Origin: Candidatus Latescibacterota bacterium | GTDB lineage: Bacteria; Latescibacterota; UBA2968; UBA8231 | Assembly: GCA_964291625.2 (NCBI GenBank) | Contig: OZ220089.1 | Span: 2,720,001-2,784,000 of the forward strand | Reading direction: 5' to 3' | Length of the DNA: 64,000 nucleotides | Shown: positions 1-64,000 of the stretch, piece by piece | Numbering within the stretch: position 1 is the first letter of the stretch | Layout: every line of letters begins with the position of its first letter | The notes under the pieces: model-generated | The model's database searches: none | The model's input: only the letters and a program-made list of their open reading frames with translations | What the model was told of the DNA's origin: nothing | Program-made: the position numbers and the translations under genes

Positions 1-168
1 GTGAACCAGGGTCTCCTGCAGGACATCCTGCACCTGGTCGCGGCAACCGATCCGAGAGCGGATCAGCCCCGCCAGGGTGCGTTCGTGACGCCGGATCAGC
101 CGTACGAAGGCGTCCTCGCTGCCCCGCCGGATCCGCTCTGCCAAGAGGTGGTCGCCTGGACCGGTCAT
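1..168 (-). CDS. ECF-type RNA polymerase sigma factor, N-terminal part (runs off window)
   Basis: Manual minus-strand translation MTGPGDHLLAERIRRGSEDAFVRLIRRHERTLAGLIRSRIGCRDQVQDVLQETLVH fits sigma-70 region 1.2/2 of ECF factors (DxxQE motif). Confidence 0.75.
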   Translation of the reverse strand, partial: MTGPGDHLLAERIRRGSEDAFVRLIRRHERTLAGLIRSRIGCRDQVQDVLQETLVH

Positions 169-245
169 GTCCTCTACCCTTCCTGCAATAGAAGGCGGCC
201 GTCAGCGGCAAAAGGTTCACCCCCTCGGACAGTCGGGAGTCGGTT

Positions 246-530
246 CGGCGCTCCACCGTCATCGAGAGGCGCTGGCGCCACCGCGGCAAGGAATCCCCGT
301 GCGGCGCCATCCGGCCCAGAGAGAGTTGTCGGCGCGGTGGTCTCCCACCCAGGGCGGTGACGGCGGCGCAGGCCGCGCCGAGCGGCGCACTTACGCCGGG
401 CCTGGGGTCAACCCGAGCCTCGCGAGGGGCTCGCCAGCCCGGCGGATCACTCTCAAGCGACAGATCCATCAGCGAGGCCCGGCGTACGCGCCGCCCGAGG
501 CGTGGCCGGAGCCGCCGGCGCCGCCCCTTG
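246..530 (+). repeat. Structured intergenic repeat, copy 1 (diverged)
   Basis: GGGCGGTGACGGCGGCGCAGGCC...TTACGCCGGGCC (352-402) pairs with GGCCCGGCGTAC...GCCGCCGGCGCCGCCCC (476-527); inner mini-hairpin loop is CTC instead of GNA. Confidence 0.85.
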
Positions 531-568
531 CGGCCGCGACCACGCTATCTTCCACCAGTGGAGCAGCC

Positions 569-1447
569 ATGAACGATACCGACAACCCCTCCGCCCTGAC
601 CCCGGAGCAGAAGTACGAGTTCGACCTGCGGGGGTACATCGTCCTGAAGGGCCACTACGACGAGGAGGCGGTGACGGAGTTCCACGCCGGCATCGACGAG
701 CTGCAGGCGATCCCCGTCGACTACGAGACCTACACCCGGCTCGGGGTCGCCAGCTATTTCCTGGCCGCAGCCATGTCCGACCCGGAGCACCCGTTCTGGA
801 AGGGGGAGCACCGCCCCGACCGGCGCCCCAACCCCGACTCCGGCGGCATCGGGCGGGTCGACCACGCCCTGTGCGGCACGGCGAAGTTCGACCGCATCGT
901 GCGCGATCCGGTGATGAAGTCAGTCCACCGGGAGCTCGCCGGCGGCCCGGTCTACATCTCGGCGACCTACTACATCGAGAAGGTGGGACCCGCCGCGGGG
1001 GGCGGGCTCCACAACGGCGGCTTTCCGGTGGACCGCGACATCTACTATGCCTACGACCACACGCGGCAGCGGTTCGCCTGCAAGAGCACAAAGAGCGTGG
1101 TCATCCTCTCCGACATGACCCGCGTGGAGAACGGCCCCTTCGCCGCGGTCCCGGGGAGCCACAAGGCGAACTTCTCCTGTCCCTTCGACATGACGGACGC
1201 GGTCCGGAACCCGATGGCGGTGCCGGTGCTGGCCGCGCCCGGCGACGTCGTGATCTTCTCGGAGGGGATGACCCACAACGCCTATCCGGTCACCAACGAC
1301 TCGATCCGGCGCTCGGTGTTCTTCAACTACATGCCGGCCATCGGCCGCGACAACCTGCCCTTCCAGCGCATGTCCATCTACCCCGATCACGTCCTCGAAC
1401 GGCTGAGCGACGAGATCGATCTTCTCACCTCGGCGGGATACATCTGA
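569..1447 (+). CDS. Phytanoyl-CoA dioxygenase (PhyH)-family Fe(II)/2OG enzyme
   Basis: EQKYEFDLRGYIV N-terminus, VPGSHK, GDVVIFSEGMTH...R motifs; start after GGAG RBS. Confidence 0.85.
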   Translation: MNDTDNPSALTPEQKYEFDLRGYIVLKGHYDEEAVTEFHAGIDELQAIPVDYETYTRLGVASYFLAAAMSDPEHPFWKGEHRPDRRPNPDSGGIGRVDHALCGTAKFDRIVRDPVMKSVHRELAGGPVYISATYYIEKVGPAAGGGLHNGGFPVDRDIYYAYDHTRQRFACKSTKSVVILSDMTRVENGPFAAVPGSHKANFSCPFDMTDAVRNPMAVPVLAAPGDVVIFSEGMTHNAYPVTNDSIRRSVFFNYMPAIGRDNLPFQRMSIYPDHVLERLSDEIDLLTSAGYI

Positions 1448-1459
1448 CAGGAGAGCGTC

Positions 1460-1798
1460 GTGATCCACAGAGTCCGGAAGGACGAGAGGAATCTGGCCGC
1501 CTATGATGCGCCCGGCGCCACGGTGCGGGTCTCCGATCCCATCCGGGGCGCCGGCGACAGGCTGTCCGCCGGTTTCACCGAGTACACGGAGGCCAGCCGG
1601 CTGACGTGGACCTTCGACTACGACGAGGTCTTCTTCATGCTGGAGGGGTACCTGGAGATCGAGGTCGAGGGCCAGGACCCGGTGCCATACGAGGCGGGGG
1701 ACCTGGGTTTCATCGAGAAGGGTGCGCGGACGACCATCACCGTGCCGGAACGGGCCTACATGCTGCATGTCACCCACCCGGCGTGGCGTCCCGAGTGA
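1460..1798 (+). CDS. Cupin, EutQ-like
   Basis: SAGF...WTFDYDEVFFMLEG...GDLGFIEKG pattern of EutQ/cupin_3. Confidence 0.75.
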   Translation: MIHRVRKDERNLAAYDAPGATVRVSDPIRGAGDRLSAGFTEYTEASRLTWTFDYDEVFFMLEGYLEIEVEGQDPVPYEAGDLGFIEKGARTTITVPERAYMLHVTHPAWRPE

Positions 1799-1920
1799 GT
1801 GATTGGTGCCCGCGGGTCGTCGGCGCGGTCACTCCGCCGCAGGCCGCGTCCGCCAGGTCGATGACCATGGGGTGCCCGGCCAGAAAGAGCCCGACCCAAC
1901 CGGGGCTCACCCGCTGACGC

Positions 1921-3200
1921 TCAGGAGCGCCTCACCACCCTCGGTCCGTCCGGCAGGTCGTCCACGTCGTACCCGGCTTCGAGGATCTGTGCCCTGAGGG
2001 CGTCGGCCGTCCCGAAGTCCCGCTGCCGCCGGGCTTCCGTCCGCCGCCGCACCATCTCCGTAACCTCGGCCGGAATCTCCTCCCGGGGCGGTTCCCAGTC
2101 CGCCAGACCGAGGCCGAGGACGCGGTCGAACGCCAGAAGCGTCCCCTTCTTCACGTGGTCGGGCAGCTTCGACCGCACCAGGTCCCAGACCACGGCCAGG
2201 GCCCGGGGCATGTTGAGGTCGCTGTTGAGGCAGCGTGTGAAGGCCTCGAGGCAGCCCGGGTCCGGGTCGCCGGCCGGACCCCAGGCGTGGGTGGTGCGGC
2301 GCAGCCGTTCCAGGGCCGCGGTGGCCGCGTCAAGGGCCTCCCAGTTGAAGCTGAGGGGCCGCCGGTAGTGCGCCCCGAGCAGGAACATCCGGTAGGCCAG
2401 CGGGTCGTATCCCGCCTCGACCAGGCTGTCCAGAGTCAGGAAGGACCCGCTCGACTTGGACATGCGCTCGTCATCGAGCACCAGGAACCGGCCGTGCATC
2501 CAGAACCGGGCCAGCCGGGTCCCGTAGCATGCCTCGGACTGGGCGATCTCGTTCACATGGTGAATGGCGAGATGGTCCTCGCCGCCGCAGTGGATGTCGA
2601 ACTGCGGACCCAGATGGGAGTGCGACATGGCCACGCACTCCGTGTGCCACCCCGGGAACCCCCGCCCCCAGGGGCTGTCCCACTCCATCTGCCGCGTGCT
2701 GCCGGTCGGGCTCAGCTTCCACAGGGCGAAGTCGGTGGCCCGACGCTTCTCACCCAGCTCGACGCGGGCCCCGGCCTGCAGCCCCTTCACGTCCAACCGC
2801 GCCAGCCGGCCGTAGTCCGGCTGCCGGGAGGTGTCGAAGTAGATCCCGTCGGAGGTCGAGTAGATGAAGCCGCGCTCCTCCAGGGAGCGGATGACGCCGA
2901 TCTGCTGGTCGATGTAGTCCGTGGCCTTGCACCACACCGTCGGCTCGAGGACGTTGAGCCGGCGCAGGTCTTTCTCGAAGTAGAAGTCCGCCACCCACCA
3001 GGCGCTCTGGCCCGTGCGCCGCGCTCCCCGCTCCATCTTGTCCTCGCCCGTGTCGGGTCCGAGGTCAGGTGGCCCACGTCGGTGATGTTCACGAAGAACC
3101 TCGTAGCCGCTCCAGCACTCGCCCAGCACGTCCTCGAAGACGTAGTGCCTACCTGCACGTTCAGCGTATGTATCTGAAGCGTAGGGACGACGTCCGCTTC
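1921..3200 (-). pseudogene. cysS: Cysteinyl-tRNA synthetase, frameshifted and N-terminally degraded
   Basis: DFALWK, WDSPWGRGFPGWHTEC, DIHCGGEDH, MSKS motifs in frame 1921-3129; NITDVGHLTSD lies in a different frame; HIGH region unrecognisable. Confidence 0.85.
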
Positions 3201-3289
3201 TTCCACTCGTAGGGCTGCGCCGTCGAGCCTTGCACCGGCGATGAAGGCCGATGGCTTCAGTTGCCGGGGCGAGGTGAAGCTGGCCCCCT

Positions 3290-4060
3290 CGCGCGGACGT
3301 GCTGAGCCGGCGATTCAGCCAGCAGGCGTTGGTGGGCGTGTAGGTGCACTTTGGGATGGCGGGCCCAACGGTCGCGCTTGGGCTTGTGGGTGTTGAGGTT
3401 GTCCAGGATCACGTGAATGGCCTGGTGGGGCGTCTCGCCACCAGGTCGTTCATGGTCGAGGAACTCCCGGCGCCGGCGTCGCTTCGCGTGGCCGGCCTGG
3501 ATGCGCCCCTCGACCTCGAGGGCCGCCGTCGTGGTGCGTGGCCTGATAGCGGTGGCTGGCGCCGCATGGCCTCATTGGGCAACCGCGCTCCAGGCCTTGT
3601 CCTCGCACAGCACCACGGCGTTGTCCGGCGGGTCCGAGGTACAGGTGGCCCACGACATCGGTGATGCCTTCACCACATGTGTGAGACCTCGCAGAGATGC
3701 CGTTGTGCCGCAGCACCCGCCACACGTGATCGTCCAGACACTCGCCGCAGGCACTCGGCCACCAGTGTCCCGAGGTCGCGTGCCCGTCCGGCGGCGGTTG
3801 GGACACCACGTATGCGCTGCTCGGTCGTCATACCGCCTCGGCACCCGTCCGCGGCGCGTCCTGGTCCAGGCCGTGCCGCGAAGCGCGTCCGCCACTTGCT
3901 CACCGTGGCGTGGCGGACCCCCAGCCGGGCGATGGCCGCCGACGCCTCGCCGTCCGCCGCGTCGAGAATGATCGCAAGGCGACGTTCCGTGGTCCCCGAT
4001 CGCGCATTGCGACAGCGTGGCGCGGTCCTCTTCCGTCAAGAAATCTAGAGGGTCGCTGGC
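3290..4060 (-). mobile_element. IS630-family transposase remnant, heavily degraded
   Basis: Fragments in several frames: GRVPRRYDD, DDHVWRVLRHNGIS, DVVGHLYL/DPPDNAVVLCEDK resembling IS630 DIVGLYLDPPxxAVVLCVDEK. Confidence 0.6.
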
Positions 4061-4209
4061 CGTGGCATGCTCCCAAGATACAGATAACTCCAAGTGAGCA
4101 GTAGGTCCTCAGGTTGCCGCGTAGTCGACCCGTCGGCCCGAGGCGTACAGTCCGACGGGCGCGAGCGGTTCGAAGACGCGTTCGCTTCGGGAGTAGGAAT
4201 CGTAGAGTC

Positions 4210-4482
4210 TCAGCTCCAAGGGCAGTCCGCGTCGACCCTGACCAGTGCCCGGATCCCATCCTCGTCGTCGCTGGCCGGGCCTTTCTCCAGCGGCGTCTGT
4301 TCGGGGACCGGCTCCCCGTCCATGAGCAATCCCTCGATGTGACAGGCGACGGCCTCGCGAGCGGATTCGATGGCCTCCTCGAGCGTGTCTCCGGCCGAGA
4401 AGCAACCGGGCAGATCCGGCACGGTGACTCCATACCCGCTCTCCTCGTCCTTGTGAATCACGGCTGCGAAACGCAAACGCAT
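4210..4482 (-). CDS. hicB: HicB-family antitoxin (orphan, no hicA)
   Basis: FAAVIHKDEESGYGVTVPDLPGCFSAGDTLEEAIESAREAV. Confidence 0.85.
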   Translation of the reverse strand: MRLRFAAVIHKDEESGYGVTVPDLPGCFSAGDTLEEAIESAREAVACHIEGLLMDGEPVPEQTPLEKGPASDDEDGIRALVRVDADCPWS

Positions 4483-4589
4483 CAGCGGTCCTCCCCATCC
4501 ATGTTCGTGCTCTTCATCGGTGCGTAACATACGCACCGCTCCCGGCCTCAACGGAGGGCCAGGTGTGGGCCAGTCGGGTATGTCCGCAA

Positions 4590-5001
4590 CGGCCACCAAG
4601 CCAGCGCACCACCGGATCGAGTGGCGCCGGAGTCGCGCCGGCACAGAGCCCCCGGCCGGCGGCACGAGGCCCAGAAAGGTGGCTGCACGGTGATCCCACC
4701 GGCCGCGGCCACGCCTGCTGCGACGTCCCGCGAATGGAAGCCCTGCCAGCGGCGGCGACGGCGGCGCAGGCCGAGCCGAGCGGCGCATTACGCCGGGCGG
4801 ATCCCAAGCTTGCGCGCATCCAGAAGGCCCAGAGACCCGAGCGCAGCGAGGGGCTCGCCGGCCCCACGAATCACTCCGATAGGTCCTCGCCCTGCTTGGG
4901 CACGGGGCGCACTACGACATCTTCTCGGCTTGCGATAGATCCATCAACCAATCCGGGCGTACGCGCCGCCGAGGCGCGGCCGGAGCCGCCGGCGCCGCCC
5001 C
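4590..5001 (+). repeat. Structured intergenic repeat, copy 2
   Basis: GGATCGAGTGGCGCCGGAG, GACGGCGGCGCAGGCCGAGCCGAGCGGCGC, CCCGAGCGCAGCGAGGGG and GGCGTACGCGCCGCCGAGGCGCGGCCGGAGCCGCCGG blocks. Confidence 0.9.
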
Positions 5002-5038
5002 AAGGCAGAGGAGAACCAGAGGGAGAGCACCGTGAACA

Positions 5039-5849
5039 TCAGCTCCCGACCAGATCCAGGTGACGGAGGGTGGATTGGATCGCACCTGCCTCTACGAGCA
5101 CCGGGATCAACTCCGCGTGTCTCGTCCGCTCGGCCGCACCGAACAACAGCCGCGTATAGGGCTTCACCAGCGCGCCTTCGCCGATCAACCACCGCGCGAG
5201 CTGCTCGTGGCCTCCGGCCACGGCAGGCGGCTCACCGCCTGCAGGCTACTGATGACGCGGGCCTCCAGGGCCCGGGTGCAGGGGGGTCACACGCCAGACC
5301 GAGTCGTCTTCCTGTTCCCTGGTCAACAGGTCTGGCTCGGTCTCGAGCCAGTGTTGCACGCGGTCGGTGTCACCCAGGTAGCACGCGGAGTAGATATCCA
5401 GCAGCGGGCTGATGCAATCCTTCCTCAGCTCCCGACCAGCACCTGCCTCTACGAGCACCGGGATCAACTCCGCGTGTCTTCCAACATCTCGGCGAGGTGC
5501 GGTCGGCGATAGCGCCCCGCGATGCAGTAGGGCTTGAGGAGCACCGGGATCTCAGTAGGGCTTGAGGAGCACCGGGATCTGTCCGCCCCGGGACATTGGG
5601 ATCGGCTCCGGCCCGCAGCAGGAACCGCACGACGTCAACCCGATGGCCGCGCGTCGCTTCCCAAAGGAAGGTCCTGTTGTGCCCGCCGCTCTTGGCCAGC
5701 AGCAGCGACGGGTCCTGTCTCAGATGCCGCTTTACCGACTCCAGATCTCCGCGCCGCGCCGTCTGCAGAATCGCGGCGATACCGGTACGCCCACTGTGGC
5801 CCGCACGCGGCTTGACTTCATTGCCCCATCCGTGGTCGTCTCCGCTCAT
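5039..5849 (-). pseudogene. Ankyrin-repeat protein, fragmented/scrambled
   Basis: ARRGDLESVKRHL, RTFLWEATRGHRVDVVRFLLRAGADPN, DIYSACYLGD, VTPLH fragments in several frames with internal duplications. Confidence 0.7.
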
Positions 5850-8182
5850 GGAACCACGCCCGCATCCCCGAGCTCATACCTCCAGCCATTCACGACCAGC
5901 AGCGCCACCCCGTCCGAGCGATGGTTGCCGTACACCACCCCGTCCCGACCGCCCACCAGCACGAGGTCGTCCCCGATACGCGCCACTTCCGTCTCGCCCG
6001 ATCGCTCGGTCTGCACTTCAGCCCGGTGAAGCAGTTCGTGGCCGGGGCACAACACGACCCCCAGATTGCGGCGGCTCACCAGACCGGAGGGGGTGAACCG
6101 CAGGTGGTACTGCTGGTGCCACTGCGAGTCATCCTTGCGGATCCGCATCGGCGGGGGGTCCCATCCCTCGCCCAGGGAGAAGAAGGCGTTGTTGTGGTAC
6201 ATGAAGTGCCCTTCGAGGGAGCTGCCGTCACGCTCCAGCAGGAACGTCCTGGCCTCCTCGTCCACGGCGAAACGGTTCCAGGAGTGGATGTTCCACTGCA
6301 ACGCCGAGTCGAGACCCGGAACCGCGACGAACTCGTCGATCATCACGAAGCAGCTCCGCGCCTTCAGGAAGAGCACGTGCCGCCGGCACCGCCTAGCGCG
6401 GTCGCTGTAGCTTGCGTCGGCGTTGCCCGCAAAGTAGATGAGCCGTTCGTCCTCGAAGGGATTCTCGATCCTGCCCCTGGAGTCGTGAGACCGCATGATC
6501 TGCGAGGCGTCGGAGAGGGTGACGCAGTTGTGGGATTTGGTGTGCCACACCCAATGGGTGTGGTGATCCGAACCGTACCCGGCGTAGTAGCCGCTGGGCA
6601 TGGCCAGCACCTTGCCCCCGGCGTGCAGGATGAAGTCGTTGTTGTTGGCGTGGGAGTGGCTGATGGCGCCGAGAGGTGAAGAGCGGAAGATCATCGCCAC
6701 ATCCCGCGCGGGATCGTCCAGATGAGTCCGGACCGCGGCCCAGCCCGCGGCGGGAAAGAGACGGAACATGGGATGGCCCGATTCCTTCGGCCTGGGTGTC
6801 TCCAACGCGGGAGTCAGAAACAGCTGCGGCAGAACGCCCGGGGTTTGCCGGTTCGGCGGCGTCTGCATGTGCTCCGCCTCGGCGCGAAAAGCCTCGACGT
6901 AAGGCGTGAATTCACCGGTCCCGGTCTCTCGTCCGATCAGGTCCACCAGGTCCGCATTGGACCGCCACGAGCTCGCCCAGCGCTCGGTATGGTCGCCGAA
7001 CCCCATCCACTCCGCGTAGGGCGGCAGACAGTACTGACGCCACCGGGCGTGGTTCTTCCAGAACGGTCTCCTGTAGAGATCGACGCCCGCCCCCCGTTTC
7101 AGGGCGGTGGCGAACATGGTCATGATGGTCACGTAGGCCAGGCCGTAGGAGGGGCCTTCCGCCCACGCACCGTCGTCGCCGGCCCAGATCGGCCAGATAC
7201 CGCACAGCACCGGCCGCAGCCACTCGAGCCACGACTGCGCCTCGGGGATGTGCTCGTGGAAGACCAGCGCGATGTGGGCCAGGAAGACGATCTCGCGGCC
7301 GGCGTGCGAGTCGAAGCGCGTCAGTCCGTAGGATCCCCGGTTGTGCATGTGATCGAACGTCATCCGCCCACGCTGCCGGAACTGGGCGACGACGGCGTCG
7401 CGCTCCTCGTCCGTGAAACGGTCCCACACCCAGTCGCAGGCGTTCGAGCCGTTCCAGATCACCGACATGTGAGCTTCGTCGTTGTGGGCCAGGTGGCTCG
7501 ACCCCTCCGGATCCCAGCGGGAGATGGAGGCCATCCGCCGGCAGGCGGCGCGGGCGAAACGGTCCTCCCCGCCCACCAGCCAGGCCAACGCCAGGGTCTC
7601 GGCGCCCTTGACGAAGCGCCGGGAGTTCCACATCAGCGGACTCCAGGCCTCGAAGAATGCCTGATAGCTCTCCCGGCGGTCGGGGAGATAGGGCGGCTCC
7701 TCGATCTCGTGAGGTTCCGCCAACACGGCCTCGGCGCTTCTCCGCAGGCCTTCCCACGCTGACGCACGCTCGCCAAGAGCCGCCGCACGCAGCGCCGGTA
7801 CCTCCTCGGGGCGGACGTAGATCCGCGGGTGTTGCGCCGGGAAGCGTTTCAGCCACTCCGCAGCCGACGGCACCTCCACAACCACCGCCTCCGCTGCGAT
7901 CTCAAAGGCGAAGACCTCCGACATCGCGCTATCCCCCGCGCACCAGCGCCAGAAGTACCTACCCGGCGCGAAGGCGGTCTCGGGCAGAAACAGCGGGTCC
8001 TGCAGATTCCCCTTCTCCAGGCAGATGCTCTCGAAGCCGGGATCCCGGGCCACCTGCAGCCGATAGCCCGACGCGGACTCCACGGGAAGCCAGGCGAAGA
8101 CAGGCGGATTCGTCCCCGGCCTGGCGTCTGCCCTGGGCTGCCGCGGATCTCTGTGCGGGTGCGGATGGCGGTGTTGCTTCAT
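5846..8182 (-). CDS. DUF4962/heparinase II-III family (polysaccharide lyase-like) protein
   Basis: NPPVFAW N-terminus, HPRIY, DGAWAEGPSY, SHSHANNNDF, HNCVT motifs; 778 aa. Confidence 0.75.
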   Translation of the reverse strand: MKQHRHPHPHRDPRQPRADARPGTNPPVFAWLPVESASGYRLQVARDPGFESICLEKGNLQDPLFLPETAFAPGRYFWRWCAGDSAMSEVFAFEIAAEAVVVEVPSAAEWLKRFPAQHPRIYVRPEEVPALRAAALGERASAWEGLRRSAEAVLAEPHEIEEPPYLPDRRESYQAFFEAWSPLMWNSRRFVKGAETLALAWLVGGEDRFARAACRRMASISRWDPEGSSHLAHNDEAHMSVIWNGSNACDWVWDRFTDEERDAVVAQFRQRGRMTFDHMHNRGSYGLTRFDSHAGREIVFLAHIALVFHEHIPEAQSWLEWLRPVLCGIWPIWAGDDGAWAEGPSYGLAYVTIMTMFATALKRGAGVDLYRRPFWKNHARWRQYCLPPYAEWMGFGDHTERWASSWRSNADLVDLIGRETGTGEFTPYVEAFRAEAEHMQTPPNRQTPGVLPQLFLTPALETPRPKESGHPMFRLFPAAGWAAVRTHLDDPARDVAMIFRSSPLGAISHSHANNNDFILHAGGKVLAMPSGYYAGYGSDHHTHWVWHTKSHNCVTLSDASQIMRSHDSRGRIENPFEDERLIYFAGNADASYSDRARRCRRHVLFLKARSCFVMIDEFVAVPGLDSALQWNIHSWNRFAVDEEARTFLLERDGSSLEGHFMYHNNAFFSLGEGWDPPPMRIRKDDSQWHQQYHLRFTPSGLVSRRNLGVVLCPGHELLHRAEVQTERSGETEVARIGDDLVLVGGRDGVVYGNHRSDGVALLVVNGWRYELGDAGVVP

Positions 8183-8209
8183 GGCGGTACCCTACGGCAA
8201 TCTCGGTGA

Positions 8210-8458
8210 TCCCCGCCAACCCCAGCCCCCCCGGCCGGCGCCCCACCGGATCGAGTGGCGCCGGAGGCACCCCCGGCCCGGAGTCACCACCGAGCGCCAC
8301 CCCGCCCACAGAAAGGTGTGTGGAGTGAGGTCCCACCCGGGGCGGTGACGGCGGCGCAGGCCGGGCCGAGCGGCGCACCTTACGCCGGGCCGGGGTCAAC
8401 AACCACCCGCATCCAGCAGGCCCAGAGGCCCGAGCGCAGCGAGGGGCTCGCCAACCCA
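8210..8458 (+). repeat. Structured intergenic repeat, copy 3 (lacks 3' arm)
   Basis: Very similar to the 5' two-thirds of copy 4; ends just after GCGCAGCGAGGGGCTCGCCAACCC. Confidence 0.9.
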
Positions 8459-8639
8459 CGGACCAGGTTCAGGGGAGATGACCACCGCCAGCCAGCACGA
8501 GGGGTGGCCTGGACCTCAGCGGGAGCCAACCTTCCGGAGTGTCCCTTTGGGAGGAGGGTTGCGCAAGGGTCCCTGGCGACTCTACTCTGGAACCAGGGGG
8601 TGGGCCCGCCTCCCAATCCGCTTTGATCGGAGTTCTATC

Positions 8640-8894
8640 CTGAATCGGCCTAGGGAGCTTCGACAGCAGATTCTCGGTGGTCGCTCGGATGCGAACATCC
8701 GTTTCGACGACTTGCGCTCGCTACTCCGGAGGCTGGGGTTCACCGAGCGGGTGCGAGGAAGTCATCACATATTCCGGAAGGAAGGAATCGCTGAAAGGCT
8801 GAACCTGCAACGTGATGGCAGCCACGCGAAACCCTATCAGGTGCGACAGGTCCGCCGAGTGATACTGAAATACAAACTGGAGGATCCGGACTGA
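8640..8894 (+). CDS. hicA: HicA-family toxin (mRNA interferase)
   Basis: SDANIRFDDL...GFTERVRGSHHIF...AKPYQVRQV; probable CTG start after GGAG; stop overlaps hicB start. Confidence 0.85.
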   Translation: MNRPRELRQQILGGRSDANIRFDDLRSLLRRLGFTERVRGSHHIFRKEGIAERLNLQRDGSHAKPYQVRQVRRVILKYKLEDPD

Positions 8895-9106
8895 TGTACA
8901 GATACGAGATCATCCTTTACTGGAGCGATGCCGACAGCGTTTTCGTGGCTGAAGTGCCGGAGCTATCTGGATGCATGGCTCACGGTGACACACAAGAGGC
9001 CGCTCTCAGGCAGGTCAAGGAAGCCATGGGTCTTTGGATCGATACCGCAAGGGAGTTCGGCGACCCGATTCCGGAACCCAAGGGCGAGCGTCTGATGCTG
9101 GCATAG
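8894..9106 (+). CDS. hicB: HicB-family antitoxin
   Basis: YEIILYWSDADSVFVAEVPELSGCMAHGDTQEAAL...PIPEPKG. Confidence 0.9.
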   Translation: MYRYEIILYWSDADSVFVAEVPELSGCMAHGDTQEAALRQVKEAMGLWIDTAREFGDPIPEPKGERLMLA

Positions 9107-9445
9107 CCAGCCAACCGCAGCCCACCAGGCAAGCGCCCCACCGGATCGGTGGCGCCGGAGTTCACCCCGGGCCCAGAACCCCAGCAGGCGCCACCCCGCC
9201 CACAGAAAGGTGTGTGGGGTCAGGTCCCACCCGGGGCGGTGACGGCGGCGCAGGCCGGGCCGAGCGGCGCCCTTTACGCCGGGCCGGGGTCAACAACCCC
9301 CCACATCCAGCAGGCCCAGAGACCCGAGCGAAGCGAGGGGCTCGCCAACCCCTCGAACCACCTCCCGTCGATAGCCCCACCAACCAGGCCCGGCGTACGC
9401 GCCGCCGAGACACGGCCGGAGCCGCCGGCACCGCCCCTTGCCAGA
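9107..9445 (+). repeat. Structured intergenic repeat, copy 4 (full)
   Basis: Stem 9233-9285 pairs with 9387-9437; mini-hairpin CCCGAGCGAAGCGAGGG at 9323-9339; begins immediately after the hicB stop. Confidence 0.92.
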
Positions 9446-9489
9446 ACCCCCTATCTTGGACCCAATCCAATCCAACCGGAGAACCAGCC

Positions 9490-10371
9490 ATGACCGAACA
9501 CGCCAACACCTCGCGCTCGATCACCGCAGACACGACCGAGATGTCCCCCGACGAGAAGTACCTCTTCGACCTGACCGGCTTCCTGATCGTGCGCGACGTG
9601 CTGAGCGACGAGCACCTGAAGCTGGCCAACGAGGCGATCGACTCGATGGAGCTCAACCCGAGCCCCGAGTACTTCGGCGATTCGGCCGCCCTGAGGGGTG
9701 AGAACCGCTCGACCCGCCTCGGCAACAGCGAGAACCTGATGGAGCTTCCCCATCCCCACTGCGAGCCCTTCCGGGAGATGCTGGCCCATCCGAAGACCAT
9801 CCCCCATCTCAACACCATCCTCGGGGAAGGCTGGCGCCTGGACCACGGCCCCGGCCTGATCGCCATGGACAAGGGATGCTCCGGGGGCATGCTGCACGGC
9901 AACTTCGACAACGCCCCCTACTTCTACCGCGAGGGGAAGATCTTCACGGGCCTCTGCGTCATCGAGTACCTCCTCGCCGACGAAGGCCCCGGCGACGGCG
10001 GCATCAGCGTTGTGGCCGGCAGCCACAAGGCGAATCTCGCCTGCCCGGCGAAGATGCTCCGATGGGAGCAGTACCAGGAGTACGTGACCGAGATCAACGC
10101 CAGGGCCGGCGACGCCGTCATCTTCAGCGAGGCCTGCACCCACGGCACCCTCCCGTGGAACGCCGACCACCAGCGCCGCGCCATCCTCTACAAGTACAAC
10201 ACCGGCCACATGGCCTGGGGCGGAGGCGGACTGCGAGGGGCTCGCCCCTCCTACTGGGACGAGCTCACCCCTGCGCAGCAGGCGGCTCTGCTCCTGCCCT
10301 CCCACCACTCCCGCCGGCCCAAGCAGAGCAACGGGTACGCCGGGCTCGCCGAGGTGGCCGACTCGGCCTGA
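9490..10371 (+). CDS. PhyH-family Fe(II)/2OG enzyme
   Basis: DEKYLFDLTGFLIV, RLDHGPG, VAGSHKAN, GDAVIFSEACTHGTLPW...RR. Confidence 0.85.
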   Translation: MTEHANTSRSITADTTEMSPDEKYLFDLTGFLIVRDVLSDEHLKLANEAIDSMELNPSPEYFGDSAALRGENRSTRLGNSENLMELPHPHCEPFREMLAHPKTIPHLNTILGEGWRLDHGPGLIAMDKGCSGGMLHGNFDNAPYFYREGKIFTGLCVIEYLLADEGPGDGGISVVAGSHKANLACPAKMLRWEQYQEYVTEINARAGDAVIFSEACTHGTLPWNADHQRRAILYKYNTGHMAWGGGGLRGARPSYWDELTPAQQAALLLPSHHSRRPKQSNGYAGLAEVADSA

Positions 10372-10378
10372 GCACGGC

Positions 10379-11491
10379 ATGCACGACGCCATCGTCATCG
10401 GGGGAGGGGTGCTCGGCGCCGCCACCGCCTGGCACCTCGTCCTCGCCCGGGCGCGGGTGCTGCTGCTCGACCGCGGCGACGAGGGACGGGCCACCGCCGC
10501 CGGGGCCGGCATCGTCTCCCCGGCGACCTACCGCGGCGACTCCGACGTCTGGTACCGCTTCAGCCGGGCCTCATACCGTCACCTCTCGACGCTGGTCCCC
10601 CAACTCGAGGCCGAAGGCATCGGCACCGGGTTCGCCCGCTGCGGCCTGCTGCTGGTGGCGGTCTCCGACGACGAGTTCGGACCCTTCGAGGCCGCCTCTC
10701 AGCGGATCCTCTCGCGCCCGGATGAAGGCTCCCCGGTTCGCCCCGTCGACATTGCCGAAGCCCGGGAGATGTTCCCGCCCCTCGCCGAATCCGCCCGGGC
10801 CCTGCACAACCCCGACGCCGCCCGCATCGACGGCCGCCTCCTGGCCCGGGCCCTGCTCGAAGCCGGCGAACGCCGCGGACTCGAGCGCCGGACCGCCTCG
10901 GCCGACAGCCTCATCCTCGACGGGAGCCGCGTCACCGGCGTCCTCAGCGGCGGCGACCGCATATCCGCGGGAGCCGTGGTCATCGCCGGCGGCGCCTGGT
11001 CCCGGCGCTTCTCGGACCAGCTCGGCCTCGACATCCCGGTGGCCCCCCAGCGCGGCCAGATCATCCACCTCGACCTCGGAGGCACCGACACCTCCACCTG
11101 GCCGATCGTCAGCGCCTTCCGCGACCACTACATGGTCCCCTGGCCGGACAGCCGCGTAGCCGCCGGCGCCACCCGCGAGACCGGCTCCGGCTTCGAGCCC
11201 AAGGCGACCGCCGCCGGGACCGTCGAGGTGCTCTCCGAGGCCCTGCGCGTCGCCCCCGGCCTGGCCTGCGCCTCCATCCGCGAGACCCGCGTCGGCCTGC
11301 GCCCCCTGTCGGCCGACGGCCTGCCGGTCATGGGCGCGGTCCCGGGGTGGCAGGGCCTCTACCTGAACACGGGGCACGGGGCCAGCGGTCTGCAACTGGG
11401 GCCCTTCAGCGGGCGGGCTGTCGCCGATGCTGCCCTGGGCTGCGGGCCGGGGTTCGACCTCTCGTCTTTCTCGGTCGAGCGGTTCCTGTGA
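10379..11491 (+). CDS. FAD-dependent oxidoreductase, D-amino acid/glycine oxidase family
   Basis: IVIGGGVLG, ATAAGAG, VIAGGAWS, PQRGQ, GLRP..DGLPVMG, NTGHGASG. Confidence 0.88.
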   Translation: MHDAIVIGGGVLGAATAWHLVLARARVLLLDRGDEGRATAAGAGIVSPATYRGDSDVWYRFSRASYRHLSTLVPQLEAEGIGTGFARCGLLLVAVSDDEFGPFEAASQRILSRPDEGSPVRPVDIAEAREMFPPLAESARALHNPDAARIDGRLLARALLEAGERRGLERRTASADSLILDGSRVTGVLSGGDRISAGAVVIAGGAWSRRFSDQLGLDIPVAPQRGQIIHLDLGGTDTSTWPIVSAFRDHYMVPWPDSRVAAGATRETGSGFEPKATAAGTVEVLSEALRVAPGLACASIRETRVGLRPLSADGLPVMGAVPGWQGLYLNTGHGASGLQLGPFSGRAVADAALGCGPGFDLSSFSVERFL

Positions 11492-11534
11492 CGATGGTCG
11501 ACGGCCCAACCTGCGCCGCGCCGTCAGGTTCACC

Positions 11535-11576
11535 AACTGGCGGATCGTCGACGTGGACCTGATCGACTATCACTAG
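11535..11576 (+). pseudogene. higB: HigB (RelE-like) toxin C-terminal remnant
   Basis: AACTGGCGGATCGTCGACGTGGACCTGATCGACTATCACTAG = [13 protein letters not shown], the HigB C-terminus with an internal deletion, directly upstream of higA. Confidence 0.7.
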
Positions 11577-11593
11577 CGAGAGGCTGGAAACTC

Positions 11594-11830
11594 ATGGCGA
11601 TGAAGAACCCACCACATCCGGGCCGCAGCATCAAGGAGAGCTGTCTGGCCCCCCTCGGCCTGAGCGTCACCGAAGCGGCGAAGGTGTTGGGCATAGCTCG
11701 TCACACGCTCTCCCGCGTCCTGAACGGCCATGCGGCCATCTCGCCGGAGATGGCCATTCGACTGGAGAAGGCGGGCTGGTCCAACGCGGAGTTCTGGCTG
11801 CGGCGACAGATCGCCTACGATCTGGTATAG
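11594..11830 (+). CDS. higA: HigA-family addiction-module antitoxin (probable premature stop; frame continues to 11887)
   Basis: MKNPPHPG...[20 protein letters not shown]...[11 protein letters not shown]...AEFWL.RQ.AYDL; TAG followed by ARRTEGKIQVRPYEPEIA*. Confidence 0.88.
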
Positions 11831-11898
11831 GCCCGCCGGACCGAAGGGAAGATCCAGGTCAGGCCCTACGAGCCGGAGATAGCCTGAGCAACCAAGCC

Positions 11899-12195
11899 AT
11901 GGATCACCCCTCGCCCCGGCCCTCCACCCCATGGCGGGTCCACAGCGTCGAAGCCCTGCCCGGACTTCGGTTGCAGGTCCGCTTCACGGACGGCACATCG
12001 GGTGAGGTGGACATGGGGAGGTTCCTCCAGAGCCCCGCCGTCCGAGGCACCCCCTTCGAGCCGCTCCTCGATGAGAGCCTGTTCAGCCAGGTTCGCGCAG
12101 ACCTCGGAGCCGTCACTTGGCCCACGGGAGCCGATCTCGCTCCCGACGCCATGTACGACGCCGTCCGCGCCTCAGGAGAGTGGATCCTCGAGTAG
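11899..12195 (+). CDS. DUF2442-domain protein (TA-associated; usual DUF4160 partner absent)
   Basis: VEALPGLRLQVRFTDG...F.PL.D..LFSQV...GAVTWPTGADLAPDAMY. Confidence 0.8.
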   Translation: MDHPSPRPSTPWRVHSVEALPGLRLQVRFTDGTSGEVDMGRFLQSPAVRGTPFEPLLDESLFSQVRADLGAVTWPTGADLAPDAMYDAVRASGEWILE

Positions 12196-12202
12196 TCGGG
12201 GA

Positions 12203-12545
12203 CACCCCCCAACCGCAGCCCACCAGGCCGGCGCTCCACCAGAGCAAGTGGCGCCGGACCCACCCCAGGCCCAGAACAACCCCCCAGGCGCCACCCCACC
12301 CCTAAAGGAGTGTGTGGTGGTGGTCCCCCCCAGGGCGGTGACGGCGGCGCAGGCCAAGCCGAGCGGCGCATTACGGCGGGCCGGGGTCAACAACCACCCG
12401 CATCCAGGAGGCCCAGAGACCCGAGCGAAGCGAGGGGCTCGCCAGCCCCACGAATCCACCCCAGGCGATAGCCCCACCAAACAGGCCCGCCGTACGCGCT
12501 GCCGAGGCGCTGGCCGGAGCCGCCGTCACCGCCCCGCGCCAGAAC
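12203..12545 (+). repeat. Structured intergenic repeat, copy 5
   Basis: Full stem with compensatory changes (TACGGCGGGCC/GGCCCGCCGTA, GGCCA/TGGCC); CCCGAGCGAAGCGAGGGG. Confidence 0.92.
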
Positions 12546-12589
12546 CACCCCCCATCACCACAGCTGTCGTCTTCATGGTCGATCTCCCT

Positions 12590-13780
12590 TCAGTCGAAGA
12601 AACCCGCGTCCTCTTCGGAGAGGTGCCGCTTCGCCTCCTCGACGACGAACTCCACCCCCAGTCCCGGGGAATCCCACACCTCGATGTGGCCGTCGGCGAC
12701 GATCGGGTCGGGCAGCCCGGTGACCATGTCGAGCCAGGACTCCTCGTACCGGCCCGGCATCTCGAAGGCGATGTAGTTCTGCGGCAGGGTGGCGGCGAGA
12801 TGGACATGGGCCGCCAGTCCGAAGAGCCCGTCGATCACTCCGTGGGGGGCCATGAGGATGCCGTGGAGGTCGGCGTACTCGGCGATCCACTTCGTCTCCG
12901 CGATCCCGCCGACGTCGGCCGGGTCGGGGCCGACGACGTTCACCGCCTGCTTCTCGAAGAGTTCCTTGAAGTGCTGCCGCAGGTAGATCTGCTCCCCCGT
13001 GTGGATCGGCGTCGAGGTGCTGCGCGTCACCTCCCGGTAGAGGTCGGCGAGCACGTACGGGACGTAGTCGCCGGTGATCATGTCCTCGAGCCACATCAGG
13101 TTCAACGGCTCCACGGCTTGGGCCAGCCGTATCGAGTCGGGGACCGTCATTCCGGGACCGCAGTCGAGGGCGAGGCCGACCTCGTCTCCCAGCTCCGCCT
13201 TCATCGCCTCGGCGCAGGCGATCACGTGCTTCAGGCCCCGCTCCGTCAGCGGGCCCCGGTTGGCGTGCCAGCGGCCGCCCGAGCTCTCCCCGTAGAAGAA
13301 GCCGGGGACGTGCGCGGGCATGCCGCTGTGGAAGGCGACGCCCATCTTGCACAAGGTGAACCCCTGCGGCAGCTCCCGGACGGCGCGGGCGGCAGCGGCG
13401 TATTCCTCGGGCCGGGAGTCCGTCACCGGAACCGGAGAGCCGGTCAGGTAGACCCGCACCCGGTCGCGGATCTTGCCGCCGAGCAGCTTGTACACCGGAA
13501 CCCCCGCGGCCTGGCCGGCGATGTCCCAGAGCGCCATCTCGATGGCGCTGACCGCACTGCCCCAGGGCTTGAAGCCCCCGAGCCGCCGGATGCCGAGCAT
13601 GACCCGCTCGACGTCGGTCGGGTCCATGCCGAGAACGAGGTCGCGGTAGAACAGGACGTGGGGCTTGAGGTAGGGCTTGGAGGACTCCACCTGCCCCGTG
13701 CCGACGATCCCCTCGTCCGTGAGGATGCGGACGATCGGATGGCGGCCGATGACGGCGCACTTCAGATCGATGATCTTCAT
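12590..13780 (-). CDS. Mandelate racemase/muconate-lactonizing (enolase superfamily) dehydratase
   Basis: ILTDEGIVG, SAIEMALWDIAG..AGVPVYKLLGG.IRDRVRVY, LDC, WLED, HTGEQ, APH. Confidence 0.88.
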   Translation of the reverse strand: MKIIDLKCAVIGRHPIVRILTDEGIVGTGQVESSKPYLKPHVLFYRDLVLGMDPTDVERVMLGIRRLGGFKPWGSAVSAIEMALWDIAGQAAGVPVYKLLGGKIRDRVRVYLTGSPVPVTDSRPEEYAAAARAVRELPQGFTLCKMGVAFHSGMPAHVPGFFYGESSGGRWHANRGPLTERGLKHVIACAEAMKAELGDEVGLALDCGPGMTVPDSIRLAQAVEPLNLMWLEDMITGDYVPYVLADLYREVTRSTSTPIHTGEQIYLRQHFKELFEKQAVNVVGPDPADVGGIAETKWIAEYADLHGILMAPHGVIDGLFGLAAHVHLAATLPQNYIAFEMPGRYEESWLDMVTGLPDPIVADGHIEVWDSPGLGVEFVVEEAKRHLSEEDAGFFD

Positions 13781-14700
13781 GACAGCCTCTGGGCGACCTC
13801 CACCGGGAGGCCGTCTCCCGCGTCGAGGGTGATCGAGCGGATGGGCACCCCAAGGGCGAGATCGCGCTCCCCAGGCGGCGTGCCGTGGGCGATCTCCCCG
13901 GCCAGGGCGTCCACGTCGTCCGTCCAGAGCCCGAAGGAGCCCACGACCCCGCGGCCGAGACCATCGGTGGTCCCGCCGTCCTTCCGCCCCCGCAATTCGA
14001 TGTCGCACATGCCGGCGGCGAAGACGTACCCCTCGTGCGTGCCGCTGTCGGAGTGGTCGATGACGGACAGCCCCAGCTTCTCCCCGTACAGCGCCTTCCC
14101 CCGGCCGATGTCCGGGCACTCCATGGCCATGTGATCGAAACCCTTGAGCAGGCTCCCGGCGGAGAGGCTGGCGATCCGCTGCTTCTCCCGCCGCCTCTCC
14201 TGGTTGTGCAGCCTCGGGTCCACGATCTCGGAGATCTGGATCGGGTAACCGTTCGGATCGACGAACTCCAGCAGGCTCCTCTGCATGTAGGCGTGGTCCA
14301 TCGGCTGCACGATGGGTCCGTCCTTCGTTGCCCGGAACCTGTTGGACGCGAAGAAGCCCTCGAAGTGCGAGAAGGCATGGTGGTTGCCCTCGACGTAGAA
14401 GGACCAGTGTCCGACCGAGCCGTAAGCCTGCCCCGTCCTCTCGCCCTCGGGCGACAGCAGCACGGGGGCGGCCTCGTCCTCCCGCAGAACCAGGAAGGAG
14501 TCGCCCACCTGGAGGACGGCCTCGCGGTCGCCGCTCTCGGCGGCGGCGCCGTCCACCCACTCGCCCTTCTCGTTCTGCACGGCGGTGGTGTTCTGCAGCT
14601 CGGTGAGGCCGAGGCGCCGGCCATAGACCTCCCGGCACTCGTCCCAGAGGCGTGTCCGCATCTCGATGTAGGCGATTCCCGTGATCATGTTCGACAACAC
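13777..14700 (-). CDS. VOC/glyoxalase-family two-domain protein
   Basis: Y...LGL, GHWSFYV, FVDPNGYPIQI, FDHMAMECPD...Y.EKLGL, D.GDGLPVEV; coupled to the downstream enolase gene. Confidence 0.65.
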   Translation of the reverse strand: MLSNMITGIAYIEMRTRLWDECREVYGRRLGLTELQNTTAVQNEKGEWVDGAAAESGDREAVLQVGDSFLVLREDEAAPVLLSPEGERTGQAYGSVGHWSFYVEGNHHAFSHFEGFFASNRFRATKDGPIVQPMDHAYMQRSLLEFVDPNGYPIQISEIVDPRLHNQERRREKQRIASLSAGSLLKGFDHMAMECPDIGRGKALYGEKLGLSVIDHSDSGTHEGYVFAAGMCDIELRGRKDGGTTDGLGRGVVGSFGLWTDDVDALAGEIAHGTPPGERDLALGVPIRSITLDAGDGLPVEVAQRLS

Positions 14701-14782
14701 CTTCCCAGGCCCGTGCCGGAGACGCAGGGGTGAGGGAGGGGGACCGCGTGTGCTACGTCACTGCCGACGGCAGGTTGCATCT

Positions 14783-15091
14783 TCACGGCTCACCTCCAAG
14801 CGCACGCACAACCGCCTCGGGATCGCGGTCGATGACGGTCAGCAGCACCCGGGCGGCCCGGTCAGGCACACGCCGCCCCTGTTCCCACTCCTGCAGGGCC
14901 CGCGCATCCAGGCCGAATCGGTCCGCGAACTTCCGGCGACTCAGCTTCATGCGCTTGCGCAGCGCGACGATATGTTCGGCGGCGGGATCGTCCACGATCC
15001 GGCAGGGCAGTTCCACTTCGCCGCGCACATGGGCAAGCACCTCGCCCAAGGCGGTCTCGACTTCCTGCCCCACCTGAGTCCGTTCCGTCAT
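14783..15091 (-). CDS. XRE-HTH antitoxin (HigA2/YiaG-like)
   Basis: IVALRKRMKLSRRKFADRFGLDARALQEWEQGRRVPDRAARVLL. Confidence 0.85.
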   Translation of the reverse strand: MTERTQVGQEVETALGEVLAHVRGEVELPCRIVDDPAAEHIVALRKRMKLSRRKFADRFGLDARALQEWEQGRRVPDRAARVLLTVIDRDPEAVVRALGGEP

Positions 15092-15094
15092 CTG

Positions 15095-15260
15095 TCAGCC
15101 TTCTCCTCCCCAACGCATCTTGCGAATCCCTCCCGTACCACGGAGCAAAGGCGCCGCGTCGGGATCGGCGACGATGGCGGCCTCCATCTCCCTGCGCTGG
15201 TCCACCCGTGAGGAGCTTGCCGATGGCGCGCTCGTAGGCTCGGGTGATGACCAGTCGCAC
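15095..15260 (-). pseudogene. RelE/HigB2-like toxin remnant (frameshifted, truncated)
   Basis: VRLVITRAYERAIGKLL then, in another frame, EMEAAIVADPDAAPLLRGTGGIRKMRWGGEG* (GTGG.RK.RW motif). Confidence 0.75.
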
Positions 15261-15319
15261 GGTCACTGAAAATGCGGCATTGCCGCAGGTCCGGCAAGGT
15301 GTCCTGGGCAAGGCCTCTC

Positions 15320-15637
15320 TCTCCCGTCCCACCAGGCCCGCGTTCCCCACGGATCGAGTGGTGCCGGAGTCCGGCACCCCCACCAAGCGCCACCCGCCCC
15401 AGAGGGAGTGCGTGTGGGCGGTCCCCACCCAGGGCGGTGGCGGCGGCGCAGGCCGAGCCGAGCGGTGCACTATGCGGGGCCTCGCCACCAACCACCACGC
15501 ATCCAGGAGGCCTAGAGACCCGAGCGTAGCGAGGGCACCCCAACCCTCGAACCACCCCCCGTCGATAGCTCCGCCACCCAGGCAGCGCGTACGCGCTGCC
15601 GCGGCGCGGCCGGAGCCGCCGGCACCGCCCCCTGCCA
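15320..15637 (+). repeat. Structured intergenic repeat, copy 6
   Basis: GGATCGAGTGGTGCCGGAG, GGGCGGTGGCGGCGGCGCAGGCCGAGCCGAGC, CCCGAGCGTAGCGAGGG, GCCGGAGCCGCCGGCACCGCCCC. Confidence 0.9.
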
Positions 15638-16081
15638 GTACCCCCCACCTACCCCTATCTTCCACTCACCCAAACCCATCCATGCCAATCCTTCTGATCC
15701 CCCACCCGGCCAAGCAGATGGCCCCCTCCGATTGCGCAGCGCCATCACCACCCAGGGCCTCCGGGCTGGCCCGCGGGCCAGCCAAACGGCCGCCCATCGG
15801 AGAGTCGTTGGACACATGCCTCGGGGAGAATCCCCATGCCGGTCGGACCCCCTAACGAGGAGACAACCGCAGAACGCTCCTTGATTGGCTCTAGGGTAGC
15901 CCTGCAGGTTTCAACTCCAAACGCACCGCTGATGGGCCCCAGTTTGGAACACAGCAATGAAGCTGGGAGGCCTCAACTTGCATTCAAGTGCCCGTGAATG
16001 CGGTGGTGGCTCCCGCTCCCGAGCATCCTCTCTATGGGGCACGGAATGGTGATAAGGCGCCCCGGGAAAGGCCGACCTCTA

Positions 16082-17860
16082 ATGCGACTATCACGAGTAC
16101 AGATACGGAACTTTCGGAATTTTAACACCCTGGACGTCGAGCTATCAGAGAATGCGGTTGTAGTCGGCGAGAACAAGATCGGCAAGACCAACCTGCTGCA
16201 CGCGATGCGATTGGTGCTTGATCCGACCTTGCCCGACTCAGCACGGCATCTGAAGGACGAAGATTTCTGGGATGGTCTGCCTCGACCCCTTGCGCGCGAA
16301 CACAGGATAACCGTTTCGATTGACCTCACGGACTTCGAAGGCGACGAGGACCAAGTTGCTTTGCTGTGCGAACACCTGGTCGTAGCTGAGCCAATGACGG
16401 CGAGGCTGACATATGTGTTCCAGCCGCTTGAGACATTGGATGGCGAACCGTCCAAGGAGTCTGACTACGAGTTCGTGCTGTACGGGGGCGATCGTCCCCA
16501 GAATCGCGTTGGTTATGAGATTCGTCGACGGCTGCCTTTCGATCTGCTACCCGCGCTTCGCGATGCGGAGGGAGATCTGCGAAATTGGCGACGTTCTCCA
16601 CTCCGCCCACTCCTGGACCTAGTTGCTGGGCGTATCGATCGGGAAGCACTGGTGGCACTAGCGAGGGACATTTCTGCTGCCACAGCAGCTGCCGCTGGCA
16701 ACGAGGAAGTGAAGAGGCTCGTCGATGAGATAAACCGGCGCGTGAGGACCCTAGTGGGTCCGTTTCAGACGGTCGATACGTCGCTTGGATTCTCTCCGAG
16801 CGATCCAGAGCGCCTCTTGCGAGCGATGCGCCTGTTCGTTGACGCGGGGAGGCGCGAAATCGGCACGGCCAGCTTGGGATCCACGAACGTGCTGTACCTT
16901 ACCCTCAAGGCTCTGCAACTAGATGAATCAGTTGCGGAGAGGGAGAGGCATCACACGTTCCTCGCAATTGAGGAGCCAGAGGCGCATCTCCACCCCCACT
17001 TGCAGAGACTCGCTTACCGGGGGCTTCTCCGCCCTCCAGAAGGTCATGGTCACACATCACCCCTAACGGCGGTGCTTACCACGCACTCACCTCACATCGT
17101 GAGTGTTGCCCCTCTCAATTCGCTTGTCCTATTGCGAAAGACGCAAGCCGGGAACAGCAGTGAGGGGGTGTCTACGGCCAAATTGGAGCTTGCCTCGGAA
17201 GTCGTGGCCGATCTTGAGCGATACTTGGACGTTACACGCGGAGAGATGCTCTTCGCCAAGGGCGTACTGCTCGTTGAGGGCGAGGCAGAGCGATTCTTGC
17301 TTCCGGCTCTAGGGAAGTCCAATGGAATCGATTTCGACGAGCTCGGGATCTCGGTTTGCTGCGTAGGGGGTACGAACTTCCGGCCGTACATCGAGTTTCT
17401 GGGTGACCGTGGGCTGGACCTGCCAGTCGCCGTGCTCACAGATGGAGATCCGGCGAAGGACGGTCGGAGACGCGGGGAGGAACGGGTGTTGAGTTTGCTG
17501 CGTGATGCCGTCGCCCCGTCGGACCTTGATGGGAAGACGGACGGGCAGCAGCTTGAAATGGCTAGGGACCGGGGGTTTTTCGTCGGTGATTACACCTGCG
17601 AGGTAGATCTGTTCGGGAGCGGGGCCCACAGGCAAATTGGGAAGACACTAGTTGAGTTGGCTCCAGGGGAGGCCGTTCGGAGTAGAGCGGAAGCCTGGAC
17701 AGCCAGCCCGGAGGACTTGGATCCAGTGCGCTTTCTGGCGGACATCTCATCGATTGGAAAGGGTCGCTTCGCTCAGCGGCTATCGGCGCGCGTCGAAGGT
17801 GGCAGCTGGCCAGCCTACATGAGGGATGGTATCGAGTATGTCCGCACCCGCTGTCGCTAG
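16082..17860 (+). CDS. gajA: OLD-family ATP-dependent nuclease (Gabija GajA-like)
   Basis: NFRNF, Walker A GENKIGKT, Walker B IEEPEAHLHP, TTHS, TOPRIM LVEGEAE and TDGD. Confidence 0.85.
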   Translation: MRLSRVQIRNFRNFNTLDVELSENAVVVGENKIGKTNLLHAMRLVLDPTLPDSARHLKDEDFWDGLPRPLAREHRITVSIDLTDFEGDEDQVALLCEHLVVAEPMTARLTYVFQPLETLDGEPSKESDYEFVLYGGDRPQNRVGYEIRRRLPFDLLPALRDAEGDLRNWRRSPLRPLLDLVAGRIDREALVALARDISAATAAAAGNEEVKRLVDEINRRVRTLVGPFQTVDTSLGFSPSDPERLLRAMRLFVDAGRREIGTASLGSTNVLYLTLKALQLDESVAERERHHTFLAIEEPEAHLHPHLQRLAYRGLLRPPEGHGHTSPLTAVLTTHSPHIVSVAPLNSLVLLRKTQAGNSSEGVSTAKLELASEVVADLERYLDVTRGEMLFAKGVLLVEGEAERFLLPALGKSNGIDFDELGISVCCVGGTNFRPYIEFLGDRGLDLPVAVLTDGDPAKDGRRRGEERVLSLLRDAVAPSDLDGKTDGQQLEMARDRGFFVGDYTCEVDLFGSGAHRQIGKTLVELAPGEAVRSRAEAWTASPEDLDPVRFLADISSIGKGRFAQRLSARVEGGSWPAYMRDGIEYVRTRCR

Positions 17861-19649
17861 ACCATCGCCGGCTTATTGGCAGGCCGTGGAAGAGCTTCAG
17901 GAGAATCCTGGTCAGTGGCAAGCGTACAACTCGGATGGACACTGCGTTGTGCTCGCAGGGCCAGGAAGCGGCAAGACCAGGACACTCACCGTGAAGATTG
18001 CGAAGCTGCTGATTGAGACAATTCACGAACCTCGTGGGTTAGCGTGCATCACCTACAATTCGGAGTGTGCGCGTGAGCTGAAGGCTAGGCTTGAGCGACT
18101 GGGAGTGTATGAGTCCAGAAGTGTCTTCATTGGGACAGTTCACTCATTCTGCTTGAGGCGAGTGGTGATTCCCTTTTCAGCCTTGGCGGGCATCGAGCTG
18201 CCGGAGGACTTCCGTATTGCACTAGAGAGCGAACAAGAGGCCGCGTTTGAGGAGGTCAGGGCTCGGGTCAGCCCCGATGGGCGGTCGCGGGGGCTGCGTA
18301 CGATGGCGGAGAAGTACCGACGTACTCACCTTGATCGGGACGGTGCGGAGTGGCAGGAGGACAAGGAGTTGGCGGCCTTGGTGGCCGGCTACGAGCAGTT
18401 GTTGAGAGCAGGAGGGATGATCGACTTTGACGACATGGTGCTTATCGGGCTGAAGCTGATCGAGAGTCGGAAGTGGGTACGCCGGGCACTTCACGCACAG
18501 TTCCCCGTGGTCGTTGTTGATGAGTACCAGGACTTGGGCTTGGCGCTGCATCGGATTGTGAGCAATCTCTGTTTCCGAGGAGGTTCGCGTCTCTTTGCGG
18601 TTGGGGATCCTGACCAGTCGATCTATGGCTTCGCAGGAGCACGGCCAGAGCTATTTCGCGGCCTAGCGGACTCTCCCGAGGTGGAGGCCGTACAGCTGCC
18701 ATTCAACTACCGAAGTGGGGAGACGATTGTTCAAGCCGCGGAGATCGCGCTTGGGGAGACCCGTGGCTATGAGGCGCGTGGAGCTAACGCGGGATCGGTA
18801 GACTTTCACGAGCGACCGAGGGGTCTTGACGATCAAGCGGAGTATATCTGTGGTGAGATAATCCCGTCTGCAATGGAGAGGGTTGAGGGCCTACAGCTTG
18901 CCGATGTGGCAGTGCTGTATGTCGACAGGAGCGACGGAGACGTGATCGCTGGGAGGGCAAAGCAACACAAGTACGCTACAGTGAGGGTTGACCGGGGTGC
19001 ACCCTACCGCAAGACTCCGCTGATCAGATGGTTAGAGGACTGTTCTGCATGGTGCGCGGGGGGTTGGGCTACTGGGTCCCCGCGGTTAAGCTCTCTCCTT
19101 GGTACTTGCGCCTCCATCCTTGGGATGCATGCTGGGGATCGTGAGTGGCATGAGCACAAGGTGAGGCTCGTGGGAGTGCTGCTTTCCCAACGGCAGCCAG
19201 AGCTGTTACTGCGAGAGTGGCTGACAACGCTCAAGAGGGAAGTCTTAGACCTGTTCTTGGAGAGGGACATGACGTTGAGGGACGAGCGGGAGGCGTTAGG
19301 TGTGGTCACGGAGGCCTGCAAGATCGGCGGAGTGCTTGGAGAGTGGAGTGTCGCCGCTTTCGGTGGGCAGGGCGGTTCCCCTGACCACCTAAACCTCATC
19401 ACCCTGTGGAGTGCAAAGGGGCATGAGTATAGAGTAGTCGTCATGATGGGTATGGAGGAGGGACGGGTTCCTGGGTGGAACGCTAGCGAGTTGGAGAAGC
19501 GGGAGCAGCGGAGGCTGTTCTACGTGGGGCTCACTAGAGCGAAGGAGGAGGTCCACATGACCTACTCTGGCTGGAGGGAGAATCGGTACGGGCGACGGTT
19601 CTTTGATGGACCCTCGAGGTTTCTTGTGGAGGTTCGCGAACGTCTCTAG
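17838..19649 (+). CDS. gajB: UvrD/Rep-like helicase (Gabija GajB-like)
   Basis: AGPGSGKT, DEYQD, VGDPDQSIYGF, NYRS, SAKGHEY, RRLFYVGLTRAK; overlaps the OLD nuclease gene. Confidence 0.85.
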   Translation: MSAPAVARPSPAYWQAVEELQENPGQWQAYNSDGHCVVLAGPGSGKTRTLTVKIAKLLIETIHEPRGLACITYNSECARELKARLERLGVYESRSVFIGTVHSFCLRRVVIPFSALAGIELPEDFRIALESEQEAAFEEVRARVSPDGRSRGLRTMAEKYRRTHLDRDGAEWQEDKELAALVAGYEQLLRAGGMIDFDDMVLIGLKLIESRKWVRRALHAQFPVVVVDEYQDLGLALHRIVSNLCFRGGSRLFAVGDPDQSIYGFAGARPELFRGLADSPEVEAVQLPFNYRSGETIVQAAEIALGETRGYEARGANAGSVDFHERPRGLDDQAEYICGEIIPSAMERVEGLQLADVAVLYVDRSDGDVIAGRAKQHKYATVRVDRGAPYRKTPLIRWLEDCSAWCAGGWATGSPRLSSLLGTCASILGMHAGDREWHEHKVRLVGVLLSQRQPELLLREWLTTLKREVLDLFLERDMTLRDEREALGVVTEACKIGGVLGEWSVAAFGGQGGSPDHLNLITLWSAKGHEYRVVVMMGMEEGRVPGWNASELEKREQRRLFYVGLTRAKEEVHMTYSGWRENRYGRRFFDGPSRFLVEVRERL

Positions 19650-19936
19650 GACGGGGGGTAAGGGGTGTCTATTTACGATGCTTAGGTTTGGAGGGGGTGA
19701 GGAACCCTTCGGGCCTTCATCAGAAGGAGGGAAGAGAGTCCTGATCCATTGCGTTCCTCTCTGCTCGTAGGGGATGCATCTCTTCTGGGGAGGGCGTCTT
19801 GGAGAGCGGCCGCAGTTTAGGGGGAGGCGTGGTGGATGCGGTGGGCGACGAATAATCTTGCTTGCTGCGGGAGACCGCAGGAGGTGGGTGCTTGAGTAGA
19901 ACCGCAAGGCAGACCGTATAGTTTGGAGGCGCTAAA

Positions 19937-20395
19937 GTGAAGACAGTCTTCTTTGTTCTTTCGGTAGTGATGTTTTATCCAGAGGCCAAGTCGGAAGATG
20001 CCGAGGAAGAAGGCCCTGTTCTGACTCTCGATAGGCTGTTGTCCAAGTCTGAACAGGCAGAGATGGGCCTGCACAAGCTGACGGAGGAGGAGAAGGGGCG
20101 GCTTCGTGACTACGTGGTCAGAATGTTCATCGCGGGGGTTGAGGAAGGGAAGAGGCAGGTTGGTAGCGCCCAGTTGTCCCAGGTCATCGAGAGCCAGATC
20201 GACGGTGACTTTGACGGGTGGGAGGGTGAGACGATCGTGAAGTTGATGAATGGTCAGATTTGGCAGCAGTCGGAGTTCTACTACCACTATCACTATGCCT
20301 TTATGCCGGACGTACTGATTTACAATTCGGGTGGGGTGTACAAGATGATTGTGGAAGGTGTTGACAGGGCGATCGGGGTCATTCAATTGAGATAG
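19937..20395 (+). CDS. Hypothetical secreted protein
   Basis: Signal-peptide-like N-terminus, GLHKLTEEE, IESQIDGDFDGWEG.T..KL.NGQIWQQ; GGAGG RBS. Confidence 0.7.
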   Translation: MKTVFFVLSVVMFYPEAKSEDAEEEGPVLTLDRLLSKSEQAEMGLHKLTEEEKGRLRDYVVRMFIAGVEEGKRQVGSAQLSQVIESQIDGDFDGWEGETIVKLMNGQIWQQSEFYYHYHYAFMPDVLIYNSGGVYKMIVEGVDRAIGVIQLR

Positions 20396-20807
20396 GGCGG
20401 GGAGTTTGGACGGGGGTGGCAAGTTCGTTAGGCGTCGCCCAGGGCCTGGAGTGCCAGTCGACCATCGTGGCCATCCGCTGGAAACCGGGACCGATGGCGG
20501 TCAACTGGGGGTCGCCGCCACCGATCAAAGCACCGGAGTTGGTCTCGGCCCCCGCGACACACGGTCCAAAATGAGTGTGTGGTTGAGTGATTCCCCTGCA
20601 GACATCCACATTGCCGCGGTTGCGGCTACTGCCGGCGCCTGCGCCGTCTGGCGCCGAGCTGGCCGCCGATCGCTTCAAGCACGTCAAGTTCAGGGAGTCG
20701 GAGACGTATACGGACCCTGCCAGGCGAGCCCCACGAGGCGTGAGCTATGGCCGTCAGGCAGCCTTGTGAGATCTCTGCGTCTCATCGCACTCTGCCGGAG
20801 CTCACCG

Positions 20808-20993
20808 ATGGAATACCGCGTCTTGATCGAGCAGGATGAAGATGGAGTCTTCGTGGCAGCAGCCCCCTCACTCCCCGGTTGCATCAGCCAGGGTGCCACA
20901 CGTCAGGAGGCGCTGACCGGCATCCGCGAGGCGATGACCCTGTACCTGGAGAGCCTTGCCGCGTATGGTGATCCCATACCGCCTCCGGTCTGA
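20808..20993 (+). CDS. hicB: HicB-family antitoxin (orphan, short; 3' end possibly frameshifted)
   Basis: MEYRVLIEQDEDGVFVAAAPSLPGCISQGATRQEAL...PIPPP. Confidence 0.85.
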   Translation: MEYRVLIEQDEDGVFVAAAPSLPGCISQGATRQEALTGIREAMTLYLESLAAYGDPIPPPV

Positions 20994-21013
20994 AGAGACC
21001 GTCGAGCTCCAGG

Positions 21014-21366
21014 ATCCCCCGCCAACCCCAGCCCCACCAGGCCGGCGCCCCACCAGATCGAGTGGCGCCGGAGTCCCCCCCCGGCCCAGAACCCCTGCCA
21101 GGCGCCACCCGGCCCAGAAACAGTGTGTGTGGGCGGTCCCCGCAGGGCGGTCCCCGCAGGGCGGTGACGGCGGCGCAGGCCGAGCCGAGCGGCGCATTAC
21201 GAGGGGCCGCGCCACCAACCCCCGCATCCAGGAGGCCCAGAGACCCGAGCGCAGCGAGGGGCTCGCCGACCCCTCGAACCACCCCCAGTCGATAGACCCA
21301 CCACCAAAGCCCCGCGTACGCGCCGCCGAGGCGCGGCCGGAGCCGCCGGCACCGCCCCCTCCCAGA
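21014..21366 (+). repeat. Structured intergenic repeat, copy 7
   Basis: All blocks present; internal 14-bp tandem duplication GGGCGGTCCCCGCA at the stem start. Confidence 0.92.
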
Positions 21367-21433
21367 CCACCCCCACCACCCCTATCTTCAATCCAATCCA
21401 ACCCAATCCACTCCCCCAAACCGGACCCCCAGA

Positions 21434-23308
21434 ATGCCCTCCGACTACCGATCCTCCATCACCACCCAGGGCCGTCGCATGGCCGGCGCCCGCGCCCTCT
21501 GGCGCGCCACCGGCATGAAGACCGAGGACTTCCTCAAGCCCGTCGTCGCCATCGCCAACAGCTTCACCCAGTTCGTCCCCGGCCACGTCCACCTGCACCC
21601 CATCGGCCAGCGCGTCAAGCAGGTCGTCGACGCCGCCGGCGGCTACGGCGTCGAGTTCAACACCATCGCCGTGGACGACGGCATCGCCATGGGCCACGAC
21701 GGCATGCTCTACTCCCTGCCGAGCCGCGAGCTGATCGCCGACTCCGTGGAGTACATGGTCAACGCCCACAAGGCCGACGCCCTCGTCTGCATCTCCAACT
21801 GCGACAAGATCACCCCCGGCATGCTGCTGGCCGCCCTGCGCCTCAACCTGCCGACGATCTTCGTCTCCGGCGGCCCCATGGAGGCCGGCCGCGAGCAGCT
21901 CTCCACCGGGCCGGCCAAGCTCGACCTCGTCGACTCGATGGTCGCCGCCGGCGACGACCGCGTCTCCGACGAGGAGCTGGAGAAGATGGAGGCCGCCGCC
22001 TGCCCCACCTGCGGCTCCTGCTCGGGCATGTTCACGGCCAACTCGATGAACTGCCTCAACGAGGCGATGGGCCTGGCCCTGCCCGGCAACGGCACCGTCC
22101 TGGCCACCCACCAGCTGCGCTGGTCCCTCTTCGAGCGGGCCGGCGAGCGCATCGTCGAGATGGCCCAAGCCTACTACCGCGGCAAGGACAGCTCGGTGCT
22201 GCCGCGCTCGATCGCCACCTTCGAGGCCTTCGAGAACGCCATGAGCCTCGACATCGCCATGGGAGGGTCCACCAACACCGTGCTGCACCTGCTGGCCATG
22301 GCCCGGGAGGCCGGCGTCGACTTCACCATGGCCGACATCGACCGCCTGTCGCGCCAGGTGCCCTGCATCTGCAAGGTGGCGCCGGCATCGCAGGAGTTCC
22401 ATGTGGAGGACGTGGCCCACGCCGGCGGCATCCCCACGATCATGGGGGAGCTGCAGCGGGCCGGCCTCGTTCACGCCGGGGCGCGGACCGTCGCCGGCGT
22501 CACCATGGGCGACCTGATCGCCGCCGAGGACCTGCGCGGCGGCAGCCCCTCCGAGGCCGCGCGCCAGCGGGCCCTGGCCGCCCCGGGCGGGGTGCGCACC
22601 AAGGAGGCCTTCTCCCAGGCCAACTACCACGAGGCGCCGGACCTCGACGACCGCGAGGGTTGCATCCGCTCGGTGGAGCACGCCTACTCGCAGGACGGCG
22701 GCCTGGCCGTCCTCTTCGGCAACCTCTCCGGGGACGGCTGCATCCTCAAGACCGCGGGCGTCGACGAGTCGATCCTGACCTTCGAGGGACCGGCCCGCAT
22801 CTTCGAGTCCCAGGAGGCGGCCTGCGAGGCGATCCTCGGCGACCGCATCCAGGCCGGCGACGTGGTCGTCATCCGCTACGAGGGGCCCAAGGGCGGACCC
22901 GGCATGCAGGAGATGCTCTACCCGACCTCCTACATCAAGGCGAAGCAGCTCGGCGCCCGCTGCGCCCTGCTCACCGACGGCCGGTTCTCCGGCGGCACCA
23001 GCGGCCTCTCCATCGGCCACGTCTCGCCCGAGGCGGCCGAGGGCGGCGCCATCGGACTGCTGGAGGAGGGGGACCTCATCCGCATAGACACCCCGAACCG
23101 CCGCATCGACGCGCTGGTCTCCGACGAGGAGCTGGAACGGCGGCGGGAGCGGATGGAGGGCCTGGGGGCGGCGGCCTGGCAGCCCCTCAAGCGGCGGCGG
23201 CGGGTCTCGGCGGCGCTGCAGGCCTACGCGGCCCTGACCACGAGCGCCGCCCGGGGAGCGGTGCGCGACGTGAGCCAGGTGCAGCCCGGAGCCGCCGCGG
23301 GAGACTGA
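21434..23308 (+). CDS. ilvD: Dihydroxy-acid dehydratase
   Basis: [68 protein letters not shown]. Confidence 0.97.
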
Positions 23309-23360
23309 GGCTCAAGCCTCGAGCCTCACCCGAAGTCCCGGCAGCCGGCCCCCGGTTCGA

Positions 23361-23918
23361 TCACCCCCCGCGGCCCTCCTCCCACTCCCTCCGCAGGATG
23401 GAGAGGCCGTGCTGACTGTGCCACGCCCCGTCGAAGAACACGGTCTCCCGGAAGAAGGCCTCCCGCTGCATCCCCAGGCGCTCGGCCATGAGGAGGGAGC
23501 GCTCGTTCGCGCCGTCGCAGTGGGCGGTGATCCGGTGCAGGTCGAGGGTGGTGAAGGCGAACTCCAGCATCGCCCGGCTGGCCTCGGTGGCCAGCCCCTG
23601 GCCCCGGTACCCGGCGTGGAGGAACCACCCCATGTCCCCCTGGCGGTGGACCCGGCTGTTCACCTTGATGCAGCTGGTGCCGATCACCCGGCCCGTCTCC
23701 TTGTGCTCGATCGCCAGGTGCAGGTAGGCCCCCTCCGCGTCCAGCGGCAGGTCGCGCGAGGTGGCGATGAAGCTCCTCGCCACTTCCTCCGTGTAGGGCT
23801 CGCGGCTGAGGTAGAGGGTGTGGCCGGGCTGGGCCTCGCAGTCGAGGTAGTCGGCCAGGTCGTCGTCCCGCATCCTGCGCAGGACCAGGCGCTCCGTCTC
23901 GATGCGGATCTCGGACAC
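23361..23918 (-). CDS. GNAT (RimJ/RimL) N-acetyltransferase
   Basis: IETERLVLR, YRGQGLATEA, LHRI.A.C...N.RS...ERLGM. Confidence 0.85.
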   Translation of the reverse strand: MSEIRIETERLVLRRMRDDDLADYLDCEAQPGHTLYLSREPYTEEVARSFIATSRDLPLDAEGAYLHLAIEHKETGRVIGTSCIKVNSRVHRQGDMGWFLHAGYRGQGLATEASRAMLEFAFTTLDLHRITAHCDGANERSLLMAERLGMQREAFFRETVFFDGAWHSQHGLSILRREWEEGRGG

Positions 23919-23932
23919 GGGTCCGGGAAGGG

Positions 23933-24727
23933 TCAGTCGAAGAGGGAGGGGAAGTAGCGGTGCGGGTCGGCGGCGTCGCGGAAGAGGATCTGCTGGCGCG
24001 GCGTCAGCTCGATCCCCTCGGGGGGCTGCATGCGGTTGGCCGACCAGGCGATCTGGGAGACGCAGTACTTGTAGAGCAGGCAGCGCCGCTCGTGGGGCGC
24101 CCTCCAGGCCGCGGTGCCGTGGGTGATCGCCTCGGTGAAGAGGGTCACCGAGCCGGCCGGCGCCGAGGGCAGGATGACCTGGTCGGCGTCCTCGTGGGCC
24201 TCCTGGATGTGCTCCGGGATGCGGAAGACGGACTTGTGGGAGCCGGGGACGCAGCAGAAGCCGCCGTGGCCGGGGCCGGCGTCGGTGAGGTTCCAGGAGA
24301 CGACGACGAACCCGGTGTGCAGGACGTTCTCCGGCCAGTGGTAGCGCTCGCCGGCCACCGAGGGCGCGCCGATGGCCGAGGCCCCGTAGTCGGAGTGCAG
24401 GAAGCCGCGGGGGGAGCCCTGCCGCGTGCGGATGCCGTAGATGCGGTCCAGCCGGAAGCAGTCCCCCAGCCGGAACCGCAGGATCGGCAGGATGCGCTCG
24501 TGGTCGAGGAGGTCGCAGAACGGCTGCCCCCACTGCAGGAACCCCGGCCCCTCGGGCGACGAGCCGCAGGCGTCGCCGAAGCGCTGGACGCCCTCCTTGT
24601 CGGGCAGGTCCTGCCCGTCGATCCGCTCGTTGAGGGCGGCCAGCTCCGCGGCGTCGAGGACGTCCTCCACCACCAGGTAGCCCTGCAGGTCGAAAAGGTA
24701 CTGCTGGGTCTCGAGATCAGCCTTCAT
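23933..24727 (-). CDS. PhyH-family Fe(II)/2OG dioxygenase
   Basis: QYLFDLQGYLVV, LHSD (HxD), VPGSHK, FTEAITHGT..W...ERR. Confidence 0.85.
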   Translation of the reverse strand: MKADLETQQYLFDLQGYLVVEDVLDAAELAALNERIDGQDLPDKEGVQRFGDACGSSPEGPGFLQWGQPFCDLLDHERILPILRFRLGDCFRLDRIYGIRTRQGSPRGFLHSDYGASAIGAPSVAGERYHWPENVLHTGFVVVSWNLTDAGPGHGGFCCVPGSHKSVFRIPEHIQEAHEDADQVILPSAPAGSVTLFTEAITHGTAAWRAPHERRCLLYKYCVSQIAWSANRMQPPEGIELTPRQQILFRDAADPHRYFPSLFD

Positions 24728-24824
24728 GGTGTGCTCCTTGAGGCGGACGAGAGCCCGCCGCCGTCCGGCCCCGGCGGCAGGCCTCCCCCGTCGCCCACGG
24801 CGCCTCGTCCGGCGAGAGACCCCC

Positions 24825-25826
24825 TCACCAGCGGACGGTCCGCCGGCCGCCGCCGGGACCGGCCTTGAGGATCGCCTCGGCCACGGCCACCGCCTTGATC
24901 GCCTCGGTTCCCGGGGAGCGGCACTCGGCCCGGCCGCGGATGCAGTCGAGGAAGTGGCGGGCCTGCCGCTTGTACATCTGGTTGAAGTCCGCCGGGGCCC
25001 GCAACTGGACCTGCTTCCCGTTGGTCCGGGTGATGCAGAACCAGCTGTGCTTGCCCTCGTCTCCCTCGGGCGGGCCCTGCGGTCCCGGGCCGAACTCGAG
25101 GCCGCCCTTGGGGCCGATGACGTCGGTCATGCCCTTGCCGCGGGTGCCCCAGGACCAGGAGATCAGCAGCTGGTTGCCGCCGGGGTAGCGCACCACCGCC
25201 GAGCCGGTGTCGGTGGCGGTGACCGCGGGGTTCACCTTCAGGGTGCTGGCCACCACGCTTTCGGGGTCCCCGAAGATCATGTTGGCGAAGTCGTAGTTGT
25301 GGACCGCCCCGTCGAGGAGGGGGCCGCCGCCCAACTCCTCGTCCATGAACCAGCGCCCCGGCCCCATGTGGGCGGAGCAGTCCCGCCACAGCACCGGGAA
25401 GCCGAGGCGGCCGGCCTGCACCGCCCGGCCCCAGGTCCCCCAGTGGGAGTCGTAGCGCCGGCAGTGGGCGACCATGAGCAGGGTCCCCGTCTTCTCGCTG
25501 GTCCGGTTCATGGCGCGGCACTGGGCCACGGTGCGGGCCATCGGCTTCTCCACCAGCACCGGCACGCCGGCCTCGAGGCAGTCGATGGCGACCGCCGCGT
25601 GGAGGCCCGTGGGCACCGCCACCACCACTGCGTCAATGCCCCCGGCGAGCAGGTCATGGTGGTCGTCGTGGACCGCCGCCCCTTCGTGGTCGGCGGCCAG
25701 GGCCTCGGCCGCGGGCCTCGCGGGGTCGGCCACGGCCGCCACCCGGCAGCCCCGGACCTGTGAGAAACTCGCGGCCTGGTGCCGCCCCATGCCGCCGGCG
25801 CCGATGAAACCGATCTCGATCATCAT
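24825..25826 (-). CDS. Gfo/Idh/MocA-family oxidoreductase
   Basis: IGFIGAGGMG, VLVEKPMA, GGGPLLDGAVH. Confidence 0.9.
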   Translation of the reverse strand: MMIEIGFIGAGGMGRHQAASFSQVRGCRVAAVADPARPAAEALAADHEGAAVHDDHHDLLAGGIDAVVVAVPTGLHAAVAIDCLEAGVPVLVEKPMARTVAQCRAMNRTSEKTGTLLMVAHCRRYDSHWGTWGRAVQAGRLGFPVLWRDCSAHMGPGRWFMDEELGGGPLLDGAVHNYDFANMIFGDPESVVASTLKVNPAVTATDTGSAVVRYPGGNQLLISWSWGTRGKGMTDVIGPKGGLEFGPGPQGPPEGDEGKHSWFCITRTNGKQVQLRAPADFNQMYKRQARHFLDCIRGRAECRSPGTEAIKAVAVAEAILKAGPGGGRRTVRW

Positions 25827-25915
25827 CCCCTCCGTCCTGAATCTTGTCTGTCGCCGCAGCCTCAATCTAGCGTTGTTTGCCTCCGGATGCATGGAGCCGA
25901 AAGAGAGGAGCCGGC

Positions 25916-27118
25916 GTGAAGATCACGGACGTGCGCGTGCGGGAGGTGTCGATCCCGCGGATCTACGGGACCCATGCCGCGGACCCGAAGCGGCTGCAGC
26001 CCGACACCGACCACAATCGCTCGTGGTACCAGGTCCTGGAGCTGTTCACGGACGAGGGACCGGTCGGCCTCGGGGAGGTCTCGGACATGGCCGCCCGCAT
26101 GGACCCGCTGCCGCCGGACCGGCTGCGGGAGCTGCTCGCCGGCCAGCTCGTGGGCCGGGATCTGGGCCGCTGGCGGGAGGCCTTCGCCGCCGTGGCCGGG
26201 GCCCTGCCCGAAGACTGCCACCCGGAGCTTCGAGGCCTCACCCTCTTCGGCGTCGAGATCGCCCTCCTGGATCTGGTGGGCAAGAGGCTGGGGGCGCCTC
26301 TCCACGAGCTGCTGGGAGGCCGGGTCCGCGGCCGGGTCGAGGTCTGCTGGGTGGCCTACATGCGCAACGACATGACGCCGGAGGCGGAGCTGGAGGCGCT
26401 GGCGGAGGAGGTGCGGGGCAAGCTGGCCGAGGGGATCCGCGCCTTCAAGATGAAGGTCGGCGGCGATCCCGGCCGGGACCTGGAGCGGGTGCGCCGGTTC
26501 CGGGAGGTGGCGGGCCCCGACGTCTACCTGCGCGGCGACGCCAGCGGCGCCTGGGGCGAGGAGGAGGCCGTGGAGCGCCTGCGCGAGCTGGCCGCCGCCG
26601 GCATCCACGCCTGCGAGACCCCCGTCGACGCCGTGAGCCGGCCCGTGGTCAACGACCACCCCGAGCGCATCAACGGCGACCCCGATGGCGCGGCCTCCGC
26701 CCTCGCCCGGGTCCGCGAGCGTTCCCCCATCGACATCATCGAGCACGTGGCCGACCTCGACGACGCCTTCACCGCCTCGGTGGTCCGCCACCGGGCCGTG
26801 GACGTGGTCAACGTCATCCCCTCCCAGGGCGGCGGCGTGACCCGCGGCCAGCGCCTGATCCACGCCGCCGGCACCGGCGGCATCTCCGCCCTCCTGGGCA
26901 GCACCGTCGAGCTCGGTCCGGGGACGGCCGCCTTCGTCCACCTCGCCGCGGCCTGCGCCAACGTCACCGTGCCCTCCGACCTGGTCGCCCCGGGCCTGCT
27001 GGTGGACGATGTCTGCGCCAACCCCTTCGAGTACCGCGACGGCGCCCTCGAGCCTCCGGAAGGTCCGGGCCTCGGCGTCGAGCTGGACGAGGCGAGGATG
27101 GAGAAGTGGGCGGTATGA
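25916..27118 (+). CDS. Mandelate racemase/muconate cycloisomerase-family enolase
   Basis: EIALLDLVGK.LG.PL.ELLGG, FKMKVG, PEGPGLGVELD. Confidence 0.85.
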   Translation: MKITDVRVREVSIPRIYGTHAADPKRLQPDTDHNRSWYQVLELFTDEGPVGLGEVSDMAARMDPLPPDRLRELLAGQLVGRDLGRWREAFAAVAGALPEDCHPELRGLTLFGVEIALLDLVGKRLGAPLHELLGGRVRGRVEVCWVAYMRNDMTPEAELEALAEEVRGKLAEGIRAFKMKVGGDPGRDLERVRRFREVAGPDVYLRGDASGAWGEEEAVERLRELAAAGIHACETPVDAVSRPVVNDHPERINGDPDGAASALARVRERSPIDIIEHVADLDDAFTASVVRHRAVDVVNVIPSQGGGVTRGQRLIHAAGTGGISALLGSTVELGPGTAAFVHLAAACANVTVPSDLVAPGLLVDDVCANPFEYRDGALEPPEGPGLGVELDEARMEKWAV

Positions 27119-27873
27119 TGCGCTTCGGCCCGGCAGCCGTCGCCGCGATCATCGCGGTCATCGCCGCGGGCGCCTCCCCCGGGGACGCCGAGCTCCACTA
27201 CCGCGGCGGGATCGTCTTCGACCTGTCCGAGGAGACGCGCTTCCTCGACGTCGACTGCACCAGCCAGAATCCGGCCGCCCTCTACGGCTGCGGCGAGGGG
27301 ATCGACGGCGCCCCCCTGGGAGCGGCGGGCGACTTCGGCTCCACCCCGGGGATCGAGATCGGCGTCGGCCGGGGTCTGGCCTCGGTCCTGCGCTTCGAGG
27401 CGCTGGCCCAGTACCGTCCCGGGCTCTCCTTCCGGGGGCGCTCGAACTTCGTGCAGACCCGCGGCATCCAGGCGGCCTCGGCCGAGTTGTCCTCCCTGTC
27501 GGGGCTGGTCGCCGCCTACCTGCAGTGGTCCGGCCGCGCCGGCCCCTTCCTCGGCGGCGGCGCCGGCCTGTCCCGCGTCGCCATCGGCGAGACCCGCCTG
27601 CGCTTCCGCAAGACGGATACCATCGTCCCCGGGGCCCGACGGCTGGGCTCCGCATGGATGGTGACAGCCGGCGTCTCGGCGGGCCTGGGCCCGTGCTTCG
27701 TCCTCGATCTCGCCTGGCGCTACACGGAGTCCCGCGCCGTGAAGACCGGCCGCGGCAAGGGCCGGATCGTATGGCGCGACGGGAGCCACGAGCCCATCGA
27801 GCTCGACCTGGCCGAGACCGGCGCGGACCTGGCCACCCACGGCCTGCGGGCCTCCATCCGCTGGATTCCCTGA
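27115..27873 (+). CDS. Outer-membrane beta-barrel (opacity/porin-like) protein
   Basis: Signal peptide, amphipathic strands (GPFLGGGAG, LDLAWRY), aromatic C-terminal strand. Confidence 0.6.
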   Translation: MMRFGPAAVAAIIAVIAAGASPGDAELHYRGGIVFDLSEETRFLDVDCTSQNPAALYGCGEGIDGAPLGAAGDFGSTPGIEIGVGRGLASVLRFEALAQYRPGLSFRGRSNFVQTRGIQAASAELSSLSGLVAAYLQWSGRAGPFLGGGAGLSRVAIGETRLRFRKTDTIVPGARRLGSAWMVTAGVSAGLGPCFVLDLAWRYTESRAVKTGRGKGRIVWRDGSHEPIELDLAETGADLATHGLRASIRWIP

Positions 27874-27884
27874 CGAGAGACGGC

Positions 27885-28517
27885 GTGGCCCCCTTCACCA
27901 TCTACTTCGCCGGCGACCTCTTCGACCACAAGCACCTCACCGGCAACGCCGTGCTCGCAGGGGCGATCGAGGAGCACTCCGGCGGCCGCTACCTCTGCGT
28001 CCTGCCTCAGGATCTGGAGCAGTCGACGGAGCGCGCCGTCGACATCCGCAACCAGGACCTCAAGCAGGTCATCGCCTGCGACCTCGGCCTGTTCAACTTC
28101 GACGGCCCCGACCTCGACTCCGGCACGGTGGTGGAGTTCATGCTGGCCAAGATGCTGGACATCCCCTCGGTGGTCCTGCGCTCCGATTTCCGCTCCTCCG
28201 GCGACCAGGAGAAGGACGGCGACGACTGGAACCTGATGTGCTCCTTCTACCCGCGGGTCCGGGTGGTGAGCTTCAACGCCATGGCGTGGTACCAGCAGGT
28301 CAGCTCCCCGGGCCGTCTCTACGCCAGGATCGCCGCCGCCGTCATCGAGCAGCTCGACGCGGTGCGGGCCCAGCCGCCCGTCCTCGACGACGCCCGCCGC
28401 CAGGAGGAGCTCTACCGCTGGGCGATGCGCTTTCCGGGAAGCGGCTTCGAGGCCTGCTGCGGCCCCGGCTTCGTGGAGCAGGTGCTGGAGGCGAAGCGGC
28501 GGAAGAAGCTGCTCTGA
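27885..28517 (+). CDS. Nucleoside 2-deoxyribosyltransferase-like protein
   Basis: IYFAGDLF, LPQD, D...V..CD, DSGTVVEF, R.DFR. Confidence 0.75.
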   Translation: MAPFTIYFAGDLFDHKHLTGNAVLAGAIEEHSGGRYLCVLPQDLEQSTERAVDIRNQDLKQVIACDLGLFNFDGPDLDSGTVVEFMLAKMLDIPSVVLRSDFRSSGDQEKDGDDWNLMCSFYPRVRVVSFNAMAWYQQVSSPGRLYARIAAAVIEQLDAVRAQPPVLDDARRQEELYRWAMRFPGSGFEACCGPGFVEQVLEAKRRKKLL

Positions 28518-28518
28518 A

Positions 28519-29634
28519 TCAGGCGAGCTCGTCGTACAGGGATTCCAGGGCGGCGCCCTGCCGGGGAGCGTTGTAGCACTCCTCCACGTGGCGGCGGCCC
28601 TCCCGCCCCATCTCGGGCCAGCGGGCCGGGTCCTCCGCCATGGCGGTGATGCATTCGGCCAGGGCTTCCACGTCGCCCTCCGGCGCCAGCAGTCCGCTGC
28701 GGCCGTCGAGGACGTACTCGGGGATGTCGGCGTGGTGGGTGGCCACCACCGGCAGGCCGGAGGCCTGGGCGTCGAGGAGCACCACGGGCGCCCCGCCCTC
28801 GCCGTCGCCGTCGGCTGCCGTGAGGCTGGCCTGGAGCAGCACGTGGCAGCCCTCCATCTCCTCCAGGACCCGCTCGTAGGGCAGGGCCCCCAGGAGTTGC
28901 ACGCGCTCTCCCAGGCCGGAGTGCTCGACCGCCTCCAGGACCCGCGCCCTCTCCGGACCGTCGCCGATCAGCACCACCTCGCAGGGGAAGGGGCCCTGCT
29001 CCAGCGCCCGGCCCACGGCCATCAGGGCCTGGGGGATTCCCTTCTTCTCGCGGAAGGAGGCGCAGATCAGGAAGCGCACCGTCTCCGCCGGCTGCCGCGG
29101 CCGGAAGGGGATCTGCGCCGCCTCCACCCCGAGGCGGTGGACCCGCACCTTGTCCGGCGGGCAGCCGGCCTCCACCAGGCGGCCGCCCATGGCGCCGCCC
29201 TCCACGAGAACGGCCTCGGCCGCCTCGAAGAGCCGGCGGTAGCGCCGCAGCCAGCGAGGGTAACGCAGGTAGCGGGTGCCGTCCTCGCCGTAGAAGCTGA
29301 CCACCATGGGCAGGCCGGAGGCCCTGCGGGCGCGCTGGCAGAAGTGGCCCTGGTAGCCGAAGTGGGCGTGGATCAGGCAGGCGTCCTCCTGCCTGAGCAA
29401 GCCGCCGTAGAAGGGGTATTGCCCCGTCGCCTTGCGCACCAGCCGGTTGGCCCACCTGCGCGGCGCGGGCCAGGCGCCGGCGTCGTGGACCGCGCCCACG
29501 GGGAAGCTGTCGAGGTGCTGCGTCTCCTGGGTGAGCACCACCGGCCGGTAGCGCCGCAGGTGGGCGATCTGGGCGTGGATCCACCGCGCCGTCAGGGGCA
29601 GGTAGGGGGTGACGCAGTGGGCGACGGTCCTCAC
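28519..29634 (-). CDS. Glycosyltransferase family 4 (WcaL-like)
   Basis: IHAHFG, FREKKG, GDGP, DGDGEGGAPVVLLDAQASGLPVVAT.H.DIPE. Confidence 0.88.
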   Translation of the reverse strand: MRTVAHCVTPYLPLTARWIHAQIAHLRRYRPVVLTQETQHLDSFPVGAVHDAGAWPAPRRWANRLVRKATGQYPFYGGLLRQEDACLIHAHFGYQGHFCQRARRASGLPMVVSFYGEDGTRYLRYPRWLRRYRRLFEAAEAVLVEGGAMGGRLVEAGCPPDKVRVHRLGVEAAQIPFRPRQPAETVRFLICASFREKKGIPQALMAVGRALEQGPFPCEVVLIGDGPERARVLEAVEHSGLGERVQLLGALPYERVLEEMEGCHVLLQASLTAADGDGEGGAPVVLLDAQASGLPVVATHHADIPEYVLDGRSGLLAPEGDVEALAECITAMAEDPARWPEMGREGRRHVEECYNAPRQGAALESLYDELA

Positions 29635-29641
29635 GCGGCCG

Positions 29642-30538
29642 TCAGCCTCCGTGCACGTCCCCCGTCGCCTCCGGCGGTCCGAGCTGCCCCCACGGCATCG
29701 GCATCGACGGCCGCTGCCCGTGGTGGTCGCCCCTCGGGGGCTTCGGTCGGGAGCCGAACTCCTCCACCCAGCGGGCCAGCTGCCGGGCCGCCTCCTCCAC
29801 GGCGAGGCGCCCCTTCTCGCGGCTGGCCAGGGTGGCCTCCCCGAGGACGCCGCTGTCCGAGTAGCTCGCCGTCCACGAGGTGACCTGGGCCGGGCAGGAG
29901 CCCAGCAGGTCGGTCCAGTGGAAGTCGGACTCGTGGCGGTGGAAGGCGATCTCGCCGTCGGCGATGCGGTCCTCGCGGACGTTGTCCGGGTCGAGGTGGA
30001 GGTAGACGGAGGTCTCCAGCTCGCAGGCGTGGGAGCAGCCGCCCGGGAACCTGCTCTCCCGCCAGCCCTTCATGAACTCCGGGTCCACCCCCAGCAGGCT
30101 CCACCAGCTCAGGAAGCTGCACTCGGCGTCGGTCTCCAGGTTCACCCGCCGCGCCGCCAGGTCGAGGTTGGGGGCGTTCGACCCGTGGCCGTTGAGGAGG
30201 AGGATCTTCTTGAAGCCGTGGTAGGCGAGGCTGCGGCCTACGTCGACGACGAACTTGATGAAGTGCTCCCAGTGGATGTTGACGGTGCCGGGGAAGTCCA
30301 TCACGTGGGCCGTGTACCCGTGGACGATCGGCGGCATCACCAGCACCCGCTCCGGCATGAGGCGGGCGGCGGCGTGGGCCACCCCCGTGGGGCAGACCAC
30401 GTCCACGTCCAGGGGCAGGTGGGGGCCGTGCTGCTCGGTGGAGCCGATGGGGGCGATCACCGGCTTGCCCGCGGCCACGGCCTCGTTGATCTCGGGCCAG
30501 GTGAGCTTCTCGTAACGCCAGGGTTCGGCCTTCGGCAT
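29642..30538 (-). CDS. Creatininase-family amidohydrolase
   Basis: PIGSTEQHGPHLPLDVD, NGHGSN, HACELETS. Confidence 0.9.
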   Translation of the reverse strand: MPKAEPWRYEKLTWPEINEAVAAGKPVIAPIGSTEQHGPHLPLDVDVVCPTGVAHAAARLMPERVLVMPPIVHGYTAHVMDFPGTVNIHWEHFIKFVVDVGRSLAYHGFKKILLLNGHGSNAPNLDLAARRVNLETDAECSFLSWWSLLGVDPEFMKGWRESRFPGGCSHACELETSVYLHLDPDNVREDRIADGEIAFHRHESDFHWTDLLGSCPAQVTSWTASYSDSGVLGEATLASREKGRLAVEEAARQLARWVEEFGSRPKPPRGDHHGQRPSMPMPWGQLGPPEATGDVHGG

Positions 30539-30610
30539 GTGGGGTTCTCCTTGATGCGGTCAGGGGTGAAAACCGGATCACTCCAGCAGAGGCTCCGGCT
30601 GTCCGCGGTT

Positions 30611-31879
30611 CTACTCGGTCACCTCCGGAGCAGCCGCGTAGATGGTGAGCAGGAGTTCGGCGTCGCCGATCATCCGGTAGGTCGGAGTCTTGCCTGAGAG
30701 GCGCTCGCTGTTGTCGAGGATAACTCGCACGCCCTCGCCACGGCGGTCCATCAGGGTTGTGCGGTCCGTGGTCAGCCAGGAGTGGTCGGGTACCGGAATC
30801 CGCGCCAGCAGGCTGGCAACAGTCTCGTTGCGGGACGACTGAATGTGCACCAGGTCGTCGACGCTCATCGAATTGGGGATCGATCCCGGCGAGTAGATCT
30901 CCAGCCGGTCATCGAAGAGACGCAAGCGGATCTTGGACCCGTGGATGGAGTAGTCCCGGTGCGCGACGGCATTGACCACCGCTTCGAAGACGGCGGACAT
31001 GTCGAACTGCGGTCGGTCCACCCGCCCCATGCTCTTGAAGGCCGCGGTCTTCATGTTCCTGGCGACGAAGCGGCAGGCGTTCTCCACCTGCGCATCCAGC
31101 GGTCCGGCCACGTCTTCGGCGTCGAGCTGGTAGGGATCGCCCGATCCCACGCGGACTTCGGTGCCGCGGTAGGCAACGGCCTGAACGTAGGCACTTGGCA
31201 GCCACTCCCGAGGGTCCATCGCAGCAAGGAGAATGCCGGCAACGGTCGGCTTGAGGTTGCCCCGTTCATCGGTTCGCGCCAGGTGCAGGTTTGACAGGAA
31301 GCGGGAAGCCTCTGTTGCCGACCGGGGGGTTCTGAACCGTTCGACCAGGTCATCCTGCAGGTCGTCGAGCGAGGCCTCGGCTACGACCTCCTCGTCGAAA
31401 CGCACCAGACCGGTTCGCGAACGCTGCGCCAGGAGGCGGGCGAGATACTCCGTGGACATGGGCCGCTTCTGGCTCCCGACCCGGAGCAGGTATCCGCCGG
31501 GGCCGCGATGAACGAACAGGCTGGACGCAACGTCGATCTTGATTACCGGAACCTCGTCCCCCGTCGCGGTCGGCAGCTCGAGGCGCTCGATGATGGGCGC
31601 AACAGAGGGGTCGATCCTGTCCCGGCAGATCTCGTGCACGAGCAATTCCGCCGCATCGAGACCCTCGGCCGGGATGCCCAGGACCTCGCGGGGCTTGTCC
31701 TGGACGCCCAGAACGATCACGCCGCCGTGGCTGTTGGCCAGAGCAGCGATTTCGTCCGCAAGCGAGTTGCGACGCGGCTCCTTTACCTGTCTGCCTGCCA
31801 GGCGCACTTCCTTCAACTCCAGGTAGGAGTCCTCGCCCAGGCGTATCTTGTCGAGCAGCTCGCGCTTGCTATCGAACAC
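30611..31879 (-). CDS. AlbA_2 (Schlafen-like) domain + RecG C-terminal (HATPase_c_4) protein
   Basis: GEDSYLELKE, IAALANSHGG.IVLGV.D, EAVVNAVAHRDYS, DRLEIYSPG, DRRGEG. Confidence 0.85.
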   Translation of the reverse strand: MFDSKRELLDKIRLGEDSYLELKEVRLAGRQVKEPRRNSLADEIAALANSHGGVIVLGVQDKPREVLGIPAEGLDAAELLVHEICRDRIDPSVAPIIERLELPTATGDEVPVIKIDVASSLFVHRGPGGYLLRVGSQKRPMSTEYLARLLAQRSRTGLVRFDEEVVAEASLDDLQDDLVERFRTPRSATEASRFLSNLHLARTDERGNLKPTVAGILLAAMDPREWLPSAYVQAVAYRGTEVRVGSGDPYQLDAEDVAGPLDAQVENACRFVARNMKTAAFKSMGRVDRPQFDMSAVFEAVVNAVAHRDYSIHGSKIRLRLFDDRLEIYSPGSIPNSMSVDDLVHIQSSRNETVASLLARIPVPDHSWLTTDRTTLMDRRGEGVRVILDNSERLSGKTPTYRMIGDAELLLTIYAAAPEVTE

Positions 31880-34694
31880 CGGCCCGCTCCTGTCCGAGGC
31901 GGCGGTAGCGGCGCTCGAAGGCCTCCCGCCCTCCTTCCATGATGCGGCAGACTTCCTCGCGCATGGCCGGTTCCTGCAACGAACCACGTTGCGTGACCAC
32001 GCACTGGCCGTTGCAGAAGTCCAGGGCGTGCAGCATTTCGGCGTCGCCGTTGACGACGACGTTGGGATTGTGGGTGACCACGACGATCTGTCGGCGGCGC
32101 TTGTTCTCCCGTATCTGCCGCACCACCAGGTCGTAGATCAGGTGGTTGTCGAGGTCGTCTTCGGGTTGGTCCAGCACCAGGGGTTCGTCGCCGTGGGCCA
32201 GCAGGAAGGCGAGCATGGCGGCCGCGCGCTGCCCCGCCGAAGCCTGGCTGATGGGGCGGAAACCGGCGCCGTCGCCCCGGGGGCTGTACTCCACTCGCAG
32301 GGCGTCTTCCGGGAACCAGGCGAGCAGGCCGTCCAGCAGGGTGGGTGAGCGTTCGGTCTCGCGTTCGAGGTAGTTGCTGAAGGCGCCCCCGAAACGGCCG
32401 TCGCCTCCCGCGCTTGCCGTCTGGACACGCTCCTTCCATTGCGCGATGCGCTGTTCCATCTGCCGACCGTGCTCGTCGGCGGACTCTGGAAGGTCCGCCA
32501 GCAAGTCCACGACACTCCCCCTGAGAGTGCCCCCATCGTCGGCCAGGATGTCGCTCTGGAAGCGGTTGTCGATCACGTTGAGGGCCTCCCGCATGGAGCG
32601 CTCAACGACGCGGGCCTCGTCGCCATATGGCCGTATCGAGATGCGCACGAACCGGTTCCCGGCAAGAGCCTGGGCGAGAAACGCCGCGCGTGCGGCCGTC
32701 ACGGCGCGGCGGCAATCGAGGACGCGCTCCAGGCTCTCCCGAGCCTGCGCGGCCAGCCGGTCGCGCTCTTCCGCCAACGAGTCCAGATTGGCCAGTTCGC
32801 CTTCGAGCCGCTGGCGGTCCTGGATCAGGCGGCCGTATTCGCTCGGATCCTCGACGCCCTCGGCCCGAAGGTCGCGGATGAGCGTGTCATAGTCATCCTC
32901 GGCCTGCTGCGCCGCCGCAGTCCAGGTGCTGTCTGCGAGTGCCCGCCGTTGCGCAGCCAGCGCCTCACTCAGACGCGCGGCCACCCTGGGCAAGTCCTGA
33001 CGGGCGGCTTCGACCGAAGAGGCCAGGCCGGCAATGATCGCCGCGGCGGCGGCATCCTCCGGTGAGTCGTCGAAGGTCCCGGCCGGCAGGTCCTCGGGCA
33101 GCAACTCTTCGGCGCGGGATTCGATTCGCCCGGCGATCTCCTCGGCGGCCTCGAACTGCCGCTCGAGCTCCCGACGCTGCTTGCGCCGGCGCTGGTAGGC
33201 CGCAAGAACGGCCTGGTGGCTCGCCTCCTCGAAGCGGCTGAGCTTGCGGTGGGTGTCCTGCCGTTCCACTTCCAGACCATCCCGAACCTGCAGCTGCGTC
33301 TCGAGTTCCCGCACCCGAGCCCGCAGCGTCCGGAAGGCGCTGACGGCTTCGGCGAGCTTCCGCATCGGACCGCTCGTATCCGCCGCATCGTCGATCACGC
33401 CGAGCAGCGCCTGCTGGTTGTCGCCGGCCAGTTCGGCGATCTGCCCCTGGTTGAAGATGCGCAAGGGAAAGCGTTGGCTGTCTACGCTCTGAACCGGCGA
33501 CTCCTGCCAGGCAGCGCCGGCATCCTCCTCCACGACAACACCCTTGGCCTCCTGGCGCCAGTGGACGCGATGCCGCACTCCGTCTCGGACCACGGTCCAC
33601 GTGATCGCGGTCGAAGCCCGCAGGCCGCCGTCCTCGCTCCGCTGCGAAGGCAGGCGGTCGAAACGCTCGAAGGTCCGCCGCACCGGACTGTGGGGGTCCA
33701 GACGGGTCAGGTCCGTGTGGCGCCTCGACGCGAGCCTGAGAGCATGGACCACCGTGGACTTGCCGGTTCCGCGTCCGCCGACCAGGGCGTTGAGCCAGGG
33801 ACTGAACTCGATCCGGGCGGGTTCGCCGCGTCCCATGAAGCGGGCATCGCCGATCTCGATCGATTCGATGAAATGAGCCGGCAGCCCGTTCGGATCGAAG
33901 GGGTCGGAGTCGTCGCTGCGCCGGATGGAAAAGCCGGGTCCGTCGAGCAGAGCCAGACGGAGTCCCTCCAGGGAGGGCACGGACATCTTCACCCAGGTGG
34001 AGTGGGAGCCGGGGATCCGCTCTCCCGACGCAGGAGCCGGGTGATGAGAGTCCGATCCGAGCACTTCGGCCCATGCGAGTTGGCGCTGCCGGTAGAGTTC
34101 GGGCGGGTCGGAGGCCGGATCGATGACCTCCATGGCGAACAGGTCGGAGCAATCGAGCAGGGGGCCGAGGCTGCTTCCGGGCAACTCCCAGGCACCCGAG
34201 GGGCCGTCTACGTGTGCGGGAATCACGATGGCTCCGCTCTCCGCGGTGGCCTTCACGACTTCAATGACCGACGCATCGGCGGCCCGGTCGCCTTGCCCGC
34301 GCACACCCTTGTATCGGACCGCCCCGAGGAGCCCGTTGATTTCCGCGGATCCCTTCGCCCTGTCGAAGAGGGCGAGCAGGTGAATGCCGGCGTTGGCCGT
34401 GATCTCGACGCCGGGGAAGAGATAGAGCGGACGATAGCCGGGGTGGTCCTGGAGTCCCTTCAGCGCCTCTTTCAGCTTGTCGATCCACTCCCCGGAGTTA
34501 TGGTCCGTAACCGCCAAGCAGTCCACCTCGGCCCGCATGAAGCCGAGCAGCCAGTCTTCCGGTGTGATCTGCCGCTGGGAACCCTGGTCTTCTCCTTTGC
34601 CGTAGTCAGCAGATGCGGGCGTATGGGTGTGGAGATCGAACTTCCACCACCGTGCCCCAGGGTAGGGCCACTCATGTCCGGTGCTGATGGTCAT
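31869..34694 (-). CDS. PHP-domain + SMC-like ATPase (TrlF/Ppl-like defence protein)
   Basis: DLHTHT, TDHN, GVEI, AHVD, GSDSHH; Walker A GGRGTGKST, coiled coil, SAGQR, LDQPEDDLDN, VTHN. Confidence 0.85.
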   Translation of the reverse strand: MTISTGHEWPYPGARWWKFDLHTHTPASADYGKGEDQGSQRQITPEDWLLGFMRAEVDCLAVTDHNSGEWIDKLKEALKGLQDHPGYRPLYLFPGVEITANAGIHLLALFDRAKGSAEINGLLGAVRYKGVRGQGDRAADASVIEVVKATAESGAIVIPAHVDGPSGAWELPGSSLGPLLDCSDLFAMEVIDPASDPPELYRQRQLAWAEVLGSDSHHPAPASGERIPGSHSTWVKMSVPSLEGLRLALLDGPGFSIRRSDDSDPFDPNGLPAHFIESIEIGDARFMGRGEPARIEFSPWLNALVGGRGTGKSTVVHALRLASRRHTDLTRLDPHSPVRRTFERFDRLPSQRSEDGGLRASTAITWTVVRDGVRHRVHWRQEAKGVVVEEDAGAAWQESPVQSVDSQRFPLRIFNQGQIAELAGDNQQALLGVIDDAADTSGPMRKLAEAVSAFRTLRARVRELETQLQVRDGLEVERQDTHRKLSRFEEASHQAVLAAYQRRRKQRRELERQFEAAEEIAGRIESRAEELLPEDLPAGTFDDSPEDAAAAAIIAGLASSVEAARQDLPRVAARLSEALAAQRRALADSTWTAAAQQAEDDYDTLIRDLRAEGVEDPSEYGRLIQDRQRLEGELANLDSLAEERDRLAAQARESLERVLDCRRAVTAARAAFLAQALAGNRFVRISIRPYGDEARVVERSMREALNVIDNRFQSDILADDGGTLRGSVVDLLADLPESADEHGRQMEQRIAQWKERVQTASAGGDGRFGGAFSNYLERETERSPTLLDGLLAWFPEDALRVEYSPRGDGAGFRPISQASAGQRAAAMLAFLLAHGDEPLVLDQPEDDLDNHLIYDLVVRQIRENKRRRQIVVVTHNPNVVVNGDAEMLHALDFCNGQCVVTQRGSLQEPAMREEVCRIMEGGREAFERRYRRLGQERAGVR

Positions 34695-35038
34695 GGCTGC
34701 TTTGCCTCTGGTTGGTTGCGGCACGTCTGCTCTCGGCATGACTGCCCGGCAATCCTGAAGGTAATTGTGCGCACGATTCCGGGCTCATTTCGCACGATTC
34801 TTGGGCACGTCCAGGGTAGCGTCCGTGCGGAAGCGTTGCTTCAACAAGCCCAGGCCGGGACGTCATCGAACGCCAGGTGGCAGCCGTTCCGGTCATGCTG
34901 TAATGATGGCGAGACAGTCCCGATTGGGCGAGCAGAGGAGCAGGCACTGTGACCATGCAGGAGATCGACGTGCTCATCGACGGCTCGGATTCCGGAAGCC
35001 GTTGCTTTAGGTTTGCCAGCTCTGGCCCATCCTCTGCG

Positions 35039-35782
35039 ATGAACACCATGCCCACCCGCAACAAAGCCGAACTGCAAGCCCACCTCGAAGCCCTCGGCGT
35101 TAAACAGGGCGACACCCTCTTCGTCCACTCCTCCTTCAAGAGCCTGGGCCCGGTCGCCGGCGGGGCGGGCACAGCGGTCGACGCCCTGCAGGCCGCCATC
35201 GGCCCCGGGGGTCTGCTCCTCATGCCCTCCTTCCACCTCGTGAAGCGCGAGGACCGGGCGCGGCTCTGGGACCATGCGGCGACGCCCTCCACCGTGGGGT
35301 GGCTCACCGAGTACTTCCGCCGCATGCCCGACACCCACCGCTCCGACCACTACTCGCACTCGGTGGCCGCCAGGGGCCCCGGCGCCGAGGATTTCGTCGC
35401 CGGCCACCTCAGCCAGGAGGGCCCGCCCTCCTCCTGGGACCGGCTTCCCTGGGGCCGGACCTACGGCACCCACTCGCCTATGTACCGCGCCTACCGCCGC
35501 GGAGGAAGGCTGCTCATGCTCGGCGTCGACTACGAGACCTCCACCTACGTCCACTTCGTGGAGGTCCTCTACTGGGACCACCTGCGGCGAACGGACCCGC
35601 ACGCCCCCCAGCCCCGCCTGGACCGCCCCCGGATCGGGGCCTGGTGGGACGACCACGGCCGGCCGGCCCGGGGGCTGGTGGGCGACTCCCCGTCCCGCCT
35701 CTTCGGCATCGACGCCTACGTCGACGCCCTGCTGGCCGAGGTCGTCGCCGCGCCCGGCCGCTACCTGGCGGCTCCGCGATGA
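35039..35782 (+). CDS. AAC(3)-family N-acetyltransferase-like protein
   Basis: LGVKQGDTLFVHSSFKSLG, LLMPSF, G.LTEYFR, RS.H..HSVAA.G, T.VHFVE. Confidence 0.85.
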   Translation: MNTMPTRNKAELQAHLEALGVKQGDTLFVHSSFKSLGPVAGGAGTAVDALQAAIGPGGLLLMPSFHLVKREDRARLWDHAATPSTVGWLTEYFRRMPDTHRSDHYSHSVAARGPGAEDFVAGHLSQEGPPSSWDRLPWGRTYGTHSPMYRAYRRGGRLLMLGVDYETSTYVHFVEVLYWDHLRRTDPHAPQPRLDRPRIGAWWDDHGRPARGLVGDSPSRLFGIDAYVDALLAEVVAAPGRYLAAPR

Positions 35783-36567
35783 ACGGCCCCCTGCGCGTCC
35801 CCATCCTGGTCTACCACCACGTCTATCCGCAGGGCGCGCCGGAGCTGGATCCGGCGGCCGACGGGGCCGGCATCCTCGGCGAGGCGGAGTTCAGCCGGCA
35901 GATGCTCCACCTTGTCGGCAGGGGCTGGACCGTGGTCTCCACGTCGAGCATCGCGGACTGGCTCGCGGGCGAGGCGGAGCTGCCGGCGCGCTCCGTGGCC
36001 CTGCACTTCGACAACGGCTGGCTGGACACCCTCGAGGTCGCCTTGCCGCTGTTGCAGGAGCTGGGCATGACGGCGACCTGCTTCCCCATCACCGACGGCA
36101 TCGAGGCCGCCTCCCGGGGCGGCAGCGCCGCCGTGCGCACCCTGACCGAGGGCGTGGTGGAGAAGCCCTTCATGACCTGGGGGGACCTGCGGCGGCTGCT
36201 GGCCGCCGGCTGGGAGATCGGCGGCCACACGGCCACCCACTGCAAGATGGCGGAGAAGATCGAGGCCGAGGGCGAGGCCGGCGTCGTCGAGGAGGTGCGG
36301 TCCTCCCACGCCCTCATGGAGAGGCACCTCGGCGGGGCGCCCGTCCACTTCGCCTACCCCAGCGGATCGCGGACGGAAGAGACCGACCGCATACTGGCGG
36401 GGTACTACCGGACGCTGCGGCTGTGGCACGTGGAGTGGCCGGTGCGCTGGACCTTCACGGACCGCGGCACCTCGCCGCTGGCCGCCGACTGTCAGAACAT
36501 CGACCGCAGGATCGGCTTCGGAGATTTCGCGCGGATCTTCGAGGAGGCCGAGGCGGCCCCCGCGTGA
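35779..36567 (+). CDS. Polysaccharide deacetylase (NodB) family protein
   Basis: PILVYHHV, LHFDNG, WEIGGHTATH, FAYPSG. Confidence 0.85.
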   Translation: MNGPLRVPILVYHHVYPQGAPELDPAADGAGILGEAEFSRQMLHLVGRGWTVVSTSSIADWLAGEAELPARSVALHFDNGWLDTLEVALPLLQELGMTATCFPITDGIEAASRGGSAAVRTLTEGVVEKPFMTWGDLRRLLAAGWEIGGHTATHCKMAEKIEAEGEAGVVEEVRSSHALMERHLGGAPVHFAYPSGSRTEETDRILAGYYRTLRLWHVEWPVRWTFTDRGTSPLAADCQNIDRRIGFGDFARIFEEAEAAPA

Positions 36568-36592
36568 GCCCCCGGGCAAGGGGCCGACTCCC

Positions 36593-37318
36593 TCAGGCCA
36601 GCCGCTCGGCGTCGTCCTCGGGCGCGTAGCCGAGCTCGGCGCGGGCGTTCTCCGTGTCCCAGTAGGCGCGCTGGTTGCCCGAGATCCCGTAGTAGATCCC
36701 GAACCTCACGTCCTCCGCCTCCACCGACCGCCAGCAGAGCTGCACGGCGTCGCGGTGACTCAGCCAGGTCGACAGGATGCGGTCGCTGCCGCGGTCGGTG
36801 ACCGCCTCCTCCGGCTGGAAGGAGCCGATGCGCAGGCAGATCACGGCGAGGCCGAAGTGGTCGGCGTAGTAGCGGCCCAGGGCCTCGCCGTGGGCCTTGC
36901 TGGCGCCGTAGAAGCTGTCGGGGCGCACGGGCATGTCGGGATCGGTGGGGATGCCCTCCTTCTCGTACATGCCGGTCACGTGGTTGGTGCTGGCGAAGAC
37001 GACGCGGCCGCAGCCGCGGCGCACGCAGGCCTCGTAGAGGCAGTAGGTGCCGAGGCTGTTCTGGCGGTGGCAGTCCATGAACGAGGCGCCCACCTCCGGG
37101 TTTCCGGCCATGTGGATCACGGCGTCGCAGCCGTCCACGACCTCCTCCATCTTGTCGAGGTCGGTGATGTCGGAGACGAAGACCTCCTCGCCGTCGCGGG
37201 CCGGCAGCACCGTCCGGTTGTAGAGCAGGCGCAGGTCGTAGCGGTCCTTCAGACCCTCGCGCAGCACCCGGCCGATGCGCCCCGCCGCGCCCGTGATCAG
37301 CACCTTCCGCTTCGCCAT
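36593..37318 (-). CDS. NAD-dependent epimerase / uronate dehydrogenase-like
   Basis: LITGAAGRIG, FASTNH, PDSFYGASK, LRIGS, WLSHRD. Confidence 0.85.
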   Translation of the reverse strand: MAKRKVLITGAAGRIGRVLREGLKDRYDLRLLYNRTVLPARDGEEVFVSDITDLDKMEEVVDGCDAVIHMAGNPEVGASFMDCHRQNSLGTYCLYEACVRRGCGRVVFASTNHVTGMYEKEGIPTDPDMPVRPDSFYGASKAHGEALGRYYADHFGLAVICLRIGSFQPEEAVTDRGSDRILSTWLSHRDAVQLCWRSVEAEDVRFGIYYGISGNQRAYWDTENARAELGYAPEDDAERLA

Positions 37319-37343
37319 ATCCTCCTCCGCGGCGCCTCGCCGC

Positions 37344-37396
37344 TTGACCTTTCCGGGGGTCGCGGCGTATTGTCAAGAACTGACGTAATCGTGTCA
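37344..37396 (+). promoter_or_regulatory. Putative sigma70 promoter with TGAC-N8-GTCA palindrome in a divergent intergenic region
   Basis: TTGACC-18nt-TATTGT followed by TGACGTAATCGTGTCA in an AT-rich patch. Confidence 0.35.
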
Positions 37397-37428
37397 AATT
37401 ACAACCACTTCCCTCAATTCGACCCACC

Positions 37429-38589
37429 TTGATTCTCGCCTTCTGGGCCGCGGCGGGACTGGTCCTCTACACCTACCTGGGATACCCCCTGCTGCTCTGG
37501 GTGCTGACCCTCGGCCGCGGCCGCGGCCAGCGGGTCCCGGGACCGCCGGAGCCGCCTTCGGTCAGCCTCGTCGTCACCGCCTACAACGAGCAGGCGGTCC
37601 TGCGCGACAAGCTCGACAACACCTTCGCCCTCGACTATCCCGCCGATCGCCTGCAGGTGGTGGTCGTCTCCGACGGTTCGACGGACGCCACCGACGAGGT
37701 GGCCCGGTCCTACGAGGGCCGGCCGGGGTACGTCTTCCTCCGGCAGGAGCCCAACGCCGGCAAGACCGCCGCCCAGAACGCGGCCGTGCGCGCCGCCACC
37801 GGCGAGGTCCTCGTGTTCTCCGACGCCAACAGCATGTACGCCCCCGACGCGCTGCGGCAGCTGGTGGCGCGGCTCACGGATGATGTCGGCTGCGTCTGCG
37901 GCGAGCTGCGCTACACCAACCCCGACCGCGCCGGGGCCGGCGAGGGCGAGGGCTACTACTGGCGCTACGAGCAGTTCCTCAAGCGGCGCGAGAGCCTCCT
38001 CGGCGCCCTGGTCGGCGCCAACGGCTCGATCTACGCCCTGCGCCGGGAGCTGTTCGAGGAGCTGGATTCCCGGATCATCTCGGACTTCATCCTGCCCATC
38101 CGCCTGCGCCGCCGCGGGCACCGCGTCATCTACGCTCCGGCAGCGGTGGCCGTGGAGGAGAGCGGCCGCGGCTTCGGCCAGGAGCTCCAACGCCGCCGGC
38201 GGATCGTCGCCCGGTCGCTCTACGGCCTGTGGCGCGAGGCCGGCGCCCTCAACCCCTTCGCCCACCCCCTGCTCGCCTTCCAGATCCTCTCCCACAAGGT
38301 GGTGCGCTGGCTGGTGCCGATCCTGCTCATGGTGCTGCTGGGGTCCAGCGCCGCCGTCACCGCGGCCCAGGGCGAGCCCTACCGGACGCTGCTGGCGGCC
38401 CAGATCGTCCTCTACGGGCTGGGCCTGCTCGGCGGCCTGTTCCCGCGCGGCTGCGGACGCCTGGGCCTGTTCTACCTGCCGGCCTACTTCTGCGCCATCA
38501 ACATCGGGGCCCTCCTCGGGCTCCTCGGCGCCCTGCGGGGGCAGCGCCACACCGTGTGGAAGCCGGTGACGCGCCCCGACGCGGACTGA
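37429..38589 (+). CDS. Glycosyltransferase family 2
   Basis: AYNE, SDGSTDAT, GKTAAQN, FSDAN, GANGSIYALR, RRRRI. Confidence 0.9.
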   Translation: MILAFWAAAGLVLYTYLGYPLLLWVLTLGRGRGQRVPGPPEPPSVSLVVTAYNEQAVLRDKLDNTFALDYPADRLQVVVVSDGSTDATDEVARSYEGRPGYVFLRQEPNAGKTAAQNAAVRAATGEVLVFSDANSMYAPDALRQLVARLTDDVGCVCGELRYTNPDRAGAGEGEGYYWRYEQFLKRRESLLGALVGANGSIYALRRELFEELDSRIISDFILPIRLRRRGHRVIYAPAAVAVEESGRGFGQELQRRRRIVARSLYGLWREAGALNPFAHPLLAFQILSHKVVRWLVPILLMVLLGSSAAVTAAQGEPYRTLLAAQIVLYGLGLLGGLFPRGCGRLGLFYLPAYFCAINIGALLGLLGALRGQRHTVWKPVTRPDAD

Positions 38590-38591
38590 TC

Positions 38592-40061
38592 TTGTCGCAG
38601 CCCTGGGTCACCCTGCTCCTGGTCGTCTCCGACTTCCTGGCCGTCAACCTGGGGACGGCGGCCCTGCTGTGGATGAAGCACGCCGGCGGCACCCTCTCCT
38701 CGGTGGAGCTCGCCTGGAGAGAGCGGCACCCCGGGGCCGCCGGCGAGGCCCCCTTCTCCTTCGCCCTCGAGTTCTACCTCTACGACGCCCTGCCCCTGAT
38801 CTGCCTGGGCTGGCTGGTGCTCTTCGTCTTCAACGGGCTCTACAGACTGGGCCCGACGACCTCCCGCTTCGACGAGGCGGTGCGCGTCTTCCGCGTCGTC
38901 ACCCTCGGCGTGGTGCTGCTCTTCATCATCACCTTCGACCTGCGCGGCGGCTTCACCTTCACCCGCGCCCTCATGGCCTCCTACTGGATCGTCCTGATCG
39001 TGCTGGTGGCGACCGGGCGGATCAGCCTGCGCAGCCTGCAGATGCGGCTGCTGGCCGCGGGCGTCGGCCGCAGCAACACCGTGATCGTCGGCACCGACGA
39101 GCGCGGCCACCGCCTGCTGCAGGCCCTCGACGCGTCGCCCGCCCAGGGCTACGAGGTCATCGGATTCGTGCGCGCCCCCGGCGAAGCGGTGGTGGCCGAG
39201 GTGGGCGGGCTGCCCGTCCTCGGCGAGGTCGAGGACCTGGGCCGCATCGTCGGCGGCCAGGGGGTGAAGGCGGTCCTCATCGCCCTGCGCTCCAACAGCC
39301 ACGAGGAGGTCCTGCGCATCGTCGACGCCGCCGGCGGCGCCGCATCGCCCGTCGCCTTCGGGATCACCCCCGACCTCTACGACATCGTCACCGGCCACGT
39401 GCGCACGCAGCAGATCTACGGCGTGCCCCTCATGGAGCTGCGGCCGCAGCTCATGCCGCCTTGGGAGAGCGCCGTCAAGCGGCTCCTGGACGTGGCCGCC
39501 GCGGTCCTCGTCCTCGGAGGGCTGGCCCCCGTGTGGATCCTGGTGGCGGCGGCGATCAAGCTCGACTCGCGCGGGCCCGTCCTGTTCCGCCAGGAGCGGG
39601 TCGGCCGCGACGGCCGGGTCTTCACCATGTACAAGTTCCGCTCCATGGTGGAGGAGGCCGAGGAGGGCACCGGTCCGGTGTGGGTCAAGGGGGCGGACCC
39701 GCGGGTGACCCGGATGGGCCGTCTGCTGCGGGGCCTGCACCTGGACGAGATCCCCCAGTGCCTGAACTTCCTGCGCGGCGACATGAGCCTGGTGGGACCG
39801 CGGCCCGAGCGGCCCTACTTCGTGGAGAAGTTCCGCGCCGGGATCCCCTTCTACATGCGCCGTTTCAACGTCAAGCCGGGGCTTCTCGGCTGGGCCCAGT
39901 CGAAGCACGAGTTCGACATGGACTCGACGGACCTGGAGCGCATCGCCGCCGAGCGCCTGGAGTACGACCTCTACTACATCGAGAACGCGTCGCTCATGCT
40001 GGACTTCAAGATCATGCTGCGGACCATCTGGTTCGTGCTGGCCGGCAAGAGCACGAGGTGA
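38592..40061 (+). CDS. Polyprenyl-phosphate sugar phosphotransferase (WcaJ/WbaP family)
   Basis: N-terminal TMs, KRLLD, FRQERVG, KFRSM, DPRVT, LDEIPQ, GDMSLVGPRPE, KPGLLGWAQ, YDLYYI; start approximate. Confidence 0.9.
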   Translation: MSQPWVTLLLVVSDFLAVNLGTAALLWMKHAGGTLSSVELAWRERHPGAAGEAPFSFALEFYLYDALPLICLGWLVLFVFNGLYRLGPTTSRFDEAVRVFRVVTLGVVLLFIITFDLRGGFTFTRALMASYWIVLIVLVATGRISLRSLQMRLLAAGVGRSNTVIVGTDERGHRLLQALDASPAQGYEVIGFVRAPGEAVVAEVGGLPVLGEVEDLGRIVGGQGVKAVLIALRSNSHEEVLRIVDAAGGAASPVAFGITPDLYDIVTGHVRTQQIYGVPLMELRPQLMPPWESAVKRLLDVAAAVLVLGGLAPVWILVAAAIKLDSRGPVLFRQERVGRDGRVFTMYKFRSMVEEAEEGTGPVWVKGADPRVTRMGRLLRGLHLDEIPQCLNFLRGDMSLVGPRPERPYFVEKFRAGIPFYMRRFNVKPGLLGWAQSKHEFDMDSTDLERIAAERLEYDLYYIENASLMLDFKIMLRTIWFVLAGKSTR

Positions 40062-40086
40062 GGGTCAACCAAGGAGAAGGAGCGCC

Positions 40087-40875
40087 ATGAACGACGACGA
40101 GAGATACCTATTCGACCTGAACGGCTACCTGGTGTTGCGGCAGGTCCTCGACGCCGGCGAGGTGGCGGAGATGAACGCCGCCATCGACCACCACGGGGAC
40201 GGGCTGAACGAGCGCGACGGGTCCCTGGCGGGCGGGTCTCAGGCCCTGGCCGGCACCTCCCACCGCAAGGACCTGGGCGGCATGCTGGCCTGGGAGCGGC
40301 CCTGGTGCGAGCCCTTCCGGCGGCTCCTCGTCCATCCGCGGGTCAAGCCGCTCCTGGAGGCCATCCTCGGCCGCGGCTACCGCCTCGACCACGGCCCCGG
40401 CCTGATCGCCATGGACCGCGGCTGCGAGGGCGGTACACTGCACGGCGGCGGCGTCGAGCGCGCCGACATGTCGGAGCCCTACTTCTTCAAGGCCGACCGC
40501 ATCTACACCGGCCTGACGGTGGTGGAGTACCTCCTCGCCGACGAGGGTCCGGGCGACGGCGGCGTCGCCGTGGTCCCCGGGAGCCACAAGGCCAACCTGC
40601 CGTGCCCGCGGAGCATGAAGGACTGGGAGCGCTACCAGGAGCACGTGCTGGAGGTCAACGGCAAGGCCGGCGACGCCGTGATCTTCACCGAGACCCTGAC
40701 CCACGGCACCCTGCCGTGGACGGCGGCCCACGAGCGCCGGGCCCTGCTCTACAAGTTCAGCCCCGGCTGCCTGGCCTACGGCGCCGGCGTCCACCGGGCG
40801 GAGTACCCGGACTACGTGGCCGACATGTCCGAGGAGGAGCGGGCGGTGATGGAGGCGCCCCACATCCGGGGCTAG
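40087..40875 (+). CDS. PhyH-family Fe(II)/2OG enzyme
   Basis: ERYLFDLNGYLVL, RLDHGPG, LHGGG, VPGSHKAN, FTETLTHGTLPW. Confidence 0.85.
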   Translation: MNDDERYLFDLNGYLVLRQVLDAGEVAEMNAAIDHHGDGLNERDGSLAGGSQALAGTSHRKDLGGMLAWERPWCEPFRRLLVHPRVKPLLEAILGRGYRLDHGPGLIAMDRGCEGGTLHGGGVERADMSEPYFFKADRIYTGLTVVEYLLADEGPGDGGVAVVPGSHKANLPCPRSMKDWERYQEHVLEVNGKAGDAVIFTETLTHGTLPWTAAHERRALLYKFSPGCLAYGAGVHRAEYPDYVADMSEEERAVMEAPHIRG

Positions 40876-40882
40876 CTCCTCC

Positions 40883-42538
40883 TCAGCCGTCCACCTCGGG
40901 GACCTGCACCTCGGCCTCCAGCACCGTCCCCCGGAACCGCCCCGCGCCGTCCTGGATGCGGCCCACCGTCACCGGCAGGTCCGTCCGCACCAGCCGTCCC
41001 CGCCCCTGTCTCTCGGCGATCAGCTCGCCGTCGGCGAAGAGCCGCACGGCCTCCCCGTCGTACGTGCCCACCAGGTGATGCTCCCCCGCCGGCAGCGGCC
41101 GGGGCGCCCAGGCGCGCAGGCAGCCCCGGTCGGTGTTGACCAGGAAGCTGGGACCCGGCGCGCCGGCGTTGAGCCCGCCGTTGTGGCCCTGGTCGCACCA
41201 GCGCAGGCTGAACGAACCGCTGTCGCCGAGGGTGTCGCAGCGCAGGACGATGCCGTGGGTGACGAACTCCTCCGGGCGGCCGGGCTTGCGCCCCTGCTGC
41301 CAGGGAGCGGCGTAGAAGAACCGGCCGTCGAAGGCGCCGCCGTTGTAGCCGACGCTGTGGAGGCCGTCGGTGGCCGAGGCGTCGCGGGACTGCCAGCTCG
41401 ACGGGTCCTCGAAGGGGCGGGTCGCGTCGTAGCGCAGGTAGAAGGAGTGGAACAGGTTGTCGCGCTTTCCGGGGCCCACGTGCCGGAAGAAGGGCTGGAA
41501 GTAGACGAAGCGTCCGTCGAAGAAGCCGCCGTCGAAGCCGGTGGTGCGCAGGCCGCCGGTGGGGTCGGCGTCGTGGGCGGACCAGGCGTCCGGGTCGGCG
41601 AAGTCGCCGCGGGTGTCGAAGCGCACGATGCGGCCGTGGCCGTAGGCGCAGTAGTAGAGGAAGGTGCCGTCGAAGACGGCCCCGACCGCCATGCGGTAGC
41701 CGAGGGGCCGCGCGTCGAAGGCCTCCCACGAGGCCGGATCGTCGAAGGCCGCGGTCGTGTCGTGGCGGACGGCGAGGCCGTTCTCCAGGGGCACGAAGTA
41801 GGCGAAGCGGCCGTCGAAGGCGCCGCCGTCGAAGCACGCCGCCCGCGGCCCGAGGAAGTCCGTGATGTCCACGCTCGCATAGCTGGACCGGCTGGCGAAC
41901 TCCCCCCGCGTGTCGAAGCGCAGAACCCGGCCGCAGGGCTCGTCCTCCTTGTGGGGATCGCCGGAGAACCCCGGGCAGAAGTAGATGAAGCGGCCGTCGA
42001 AGGCGGCGCCCTGCTGCGAGTGGGCCTCGCCCATGTCGAAGGCCGACCAGCTGGCGGGGTCCTGGAAGTCGCCGGCCGTGTCGCAGCGCAGCAGGTGGCT
42101 GTGGTAGCGGTCCAGGTCGATCTGCCGGGGCACGAAGCAGACGTGGCGGCCGTCGAAGACGCCCCCGTAGTAGCCGCGGGTCTCCAGCCCCCCGGTGCGC
42201 CCCGCGTCGTACGCCCGGTAGCTGGCCGGATCGCGGAAGTCCCCGTGCGTGTCCAGCCGCAGGACCACGCCGTGGGTGGGATTCCCGGCCTCGCCGTGCT
42301 GCTCCGGCACGAAGTAGACGTAGCGGCCGTCGCAGACGGCGCCGAAGTAGCCGCGGCTCGGCAGGCCCCCGGTGGCGCCGGCGTCGAAGGCGGCGAACCC
42401 GGGCCACTCGTCGGGGGGCCGCCACTGGGAGACCAGGGCCTGCAGCGCCTCGGCGCGGCCGTCGTCGGCGGCCACCCGGGCGCTGACGGTCAGGGCCCCC
42501 CCGGGGGGAGCGGGGACGACCCGGAGGCCCTCGCTCAC
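40883..42538 (-). CDS. Protein with 7 G-x-x-FDGR-x-x-YF repeats (beta-propeller) and LamG-like domain
   Basis: Seven ~50-60 aa repeats; C-terminal HHLVGTYDG..VRLFADG...VGR....RFRG; GTG overlaps upstream stop. Confidence 0.75.
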   Translation of the reverse strand: MSEGLRVVPAPPGGALTVSARVAADDGRAEALQALVSQWRPPDEWPGFAAFDAGATGGLPSRGYFGAVCDGRYVYFVPEQHGEAGNPTHGVVLRLDTHGDFRDPASYRAYDAGRTGGLETRGYYGGVFDGRHVCFVPRQIDLDRYHSHLLRCDTAGDFQDPASWSAFDMGEAHSQQGAAFDGRFIYFCPGFSGDPHKEDEPCGRVLRFDTRGEFASRSSYASVDITDFLGPRAACFDGGAFDGRFAYFVPLENGLAVRHDTTAAFDDPASWEAFDARPLGYRMAVGAVFDGTFLYYCAYGHGRIVRFDTRGDFADPDAWSAHDADPTGGLRTTGFDGGFFDGRFVYFQPFFRHVGPGKRDNLFHSFYLRYDATRPFEDPSSWQSRDASATDGLHSVGYNGGAFDGRFFYAAPWQQGRKPGRPEEFVTHGIVLRCDTLGDSGSFSLRWCDQGHNGGLNAGAPGPSFLVNTDRGCLRAWAPRPLPAGEHHLVGTYDGEAVRLFADGELIAERQGRGRLVRTDLPVTVGRIQDGAGRFRGTVLEAEVQVPEVDG

Positions 42539-45099
42539 GAGCGCAGGACCTCCATGAGCGACATGTGCGGACGGCCGTACTCCTCGAGGTTGGACCAGCT
42601 CACGCGGCAGCCGGGGAAGGCCCGGCGCGCCGCGGCCTCGAAGAGCCGGCCGTTGAACCAGTCCACGGCGGAGCCGTCGAACTTGGCCGGCCCCTTGAAG
42701 CCCATGCGGTAGAGGCTGCGGCCTCGGCGGTTGCGGCGCCGGGGGACCTCGTGGTAGTCGGCGATGACCCGCACGATGAGGTCGATCAGCTCCAGCCCCC
42801 CCCGCGGGTGCAGGAGGTCGATGAGCAGCAGGCAGCCCTCGATGGAGCGGTTGGAGAGGTGCATCCAGACGTTGGGGGGGTACTCGTCGAGCACCTCCCG
42901 CAGGATCGCCGCCGGGTCGAGCTGCAGGCCGGCGAGGCGGCCCGGGTCGAGGAAGGAGAACCGGCCCAGGTCGGGGATGCGCACGTAGCGCTCCTCCAGC
43001 TTGAGCCCCGTGCCGCGGTCTTCCGGGTTGCCGTACAGGTCCTGCCAGAAGTGGTAGAACCGGAAGTCCCCCTCCTCCTCTCCGAGGCGCTCCCGGAAGC
43101 GCTCCCGGTAGCGGTCCAGGAAGGCGGAGGCGCCGGATCTCCCGATCGCCTCCAGCTCCTCCCGCAGCCGGTCCGCGTCGAGACCGTACTCCTCCGAGAG
43201 CAGCTCGACCTGCGGGCCGGGCAGGTAGAGGCGGGTCTCGATGGCGAAGCACTCGCCGTCGATCTGGGCCAGCTTGTCGTTGGGGAGGTTGTTGACGACG
43301 GAGGTCACGTGCACCCGCAGGACCCGCCCCCGGTAGCGTTCCAGCGGGGCCGTGGGCGCCTGGAGATCGGCCTGCACGTAGTCGAGGCGGAACCCCCGGC
43401 GCCGCTCGCCCAGCTCCTCCCGCGCCGCCTCGAGGGACGCCGGCGCGGCGTCGGCCAGCACGTAGCAGAGCGGCCCCGGCTCCAGGCGCCCGGCCCGGGC
43501 GAAGCGGGTCACCGTGTCGATGAACTCCCGGGCGTAGTCGACGCTGGAGACGCCGAACTCGACGTAGGCCAGCTCGGCGCCGGGGTCCTCGCCGCGGGCC
43601 TCGACGACCTGTTCCAGGAAGCGCCGGGCGTTGGCGCGCACCAGCTCCACGTCGGAGTCCGGGGAGCCGCTGATGCTGTCGCGGTAGTCGCGGCCGTGGG
43701 TGCCGACGTAGGCCCGCATGTGGCGCCAGAAGGTCTCGTTGAACTGCCACACCGGGCTCCGGCTGTAGGGCACCCAGTCCCCGATGACGGCGCCGCCCTC
43801 GCTCTCGGTGGAGCCGGCCCCGCGGCGGCGCAGGGCGGCGCCCACCGCCTCCTCGAGGGCGGTTCCGGTGTCGAGCTGGCGCACGTCGAGGGCCAGCTCC
43901 CACGTCTCCTCCGGCTCCCCCCCCGGGCCGACGAAGGGCCTGTAGGCGATGGGCACCCGGAAGTGCTGGGCGTAGGTGATGCGGTTCCAGTAGGTGCGGA
44001 AGGCGGGCCCGCCGGCCCCGGCCTCGACGACGCGCTCGAGGCTGCGCAGGGCGCCGCGGAAGGAGCGCACGTAGCCGTCGTCGCGCAGGCCGGGCTCGTG
44101 GACCACGGAGACGCCGCGGGTGCCAAGGTCGGCGCTCAGCAGGTCCACGTCGGAGCGGGCCCGCTCGCTCGGCGCCAGGCCCGCCGCCGACAGCACCGGC
44201 AGCAGGTCCGCGGTGCCGCTGATCGGCATCAGGTGGATGCCGGCGGCCCCGGGCAGCCGGCGGATGCGGCCGATCAGATCGGCGGACCAGCGGCGCTTGA
44301 AGGCGGTGAACTCCTCCTCGTCGAGGTCGCCCTCGGCGGCGCGGTAGTCGCGCAGCAGGGCGCGCGCCTCCGAGGAGCGGGTCCCGCAGCCGATCAGGAA
44401 GAGCCAGAACCGGAGCATCGCCGCCGAGCCGATCACGGGCACGCCGACCACCAGGGGGGTCGAGGTGAGACCGCGCGCGTGGGCTCTCTCCCACCAGGCC
44501 TCGTGGCGCTCCCACAGCAGCGGCGGCTGCAGCAGGATCGCCTGGGCTCCGGCGTCGATCTTGCGGGCCAGGCGGTCGACCCGCGCCTCGACCCGCCCCA
44601 CGAGGGGGTTCTCCACCGCCCACACGGGCAGCTCCGGCGGCAGCTGCCCCGACTCGCGCAGGCGGCGTGTCAGTTCCAGGGTCCGGAAGGCGTCCATCGG
44701 CAGCAGCGAGGCGCCGCCGGGGACCGCCCCCAGGCCGCGCCGCACCAGGTCCCCCCCCGAGAGCACCAGCAGCCCCCGGGCGCCGCCGCTCACGGCCCGC
44801 AGGATGCGGGCCTCCACCGTGCTCCGTGTGCGGGTTCCGGCGGCGATCGTGACGACCGGCTCGCGGGTCTCGTCCAGAACGTCGAAGAGGCTCTTGGGCC
44901 GCTCCCGGCGCCCGAAGAGGCGCACCGCGTCGCCGAGGCGGCCCACCAGCGGGATGTCGGGCAGGGTGACGGCGTCGACGGCGCCGCGCTCGATCAGCCG
45001 CGCATAGCGCGGCGCCTGCGCTGGGTGCGTTTGCTCGGCGGTGACCACGAACAGTCCGCGCCGCAGGCGGTCGGCGACGGGCGGGAGGGCGGCGGTCAC
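42535..45099 (-). CDS. MTHFR-like TIM barrel fused to SAM-dependent methyltransferase-like domain
   Basis: DAVTLPD, LVLSGGD, LARKIDAGAQAILLQP, GIHLM; C-terminal YVEFG, YVLAD, SVVNNLPND. Confidence 0.6.
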   Translation of the reverse strand: MTAALPPVADRLRRGLFVVTAEQTHPAQAPRYARLIERGAVDAVTLPDIPLVGRLGDAVRLFGRRERPKSLFDVLDETREPVVTIAAGTRTRSTVEARILRAVSGGARGLLVLSGGDLVRRGLGAVPGGASLLPMDAFRTLELTRRLRESGQLPPELPVWAVENPLVGRVEARVDRLARKIDAGAQAILLQPPLLWERHEAWWERAHARGLTSTPLVVGVPVIGSAAMLRFWLFLIGCGTRSSEARALLRDYRAAEGDLDEEEFTAFKRRWSADLIGRIRRLPGAAGIHLMPISGTADLLPVLSAAGLAPSERARSDVDLLSADLGTRGVSVVHEPGLRDDGYVRSFRGALRSLERVVEAGAGGPAFRTYWNRITYAQHFRVPIAYRPFVGPGGEPEETWELALDVRQLDTGTALEEAVGAALRRRGAGSTESEGGAVIGDWVPYSRSPVWQFNETFWRHMRAYVGTHGRDYRDSISGSPDSDVELVRANARRFLEQVVEARGEDPGAELAYVEFGVSSVDYAREFIDTVTRFARAGRLEPGPLCYVLADAAPASLEAAREELGERRRGFRLDYVQADLQAPTAPLERYRGRVLRVHVTSVVNNLPNDKLAQIDGECFAIETRLYLPGPQVELLSEEYGLDADRLREELEAIGRSGASAFLDRYRERFRERLGEEEGDFRFYHFWQDLYGNPEDRGTGLKLEERYVRIPDLGRFSFLDPGRLAGLQLDPAAILREVLDEYPPNVWMHLSNRSIEGCLLLIDLLHPRGGLELIDLIVRVIADYHEVPRRRNRRGRSLYRMGFKGPAKFDGSAVDWFNGRLFEAAARRAFPGCRVSWSNLEEYGRPHMSLMEVLRS

Positions 45100-45875
45100 T
45101 TCCCGCGTCGGTCGGCGTACCCGCGCAGGGAGGCCACGTGCGACGACACTACCTGCAGACCGTAGGAGAGGGGGGTGCCCACGTTCAGGAAGCGGTAGCC
45201 CCAGTCGATCTTCTGGCGGATGTCGTCGGGCTCGGCCAGGGTCGTGCCCGTGACGATGCCGGTGCCCTCCAGCCGCCGGGGGACCTCCTCCATGATGCTC
45301 TGCACCTCTTTCGAGCCCGTCTGCCCCATCACTCCCAGGGACGCCGACAGGTCCAGGGGGCCCACCAGGATGATGTCGATGCCCGGCACGGCGGCGATCT
45401 CGTCCAGGCTCTCCCAGGCCTGCAGGCTCTCGAGCTGGCAGACCAGCAGGGTCTCGTCGTTGGCCGTGGCGAGGACGTGGTCCCAGTCCTCGCCGGCGAT
45501 CCTCGTCCACATGGGCGACAGGCCGCGGTTGCCCTCGGGCGGGTAGTGGGCCGCGTCGACGGCCCGGGCCGCCTCCTCGGCGGAGTTGACCTGGGGGATC
45601 ATGACCAGCACCGCCCCCACGTCGTAGGCCTTCTTGATCAGGCCCGGGTCGTTGTTGGCCACCCGGATCAGGGGCGCCACCCCCCGCTGCCGGGCGAGAA
45701 CGGGGATGACGTCGAGGGATTCGACCCCGTAGGGCATGTGCTCGGTGTCGATCCACAGGAAGTCGATCCCGGTGTCGAGGGTGGGGCCGGCGAAGTGGGG
45801 GGTGAAGGCCGGCAGGCCGGTGCCGAAGACGACCTGCCCGTCGGCGAGCTTCTGCTTGATCGGGTTGGGGTACAT
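45096..45875 (-). CDS. HpcH/HpaI aldolase family protein
   Basis: DFLWIDTEH, PLIRV, D.GA..VMIPQV, YPPEGNRG, QLES, VGPLDLSASLG. Confidence 0.9.
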   Translation of the reverse strand: MYPNPIKQKLADGQVVFGTGLPAFTPHFAGPTLDTGIDFLWIDTEHMPYGVESLDVIPVLARQRGVAPLIRVANNDPGLIKKAYDVGAVLVMIPQVNSAEEAARAVDAAHYPPEGNRGLSPMWTRIAGEDWDHVLATANDETLLVCQLESLQAWESLDEIAAVPGIDIILVGPLDLSASLGVMGQTGSKEVQSIMEEVPRRLEGTGIVTGTTLAEPDDIRQKIDWGYRFLNVGTPLSYGLQVVSSHVASLRGYADRRGK

Positions 45876-45894
45876 GCGGTCTTCCTTGGGCGCG

Positions 45895-46704
45895 TCAGGC
45901 GCGCTGTGTCAAGAGGATGAAGGCCCCCAGCCCGACGCGGTACGCGGCGAAGGGAGGGGTGCCGAAGCGTTCGAGAAGTCGCAGCAGCAGGCCGATGGCG
46001 GCGTAACCGCTCACCGCGGCGGCGGCGATGCCGATGACCAGGCTGAGAACCTGCTCGCCCCCCGGGCCGGCGCCGAGCAGCTCCACCAGCTCCAGCAGGC
46101 CGGCGCCGGTGATGGCGGGCAGCCCGAGGAGGAAGGCGAACCGCGCCGCCTGCTCGCGGCGCAGGCCGACGAGCAGACCCGCCATGATCGTCGAGCCCGA
46201 CCGCGACACCCCCGGGATCAGGGCCAGGGCCTGGAACAGTCCGATCACCTGGATGCGCCAGAAGGAGAGCTCGGTCAGGTCGCGGTCGCGGCGCCCGAAC
46301 CGCTCGGCCAGCAGCAGGCAGGGGGCCAGGAGGATCAGGGCCCAGGCGATGACCGGCAGGGCCCGCGCCTCGGTGGCGATGAACCCCTTCAGCCCCAGGC
46401 CGCAGAGGACGGCGGGCACCGTGGCCGGCAGGATCGCCCAGGCGGTGAGGCATTCAGGAGAGTGGCGCAGGTCGCCGCGGCGCAGCCCCTCCGCCGCGGC
46501 CCCGGCGAGGCGGCGGATGTCCTCGGCGAAGAAGGCGAGCACCGCCGCCAGGGTGCCGAGGTGGATGGCGGCCGAGAAGGCGAGCCCCGGATCGCCCCAC
46601 CCGAGGTAGTGGGGCACGATGCGCAGGTGAGCGGTAGAGGAGACGGGCAGGGTCTCGGTGAGGCCCTGCACGAGGCCGAGGACGACGGACTGGAAGGGCG
46701 TCAT
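45895..46704 (-). CDS. uppP: Undecaprenyl-diphosphate phosphatase
   Basis: LGLVQGLTETLPVSSTAH, HLGT, QALALIPGVSRSGSTI, FAAYR. Confidence 0.93.
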   Translation of the reverse strand: MTPFQSVVLGLVQGLTETLPVSSTAHLRIVPHYLGWGDPGLAFSAAIHLGTLAAVLAFFAEDIRRLAGAAAEGLRRGDLRHSPECLTAWAILPATVPAVLCGLGLKGFIATEARALPVIAWALILLAPCLLLAERFGRRDRDLTELSFWRIQVIGLFQALALIPGVSRSGSTIMAGLLVGLRREQAARFAFLLGLPAITGAGLLELVELLGAGPGGEQVLSLVIGIAAAAVSGYAAIGLLLRLLERFGTPPFAAYRVGLGAFILLTQRA

Positions 46705-47031
46705 GTCGTCGGCTTCGGCATCATGGCGCGGTCAATCTATTGCGGAGGCGGGGGGCTGACCACGCCGCCCAGCCGTTCAGGATCCGAGTCTCGGGGCTCC
46801 GGTGGCCAGGGCTTCTCCCGGTCGCGGAGGGAGGGAGCTTCGGGGCAGGCTCCGCGCCGGGAGGGCTTCCCGGTCCGCATGCGGCAGCCGCTGAGAGCAT
46901 GTCCTCGAGGGGACCCGCTCGCTTGCGGTCTCGGCGCGGGTTGGCTGCCGGCGTGGCAGGGAGCCGGCCGTCAGCCGGCTACCCGGCTGTCCTCGACGGC
47001 CCGAAGGAGATGTCGGCGGCTCGGCGTGGGC

Positions 47032-47799
47032 TTACGGTGCCAGGGTGGACTTCACGCCGCCCCAGGTGGCCGGCGTCACGGCGCTGGGGACGTCGATGCG
47101 GCGGTACACGAGGGGCTCGACCTGCGGCTCCGCTTCCTGGAACCACCCCTCTTCGGAGGACGGGCGACCTTGGAGAATCAGGCCCTGGCCGCCATCCAGA
47201 ATCTCGTAGGAAGTGGGCGAGTATTCGTTCATCGAGAGCCGGACTGCTTCTGTGCTCAAGTGCTCCTGGTACAGGGCCGTGAGTTCCTGCTCGAGCTCCA
47301 GGCGGTCCTCTTCGGGGAAATCGCGTCCGTCCGCGGCGCGTTCCAGTGCCTCCAGGTTGAGCCCGAACTCGGTGTAGAGGGAGACGAAGAAGTCGGTGAA
47401 GTCCCTGTCGTTGCAGGTGATCTCGATGGCGAGCAGTTCCATACCGAGGCTGTCGCCGGAAGTCACGTACGTACCGGTGCCGAGGGAGGAAGTAGTCTCC
47501 ACCGTGACTTCGGGCCAGGCTGCCCGGAACATCTGGTTCATGGAGTCGGCGTCGGCAGAGGTCAGGTCCTCGTCGTGCTCGAACTGCGGTGCCGGCAGCA
47601 GGAATCCATCTTCCATCCGTGAGTTCGAGCTGAGCTCGAAAGTGCCGTCCTCCCTGAAGGTCAGGCTTCGGGTGAACGAAGCTCCGTAGGGGTCCTCGCC
47701 GCTCGCCTCCCAGGTGCCGACGAGACTGTCCTCGACGGCGGTGAGGGGAGGGACGCAGAGGGCGAGAAAGAGGATGGAAGGCAGGTACTTGCGGAGCAT
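47032..47799 (-). CDS. Secreted hypothetical protein with C-terminal TWGGVKS motif
   Basis: Signal peptide, lipocalin-like LVGTW..LTFREDGTF, ends SAVTPATWGGVKSTLAP; GGAGG RBS. Confidence 0.7.
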   Translation of the reverse strand: MLRKYLPSILFLALCVPPLTAVEDSLVGTWEASGEDPYGASFTRSLTFREDGTFELSSNSRMEDGFLLPAPQFEHDEDLTSADADSMNQMFRAAWPEVTVETTSSLGTGTYVTSGDSLGMELLAIEITCNDRDFTDFFVSLYTEFGLNLEALERAADGRDFPEEDRLELEQELTALYQEHLSTEAVRLSMNEYSPTSYEILDGGQGLILQGRPSSEEGWFQEAEPQVEPLVYRRIDVPSAVTPATWGGVKSTLAP

Positions 47800-47885
47800 G
47801 GGACACCTCCTTGCCACGGGACATGCGACATCATGCGGCCGGGGGATAGGCGACGCTTCGGGGTTTCTGCCCGTCAAGCCCGCCG

Positions 47886-49238
47886 TCAGGGGACCAGCCG
47901 CCGGCACTCCATGTAGTATCGCTTCTCCTCCGCCTCGCCGAGGGAGAAGCTCTTGCGCGGCAGCGGGCCGCTGCGCAGCACCGTGCGGAACAGGGCGTGC
48001 TTGTCGATCGACCGGGAGAGGAGCCCGGCGTTGCCGGCGCGCGAGCCCAGCTGCGTCGCCTCCTCCTCGCCGTGGATGTAGTCGAGGCGCAGGTCCCGCC
48101 GGGCGCCGAGGTCGGAGAGGAAGGCGTCCAGGGAGACGGCCTCGAGGTCGTGCCGGGGCTCGTGGACCACCACGATCCCCCACCGGGGCGCGCCGTCCCG
48201 GCCGGCGACGAAGGGCAGGTGATGCAGGCCCCGGGCCTCTAGGTCCTCCCGGGCCCGGCGCCAGGCCGCGGAAGAGTCGAAGGAATCGATCCGCGGCCGG
48301 CTGCCCTGCCCCCGGAAGAAGGCCTCCATCTCCCCCGCCAGCTCGCCGCCGTCGACGCCGAAGAGGACCCGGTGAATCGGCTCGAAGCGCAGCCCCGGGT
48401 CGTGCAGGTTGACCAGCTCCACGAGGGCGTGGCGCGACGAGTGGCCGGCCGCCTCGTCGAGACCGCCGGCCCGGTCGCGGATCCCGTCCCAGACCTGCCG
48501 GGCCGCGGCGAAGGAGTGGTTGCCGTCGCCCATGGCGTAGAGCGCCGGGGCGCCGTCCTCCAGGCCGTAGCGCCTGGCCAGGGCCTGCGGCGAGGCCAGC
48601 CGGGCGAGGGCGCCGGCGGCCTGACGGATCGCATCCTCCCCGGCCAAGTGCCAGCCGCGGACGCGGCCTCCGCCCAGCATCAGCTCCGTGTCGTAGAGGA
48701 GGGGCAGCGTCTCGTCGAAGAGGGGCTCGATGACCGTGGATTCCGGATCGTCGATGAGGACGAGGATGTGGGGCACCTCCAGGACCGCCCCCCGGCGGAC
48801 CTCCACCCGCGGCGGCAGGCGCCCGGGGTCGGTCCCCTCGGTCGTGCGGATCAGGGTCGAGGCGTCCGGGGAGAAGCTGTACTGCTCCAGGTCGAGGGCG
48901 GCGATCAGGCCCTTGCGCGAGGCGGCGTGCGGGGTGCTCCGGTCGACGAGCACGAAGCCGGGCTCCAGGGGCCGCAGGACCCCGTCGCGGAGGTAGCTCT
49001 CCATGCGCTCGTGGATGCCGCGAATCCGCCCGGAGCGGCCGGGCTCCTCCAGGAAGGCCTCGGGGAAGACCAAGTGCAGGGTGGAGGGGCGGCCCCCCAC
49101 GCGGCGGGCGGCCTCCTCCCAGTACCCCGGGTTGGAGGTGTGCTGGTCGCAGGCGATGACCGCCCACTCCTCGAGGGGCACGTCGGGGCGCGGCAGCAGG
49201 ACGCGGGGCACGCTGAGACCGATGTCGGGGAAGCGCAT
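47886..49238 (-). CDS. DUF1015-family protein
   Basis: WAVIACDQHTS, PSTLHLVFPE, IRTTEGT...RLPPR, YAMGDGNHS, FEPIHRV, LPRKSFSLG..EEKRYYME. Confidence 0.85.
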   Translation of the reverse strand: MRFPDIGLSVPRVLLPRPDVPLEEWAVIACDQHTSNPGYWEEAARRVGGRPSTLHLVFPEAFLEEPGRSGRIRGIHERMESYLRDGVLRPLEPGFVLVDRSTPHAASRKGLIAALDLEQYSFSPDASTLIRTTEGTDPGRLPPRVEVRRGAVLEVPHILVLIDDPESTVIEPLFDETLPLLYDTELMLGGGRVRGWHLAGEDAIRQAAGALARLASPQALARRYGLEDGAPALYAMGDGNHSFAAARQVWDGIRDRAGGLDEAAGHSSRHALVELVNLHDPGLRFEPIHRVLFGVDGGELAGEMEAFFRGQGSRPRIDSFDSSAAWRRAREDLEARGLHHLPFVAGRDGAPRWGIVVVHEPRHDLEAVSLDAFLSDLGARRDLRLDYIHGEEEATQLGSRAGNAGLLSRSIDKHALFRTVLRSGPLPRKSFSLGEAEEKRYYMECRRLVP

Positions 49239-49578
49239 GGCGGCAGAGTGTAGCCGCGGCCGCGTACGGCAACAACGGCGGCGTCGGTGCTGGCTTGCCA
49301 GCAGCCGCGGGGGTAGCTTGGGAGCCCGCCGGGCAGCGGCTTCAGGTCGCCGCCGGCGACGCTCTCGACACCCTGGTGCCGGCATCTCGACATGGACCAC
49401 GCGGCGGCCGGACGGTGCGGATGGCCGCCGGACCGTGCACGCCCATCCTCGAGTCCGGGGATCGAGGCGATGGCGGTGCTCCCGGCTGCTCCTTCTGTTG
49501 GCGGCGGGGCAGCCGCCGGCCGGCGCGGATGGCCGCCGGCCCCGCGCGCACCCCTCCCTCGATCCCGGGGATCGAGCC

Positions 49579-52500
49579 ATGACGGTGATCTCGACCTTGC
49601 TCCTTCTCGCGGCGGCGGGCGCCGCCGCTCCGGCCGTGGCAGAGGGGTCCGGCCAGTGGCTGCAGCTGCGCGGCGACCGGCACATGAGCGGCCGCGCCGC
49701 CGGCACCGGCCGCATGGCGGACGGCCCCCCCGCCGAGGCCTGGCGCCATGACATCGCCGCCTGGGAGGGCTACGCATCGGTGGGGGCGGGCGCGGGCGAC
49801 CCGGTGGTGCGCCTGCCCTTCCCCGGGGACCTCGACGCCGGATGGATCTGGCGGGAGCGGGCGGCCTGGGGGCTGGGCCCGCAGCTCCACGACTTGGCCG
49901 GCGACGGCACCCTCGTCCCCATGTCCGTGTACAACGTCTACAAGGTGGCCGCGATCCTGCCCGGGGTGGCCGGCCTGCAGCGCTTCGAGATGGGCGACTC
50001 CTTCTCCGATGGCGGAGCGGAGCCGAAGCGGGGCCGGCTCCTGGCCTACGACACCGGCGAGCCCCGCGTCGTGTGGGAGACCGAGCCCTTCGAGAACACC
50101 TGGGCCCCCAACGTCATCGTCGTCGACGCCGACGCCGACGGCCAGCTCGACCTGGCGGTAGCCACCCACTACCGCATCCTCGTCTTCGACGGAGCCACGG
50201 GCGCCACCATGATGGAGTTCCGCTACCACGACTACCGCAACTACGGCCTCTTCGCCGCCGCCGACATCGACGACGACCCCTATCCCGAGTTCGCCGTCGT
50301 CGCCGACTTCAGCATGCACGCCGAGGTCGTCGACAACGACGGCCGCGGGCTGACCCTGCGCTGGATCCGCGAGATCCAGCCCGATCCGTCACAGACGACC
50401 AAGGTCGTGCGTCCCCGGCCCTCGGCCTTTCTCGACGCCGACGGGGACGGCGCCGTGGAGGTCGTCTACAGCGTTTACGACGACACCGGGGACCGCCGCT
50501 GGCACACGATCGCCGTCGATGCCCTCAGCGGCGAGACGGTCCACGACCTTGCCGGGTGGTACCTCCACGGCCTGCACGACATCGACGCCGACGGCCGGCC
50601 GGAGTGGTTCCTGTCGCAGGCGGAGGGGGAGGCGCTGCCTCCCTACGCGCCGCTGACGGTGCGGACCCTCGACGGCGGCGGCTACGTGGAGCGCTGGAAC
50701 CACGACGGCGCCGCCTTCAGCAGCCGGCCGCTGACCGAGCTGCCCCTGACGGTGAGCACGAGCGCCTCCGACGGTCTGCGCACGGCGGTCACCGGCGACG
50801 CCGACGGCGACGGCCGGGCCGACTTCTTCGTGGTCACCCCCGCGGGCGAGGGGGAAGCGCTGACCGCCTGGGGTGCTGGCGCCGGAGGGGCCGTTCAGGC
50901 CCTGTGGACGCTCCAGGGGCCGGTGGCCGCCCGCCTGCAGGCAGAAGCCGTGGCCGACGGGGGCGCCGGCCCCGCCACGCTGGCGTGGTGGCAAGGGCGG
51001 GGCGGCGGCGGGCAGTCCCTTCGGGTGGAGGGGGCCGGCGCGCGGCTGCACCAGTTCAGCCGCCAGGACTTCACCCCCGCCGGCACCCCCGTGGTGGCCG
51101 ATCTCGATGGCGACGGCCGCGTCGAGGTGGTGGTGCAGACGGCCAACGAGGAGGTCCTCTGCCTGGAGGCCCCGGTCGCGGCGACGGGGAGGCCCGCGTC
51201 CGCTGGCAGATGCAGGGCCACGGGCAGACGAACAGCGCCCCCTGGCATTGGGGAGTGGTCGCCTCCGACCTCGACGGCGACGGCTCCCTGGAGACGCTCT
51301 TCGCCCGCGAGGCGCCAGGCGGCAACGCCAGCCTGGCGGCGGTCACCGCCGCGGGCGAGATCCTCTGGCAGACCGTCTTCGACGGCTTCGACGGCAGCAT
51401 GCCGATCTGGAACTTCAGCGGCCTCTCCTGGTGGAACACCGGCCACTTCCGCGAGGCCGGGCGCAACGACGTCTTCGTCACCCTGCGCCGCGGCAAGATC
51501 GGCAGCGAGGTCGGTTTCCTCCTCGACGGCGGGACCGGCGCCGTCGTCTGGGAGAGGAACGGCTACACCCTGCCCGTCGACGGCAGCGGCCGCAGCCTCG
51601 GGGGCCATCCGAGCGCCGCCGGCGACGTCGACGGCGACGGCCTGGAGGAGATCGTGGTCATGTGGCCGGACCGGCTCCACGTGGTCGACGGCGTCACCGG
51701 CGACGCCCAGGTCGTGCGCCAGGCCTACGGGGCCGGGCTGTCGCCCATGTTCTCCGCTCCCGCCTTCGTGGGGTACGCCTTCCCGGCGCTGGTCGACCTC
51801 TTCGGGGACCCGGCGCCGGAGCTGATCTGGGGCCACTGCGGCTACCTGAACGCCGTGCTCTCGGCCGCCGGCGACGTCTGGTGGCAGACGGAGTACCTCA
51901 ACAACACCCAGGTGCAATCGCTCATGGTTCCGGGTGACGCCGACGGCGATGGCGACCTGGAGCTGCTGGCCTCCACCGCGGAGGGGGTGCAACTGCTGGA
52001 GCCCGCCGACGGCGCCGTGCTGCAGGCGATCGACCTGGGTCCCGCCACGACCGACGTGGTCTCCGGCGACCTCGACGGCGATGGCCGGGACGAGTTCCTC
52101 CTCGGGCTGGGCGGACGCCGCTGGGCCCTCCCCGGGGATCCCGGCCTGGCCATGGTGGAGCTGGAGGCCGGCGAGCTGCGCAACGCCTGGACCTTGGAGA
52201 CCGGGGGCCGGCCGAGCGACCCGGCCCTGGCCGATGTCGACGCCGACGGCTTCCTCGACCTCGCTGCGACCACCACGGACGGCTACGTGAGGGCCTGGAC
52301 CGGAGGCGCGGTGACCGCCGTGAGCGGCCCCCTGGCCGTCCTCCCCGCGGCGGCCCGGCTGGAGCCGCCCTGGCCGAACCCCTTCAACCACCGGGTCACC
52401 ATCGCCTACCGGATCGAGGAGGCGGGGCCCGTGCGCCTGGAGGTGTTCTCCACGACCGGGCAGCGCCTGCTGCGGCTGGTCGATGGCTGGAGGCCCGCCG

Positions 52501-52625
52501 GGGACCACCGGGCGCTCTGGGATGGTCTCGACGCCCGGGGGCGGCCCCTGGCCAGCGGCGCCTACGTGGTCCGCCTGCGCAGCGGAGAGGTGGTGGACCA
52601 GCGCAAGATCGCCCTGCTCAAGTAG
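49579..52625 (+). CDS. Secreted FG-GAP/VCBS-repeat protein with C-terminal FlgD-Ig domain (frameshift near 51175)
   Basis: Many DxDGDG motifs, signal peptide, PNPFN...WDG.D..G..LASG.Y; coding continues from ORF frame 49003 into ORF frame 49842. Confidence 0.8.
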
Positions 52626-52831
52626 GCTCAGGCGAGACCCGCGGGAGCAGCCCCGCGGATACCGGTCACTCCCCGGGCGGCCCGGCCGCAGAGGAGCGCA
52701 GGATCGCCCTGCTCAAGTAGGCCGGGAGCGGCTCTCGGGACGGGACCCTGGAGCGAGATCCGGGCGCCTTCGGAGATCGGGGCGCCTTCGACGGATCCCG
52801 CGCACGCGACGGGTCCGGACGCGGATGCGGC

Positions 52832-54214
52832 TCAGTCCCCGGCGACCCAGTAGGAGTAGAGCCGGGCGTTGACGAGGTGGAACCGCAGCCGCACCGGCTG
52901 CTCCGGCAGGCCCCTGGCCCCCCACCAGCGCACCGGCAGGTCGACGCCGTCCTCCTCGATGGGGACGCAGCGGTCGGCGCCGTACCCCGGCAGGACGACC
53001 TCCTCCTCGTCGAGCAGCTCCACCCGCAGCGACCCGTGGTCCGCCTTGGCGTTGACCCGCAGCTCGCCGCCCCTCGGCTCGAAGGCCCGCGTCGTCAGCC
53101 GGCCCCCGTCGAAGCTGCCGGCCACCGAGGCGAAGCCGTCCAGGCGCAGGAAGGCGAGGCCGATCGACATCGTCCCCGTGTGCTGGTCGGCGGCGATCCG
53201 GGGGTCGAACTCCCGCGGGATCTTGGCGTGCCGCCGGGGGGTGCCGCGGTAGTAGATGTACAGGCGGCCGCCCACGGCGATCGGGGGCGCGCCGGTGAGC
53301 ATGATCTGGAAGCGGTCCCACTCGCCGATCTCCCCCAGGCCGACGAGGGGCTCTGCCGCCGGCGCCCGGTTCCAGCGCTCGCCGTCGCGGCTGGTCAGCA
53401 GCCGCAGCGTCTGCGTCTGCCGCAGGGGATGCTTGTCGAAGTGGGTGAGGAAGCCGAGGTAGTGGGCGCCGTACGGAAAGCCGGTGTTGTTGTAGAGGGC
53501 CTCCAGCTCGTGGAGGGGCGCCAGGAAGGGCCGCGGCGGGCTCCAGGAGACGAAGTCGCGGCTGACGCTCATCAGGCGCTCGGGCTGCCCCCGCAGGAAG
53601 GCGACGTAGCGCCCGGCCCCGGCGTCGATCATCAGCGACTGGGCGTCGCCCACGGGGCCCATGTCGTCGGTCCCCGGCCGCGGGTGAAAGCGGAAGAGGG
53701 GGTCGGGCGAGTGCTCCCAGCGGAGGCCGTCCGGCGAGGTGGCCGAGTAGATGCCGGAGCGCGGGCCCTCCCAGTCGTGGCTCGACCAGCCGAGGGCCTT
53801 GTAGCGGCGGTCCGGGTCCGGGTCGGCGGGGTCCTTCAGCATCGACTCCCAGTGGTCCTGGCCTTCATGGTGGGATGCCGGGATGACGATGTTGTTGCGC
53901 CTCGAACCCAGGGCCTCGTGCAGCCTCAGCTCCGGCCGCTCCCAGTGGATGCCGTCGGGGGAGGTGGCCAGGCACTGCACGTGGCCGCGGCCCTCCTCGT
54001 AGTGGCCGGCCATGTACCAGGCCTTGAAGAGCTTTTCCTCCTCGTCGTGGACCACCGACGCCGTCATCCCCGAGTGGCGCTCCCACGCCGCTTCCTGGCG
54101 CAGCACGGGGTCCGGGTGCTTGACGGCGGCGTGAAACATGCGCTCCACGCTCTCGGCGCCGTCCACGTCCTCCATGTCGACGAACAAACGCTTGCGGTGA
54201 TCGAGGGTCTGCAC
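52832..54214 (-). CDS. Five-bladed beta-propeller glycoside hydrolase-like protein
   Basis: LFVD, FKAWY, ATSPDGIHWERP, SPDGLRW, GEWD, LRLDGF C-terminal sandwich. Confidence 0.7.
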   Translation of the reverse strand: MQTLDHRKRLFVDMEDVDGAESVERMFHAAVKHPDPVLRQEAAWERHSGMTASVVHDEEEKLFKAWYMAGHYEEGRGHVQCLATSPDGIHWERPELRLHEALGSRRNNIVIPASHHEGQDHWESMLKDPADPDPDRRYKALGWSSHDWEGPRSGIYSATSPDGLRWEHSPDPLFRFHPRPGTDDMGPVGDAQSLMIDAGAGRYVAFLRGQPERLMSVSRDFVSWSPPRPFLAPLHELEALYNNTGFPYGAHYLGFLTHFDKHPLRQTQTLRLLTSRDGERWNRAPAAEPLVGLGEIGEWDRFQIMLTGAPPIAVGGRLYIYYRGTPRRHAKIPREFDPRIAADQHTGTMSIGLAFLRLDGFASVAGSFDGGRLTTRAFEPRGGELRVNAKADHGSLRVELLDEEEVVLPGYGADRCVPIEEDGVDLPVRWWGARGLPEQPVRLRFHLVNARLYSYWVAGD

Positions 54215-54323
54215 CTTTCTGACGGTAGGACAATCCTCCCTGCCGGGACAGCCGCAACGACGTCCCGCGCCGGGGCGCCGACGACCTCGCCGACGGCCGC
54301 TCTCACACCTGCCGGAGCATCTC

Positions 54324-55217
54324 CTGACCCTCTTCCGGGCCGAGCGCCTCTCACCCGAGCCCATCATCCACGCCCGTCTGCCGGGCCTGGAGGGCCGGCG
54401 CGGGGCCAACATCAACGGACCCTCCCTGATCCGCGTGCCCCCCTGGGTCCGCAGGCCCCTGGGGCGTTACTACCTCTACTTCGCTCATCACGGGGGCCAC
54501 TACCTGCGCATGGCCTGGGCCGACGCGCTGACGGGGCCGTGGACGGTGCTCCCGGAGCCCGGGGTCCTGCACATGGACCAGGGGCCAGGCATCCACCACA
54601 TCGCCAGTCCCGACGTGCACGTCGACGCGGCGGAGCGCCGGCTGCGGATGTACTTCCACCAGCCGACGGAGAAAGCCGGCCAACGGTCGTATGTGGCCCT
54701 GTCCGACGACGGACTGCAATGGCAGGCGCGCGCCACCGATCTGGGTCCGTCGTACTTCCGCGTGTTCTCCCACGGGGGGTGGTGCTGCGCCTATGCCATG
54801 CGGCCGAGCCCGGGCGGGGGCCTGTTGCTGCGCTCCAGGGACGGGCTCACCGCCTTCGAGGAGGGTCCCGCGATCCTGCCGGAGTGCCGCCACGCCGCCA
54901 CCTGGGTCGAGGGCGACACCCTGCACCTGTTCTTCTCCCGGAAGGGGGATTCGCCGGAGCGCATCCTCGCGGCGGCGGTGGACCTGACGCGGCCGTGGGA
55001 GAGCTGGCGGCCGGGTCCCGAAAGGCTGGTGCTGCGGCCGGAGCTGGACTGGGAGGGTGCGGGGGCGCCGGTCGAGCCGTCGCGCCCCGGCGCCGTGCGG
55101 GGGCTCGTGCACCAGCTGCGCGACCCCGGGATCTACGAGGAGGACGGCCGGCTCTACCTGCTCTACTCGGGTTCCGGCGAGCGGGGCCTGGGCATCGCCA
55201 GGCTGCACCGCGACTGA
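54324..55217 (+). CDS. GH43/32-like beta-propeller protein
   Basis: NINGPSLIRVP.W...PLGRYYLYFAHH, HIASPDV, QLRDP; frame open back to CTG at 54324 after GGAG. Confidence 0.7.
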   Translation: MTLFRAERLSPEPIIHARLPGLEGRRGANINGPSLIRVPPWVRRPLGRYYLYFAHHGGHYLRMAWADALTGPWTVLPEPGVLHMDQGPGIHHIASPDVHVDAAERRLRMYFHQPTEKAGQRSYVALSDDGLQWQARATDLGPSYFRVFSHGGWCCAYAMRPSPGGGLLLRSRDGLTAFEEGPAILPECRHAATWVEGDTLHLFFSRKGDSPERILAAAVDLTRPWESWRPGPERLVLRPELDWEGAGAPVEPSRPGAVRGLVHQLRDPGIYEEDGRLYLLYSGSGERGLGIARLHRD

Positions 55218-55232
55218 GCGCGCAGCTTCGGC

Positions 55233-56012
55233 TTACTGGGCGGTGTAGCCGCCGTCCACGGGGATCGCCGCGGCGACGATGAAGCTCGCCTCGTCGGAGG
55301 CGAGGAAGGCGATGACCCGGGCGATCTCCTCGGGCTGGCCCATGCGGCCGAGGGGGTGGAGGCGCCGCATGGCGGCGTGGACCTCGTCGTCGCCGGTGAC
55401 GTTGGCGGTGAGCGGCGTGTACACGAAGCCGGGGCAGACGGCGTTGATGCGGATGCCCTCCGCCGCCAGGCGCACGCCCATGTCGCGGGTGAGCTGGACG
55501 ATGGCGCCCTTGCTGTGCGGATAGGCCGTGAAGCCGTCGGAGAAGGGCAGGGAGGTGGGGTAGCCCACCAGGCCCATGACCGAGGCGAGGTTGACGATGG
55601 CGCCGCCGCCGGAGGCGCGCATCGCCTTGACGGCGGCGTGGCACATCAGGAAGGTTCCCCGGGCGTTGACCCGCATCACCGCGTCCCAGCGCTCGTCGAA
55701 GTCGGCGGCCGGATCGACGGTGCGGGGCGTGATGCCGGCGCTGTTCACGAGCACGTCCAGGCTTCCGAAGGCGCCCGCCGTCTCGGCCACGATCCGCTCG
55801 CTGTCGGCGCGCTCCGAGACGTCTCCGATGATGCCGCGCAGGCGGCCGTCGGGAGCGTCCGCCTCGGCGGCCAGGGCCTCCAGCCCGCCGGGGTCGATGT
55901 CGGCGGCGGCGACGCGGGCGCCCTCCTCCAGGAAGCGGAGGACCGTGGCCCGGCCGATGCCGGACCCGGCGCCGGTGACGAGCGCCGCCCTGTCTTCGAG
56001 TCTGTCGGTCAT
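55233..56012 (-). CDS. Short-chain dehydrogenase/reductase
   Basis: TGAGSGIG, NSAG, YPHSKG, NAVCPG, VDGG. Confidence 0.92.
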   Translation of the reverse strand: MTDRLEDRAALVTGAGSGIGRATVLRFLEEGARVAAADIDPGGLEALAAEADAPDGRLRGIIGDVSERADSERIVAETAGAFGSLDVLVNSAGITPRTVDPAADFDERWDAVMRVNARGTFLMCHAAVKAMRASGGGAIVNLASVMGLVGYPTSLPFSDGFTAYPHSKGAIVQLTRDMGVRLAAEGIRINAVCPGFVYTPLTANVTGDDEVHAAMRRLHPLGRMGQPEEIARVIAFLASDEASFIVAAAIPVDGGYTAQ

Positions 56013-56114
56013 CCTCATACCCGGGTCGTGCCGGGCCGGCAAAGGTAGCCCGCCCGTGGTCCCCAGTCAGGACGGCCCCGGCGGCCGTCCTCCACATCGC
56101 ACAGGAGATCCTCC

Positions 56115-57581
56115 ATGCGCTGCATCATGGTGATGTTCGATTCCCTCAACCGCCACATGCTGCCGCCCTACGCCCCGGACACCTGGGTCCAGGCGCCCAA
56201 CTTCCGCCGCCTCGCCGAGCGCGCCGCCACCTTCTCCACCAGCTACGTCTGCTCCATGCCGTGCATGCCGGCGCGGCGCGACCTGCACACGGGGCGGCCC
56301 AACTTCCTGCACTGCCCCTGGGGCCCCCTGGAGCCCTTCGACGACTCGGTGCCCCAGATGCTGCAGGAGGCCGGCGTCTACACCCACCTGTGCTCCGACC
56401 ACTACCACTACTGGGAGGACGGCGGCGCCACCTACCACGGCCGCTACAGCTCGTGGGAGTTCTACCGCGGCCAGGAGGGGGACCCCCACATCGGCCAGGT
56501 CGCCGACCCCGAGGTGCCGGAGAACCTCAACCAGAAGGGGCGCCGCAGCGACTGGGTCAACCGCCCCTTCCAGCGCCGCGAGGCCGACCTGCCCCAGAGC
56601 CGCACCTTCGAGGCCGGCTGCCGCTTCATCGAGGCCAACGCCGGCCAGGACGACTGGTTCCTGCAGATCGAGTGCTTCGACCCCCACGAGCCCTTCGTCA
56701 GCAACCGCCGCTACCAGGACCTCTACCCCTCGGACTACGACGGACCCCTCTTCGACTGGCCGTCGTACGGCCCCGTCCGCGAGACCCCCGAGCAGGTCGC
56801 CGAGGTGCGCCGCAACTACGCCGCTCTCGTCTCCAAGTGCGACGCCAGCCTCGGCGACGTCCTCGACCTGATGGACCGCCACCGCATGTGGGACGACACC
56901 ATGCTCGTCCTGTGGACGGACCACGGATTCCTGCTGGGCGAGCACGGCGGCTACGCCAAGAACTGGCCCCCCCTCTACGAGGAGCTGAGCCACACCCCGT
57001 TCTTCGTCTGGGACCCGCGCAGCCCGGGGGCGGCGGGGCAGACCCGCAGCGCCCTGGTGCAGCCGGCGATCGACCTGGGGCCGACGCTGCTGCGGCTCTT
57101 CGGCCAGGAGCCGACGGAGCGCATGCGCGGCCATGACCTGGCCGGCGTCGTCGCCGAGGACCGGCCCGTGCGCGACGCCGCCATCTTCGGCTACCACGGC
57201 AACCGCGTGAACGTCACCGACGGCCGCCACGTCTACTACCGCACCTGCCGCACCCCCGACAACCAGCCCCTGAACGCCTACACCCTCCTGCCCACGGCGA
57301 TGCGCGGCTACAAGGGGCGGCTGCCGGAGGCCGGGCTCGCCGACCCCTTCTCCTTCACCCGGGGGATGCCCACCCTGCGCCTGCCGGCGGGCGGCAACAT
57401 CTCGCAGCCGGTGGAGGGCGACGTGGGCGACCTGCTCTACGACCTGCAGGCCGACCCGCAGCAGGAGAATCCCGTCGACGATTCGGAGGTGGCGGAGCGG
57501 CTCGGCGGGCGAATGGCCGACCTCATGGCCGAGTGCGAGGCGCCGGCGGAGCAGTTCGAGCGGATGGGGCTGAGCCGCTGA
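56115..57581 (+). CDS. Sulfatase (Cys-type, FGly-dependent)
   Basis: FDSL, CMPARR (CxPxR), DPHEP, TDHG, ELYDL-like LLYDLQADP. Confidence 0.9.
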   Translation: MRCIMVMFDSLNRHMLPPYAPDTWVQAPNFRRLAERAATFSTSYVCSMPCMPARRDLHTGRPNFLHCPWGPLEPFDDSVPQMLQEAGVYTHLCSDHYHYWEDGGATYHGRYSSWEFYRGQEGDPHIGQVADPEVPENLNQKGRRSDWVNRPFQRREADLPQSRTFEAGCRFIEANAGQDDWFLQIECFDPHEPFVSNRRYQDLYPSDYDGPLFDWPSYGPVRETPEQVAEVRRNYAALVSKCDASLGDVLDLMDRHRMWDDTMLVLWTDHGFLLGEHGGYAKNWPPLYEELSHTPFFVWDPRSPGAAGQTRSALVQPAIDLGPTLLRLFGQEPTERMRGHDLAGVVAEDRPVRDAAIFGYHGNRVNVTDGRHVYYRTCRTPDNQPLNAYTLLPTAMRGYKGRLPEAGLADPFSFTRGMPTLRLPAGGNISQPVEGDVGDLLYDLQADPQQENPVDDSEVAERLGGRMADLMAECEAPAEQFERMGLSR

Positions 57582-57589
57582 GCCCCGGC

Positions 57590-58165
57590 TCAGCCGTCCT
57601 CGGAGAGCATCGTCTCGGCCAGGGCGAAGCAGCAGGAGGAGCGGGGCCGGCCGAGGGTCCGGGCCCAGGTGTCGCGGGGGTAGGCCTCGCCCCCCACGTC
57701 CCGCCCGTCGAGCCGGATCGCGCCGCCGCCGGCGAAGACCAGCACCGTGAAGACGATGCGCGGGTGGGCGGTGGGTGGTCCGACGAGGGGCGGCTCCAGG
57801 TCCTGCCAGGAGACGAGGACGCGACGGCCGCCGGCGACGATCTCCCAGGTCGGCTCGGTGCGGATGTCGCCGCCGGCGGACAACTGCGCGTCGACCGCCT
57901 CCATGCCGCGGTCGAAAGGCGAGGTGGGGACGACCTGGGTCTGGCGCACGAACTTGGCGAAGCCGCGGTTGTCCGTGCACAGGCCGGTGAACCCGTCGGC
58001 GCCAGGTATCTCCACGAAGGCGGCGGTGCCGGCCCCGGCGGGCGAGGTGTCGCCGCGGTAGAGGCTGACCATGCCCGTGTGGTCCTCGCGGCCCGGGCGG
58101 CGCAGGTAGGCGATCCAGTGCTGGCCCGACCACAGCAGGCTTCCGCGCGAGAGGGTAGGGGACAT
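57590..58165 (-). CDS. Hypothetical protein
   Basis: 191-aa ORF with plausible globular composition filling the gap between sulfatase and acnA. Confidence 0.55.
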   Translation of the reverse strand: MSPTLSRGSLLWSGQHWIAYLRRPGREDHTGMVSLYRGDTSPAGAGTAAFVEIPGADGFTGLCTDNRGFAKFVRQTQVVPTSPFDRGMEAVDAQLSAGGDIRTEPTWEIVAGGRRVLVSWQDLEPPLVGPPTAHPRIVFTVLVFAGGGAIRLDGRDVGGEAYPRDTWARTLGRPRSSCCFALAETMLSEDG

Positions 58166-58277
58166 GGCGGACAGGCTACCCCTGCGTCCCCGGGCGGTCA
58201 AGCCGAAGTTTGACATCCGCGGGGGCCGCCCTCTTCGTACGCCGGCTCCCCAAACCGACTGAACAAGGGAATCCCAG

Positions 58278-60959
<2,682 letters not shown>

Positions 60960-60968
60960 AGCGCGCCC

Positions 60969-62153
60969 GTGATCGCCAACCCCAACGTCGAGCCCCTCGC
61001 CCAGGACTTCGCCGTCGCCGCCCGGGTGCCGGACCCGGAGCGGTTCTTCTTCCATGACCCGGACATGACCCGCCTCGACGACGGCACGCTGCTGATCGCG
61101 GCCCCCGAGTGGGGCCGCCCCAACCGGGGCACGGGCCGTCACCTGCGGATGCTGCGCAGCTCCGACGGCGGCGCCTCCTGGGAGGAGCTGCCCACCCTGC
61201 CCTTCGAGGAGGGCACGCCCTTCGTCCTCGACGGCGAGCTCTACCTCTTCGCCCAGGAGACCTGCCACCAGGATGTCCTCATCGCCCACAGCCGCGACCG
61301 GGGAGAGTCCTGGTCCGACCCGTCGCGGGTCCTCGAAGGGCCGCTGTGGAACATCTCCACGGCCATGCTCCACCGGCCGGACTTCGTCTACTGGGCCATG
61401 GACCGGGACCTGCCACAGCGCACCCACGGCGGCAAGGTGATGGCCCGCATCGACCGGGCCAAGTCCCCCCTGGACCCCGGCGCCTGGAGCCTCTCCAACA
61501 TCGTCGAGGCGCCTCCCCTGCCCGCCTCCCTGACGCGGGGCCTCTACCCCGAGGAGGACCGCCCGGAGCTGAACCGCGGCTGGCCCGACCCCCTCGTCTG
61601 GCTCGAGCCCAACACCGTGGAGGTCGGCTCGCGGGTCCGCGTATTCACCCGCTGCGTCATCGACGAGTACGCCACCGCCAACGTCGCCGCCGTCCTCGAC
61701 TACGACCCGGAGGCGAACCGCCTCTCCTTCACCCAGTTCGCCGGCTGGCCCGGGGCGCAGTGCAAGTTCTACCTGATCCACGACCGGCCGGGCGGCATGT
61801 ACTGGATGCTGAGCAACCTGGCGACCAACTCCCAGGACCTCCTCGGCTGGGGGGAGCGCATGCGCGAGACCGGTTACCACGGGGGCCCGGGGAACGAGCG
61901 CCGGTGGCTGTTCCTGCACTACGGCGTCGACTGCCTCAACTGGTTCCCCGCCGGCTGCGTGGCCCGCTGGCCCGACCACGCGCACCGCAGCTTCATGTAC
62001 CCGAGCGCCGTGGTCGACGGCGACGATCTGGTCGTCCTGTCGCGCACCAGCCGCGACTCCGGCGACCAGCACGACGCCGACCTGTGCACCGTCCACCGGG
62101 TGCGCGGCTTCCGCGCCCTGGCCATGGACCTGCGCCGAGGGGGTCTGGCATGA
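60969..62153 (+). CDS. BNR/Asp-box (sialidase-like) protein
   Basis: RSSDGGASW and HSRDRGESW Asp-boxes. Confidence 0.7.
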   Translation: MIANPNVEPLAQDFAVAARVPDPERFFFHDPDMTRLDDGTLLIAAPEWGRPNRGTGRHLRMLRSSDGGASWEELPTLPFEEGTPFVLDGELYLFAQETCHQDVLIAHSRDRGESWSDPSRVLEGPLWNISTAMLHRPDFVYWAMDRDLPQRTHGGKVMARIDRAKSPLDPGAWSLSNIVEAPPLPASLTRGLYPEEDRPELNRGWPDPLVWLEPNTVEVGSRVRVFTRCVIDEYATANVAAVLDYDPEANRLSFTQFAGWPGAQCKFYLIHDRPGGMYWMLSNLATNSQDLLGWGERMRETGYHGGPGNERRWLFLHYGVDCLNWFPAGCVARWPDHAHRSFMYPSAVVDGDDLVVLSRTSRDSGDQHDADLCTVHRVRGFRALAMDLRRGGLA

Positions 62154-63271
62154 GCCGCGACACCGCCCCGCCGGATCACGGCTACGTCTCCTTCGAGGAC
62201 GTCTGCAAGAGCTACGACGGCCGCAGCCTGGTGGTGAGCCACGTCGATCTGCGTGTCGAGAAGGGGGAGTTCCTCACCCTCCTCGGGCCTTCGGGATCGG
62301 GCAAGACCACCTGCCTGATGATGCTCGCCGGCTTCGAGACCCCCACCTCGGGCACGATCCGCATCGACGGCCGCCCGGTGCACGACCTGCCGCCCCGCAA
62401 GCGCGGCATCGGCATGGTCTTCCAGAACTACGCCCTCTTCCCGCACATGACGGTCGGCCGTAACCTCGCCTTTCCCCTGGAGGTGCGGGGACTCGATCAG
62501 GAGGAGTGCCGGGAGCGGGTCGAGCGGGCCCTGCAGCTGGTCCGCCTCGAGGGCTTCGAGGACCGCAGGCCGGCCCAGCTCTCCGGCGGCCAGCAGCAGC
62601 GGGTGGCAATCGCCCGGGCCCTGATCTTCGATCCCGCCCTGGTGCTGATGGACGAGCCCCTCGGCGCCCTCGACCGGCGCCTGCGGGAGGAGATGCAGTA
62701 CGAGATCCGGCGCATCCACCAGAGCCTCGGCGTGACGGTCGTCTACGTCACCCACGACCAGCAGGAGGCGATGGTCATGTCCGACCGGATCGCGGTCCTG
62801 CGCGGCGGCCGCATCGAGCAGATCGACGGACCCGAGGCCCTCTACGAGGAGCCCGAGCGGTCTTTCGTGGCCCGCTTCATCGGCGAGAACAACCGCCTCC
62901 ACGGCCGCGTCGCCTCGGTGGAGGGGGAGATCTGCGAGGTCGAGTGCGGCGGCCAGGTCATCCGGGCGATCCAGGTGGCGCCCTGCGGACCGGGCGACGC
63001 CACCACCCTCTCCATCCGCCCCGAGCGGGTCTCCGTGTCGCCCGAGCCGGGCCTCTACACCAACGAGCTGGAGGCCGTCATCGAGGACATCACCTTCCTC
63101 GGCGACCACCTGCGCCTGCGCCTGGGGGTGTGCGGGCGCACCGACTTCATCGCCAAGATCCCCAACATCGTCGGCCACGGGGCCGTCCTGGCGGGCGACA
63201 GGATCCGCATCGGCTGGACCCCCACCGACTGCCGCGTGCTCGACCCCGACGACGAGGAGGGGGAGACCTGA
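62150..63271 (+). CDS. ABC transporter ATP-binding protein, PotA-like
   Basis: [34 protein letters not shown]-terminal TOBE. Confidence 0.9.
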
Positions 63272-63353
63272 GGGGGGGCGCGGCGATGCGACATAGTCTA
63301 TATTGGACTACAATGGCACCCCCATTACATTGGCACGCCGATCTGGAGGAGAG

Positions 63354-63644
63354 ATGACGGCCCGAAATCCGGAACCCCATCGCGTGTGGACCGTCGCAGA
63401 GGCCAAAGCACGCCTGTCCGAAGTCCTGCGCCGGGCCGAAGAGGAAGGGCCTCAGCATATCGGCACGCGGAAGTCTTTCGTCGTGGTCCCCGCCCACGTA
63501 TGGGCCGAGAAGGAGTCGAGGCGCCAACCGATGGGAGAGTGGCTGGTAGCCAACGTGCCCCGCGGCGCGAACCTCGATATCCCCGCAAGCAGAGAGTCCC
63601 GGCGGGAGACTCCCTTCATCTCCGAAGCGAGGGAGATGGGGTGA
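63354..63644 (+). CDS. Phd/YefM-family antitoxin
   Basis: WTVAEAKARLSEVLRRAEEEGPQHI. Confidence 0.8.
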   Translation: MTARNPEPHRVWTVAEAKARLSEVLRRAEEEGPQHIGTRKSFVVVPAHVWAEKESRRQPMGEWLVANVPRGANLDIPASRESRRETPFISEAREMG

Positions 63645-64000
63645 GCGGGTTTCTTCTGGACACCAATGTGGTATCGGAGCTGACAAGGGACACACCCGAT
63701 CCGGGGGTCCTCGCTTTCCTGACCGAGCAGGACGACTTGTGGTTGTCCGCGATCGTGATGCATGAGCTGGAGTTCGGCCTGCAGCTGCTGCCGCCGGGAC
63801 GACGCCTGGACGGGTTGCGCTCGGCGCTGTCCGAGTTCATCTCGGCGTATGAGGACCGCATCCTACCCTTGGGAAGGACGGGCGCGGAGAGGGCCGCACG
63901 GCTCCGCGCGCAGGCACATCGCTCCGGTCGCGTCCTGGACGTGGGCGATGCGTTGATCGCCGGAACAGCCATGGTTCACGGCCTTTCGGTGGTGACGCGA
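63641..64000 (+). CDS. vapC: VapC PIN-domain toxin (runs off window)
   Basis: GTG overlapping the antitoxin stop; MSGFLLDTNVVSEL...HELEFG...DALIAGTA..HGL.VVTR. Confidence 0.88.
   Translation, partial: MSGFLLDTNVVSELTRDTPDPGVLAFLTEQDDLWLSAIVMHELEFGLQLLPPGRRLDGLRSALSEFISAYEDRILPLGRTGAERAARLRAQAHRSGRVLDVGDALIAGTAMVHGLSVVTR

Follow-up and report, generated by a model that had tools for sequence, protein, structure and literature searches.

The stretch of DNA analyzed here (the window, 64 kb) belongs to a 5.9-Mb genome that is 95% complete (G000) and takes in part of an island of genes for polysaccharide and sugar-acid catabolism, including PhyH paralogs and sulfatase, heparinase-like, MR_MLE, ILVD/EDD, and DAO genes. 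Copies of an intergenic repeat (c1–c7), small toxin–antitoxin (TA) loci, and a Gabija defense system are interspersed among these genes (Table 1). A profile search with nhmmer, which also set the limits of the copies, detected 12 repeat copies and one fragment in the genome, all of which lay on the + strand within a single 65-kb stretch (C1:2675793–2741407). Among the sister species (G002, G006, and G007), the repeats of G006 and G007 were likewise found by nhmmer at a single locus, and the island of this clade holds 12–18 co-oriented copies within 60–77 kb. The segments between the repeats are 0.9–24 kb long, contain multiple genes on both strands, and mostly represent conserved catabolic operons. 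The copies clustered by position rather than by genome, occupying orthologous sites across the sister species, which indicates that they are old. No tRNA or tmRNA gene was found in the window, and tandem integration of islands at such a target was therefore dropped as a reading. The genome has a weak cumulative GC skew, whose turning point near 2.9 Mb lies about 0.2 Mb from the array, and no inference was drawn from it.

Table 1. Repeat copies, TA loci, and defense genes, in window coordinates (limits of c1–c7 from the nhmmer profile)
Feature	Position	Strand	Evidence and context
c1	242–585	+	Core 352–526, internal deletion
PhyH-like gene downstream of c1	569–1447		blastp to PhyH2, E = 2e−14
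Solo HicB-like antitoxin	4210–4482	−	Pfam PF15919, E = 2.8e−25; start ~60–110 bp left of c2
c2	4544–5040	+	Core 4751–5000, internal insertions
c3	8173–8530	+	Module 1 and left core half intact, right half decayed
hicA–hicB pair	8640–9106	+	Pfam HicA, E = 1.4e−6; HicB, E = 1.1e−9; hicB stop overlaps left end of c4
c4	9066–9507	+	Core 9234–9436; upstream of PhyH gene 9490–10371 (Pfam PhyH)
higB′/XRE/DUF2442 locus	11347–12195	+	higB′ remnant ends at 11562
XRE/HTH_3 (HigA-like)	11594–11830	+	Pfam, E = 3.3e−9
DUF2442	11899–12195	+	Pfam, E = 4.9e−12; stop 0–18 nt before c5
c5	12176–12604	+	Core 12333–12534
MqsA-like/XRE antitoxin	14783–15091	−	Pfam, E = 4.8e−7
relE′ (truncated RelE/HigB-like remnant)	about 15095–15260	−	Read by eye; start ~40–70 nt before c6
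c6	15291–15695	+	Core 15432–15630; sister copy of c7
GajA	15998–17860	+	PADLOC, E = 2.7e−216; Pfam AAA_15 and OLD-like TOPRIM
GajB	17826–19649	+	PADLOC, E = 3.1e−219; Pfam UvrD
Solo HicB-like antitoxin	20808–20993	+	Pfam, E = 2.4e−9; stop ~15–20 nt before c7
c7	20979–21407	+	Core 21159–21357; upstream of ILVD/EDD-family dehydratase gene 21434–23308

The repeat has a core of ~200 nt, the + strand of which folds into an imperfect hairpin of ~45 bp surrounding an invariant apical stem-loop (CCCAGAGACCCGAGCGCAGCGAGGGGCTCGCC). It carries terminal inverted arms of ~22 nt and an optional 5′ module of 140 nt with three GGCGCC motifs, the full repeat reaching ~350 nt. In the core hairpin, 97.8% of 1,178 cells were paired, and compensatory changes occurred in 7 of 46 pairs, a result equalled by none of 500 shuffles. 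The mismatches comprised 21 G-U versus 6 A-C, and this excess of G-U favors folding of the + strand; in distant copies, the outer stem was fully compensated. A covariance model matched 11 of 76 family genomes, including 9/9 congeners and one of the two genomes of one other genus, and the genomes of these two genera are metagenome-assembled genomes labelled Gemmatimonadaceae or Ca. Latescibacterota. In the distant genomes, the copies were dispersed over different contigs, and in most lineages they stand singly at intergenic positions that are presumably transcribed. A metagenome scan for the core motif returned one contig only, the same as that already found in the genome scan. Rfam 15 gave no match at the gathering score over the whole window and none at E ≤1 over positions 8100–12700, so that a riboswitch or other known RNA was dropped as a reading; a coding repeat was also dropped, because indels shift the reading frames between copies and the repeat is thus not a gene. 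These results, namely, the covariation, the occurrence in two genera, and the lack of an Rfam match, indicate that the repeat is a previously undescribed structured intergenic element.

A + strand gene follows 8 of the 12 copies, and the distance from the end of the core to the downstream start codon was 19 nt at u5, 29 nt at u4, 42 nt at c1, 53 nt at c4, 76 nt at c7, and 116 nt at u1. The exceptions are u2, u3, c2, and c5, for which a purely 5′-leader role fails. The left end lies 0–50 nt past the stop codon of a co-directional gene at u2, u5, c4, c5, c7, and the copy at position 102541 of G006. Of ten distant copies inspected, with the neighboring genes named by eye, five had a co-directional gene downstream (PhyH, ilvD, and an amidohydrolase-like gene) or one on either side (rny and a ymdB-like gene; sufB and sufC), four were at convergent 3′ ends (twice between rpsU and rnd, and twice in G091), and one was at a contig end; the same reading by eye recognized no TA gene in the ORFs next to the distant copies. 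A promoter and terminator scan of positions 4000–22000 returned one promoter-like and four terminator-like sites, fewer than in shuffled sequence, and none of these was in a repeat core. The evidence on expression consists of contigs from 4 of 24 sequencing runs, which cannot show the starts, ends, or strand of transcripts. Repeat-to-repeat joints, such as 4872>9378 and 8200>21149, occurred in these contigs; their sides are short, and they may be assembly paths through repeats. We suppose that the element would be transcribed along with genes of the + strand, either as their leader at the 5′ end or as their 3′ end, and that it would mark operon boundaries; its probable role is that of a regulator, an insulator, or a terminator at the RNA level.

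The first-pass annotation, made from the sequence alone, had reported that five TA loci abut the left ends of repeats and that c1 and c3 have no TA locus on that side. Both observations were borne out. By Pfam and nhmmer coordinates, 5/5 loci lie 0–110 bp to the left of a copy, and the left neighbors of c1 and c3 are core genes, namely, a 465-aa gene and a heparinase-like gene, respectively. The TA calls are based on Pfam searches of 30 window ORFs, with genes taken from our GC3 filter and only selected ORFs included. The hicA–hicB pair was the sole locus in which toxin and antitoxin domains were both found, in agreement with the definition of a type II HicAB system. The higB′ and relE′ ORFs had no Pfam match, and we take them, from motifs recognized by eye, to be remnants of truncated toxins. 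Relics account for four of the five loci, in the form of solo antitoxins or truncated toxins. The HicB gene left of c2 has an ortholog in G007 (76% DNA identity), hicAB adjoins a repeat also in G002, G006, and G007, and the HicB gene left of c7 was found in G002 and G006 and not in G007. Positions 11498–12086 of the higB′/XRE/DUF2442 locus are missing from G007, with the DAO–XRE segment at another place in G006, and the segment with relE′ and the MqsA-like gene (14690–15327) is missing from G006 and G007, the antitoxin being found in G002. The hicAB–c4, DUF2442–c5, and HicB–c7 junctions are common to two to four species, indicating that they were inherited rather than recently captured; the junction between c3 and hicA is shared by G000 and G006. 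The three HicB proteins were merely 34–45% identical, so that a recent joint duplication of HicB and the repeat was dropped as an explanation.

The enrichment also appeared when the whole genome was considered. A search for five TA families (HicB, 5 hits; HicA, 3; ParE/RelE, 1; PIN, 14; and DUF2442, 2) placed 4 of 24 loci within 150 bp of the left end of a repeat, against 0.007 expected (Poisson P ~1e−10). Small accessory modules are therefore associated with the left end of the repeat in a non-random manner. In the G000 array, 6 of 10 accessory modules adjoin the left end of a repeat and a seventh, Gabija, lies ~300 nt to the right of c6. Across four genomes, cargo events numbered 8 on the left versus 2 on the right (one-sided P = 0.055), a bias that rests on ~10 events classed as independent by our own judgement. 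A rival explanation is that the repeats and the modules have no functional link, the 65-kb island being simply variable, with repeats in about one-fifth of its spacers and old inherited insertions that mimic a rule. Most junctions are indeed common by descent, the side bias is only marginal, and the remaining 20 of the 24 TA-family loci, among them every one of the 14 PIN hits, are without a repeat in their vicinity. Furthermore, three accessory modules of the array (AbiE, an ATPase pair, and PIN/Phd) touch no repeat; outside the window, the AbiEi/AbiEii and PIN/Phd pairs are each one gene away from one. However, chance placement fits poorly with six of ten modules at left ends and Gabija near c6 when only ~12 of ~55 array spacers hold a repeat (we estimated both the number of spacers and the set of modules ourselves), with lineage-specific defense systems of three species that all lie beside the same repeat, and with cargo that is accompanied by repeat duplications. 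We consider the absence of any link rather unlikely.

Comparison of syntenic loci in the relatives, which the first-pass annotation had put forward as a check, revealed empty, filled, and swapped sites. GajA (an ATPase with a TOPRIM nuclease domain) followed by GajB (a UvrD-like helicase) corresponds to the definition of Gabija; the system has a low G+C content (0.55–0.60) and belongs to a 5-kb island (15780–20747) that is missing from G006, G007, and G002. Full coverage of this island was obtained only in run X1, possibly the source sample, and the parts uncovered elsewhere are uninformative. The spacer between the glyoxalase gene and ilvD differs in content among three species, being occupied by Gabija, by a PARIS-like AriA/AriB pair, or by an NsnB-like ATPase together with a PIN-like gene. 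Likewise, G007 lacks a GNAT gene that G000 has and that in G006 lies between two repeats. Sister copies of the repeat enclose cargo at three places (c3/c4, c6/c7, and 69143/70077 of G006, the last with the GNAT gene), and c6 is followed by ~85 nt homologous to the ilvD leader that is found after c7. A unit of a repeat and a 501-aa gene lies between two copies in G000 and elsewhere in G007, with one copy left behind. In G006, the interval between the same core genes contains a tandem pair of repeats as well as additional segments bounded by repeats, and this genome alone carries a further copy after ilvD.

The order of events could be the reverse, with a MITE- or REP-like element having inserted past stop codons or near hairpins, beside TA genes that were already there, as at rpsU, sufB, and ilvD. 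The inverted arms, the left ends just past co-directional stops, the copies on separate contigs of distant genomes, and the copy behind ilvD in G006 only would all fit such an element. Nevertheless, no target-site duplication was visible at that copy when it was compared with the empty G000 site (one filled/empty pair), and no parent element, longer relative of the repeat, or matching transposase was found in the genome. The search for a Y1 (RAYT) transposase (PF01797) gave 0 hits in G000 (95% complete); with no such enzyme and no dispersal of the copies, the array does not qualify as REP/BIME elements with a RAYT. Furthermore, the repeat positions are stable across species, and repeats occupy sites with lineage-specific cargo (Gabija, AriAB, NsnB-like, and possibly GNAT), indicating that the repeat there is older than the cargo. 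An insertion of this kind beside pre-existing TA genes is thus unlikely.

The first-pass annotation had also likened the array to integron cassettes, while noting that its sites are dispersed, much longer, and independent of orientation, and had viewed the left end of the repeat as a capture or insertion point for small TA modules. The likeness to integron cassettes did not hold: the attC core GTTRRRY was present in 0/12 copies, RYYYAAC occurred in 4/12 copies at non-homologous places, and there was no recombinase in or near the array. A six-frame search for tyrosine recombinases (PF00589) found none in the array region of G000 (2.67–2.75 Mb), and its four hits in this genome (C1:77419, 206329, and 4123454, and C2:591088) were all far from the array; the arrays of G006 and G007 likewise contained none, and no serine resolvase was found in the genome (95% complete). 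Integron cassettes consist of one, rarely two, promoterless co-oriented ORFs ending in the site, a layout that the inter-repeat segments do not have. With neither an integrase in the array, which a CALIN can lack, nor an attC-type core, the integron/CALIN reading was dropped, and as far as the evidence goes, the repeat is not an integron-like capture machine. The broader idea of a capture point is partly supported: the non-random left-side association and the turnover of cargo speak for it, whereas the lack of a linked recombinase, the old orthologous copies, and the inherited junctions speak against it.

Two forms of this idea deserve consideration. The repeats may be the recombination sites of a cassette platform, in which a distant recombinase (XerC/D-like, the third of the conserved tyrosine recombinases, or an enzyme of unknown kind) excises and inserts units of cargo plus repeat via the folded hairpin, as in integrons or the dif modules of Acinetobacter. 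Alternatively, in a platform without an integrase, the hairpins would be joined by a remote recombinase or by host replication and repair, and resident repeats would take up units, chiefly of TA and anti-phage systems, at their 5′ termini. All copies point the same way, form hairpins, and occur at a single locus; independent cargo–repeat joints lie 0–20 nt from the left terminus; sister copies flank repeat–cargo–repeat units; G006 has its tandem repeats and additional repeat-bounded segments; and defense cargo has been exchanged at a single site. Set against these features are the three arrays without a tyrosine recombinase, the genome in which neither a resolvase nor a Y1 transposase was found, the missing GTTRRRY core, and the nature of the would-be cassettes, which are 1–24 kb long, lie in both orientations, and mostly are conserved catabolic operons syntenic across species. 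In addition, the copies group by position rather than genome, and the TA cargo is decayed and inherited. We regard a platform served by a distant recombinase as quite improbable and give the integrase-less form the same low standing.

The reading that we prefer, with about even confidence, is that of a transcribed, structured repeat array that doubles as a safe harbor and a recombination hotspot. Under this reading, the island would be a landing hotspot for TA modules and defense systems, and cargo would persist on the 5′ (left) side of the element because an insert on the 3′ side, which is tied to the downstream ribosome-binding site, would probably be harmful. The left-side bias then has a simpler explanation than capture: the right end is 19–116 nt from a start codon, and insertion there would uncouple the gene from its leader. 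Right-side inserts were found at c5, where the neighbor on the right is an MR_MLE gene on the minus strand, facing the repeat with its 3′ end, and these inserts measure 2.9–4.3 kb in relatives. Co-oriented copies may also recombine with one another, so that segments would be duplicated, excised, and re-inserted and the cargo would come to be bracketed by sister copies. Such repeat–repeat recombination is read from end states only, and a double crossover in the flanking core genes could swap cargo instead.

The position of the core just before the ribosome-binding site in several copies suggests an unstudied regulatory layer for polysaccharide and sugar-acid catabolism, which would concern sponge-associated bacteria labelled Gemmatimonadaceae. 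The array is also a tractable natural case in which to ask whether defense and TA genes settle through safe-harbor selection or through recombination involving structured repeats. If the repeats were recombination sites, they would constitute a new cassette system, the third site-anchored array of accessory genes besides integrons and dif modules, with units shuffled within a clade of sponge symbionts. If not, they are a warning that constraint and shared descent can yield patterns of TA genes next to repeats.

Among known systems, attC sites are 50–150 nt long. The array resembles sedentary chromosomal integrons and CALINs in its co-oriented hairpin repeats within one region, its TA genes that end at a repeat, and its defense cargo. 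Two reports on integrons and CALINs describe hairpin repeats in one chromosomal region with TA and defense cassettes (bioRxiv 10.1101/2024.07.02.601686, PMC8618304). Unlike those systems, the array has no intI, a core of ~200 nt in repeats of up to ~350 nt, no GTTRRRY/RYYYAAC boxes at homologous places, and multi-gene segments of 1–24 kb in both orientations that are mostly conserved catabolic operons at orthologous positions. The pdif sites consist of XerC-spacer-XerD, are 28 bp long, alternate in orientation, and occur on plasmids. As with dif modules, the segments here are discrete, often carry TA genes, and are bounded by repeats; in contrast, our repeats are 200–350 nt long, all direct, and chromosomal. 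The literature on Acinetobacter dif modules describes segments, often TA, bounded by repeated sites, with the recombinase XerC/D encoded elsewhere (PMC6449649, PMC13141974). Like REP/BIME, ERIC/IRU, and Correia-type elements, the repeat is an imperfect palindrome in intergenic positions (3′ ends, between operon genes, and leaders). Those elements occur in tens to hundreds of dispersed copies in both orientations, REPs together with RAYT transposases, whereas the present repeat exceeds them in length, keeps the motif at its apex invariant, and in this clade occurs at a single 65-kb locus in one orientation; G000 yielded no Y1 transposase. Insertion sequences are known to target REPs (PMC1525189). 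Finally, the array resembles defense islands and hotspots in that one spacer carries Gabija, a PARIS-like system, or an NsnB-like system depending on the species, with TA genes alongside. To our knowledge, described hotspots are defined by flanking core genes or by tRNA/integrase sites rather than by families of structured repeats; here, unlike in those hotspots, duplicated copies of a structured repeat enclose the cargo in several instances.

A repeat scan and alignment identified seven co-oriented copies (c1–c7) of a 290–500-bp element, all within 21.4 kb of the window's left edge. A search with a profile made from these copies recovered 12 copies and one fragment in the genome (G000; 5.9 Mb, 69.5% G+C), all on the + strand within a 65-kb stretch; five of them (u1–u5) sit immediately upstream of the window. 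The repeat has two parts: module 1 (~140 nt), missing from some copies, carries three GGCGCC(AC) motifs and a hairpin (CCGGCGCC..GTGGCGCCGG), and the core (~200 nt) has arms, GGGCGGTGaCGGCGGCGCAGGCC and GGCCGGAGCCGCCGGCaCCGCCC, that pair with each other. For 26 copies from three genomes, RNAalifold predicted a long imperfect hairpin around an invariant small stem-loop. Among 1178 cells, which are partly non-independent, 97.8% were paired, and pairing dropped to 28–55% in slid controls; compensatory changes occurred at 7 of 46 pairs, and none of 500 shuffles reached the observed values. Core mismatches were wobble on the + strand in 21 cases versus 6 on the − strand. The repeat had no match in Rfam, and a search of the window for tRNA or tmRNA genes found none. 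In the repeat scan, c4, c5, and c6 (window 9293, 12390, and 15487) lay 3097 and 3097–3099 bp apart, start to start, with unrelated DNA in between; this equal spacing is absent in the sister species G006 and G007 and is probably a coincidence.

A DNA search of 41 genomes returned clear matches in congeners only (7/9), at one locus per genome, and a covariance model of the core found matches in 11 of 76 genomes of the family, including all nine congeners and one of two genomes of another genus. Of the species genomes scanned, just five assemblies, labeled Gemmatimonadaceae or Ca. Latescibacterota, contained the invariant apical motif, and a metagenome scan found it in one contig; the sequencing runs containing the window were for the most part sponge metagenomes. 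Distant copies retained the GGCGCAUUACGCC/GGCGUACGCGCC segments as well as the apical motif, with a fully compensated outer stem. Divergent core copies occurred at L053, L058, L055, and L060 (genomes G003 and G009) and at L052, L056, and L057 (G091). In the second genus, one such copy directly precedes a PhyH-like gene and another lies beside an IS91-like transposase fragment (by eye). We inspected the context of 10 distant copies, naming genes by eye without Pfam. Five had co-directional genes downstream or on both sides: three preceded a PhyH-like, an ilvD, and an amidohydrolase-like gene, and two occupied the rny|ymdB-like and sufB|sufC gaps. Four were located where genes converge with their 3' ends: two species showed the order rpsU→element←rnd, and G091 contributed the other two. 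One was at the end of a contig. No TA gene was recognized by eye among the ORFs neighboring the ten.

Coordinates of repeat loci and island features (window positions unless a contig or locus is named)
Feature	Position	Strand	Remarks
Repeat stretch, G000	C1:2675793-2741407	+	
Repeat locus, G007	C1:3896388-3956938	all +	DNA/profile search
Repeat locus, G006	C6:1587098-1664244	all −	DNA/profile search
AbiEi/AbiEii	array, outside window		
DUF4143-fragment/PIN/Phd group	array, outside window		
GNAT gene	array, outside window		abuts u5
Low-G+C pair, 537-aa ATPase-like ORF + 366-aa ORF	G000:C1:2679290-2682000 (window −40710 to −38000)		pair by eye
Solo HicB genes	4210-4482; 20808-20993		
hicAB	8640-9106		
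Transposase-fragment-like short ORF	3257-3412	−	in segment 3146-4230
PhyH-family paralogs	9760-10239; 40306-40800		74–75% DNA identity, 30 kb apart (repeat scan)
Inverted PhyH-family pair	24062-24700; 40105-40761		75–80% identity (repeat scan)
Gene with internal repeats	41216-42351	−	five units of ~74 nt at 41.2–42.4 kb (repeat scan)
Gene with DxDxDG-like units	50120-52274	+	units at 50.1–52.3 kb (repeat scan)
PIN-domain match	63653-64000		E 2.4e-16; continues past window end
Mutator-family (IS256-like) transposase, G007	L019:8959-10230		E 1.8e-35

Genes were called with our own GC3 filter, and selected ORFs were compared with Pfam and PADLOC. Most of the island is catabolic, with at least eight PhyH-family genes, a sulfatase, a heparinase II/III-like gene, two MR_MLE genes, an ILVD/EDD dehydratase, a DAO gene, a xylose-isomerase-like TIM barrel, a PEP-mutase-like gene, an epimerase, an MFS transporter, and GHL10. 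Duplicated PhyH genes are abundant in the island and its surroundings, and the DxDxDG-like units resemble FG-GAP/VCBS repeats. A low-G+C Gabija system occupies the c6–c7 interval (Pfam, PADLOC). The 537-aa/366-aa pair, which by eye may be an unclassified defense pair, lies one gene right of u2 and is missing from G006 and G007; its 366-aa ORF had no match in Pfam or PADLOC.

The first-pass annotation had described five TA loci in the first 21 kb, all abutting the left (5') end of a repeat, and Pfam searches of selected ORFs recovered all five. Both partners are present at hicAB only; the three HicB proteins share 34–45% identity, and we take higB' and relE' to be truncated toxin remnants by eye. 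Across the genome, searches for five TA families gave 25 hits, which fall into 24 loci; four of these loci lay within 150 bp of a repeat left end versus 0.007 expected, and the MqsA-like locus, whose family is outside the five searched, is a fifth near a left end. No repeat is close to any of the remaining 20 loci, among them all 14 PIN hits, indicating that the element does not serve as a TA anchor in general; the PIN-domain match at the window end is remote from any repeat. Of 10 accessory modules in the G000 array, six adjoin the left end of a repeat and three are separated from one by a single gene; the remaining module, Gabija, is on the right of a repeat. Independent cargo events in four related genomes, with independence classed by our own judgment, numbered 8 left versus 2 right (P = 0.055).

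The island is mostly syntenic among sister species (85–95% identity), and a tree of repeat copies grouped them by orthologous position (u2, u3, u4, u5, c1, and c7 groups), indicating that the copies are older than the species splits, with little concerted evolution. Most TA–repeat junctions are common to several species: hicAB–c4 occurs in four genomes, DUF2442–c5 in three and as a remnant in G007, and HicB–c7 in three, while G000 and G006 share the decayed c3|hicA junction. Comparison of orthologous sites nevertheless revealed turnover. In the glyoxalase-like|ilvD spacer, G000 has Gabija, G006 has AriA/AriB-like genes, and G007 has an NsnB-like ATPase alongside a PIN-like gene. The relE'/MqsA-like segment and Gabija island are missing in G006 and G007, and a third sister species, G002, has the MqsA-like gene without Gabija. 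The GNAT gene is left of a repeat in G000, flanked by two sister repeats in G006, and missing in G007. A [repeat–501-aa gene] unit lies between two repeats in G000 and has a different position in G007, where a single repeat is left at the site; at this place G006 carries additional repeat-bounded segments. Furthermore, ~85 nt of ilvD leader sequence found after c7 recur at c6, and G002 has the same repeat+leader duplicate, internally deleted, suggesting that [repeat+leader]–HicB–[repeat+leader] was ancestral and that Gabija was inserted into it. Transposase traces were also seen: the short ORF left of c2, which resembles part of a DDE (IS630-like) transposase, is immediately left of a solo HicB and belongs to a 1.1-kb segment missing from G006 and G007, and the Mutator-family transposase of G007 lies next to a truncated GH2-like gene within a 4.3-kb insert directly right of the c5 ortholog.

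These left-end associations and the cargo turnover are the part of the proposed capture system that stood; against it, there is no recombinase near the array, no GTTRRRY, and most junctions are shared across species. In three genomes, no tyrosine recombinase was found within the array or close to it; no resolvase or Y1 transposase was found in G000, and no repeat copy contains GTTRRRY. Inter-repeat segments are long, multi-gene, bidirectional, and conserved, and together with the absent recombinase and motif they rule out an integron. We consider it unlikely, but possible, that the hairpin-repeat array is a true cassette platform.

The left-side preference may instead reflect what lies to the right. 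The right end of the core is 19 nt (u5), 29 nt (u4), 42 nt (c1), 53 nt (c4), 76 nt (c7), or 116 nt (u1) from the downstream start codon; at u4 and u5 this leaves no space for a promoter, which places the hairpin within the leader of an inferred transcript. An insert on the right side would separate the downstream gene from its hairpin leader. On its right, c5 has a minus-strand gene whose 3' end faces the repeat, and there relatives carry 2.9–4.3-kb inserts right of the repeat, which fits such a selection filter. Recombination between repeat copies would also contribute, judging from the sister repeats around cargo. No description of the repeat was found in the literature under the terms searched, and this absence holds for those terms only. 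The repeat is a new element, and its arrangement with cargo is a variation on known themes, namely structured intergenic repeats and defense/TA hotspots.
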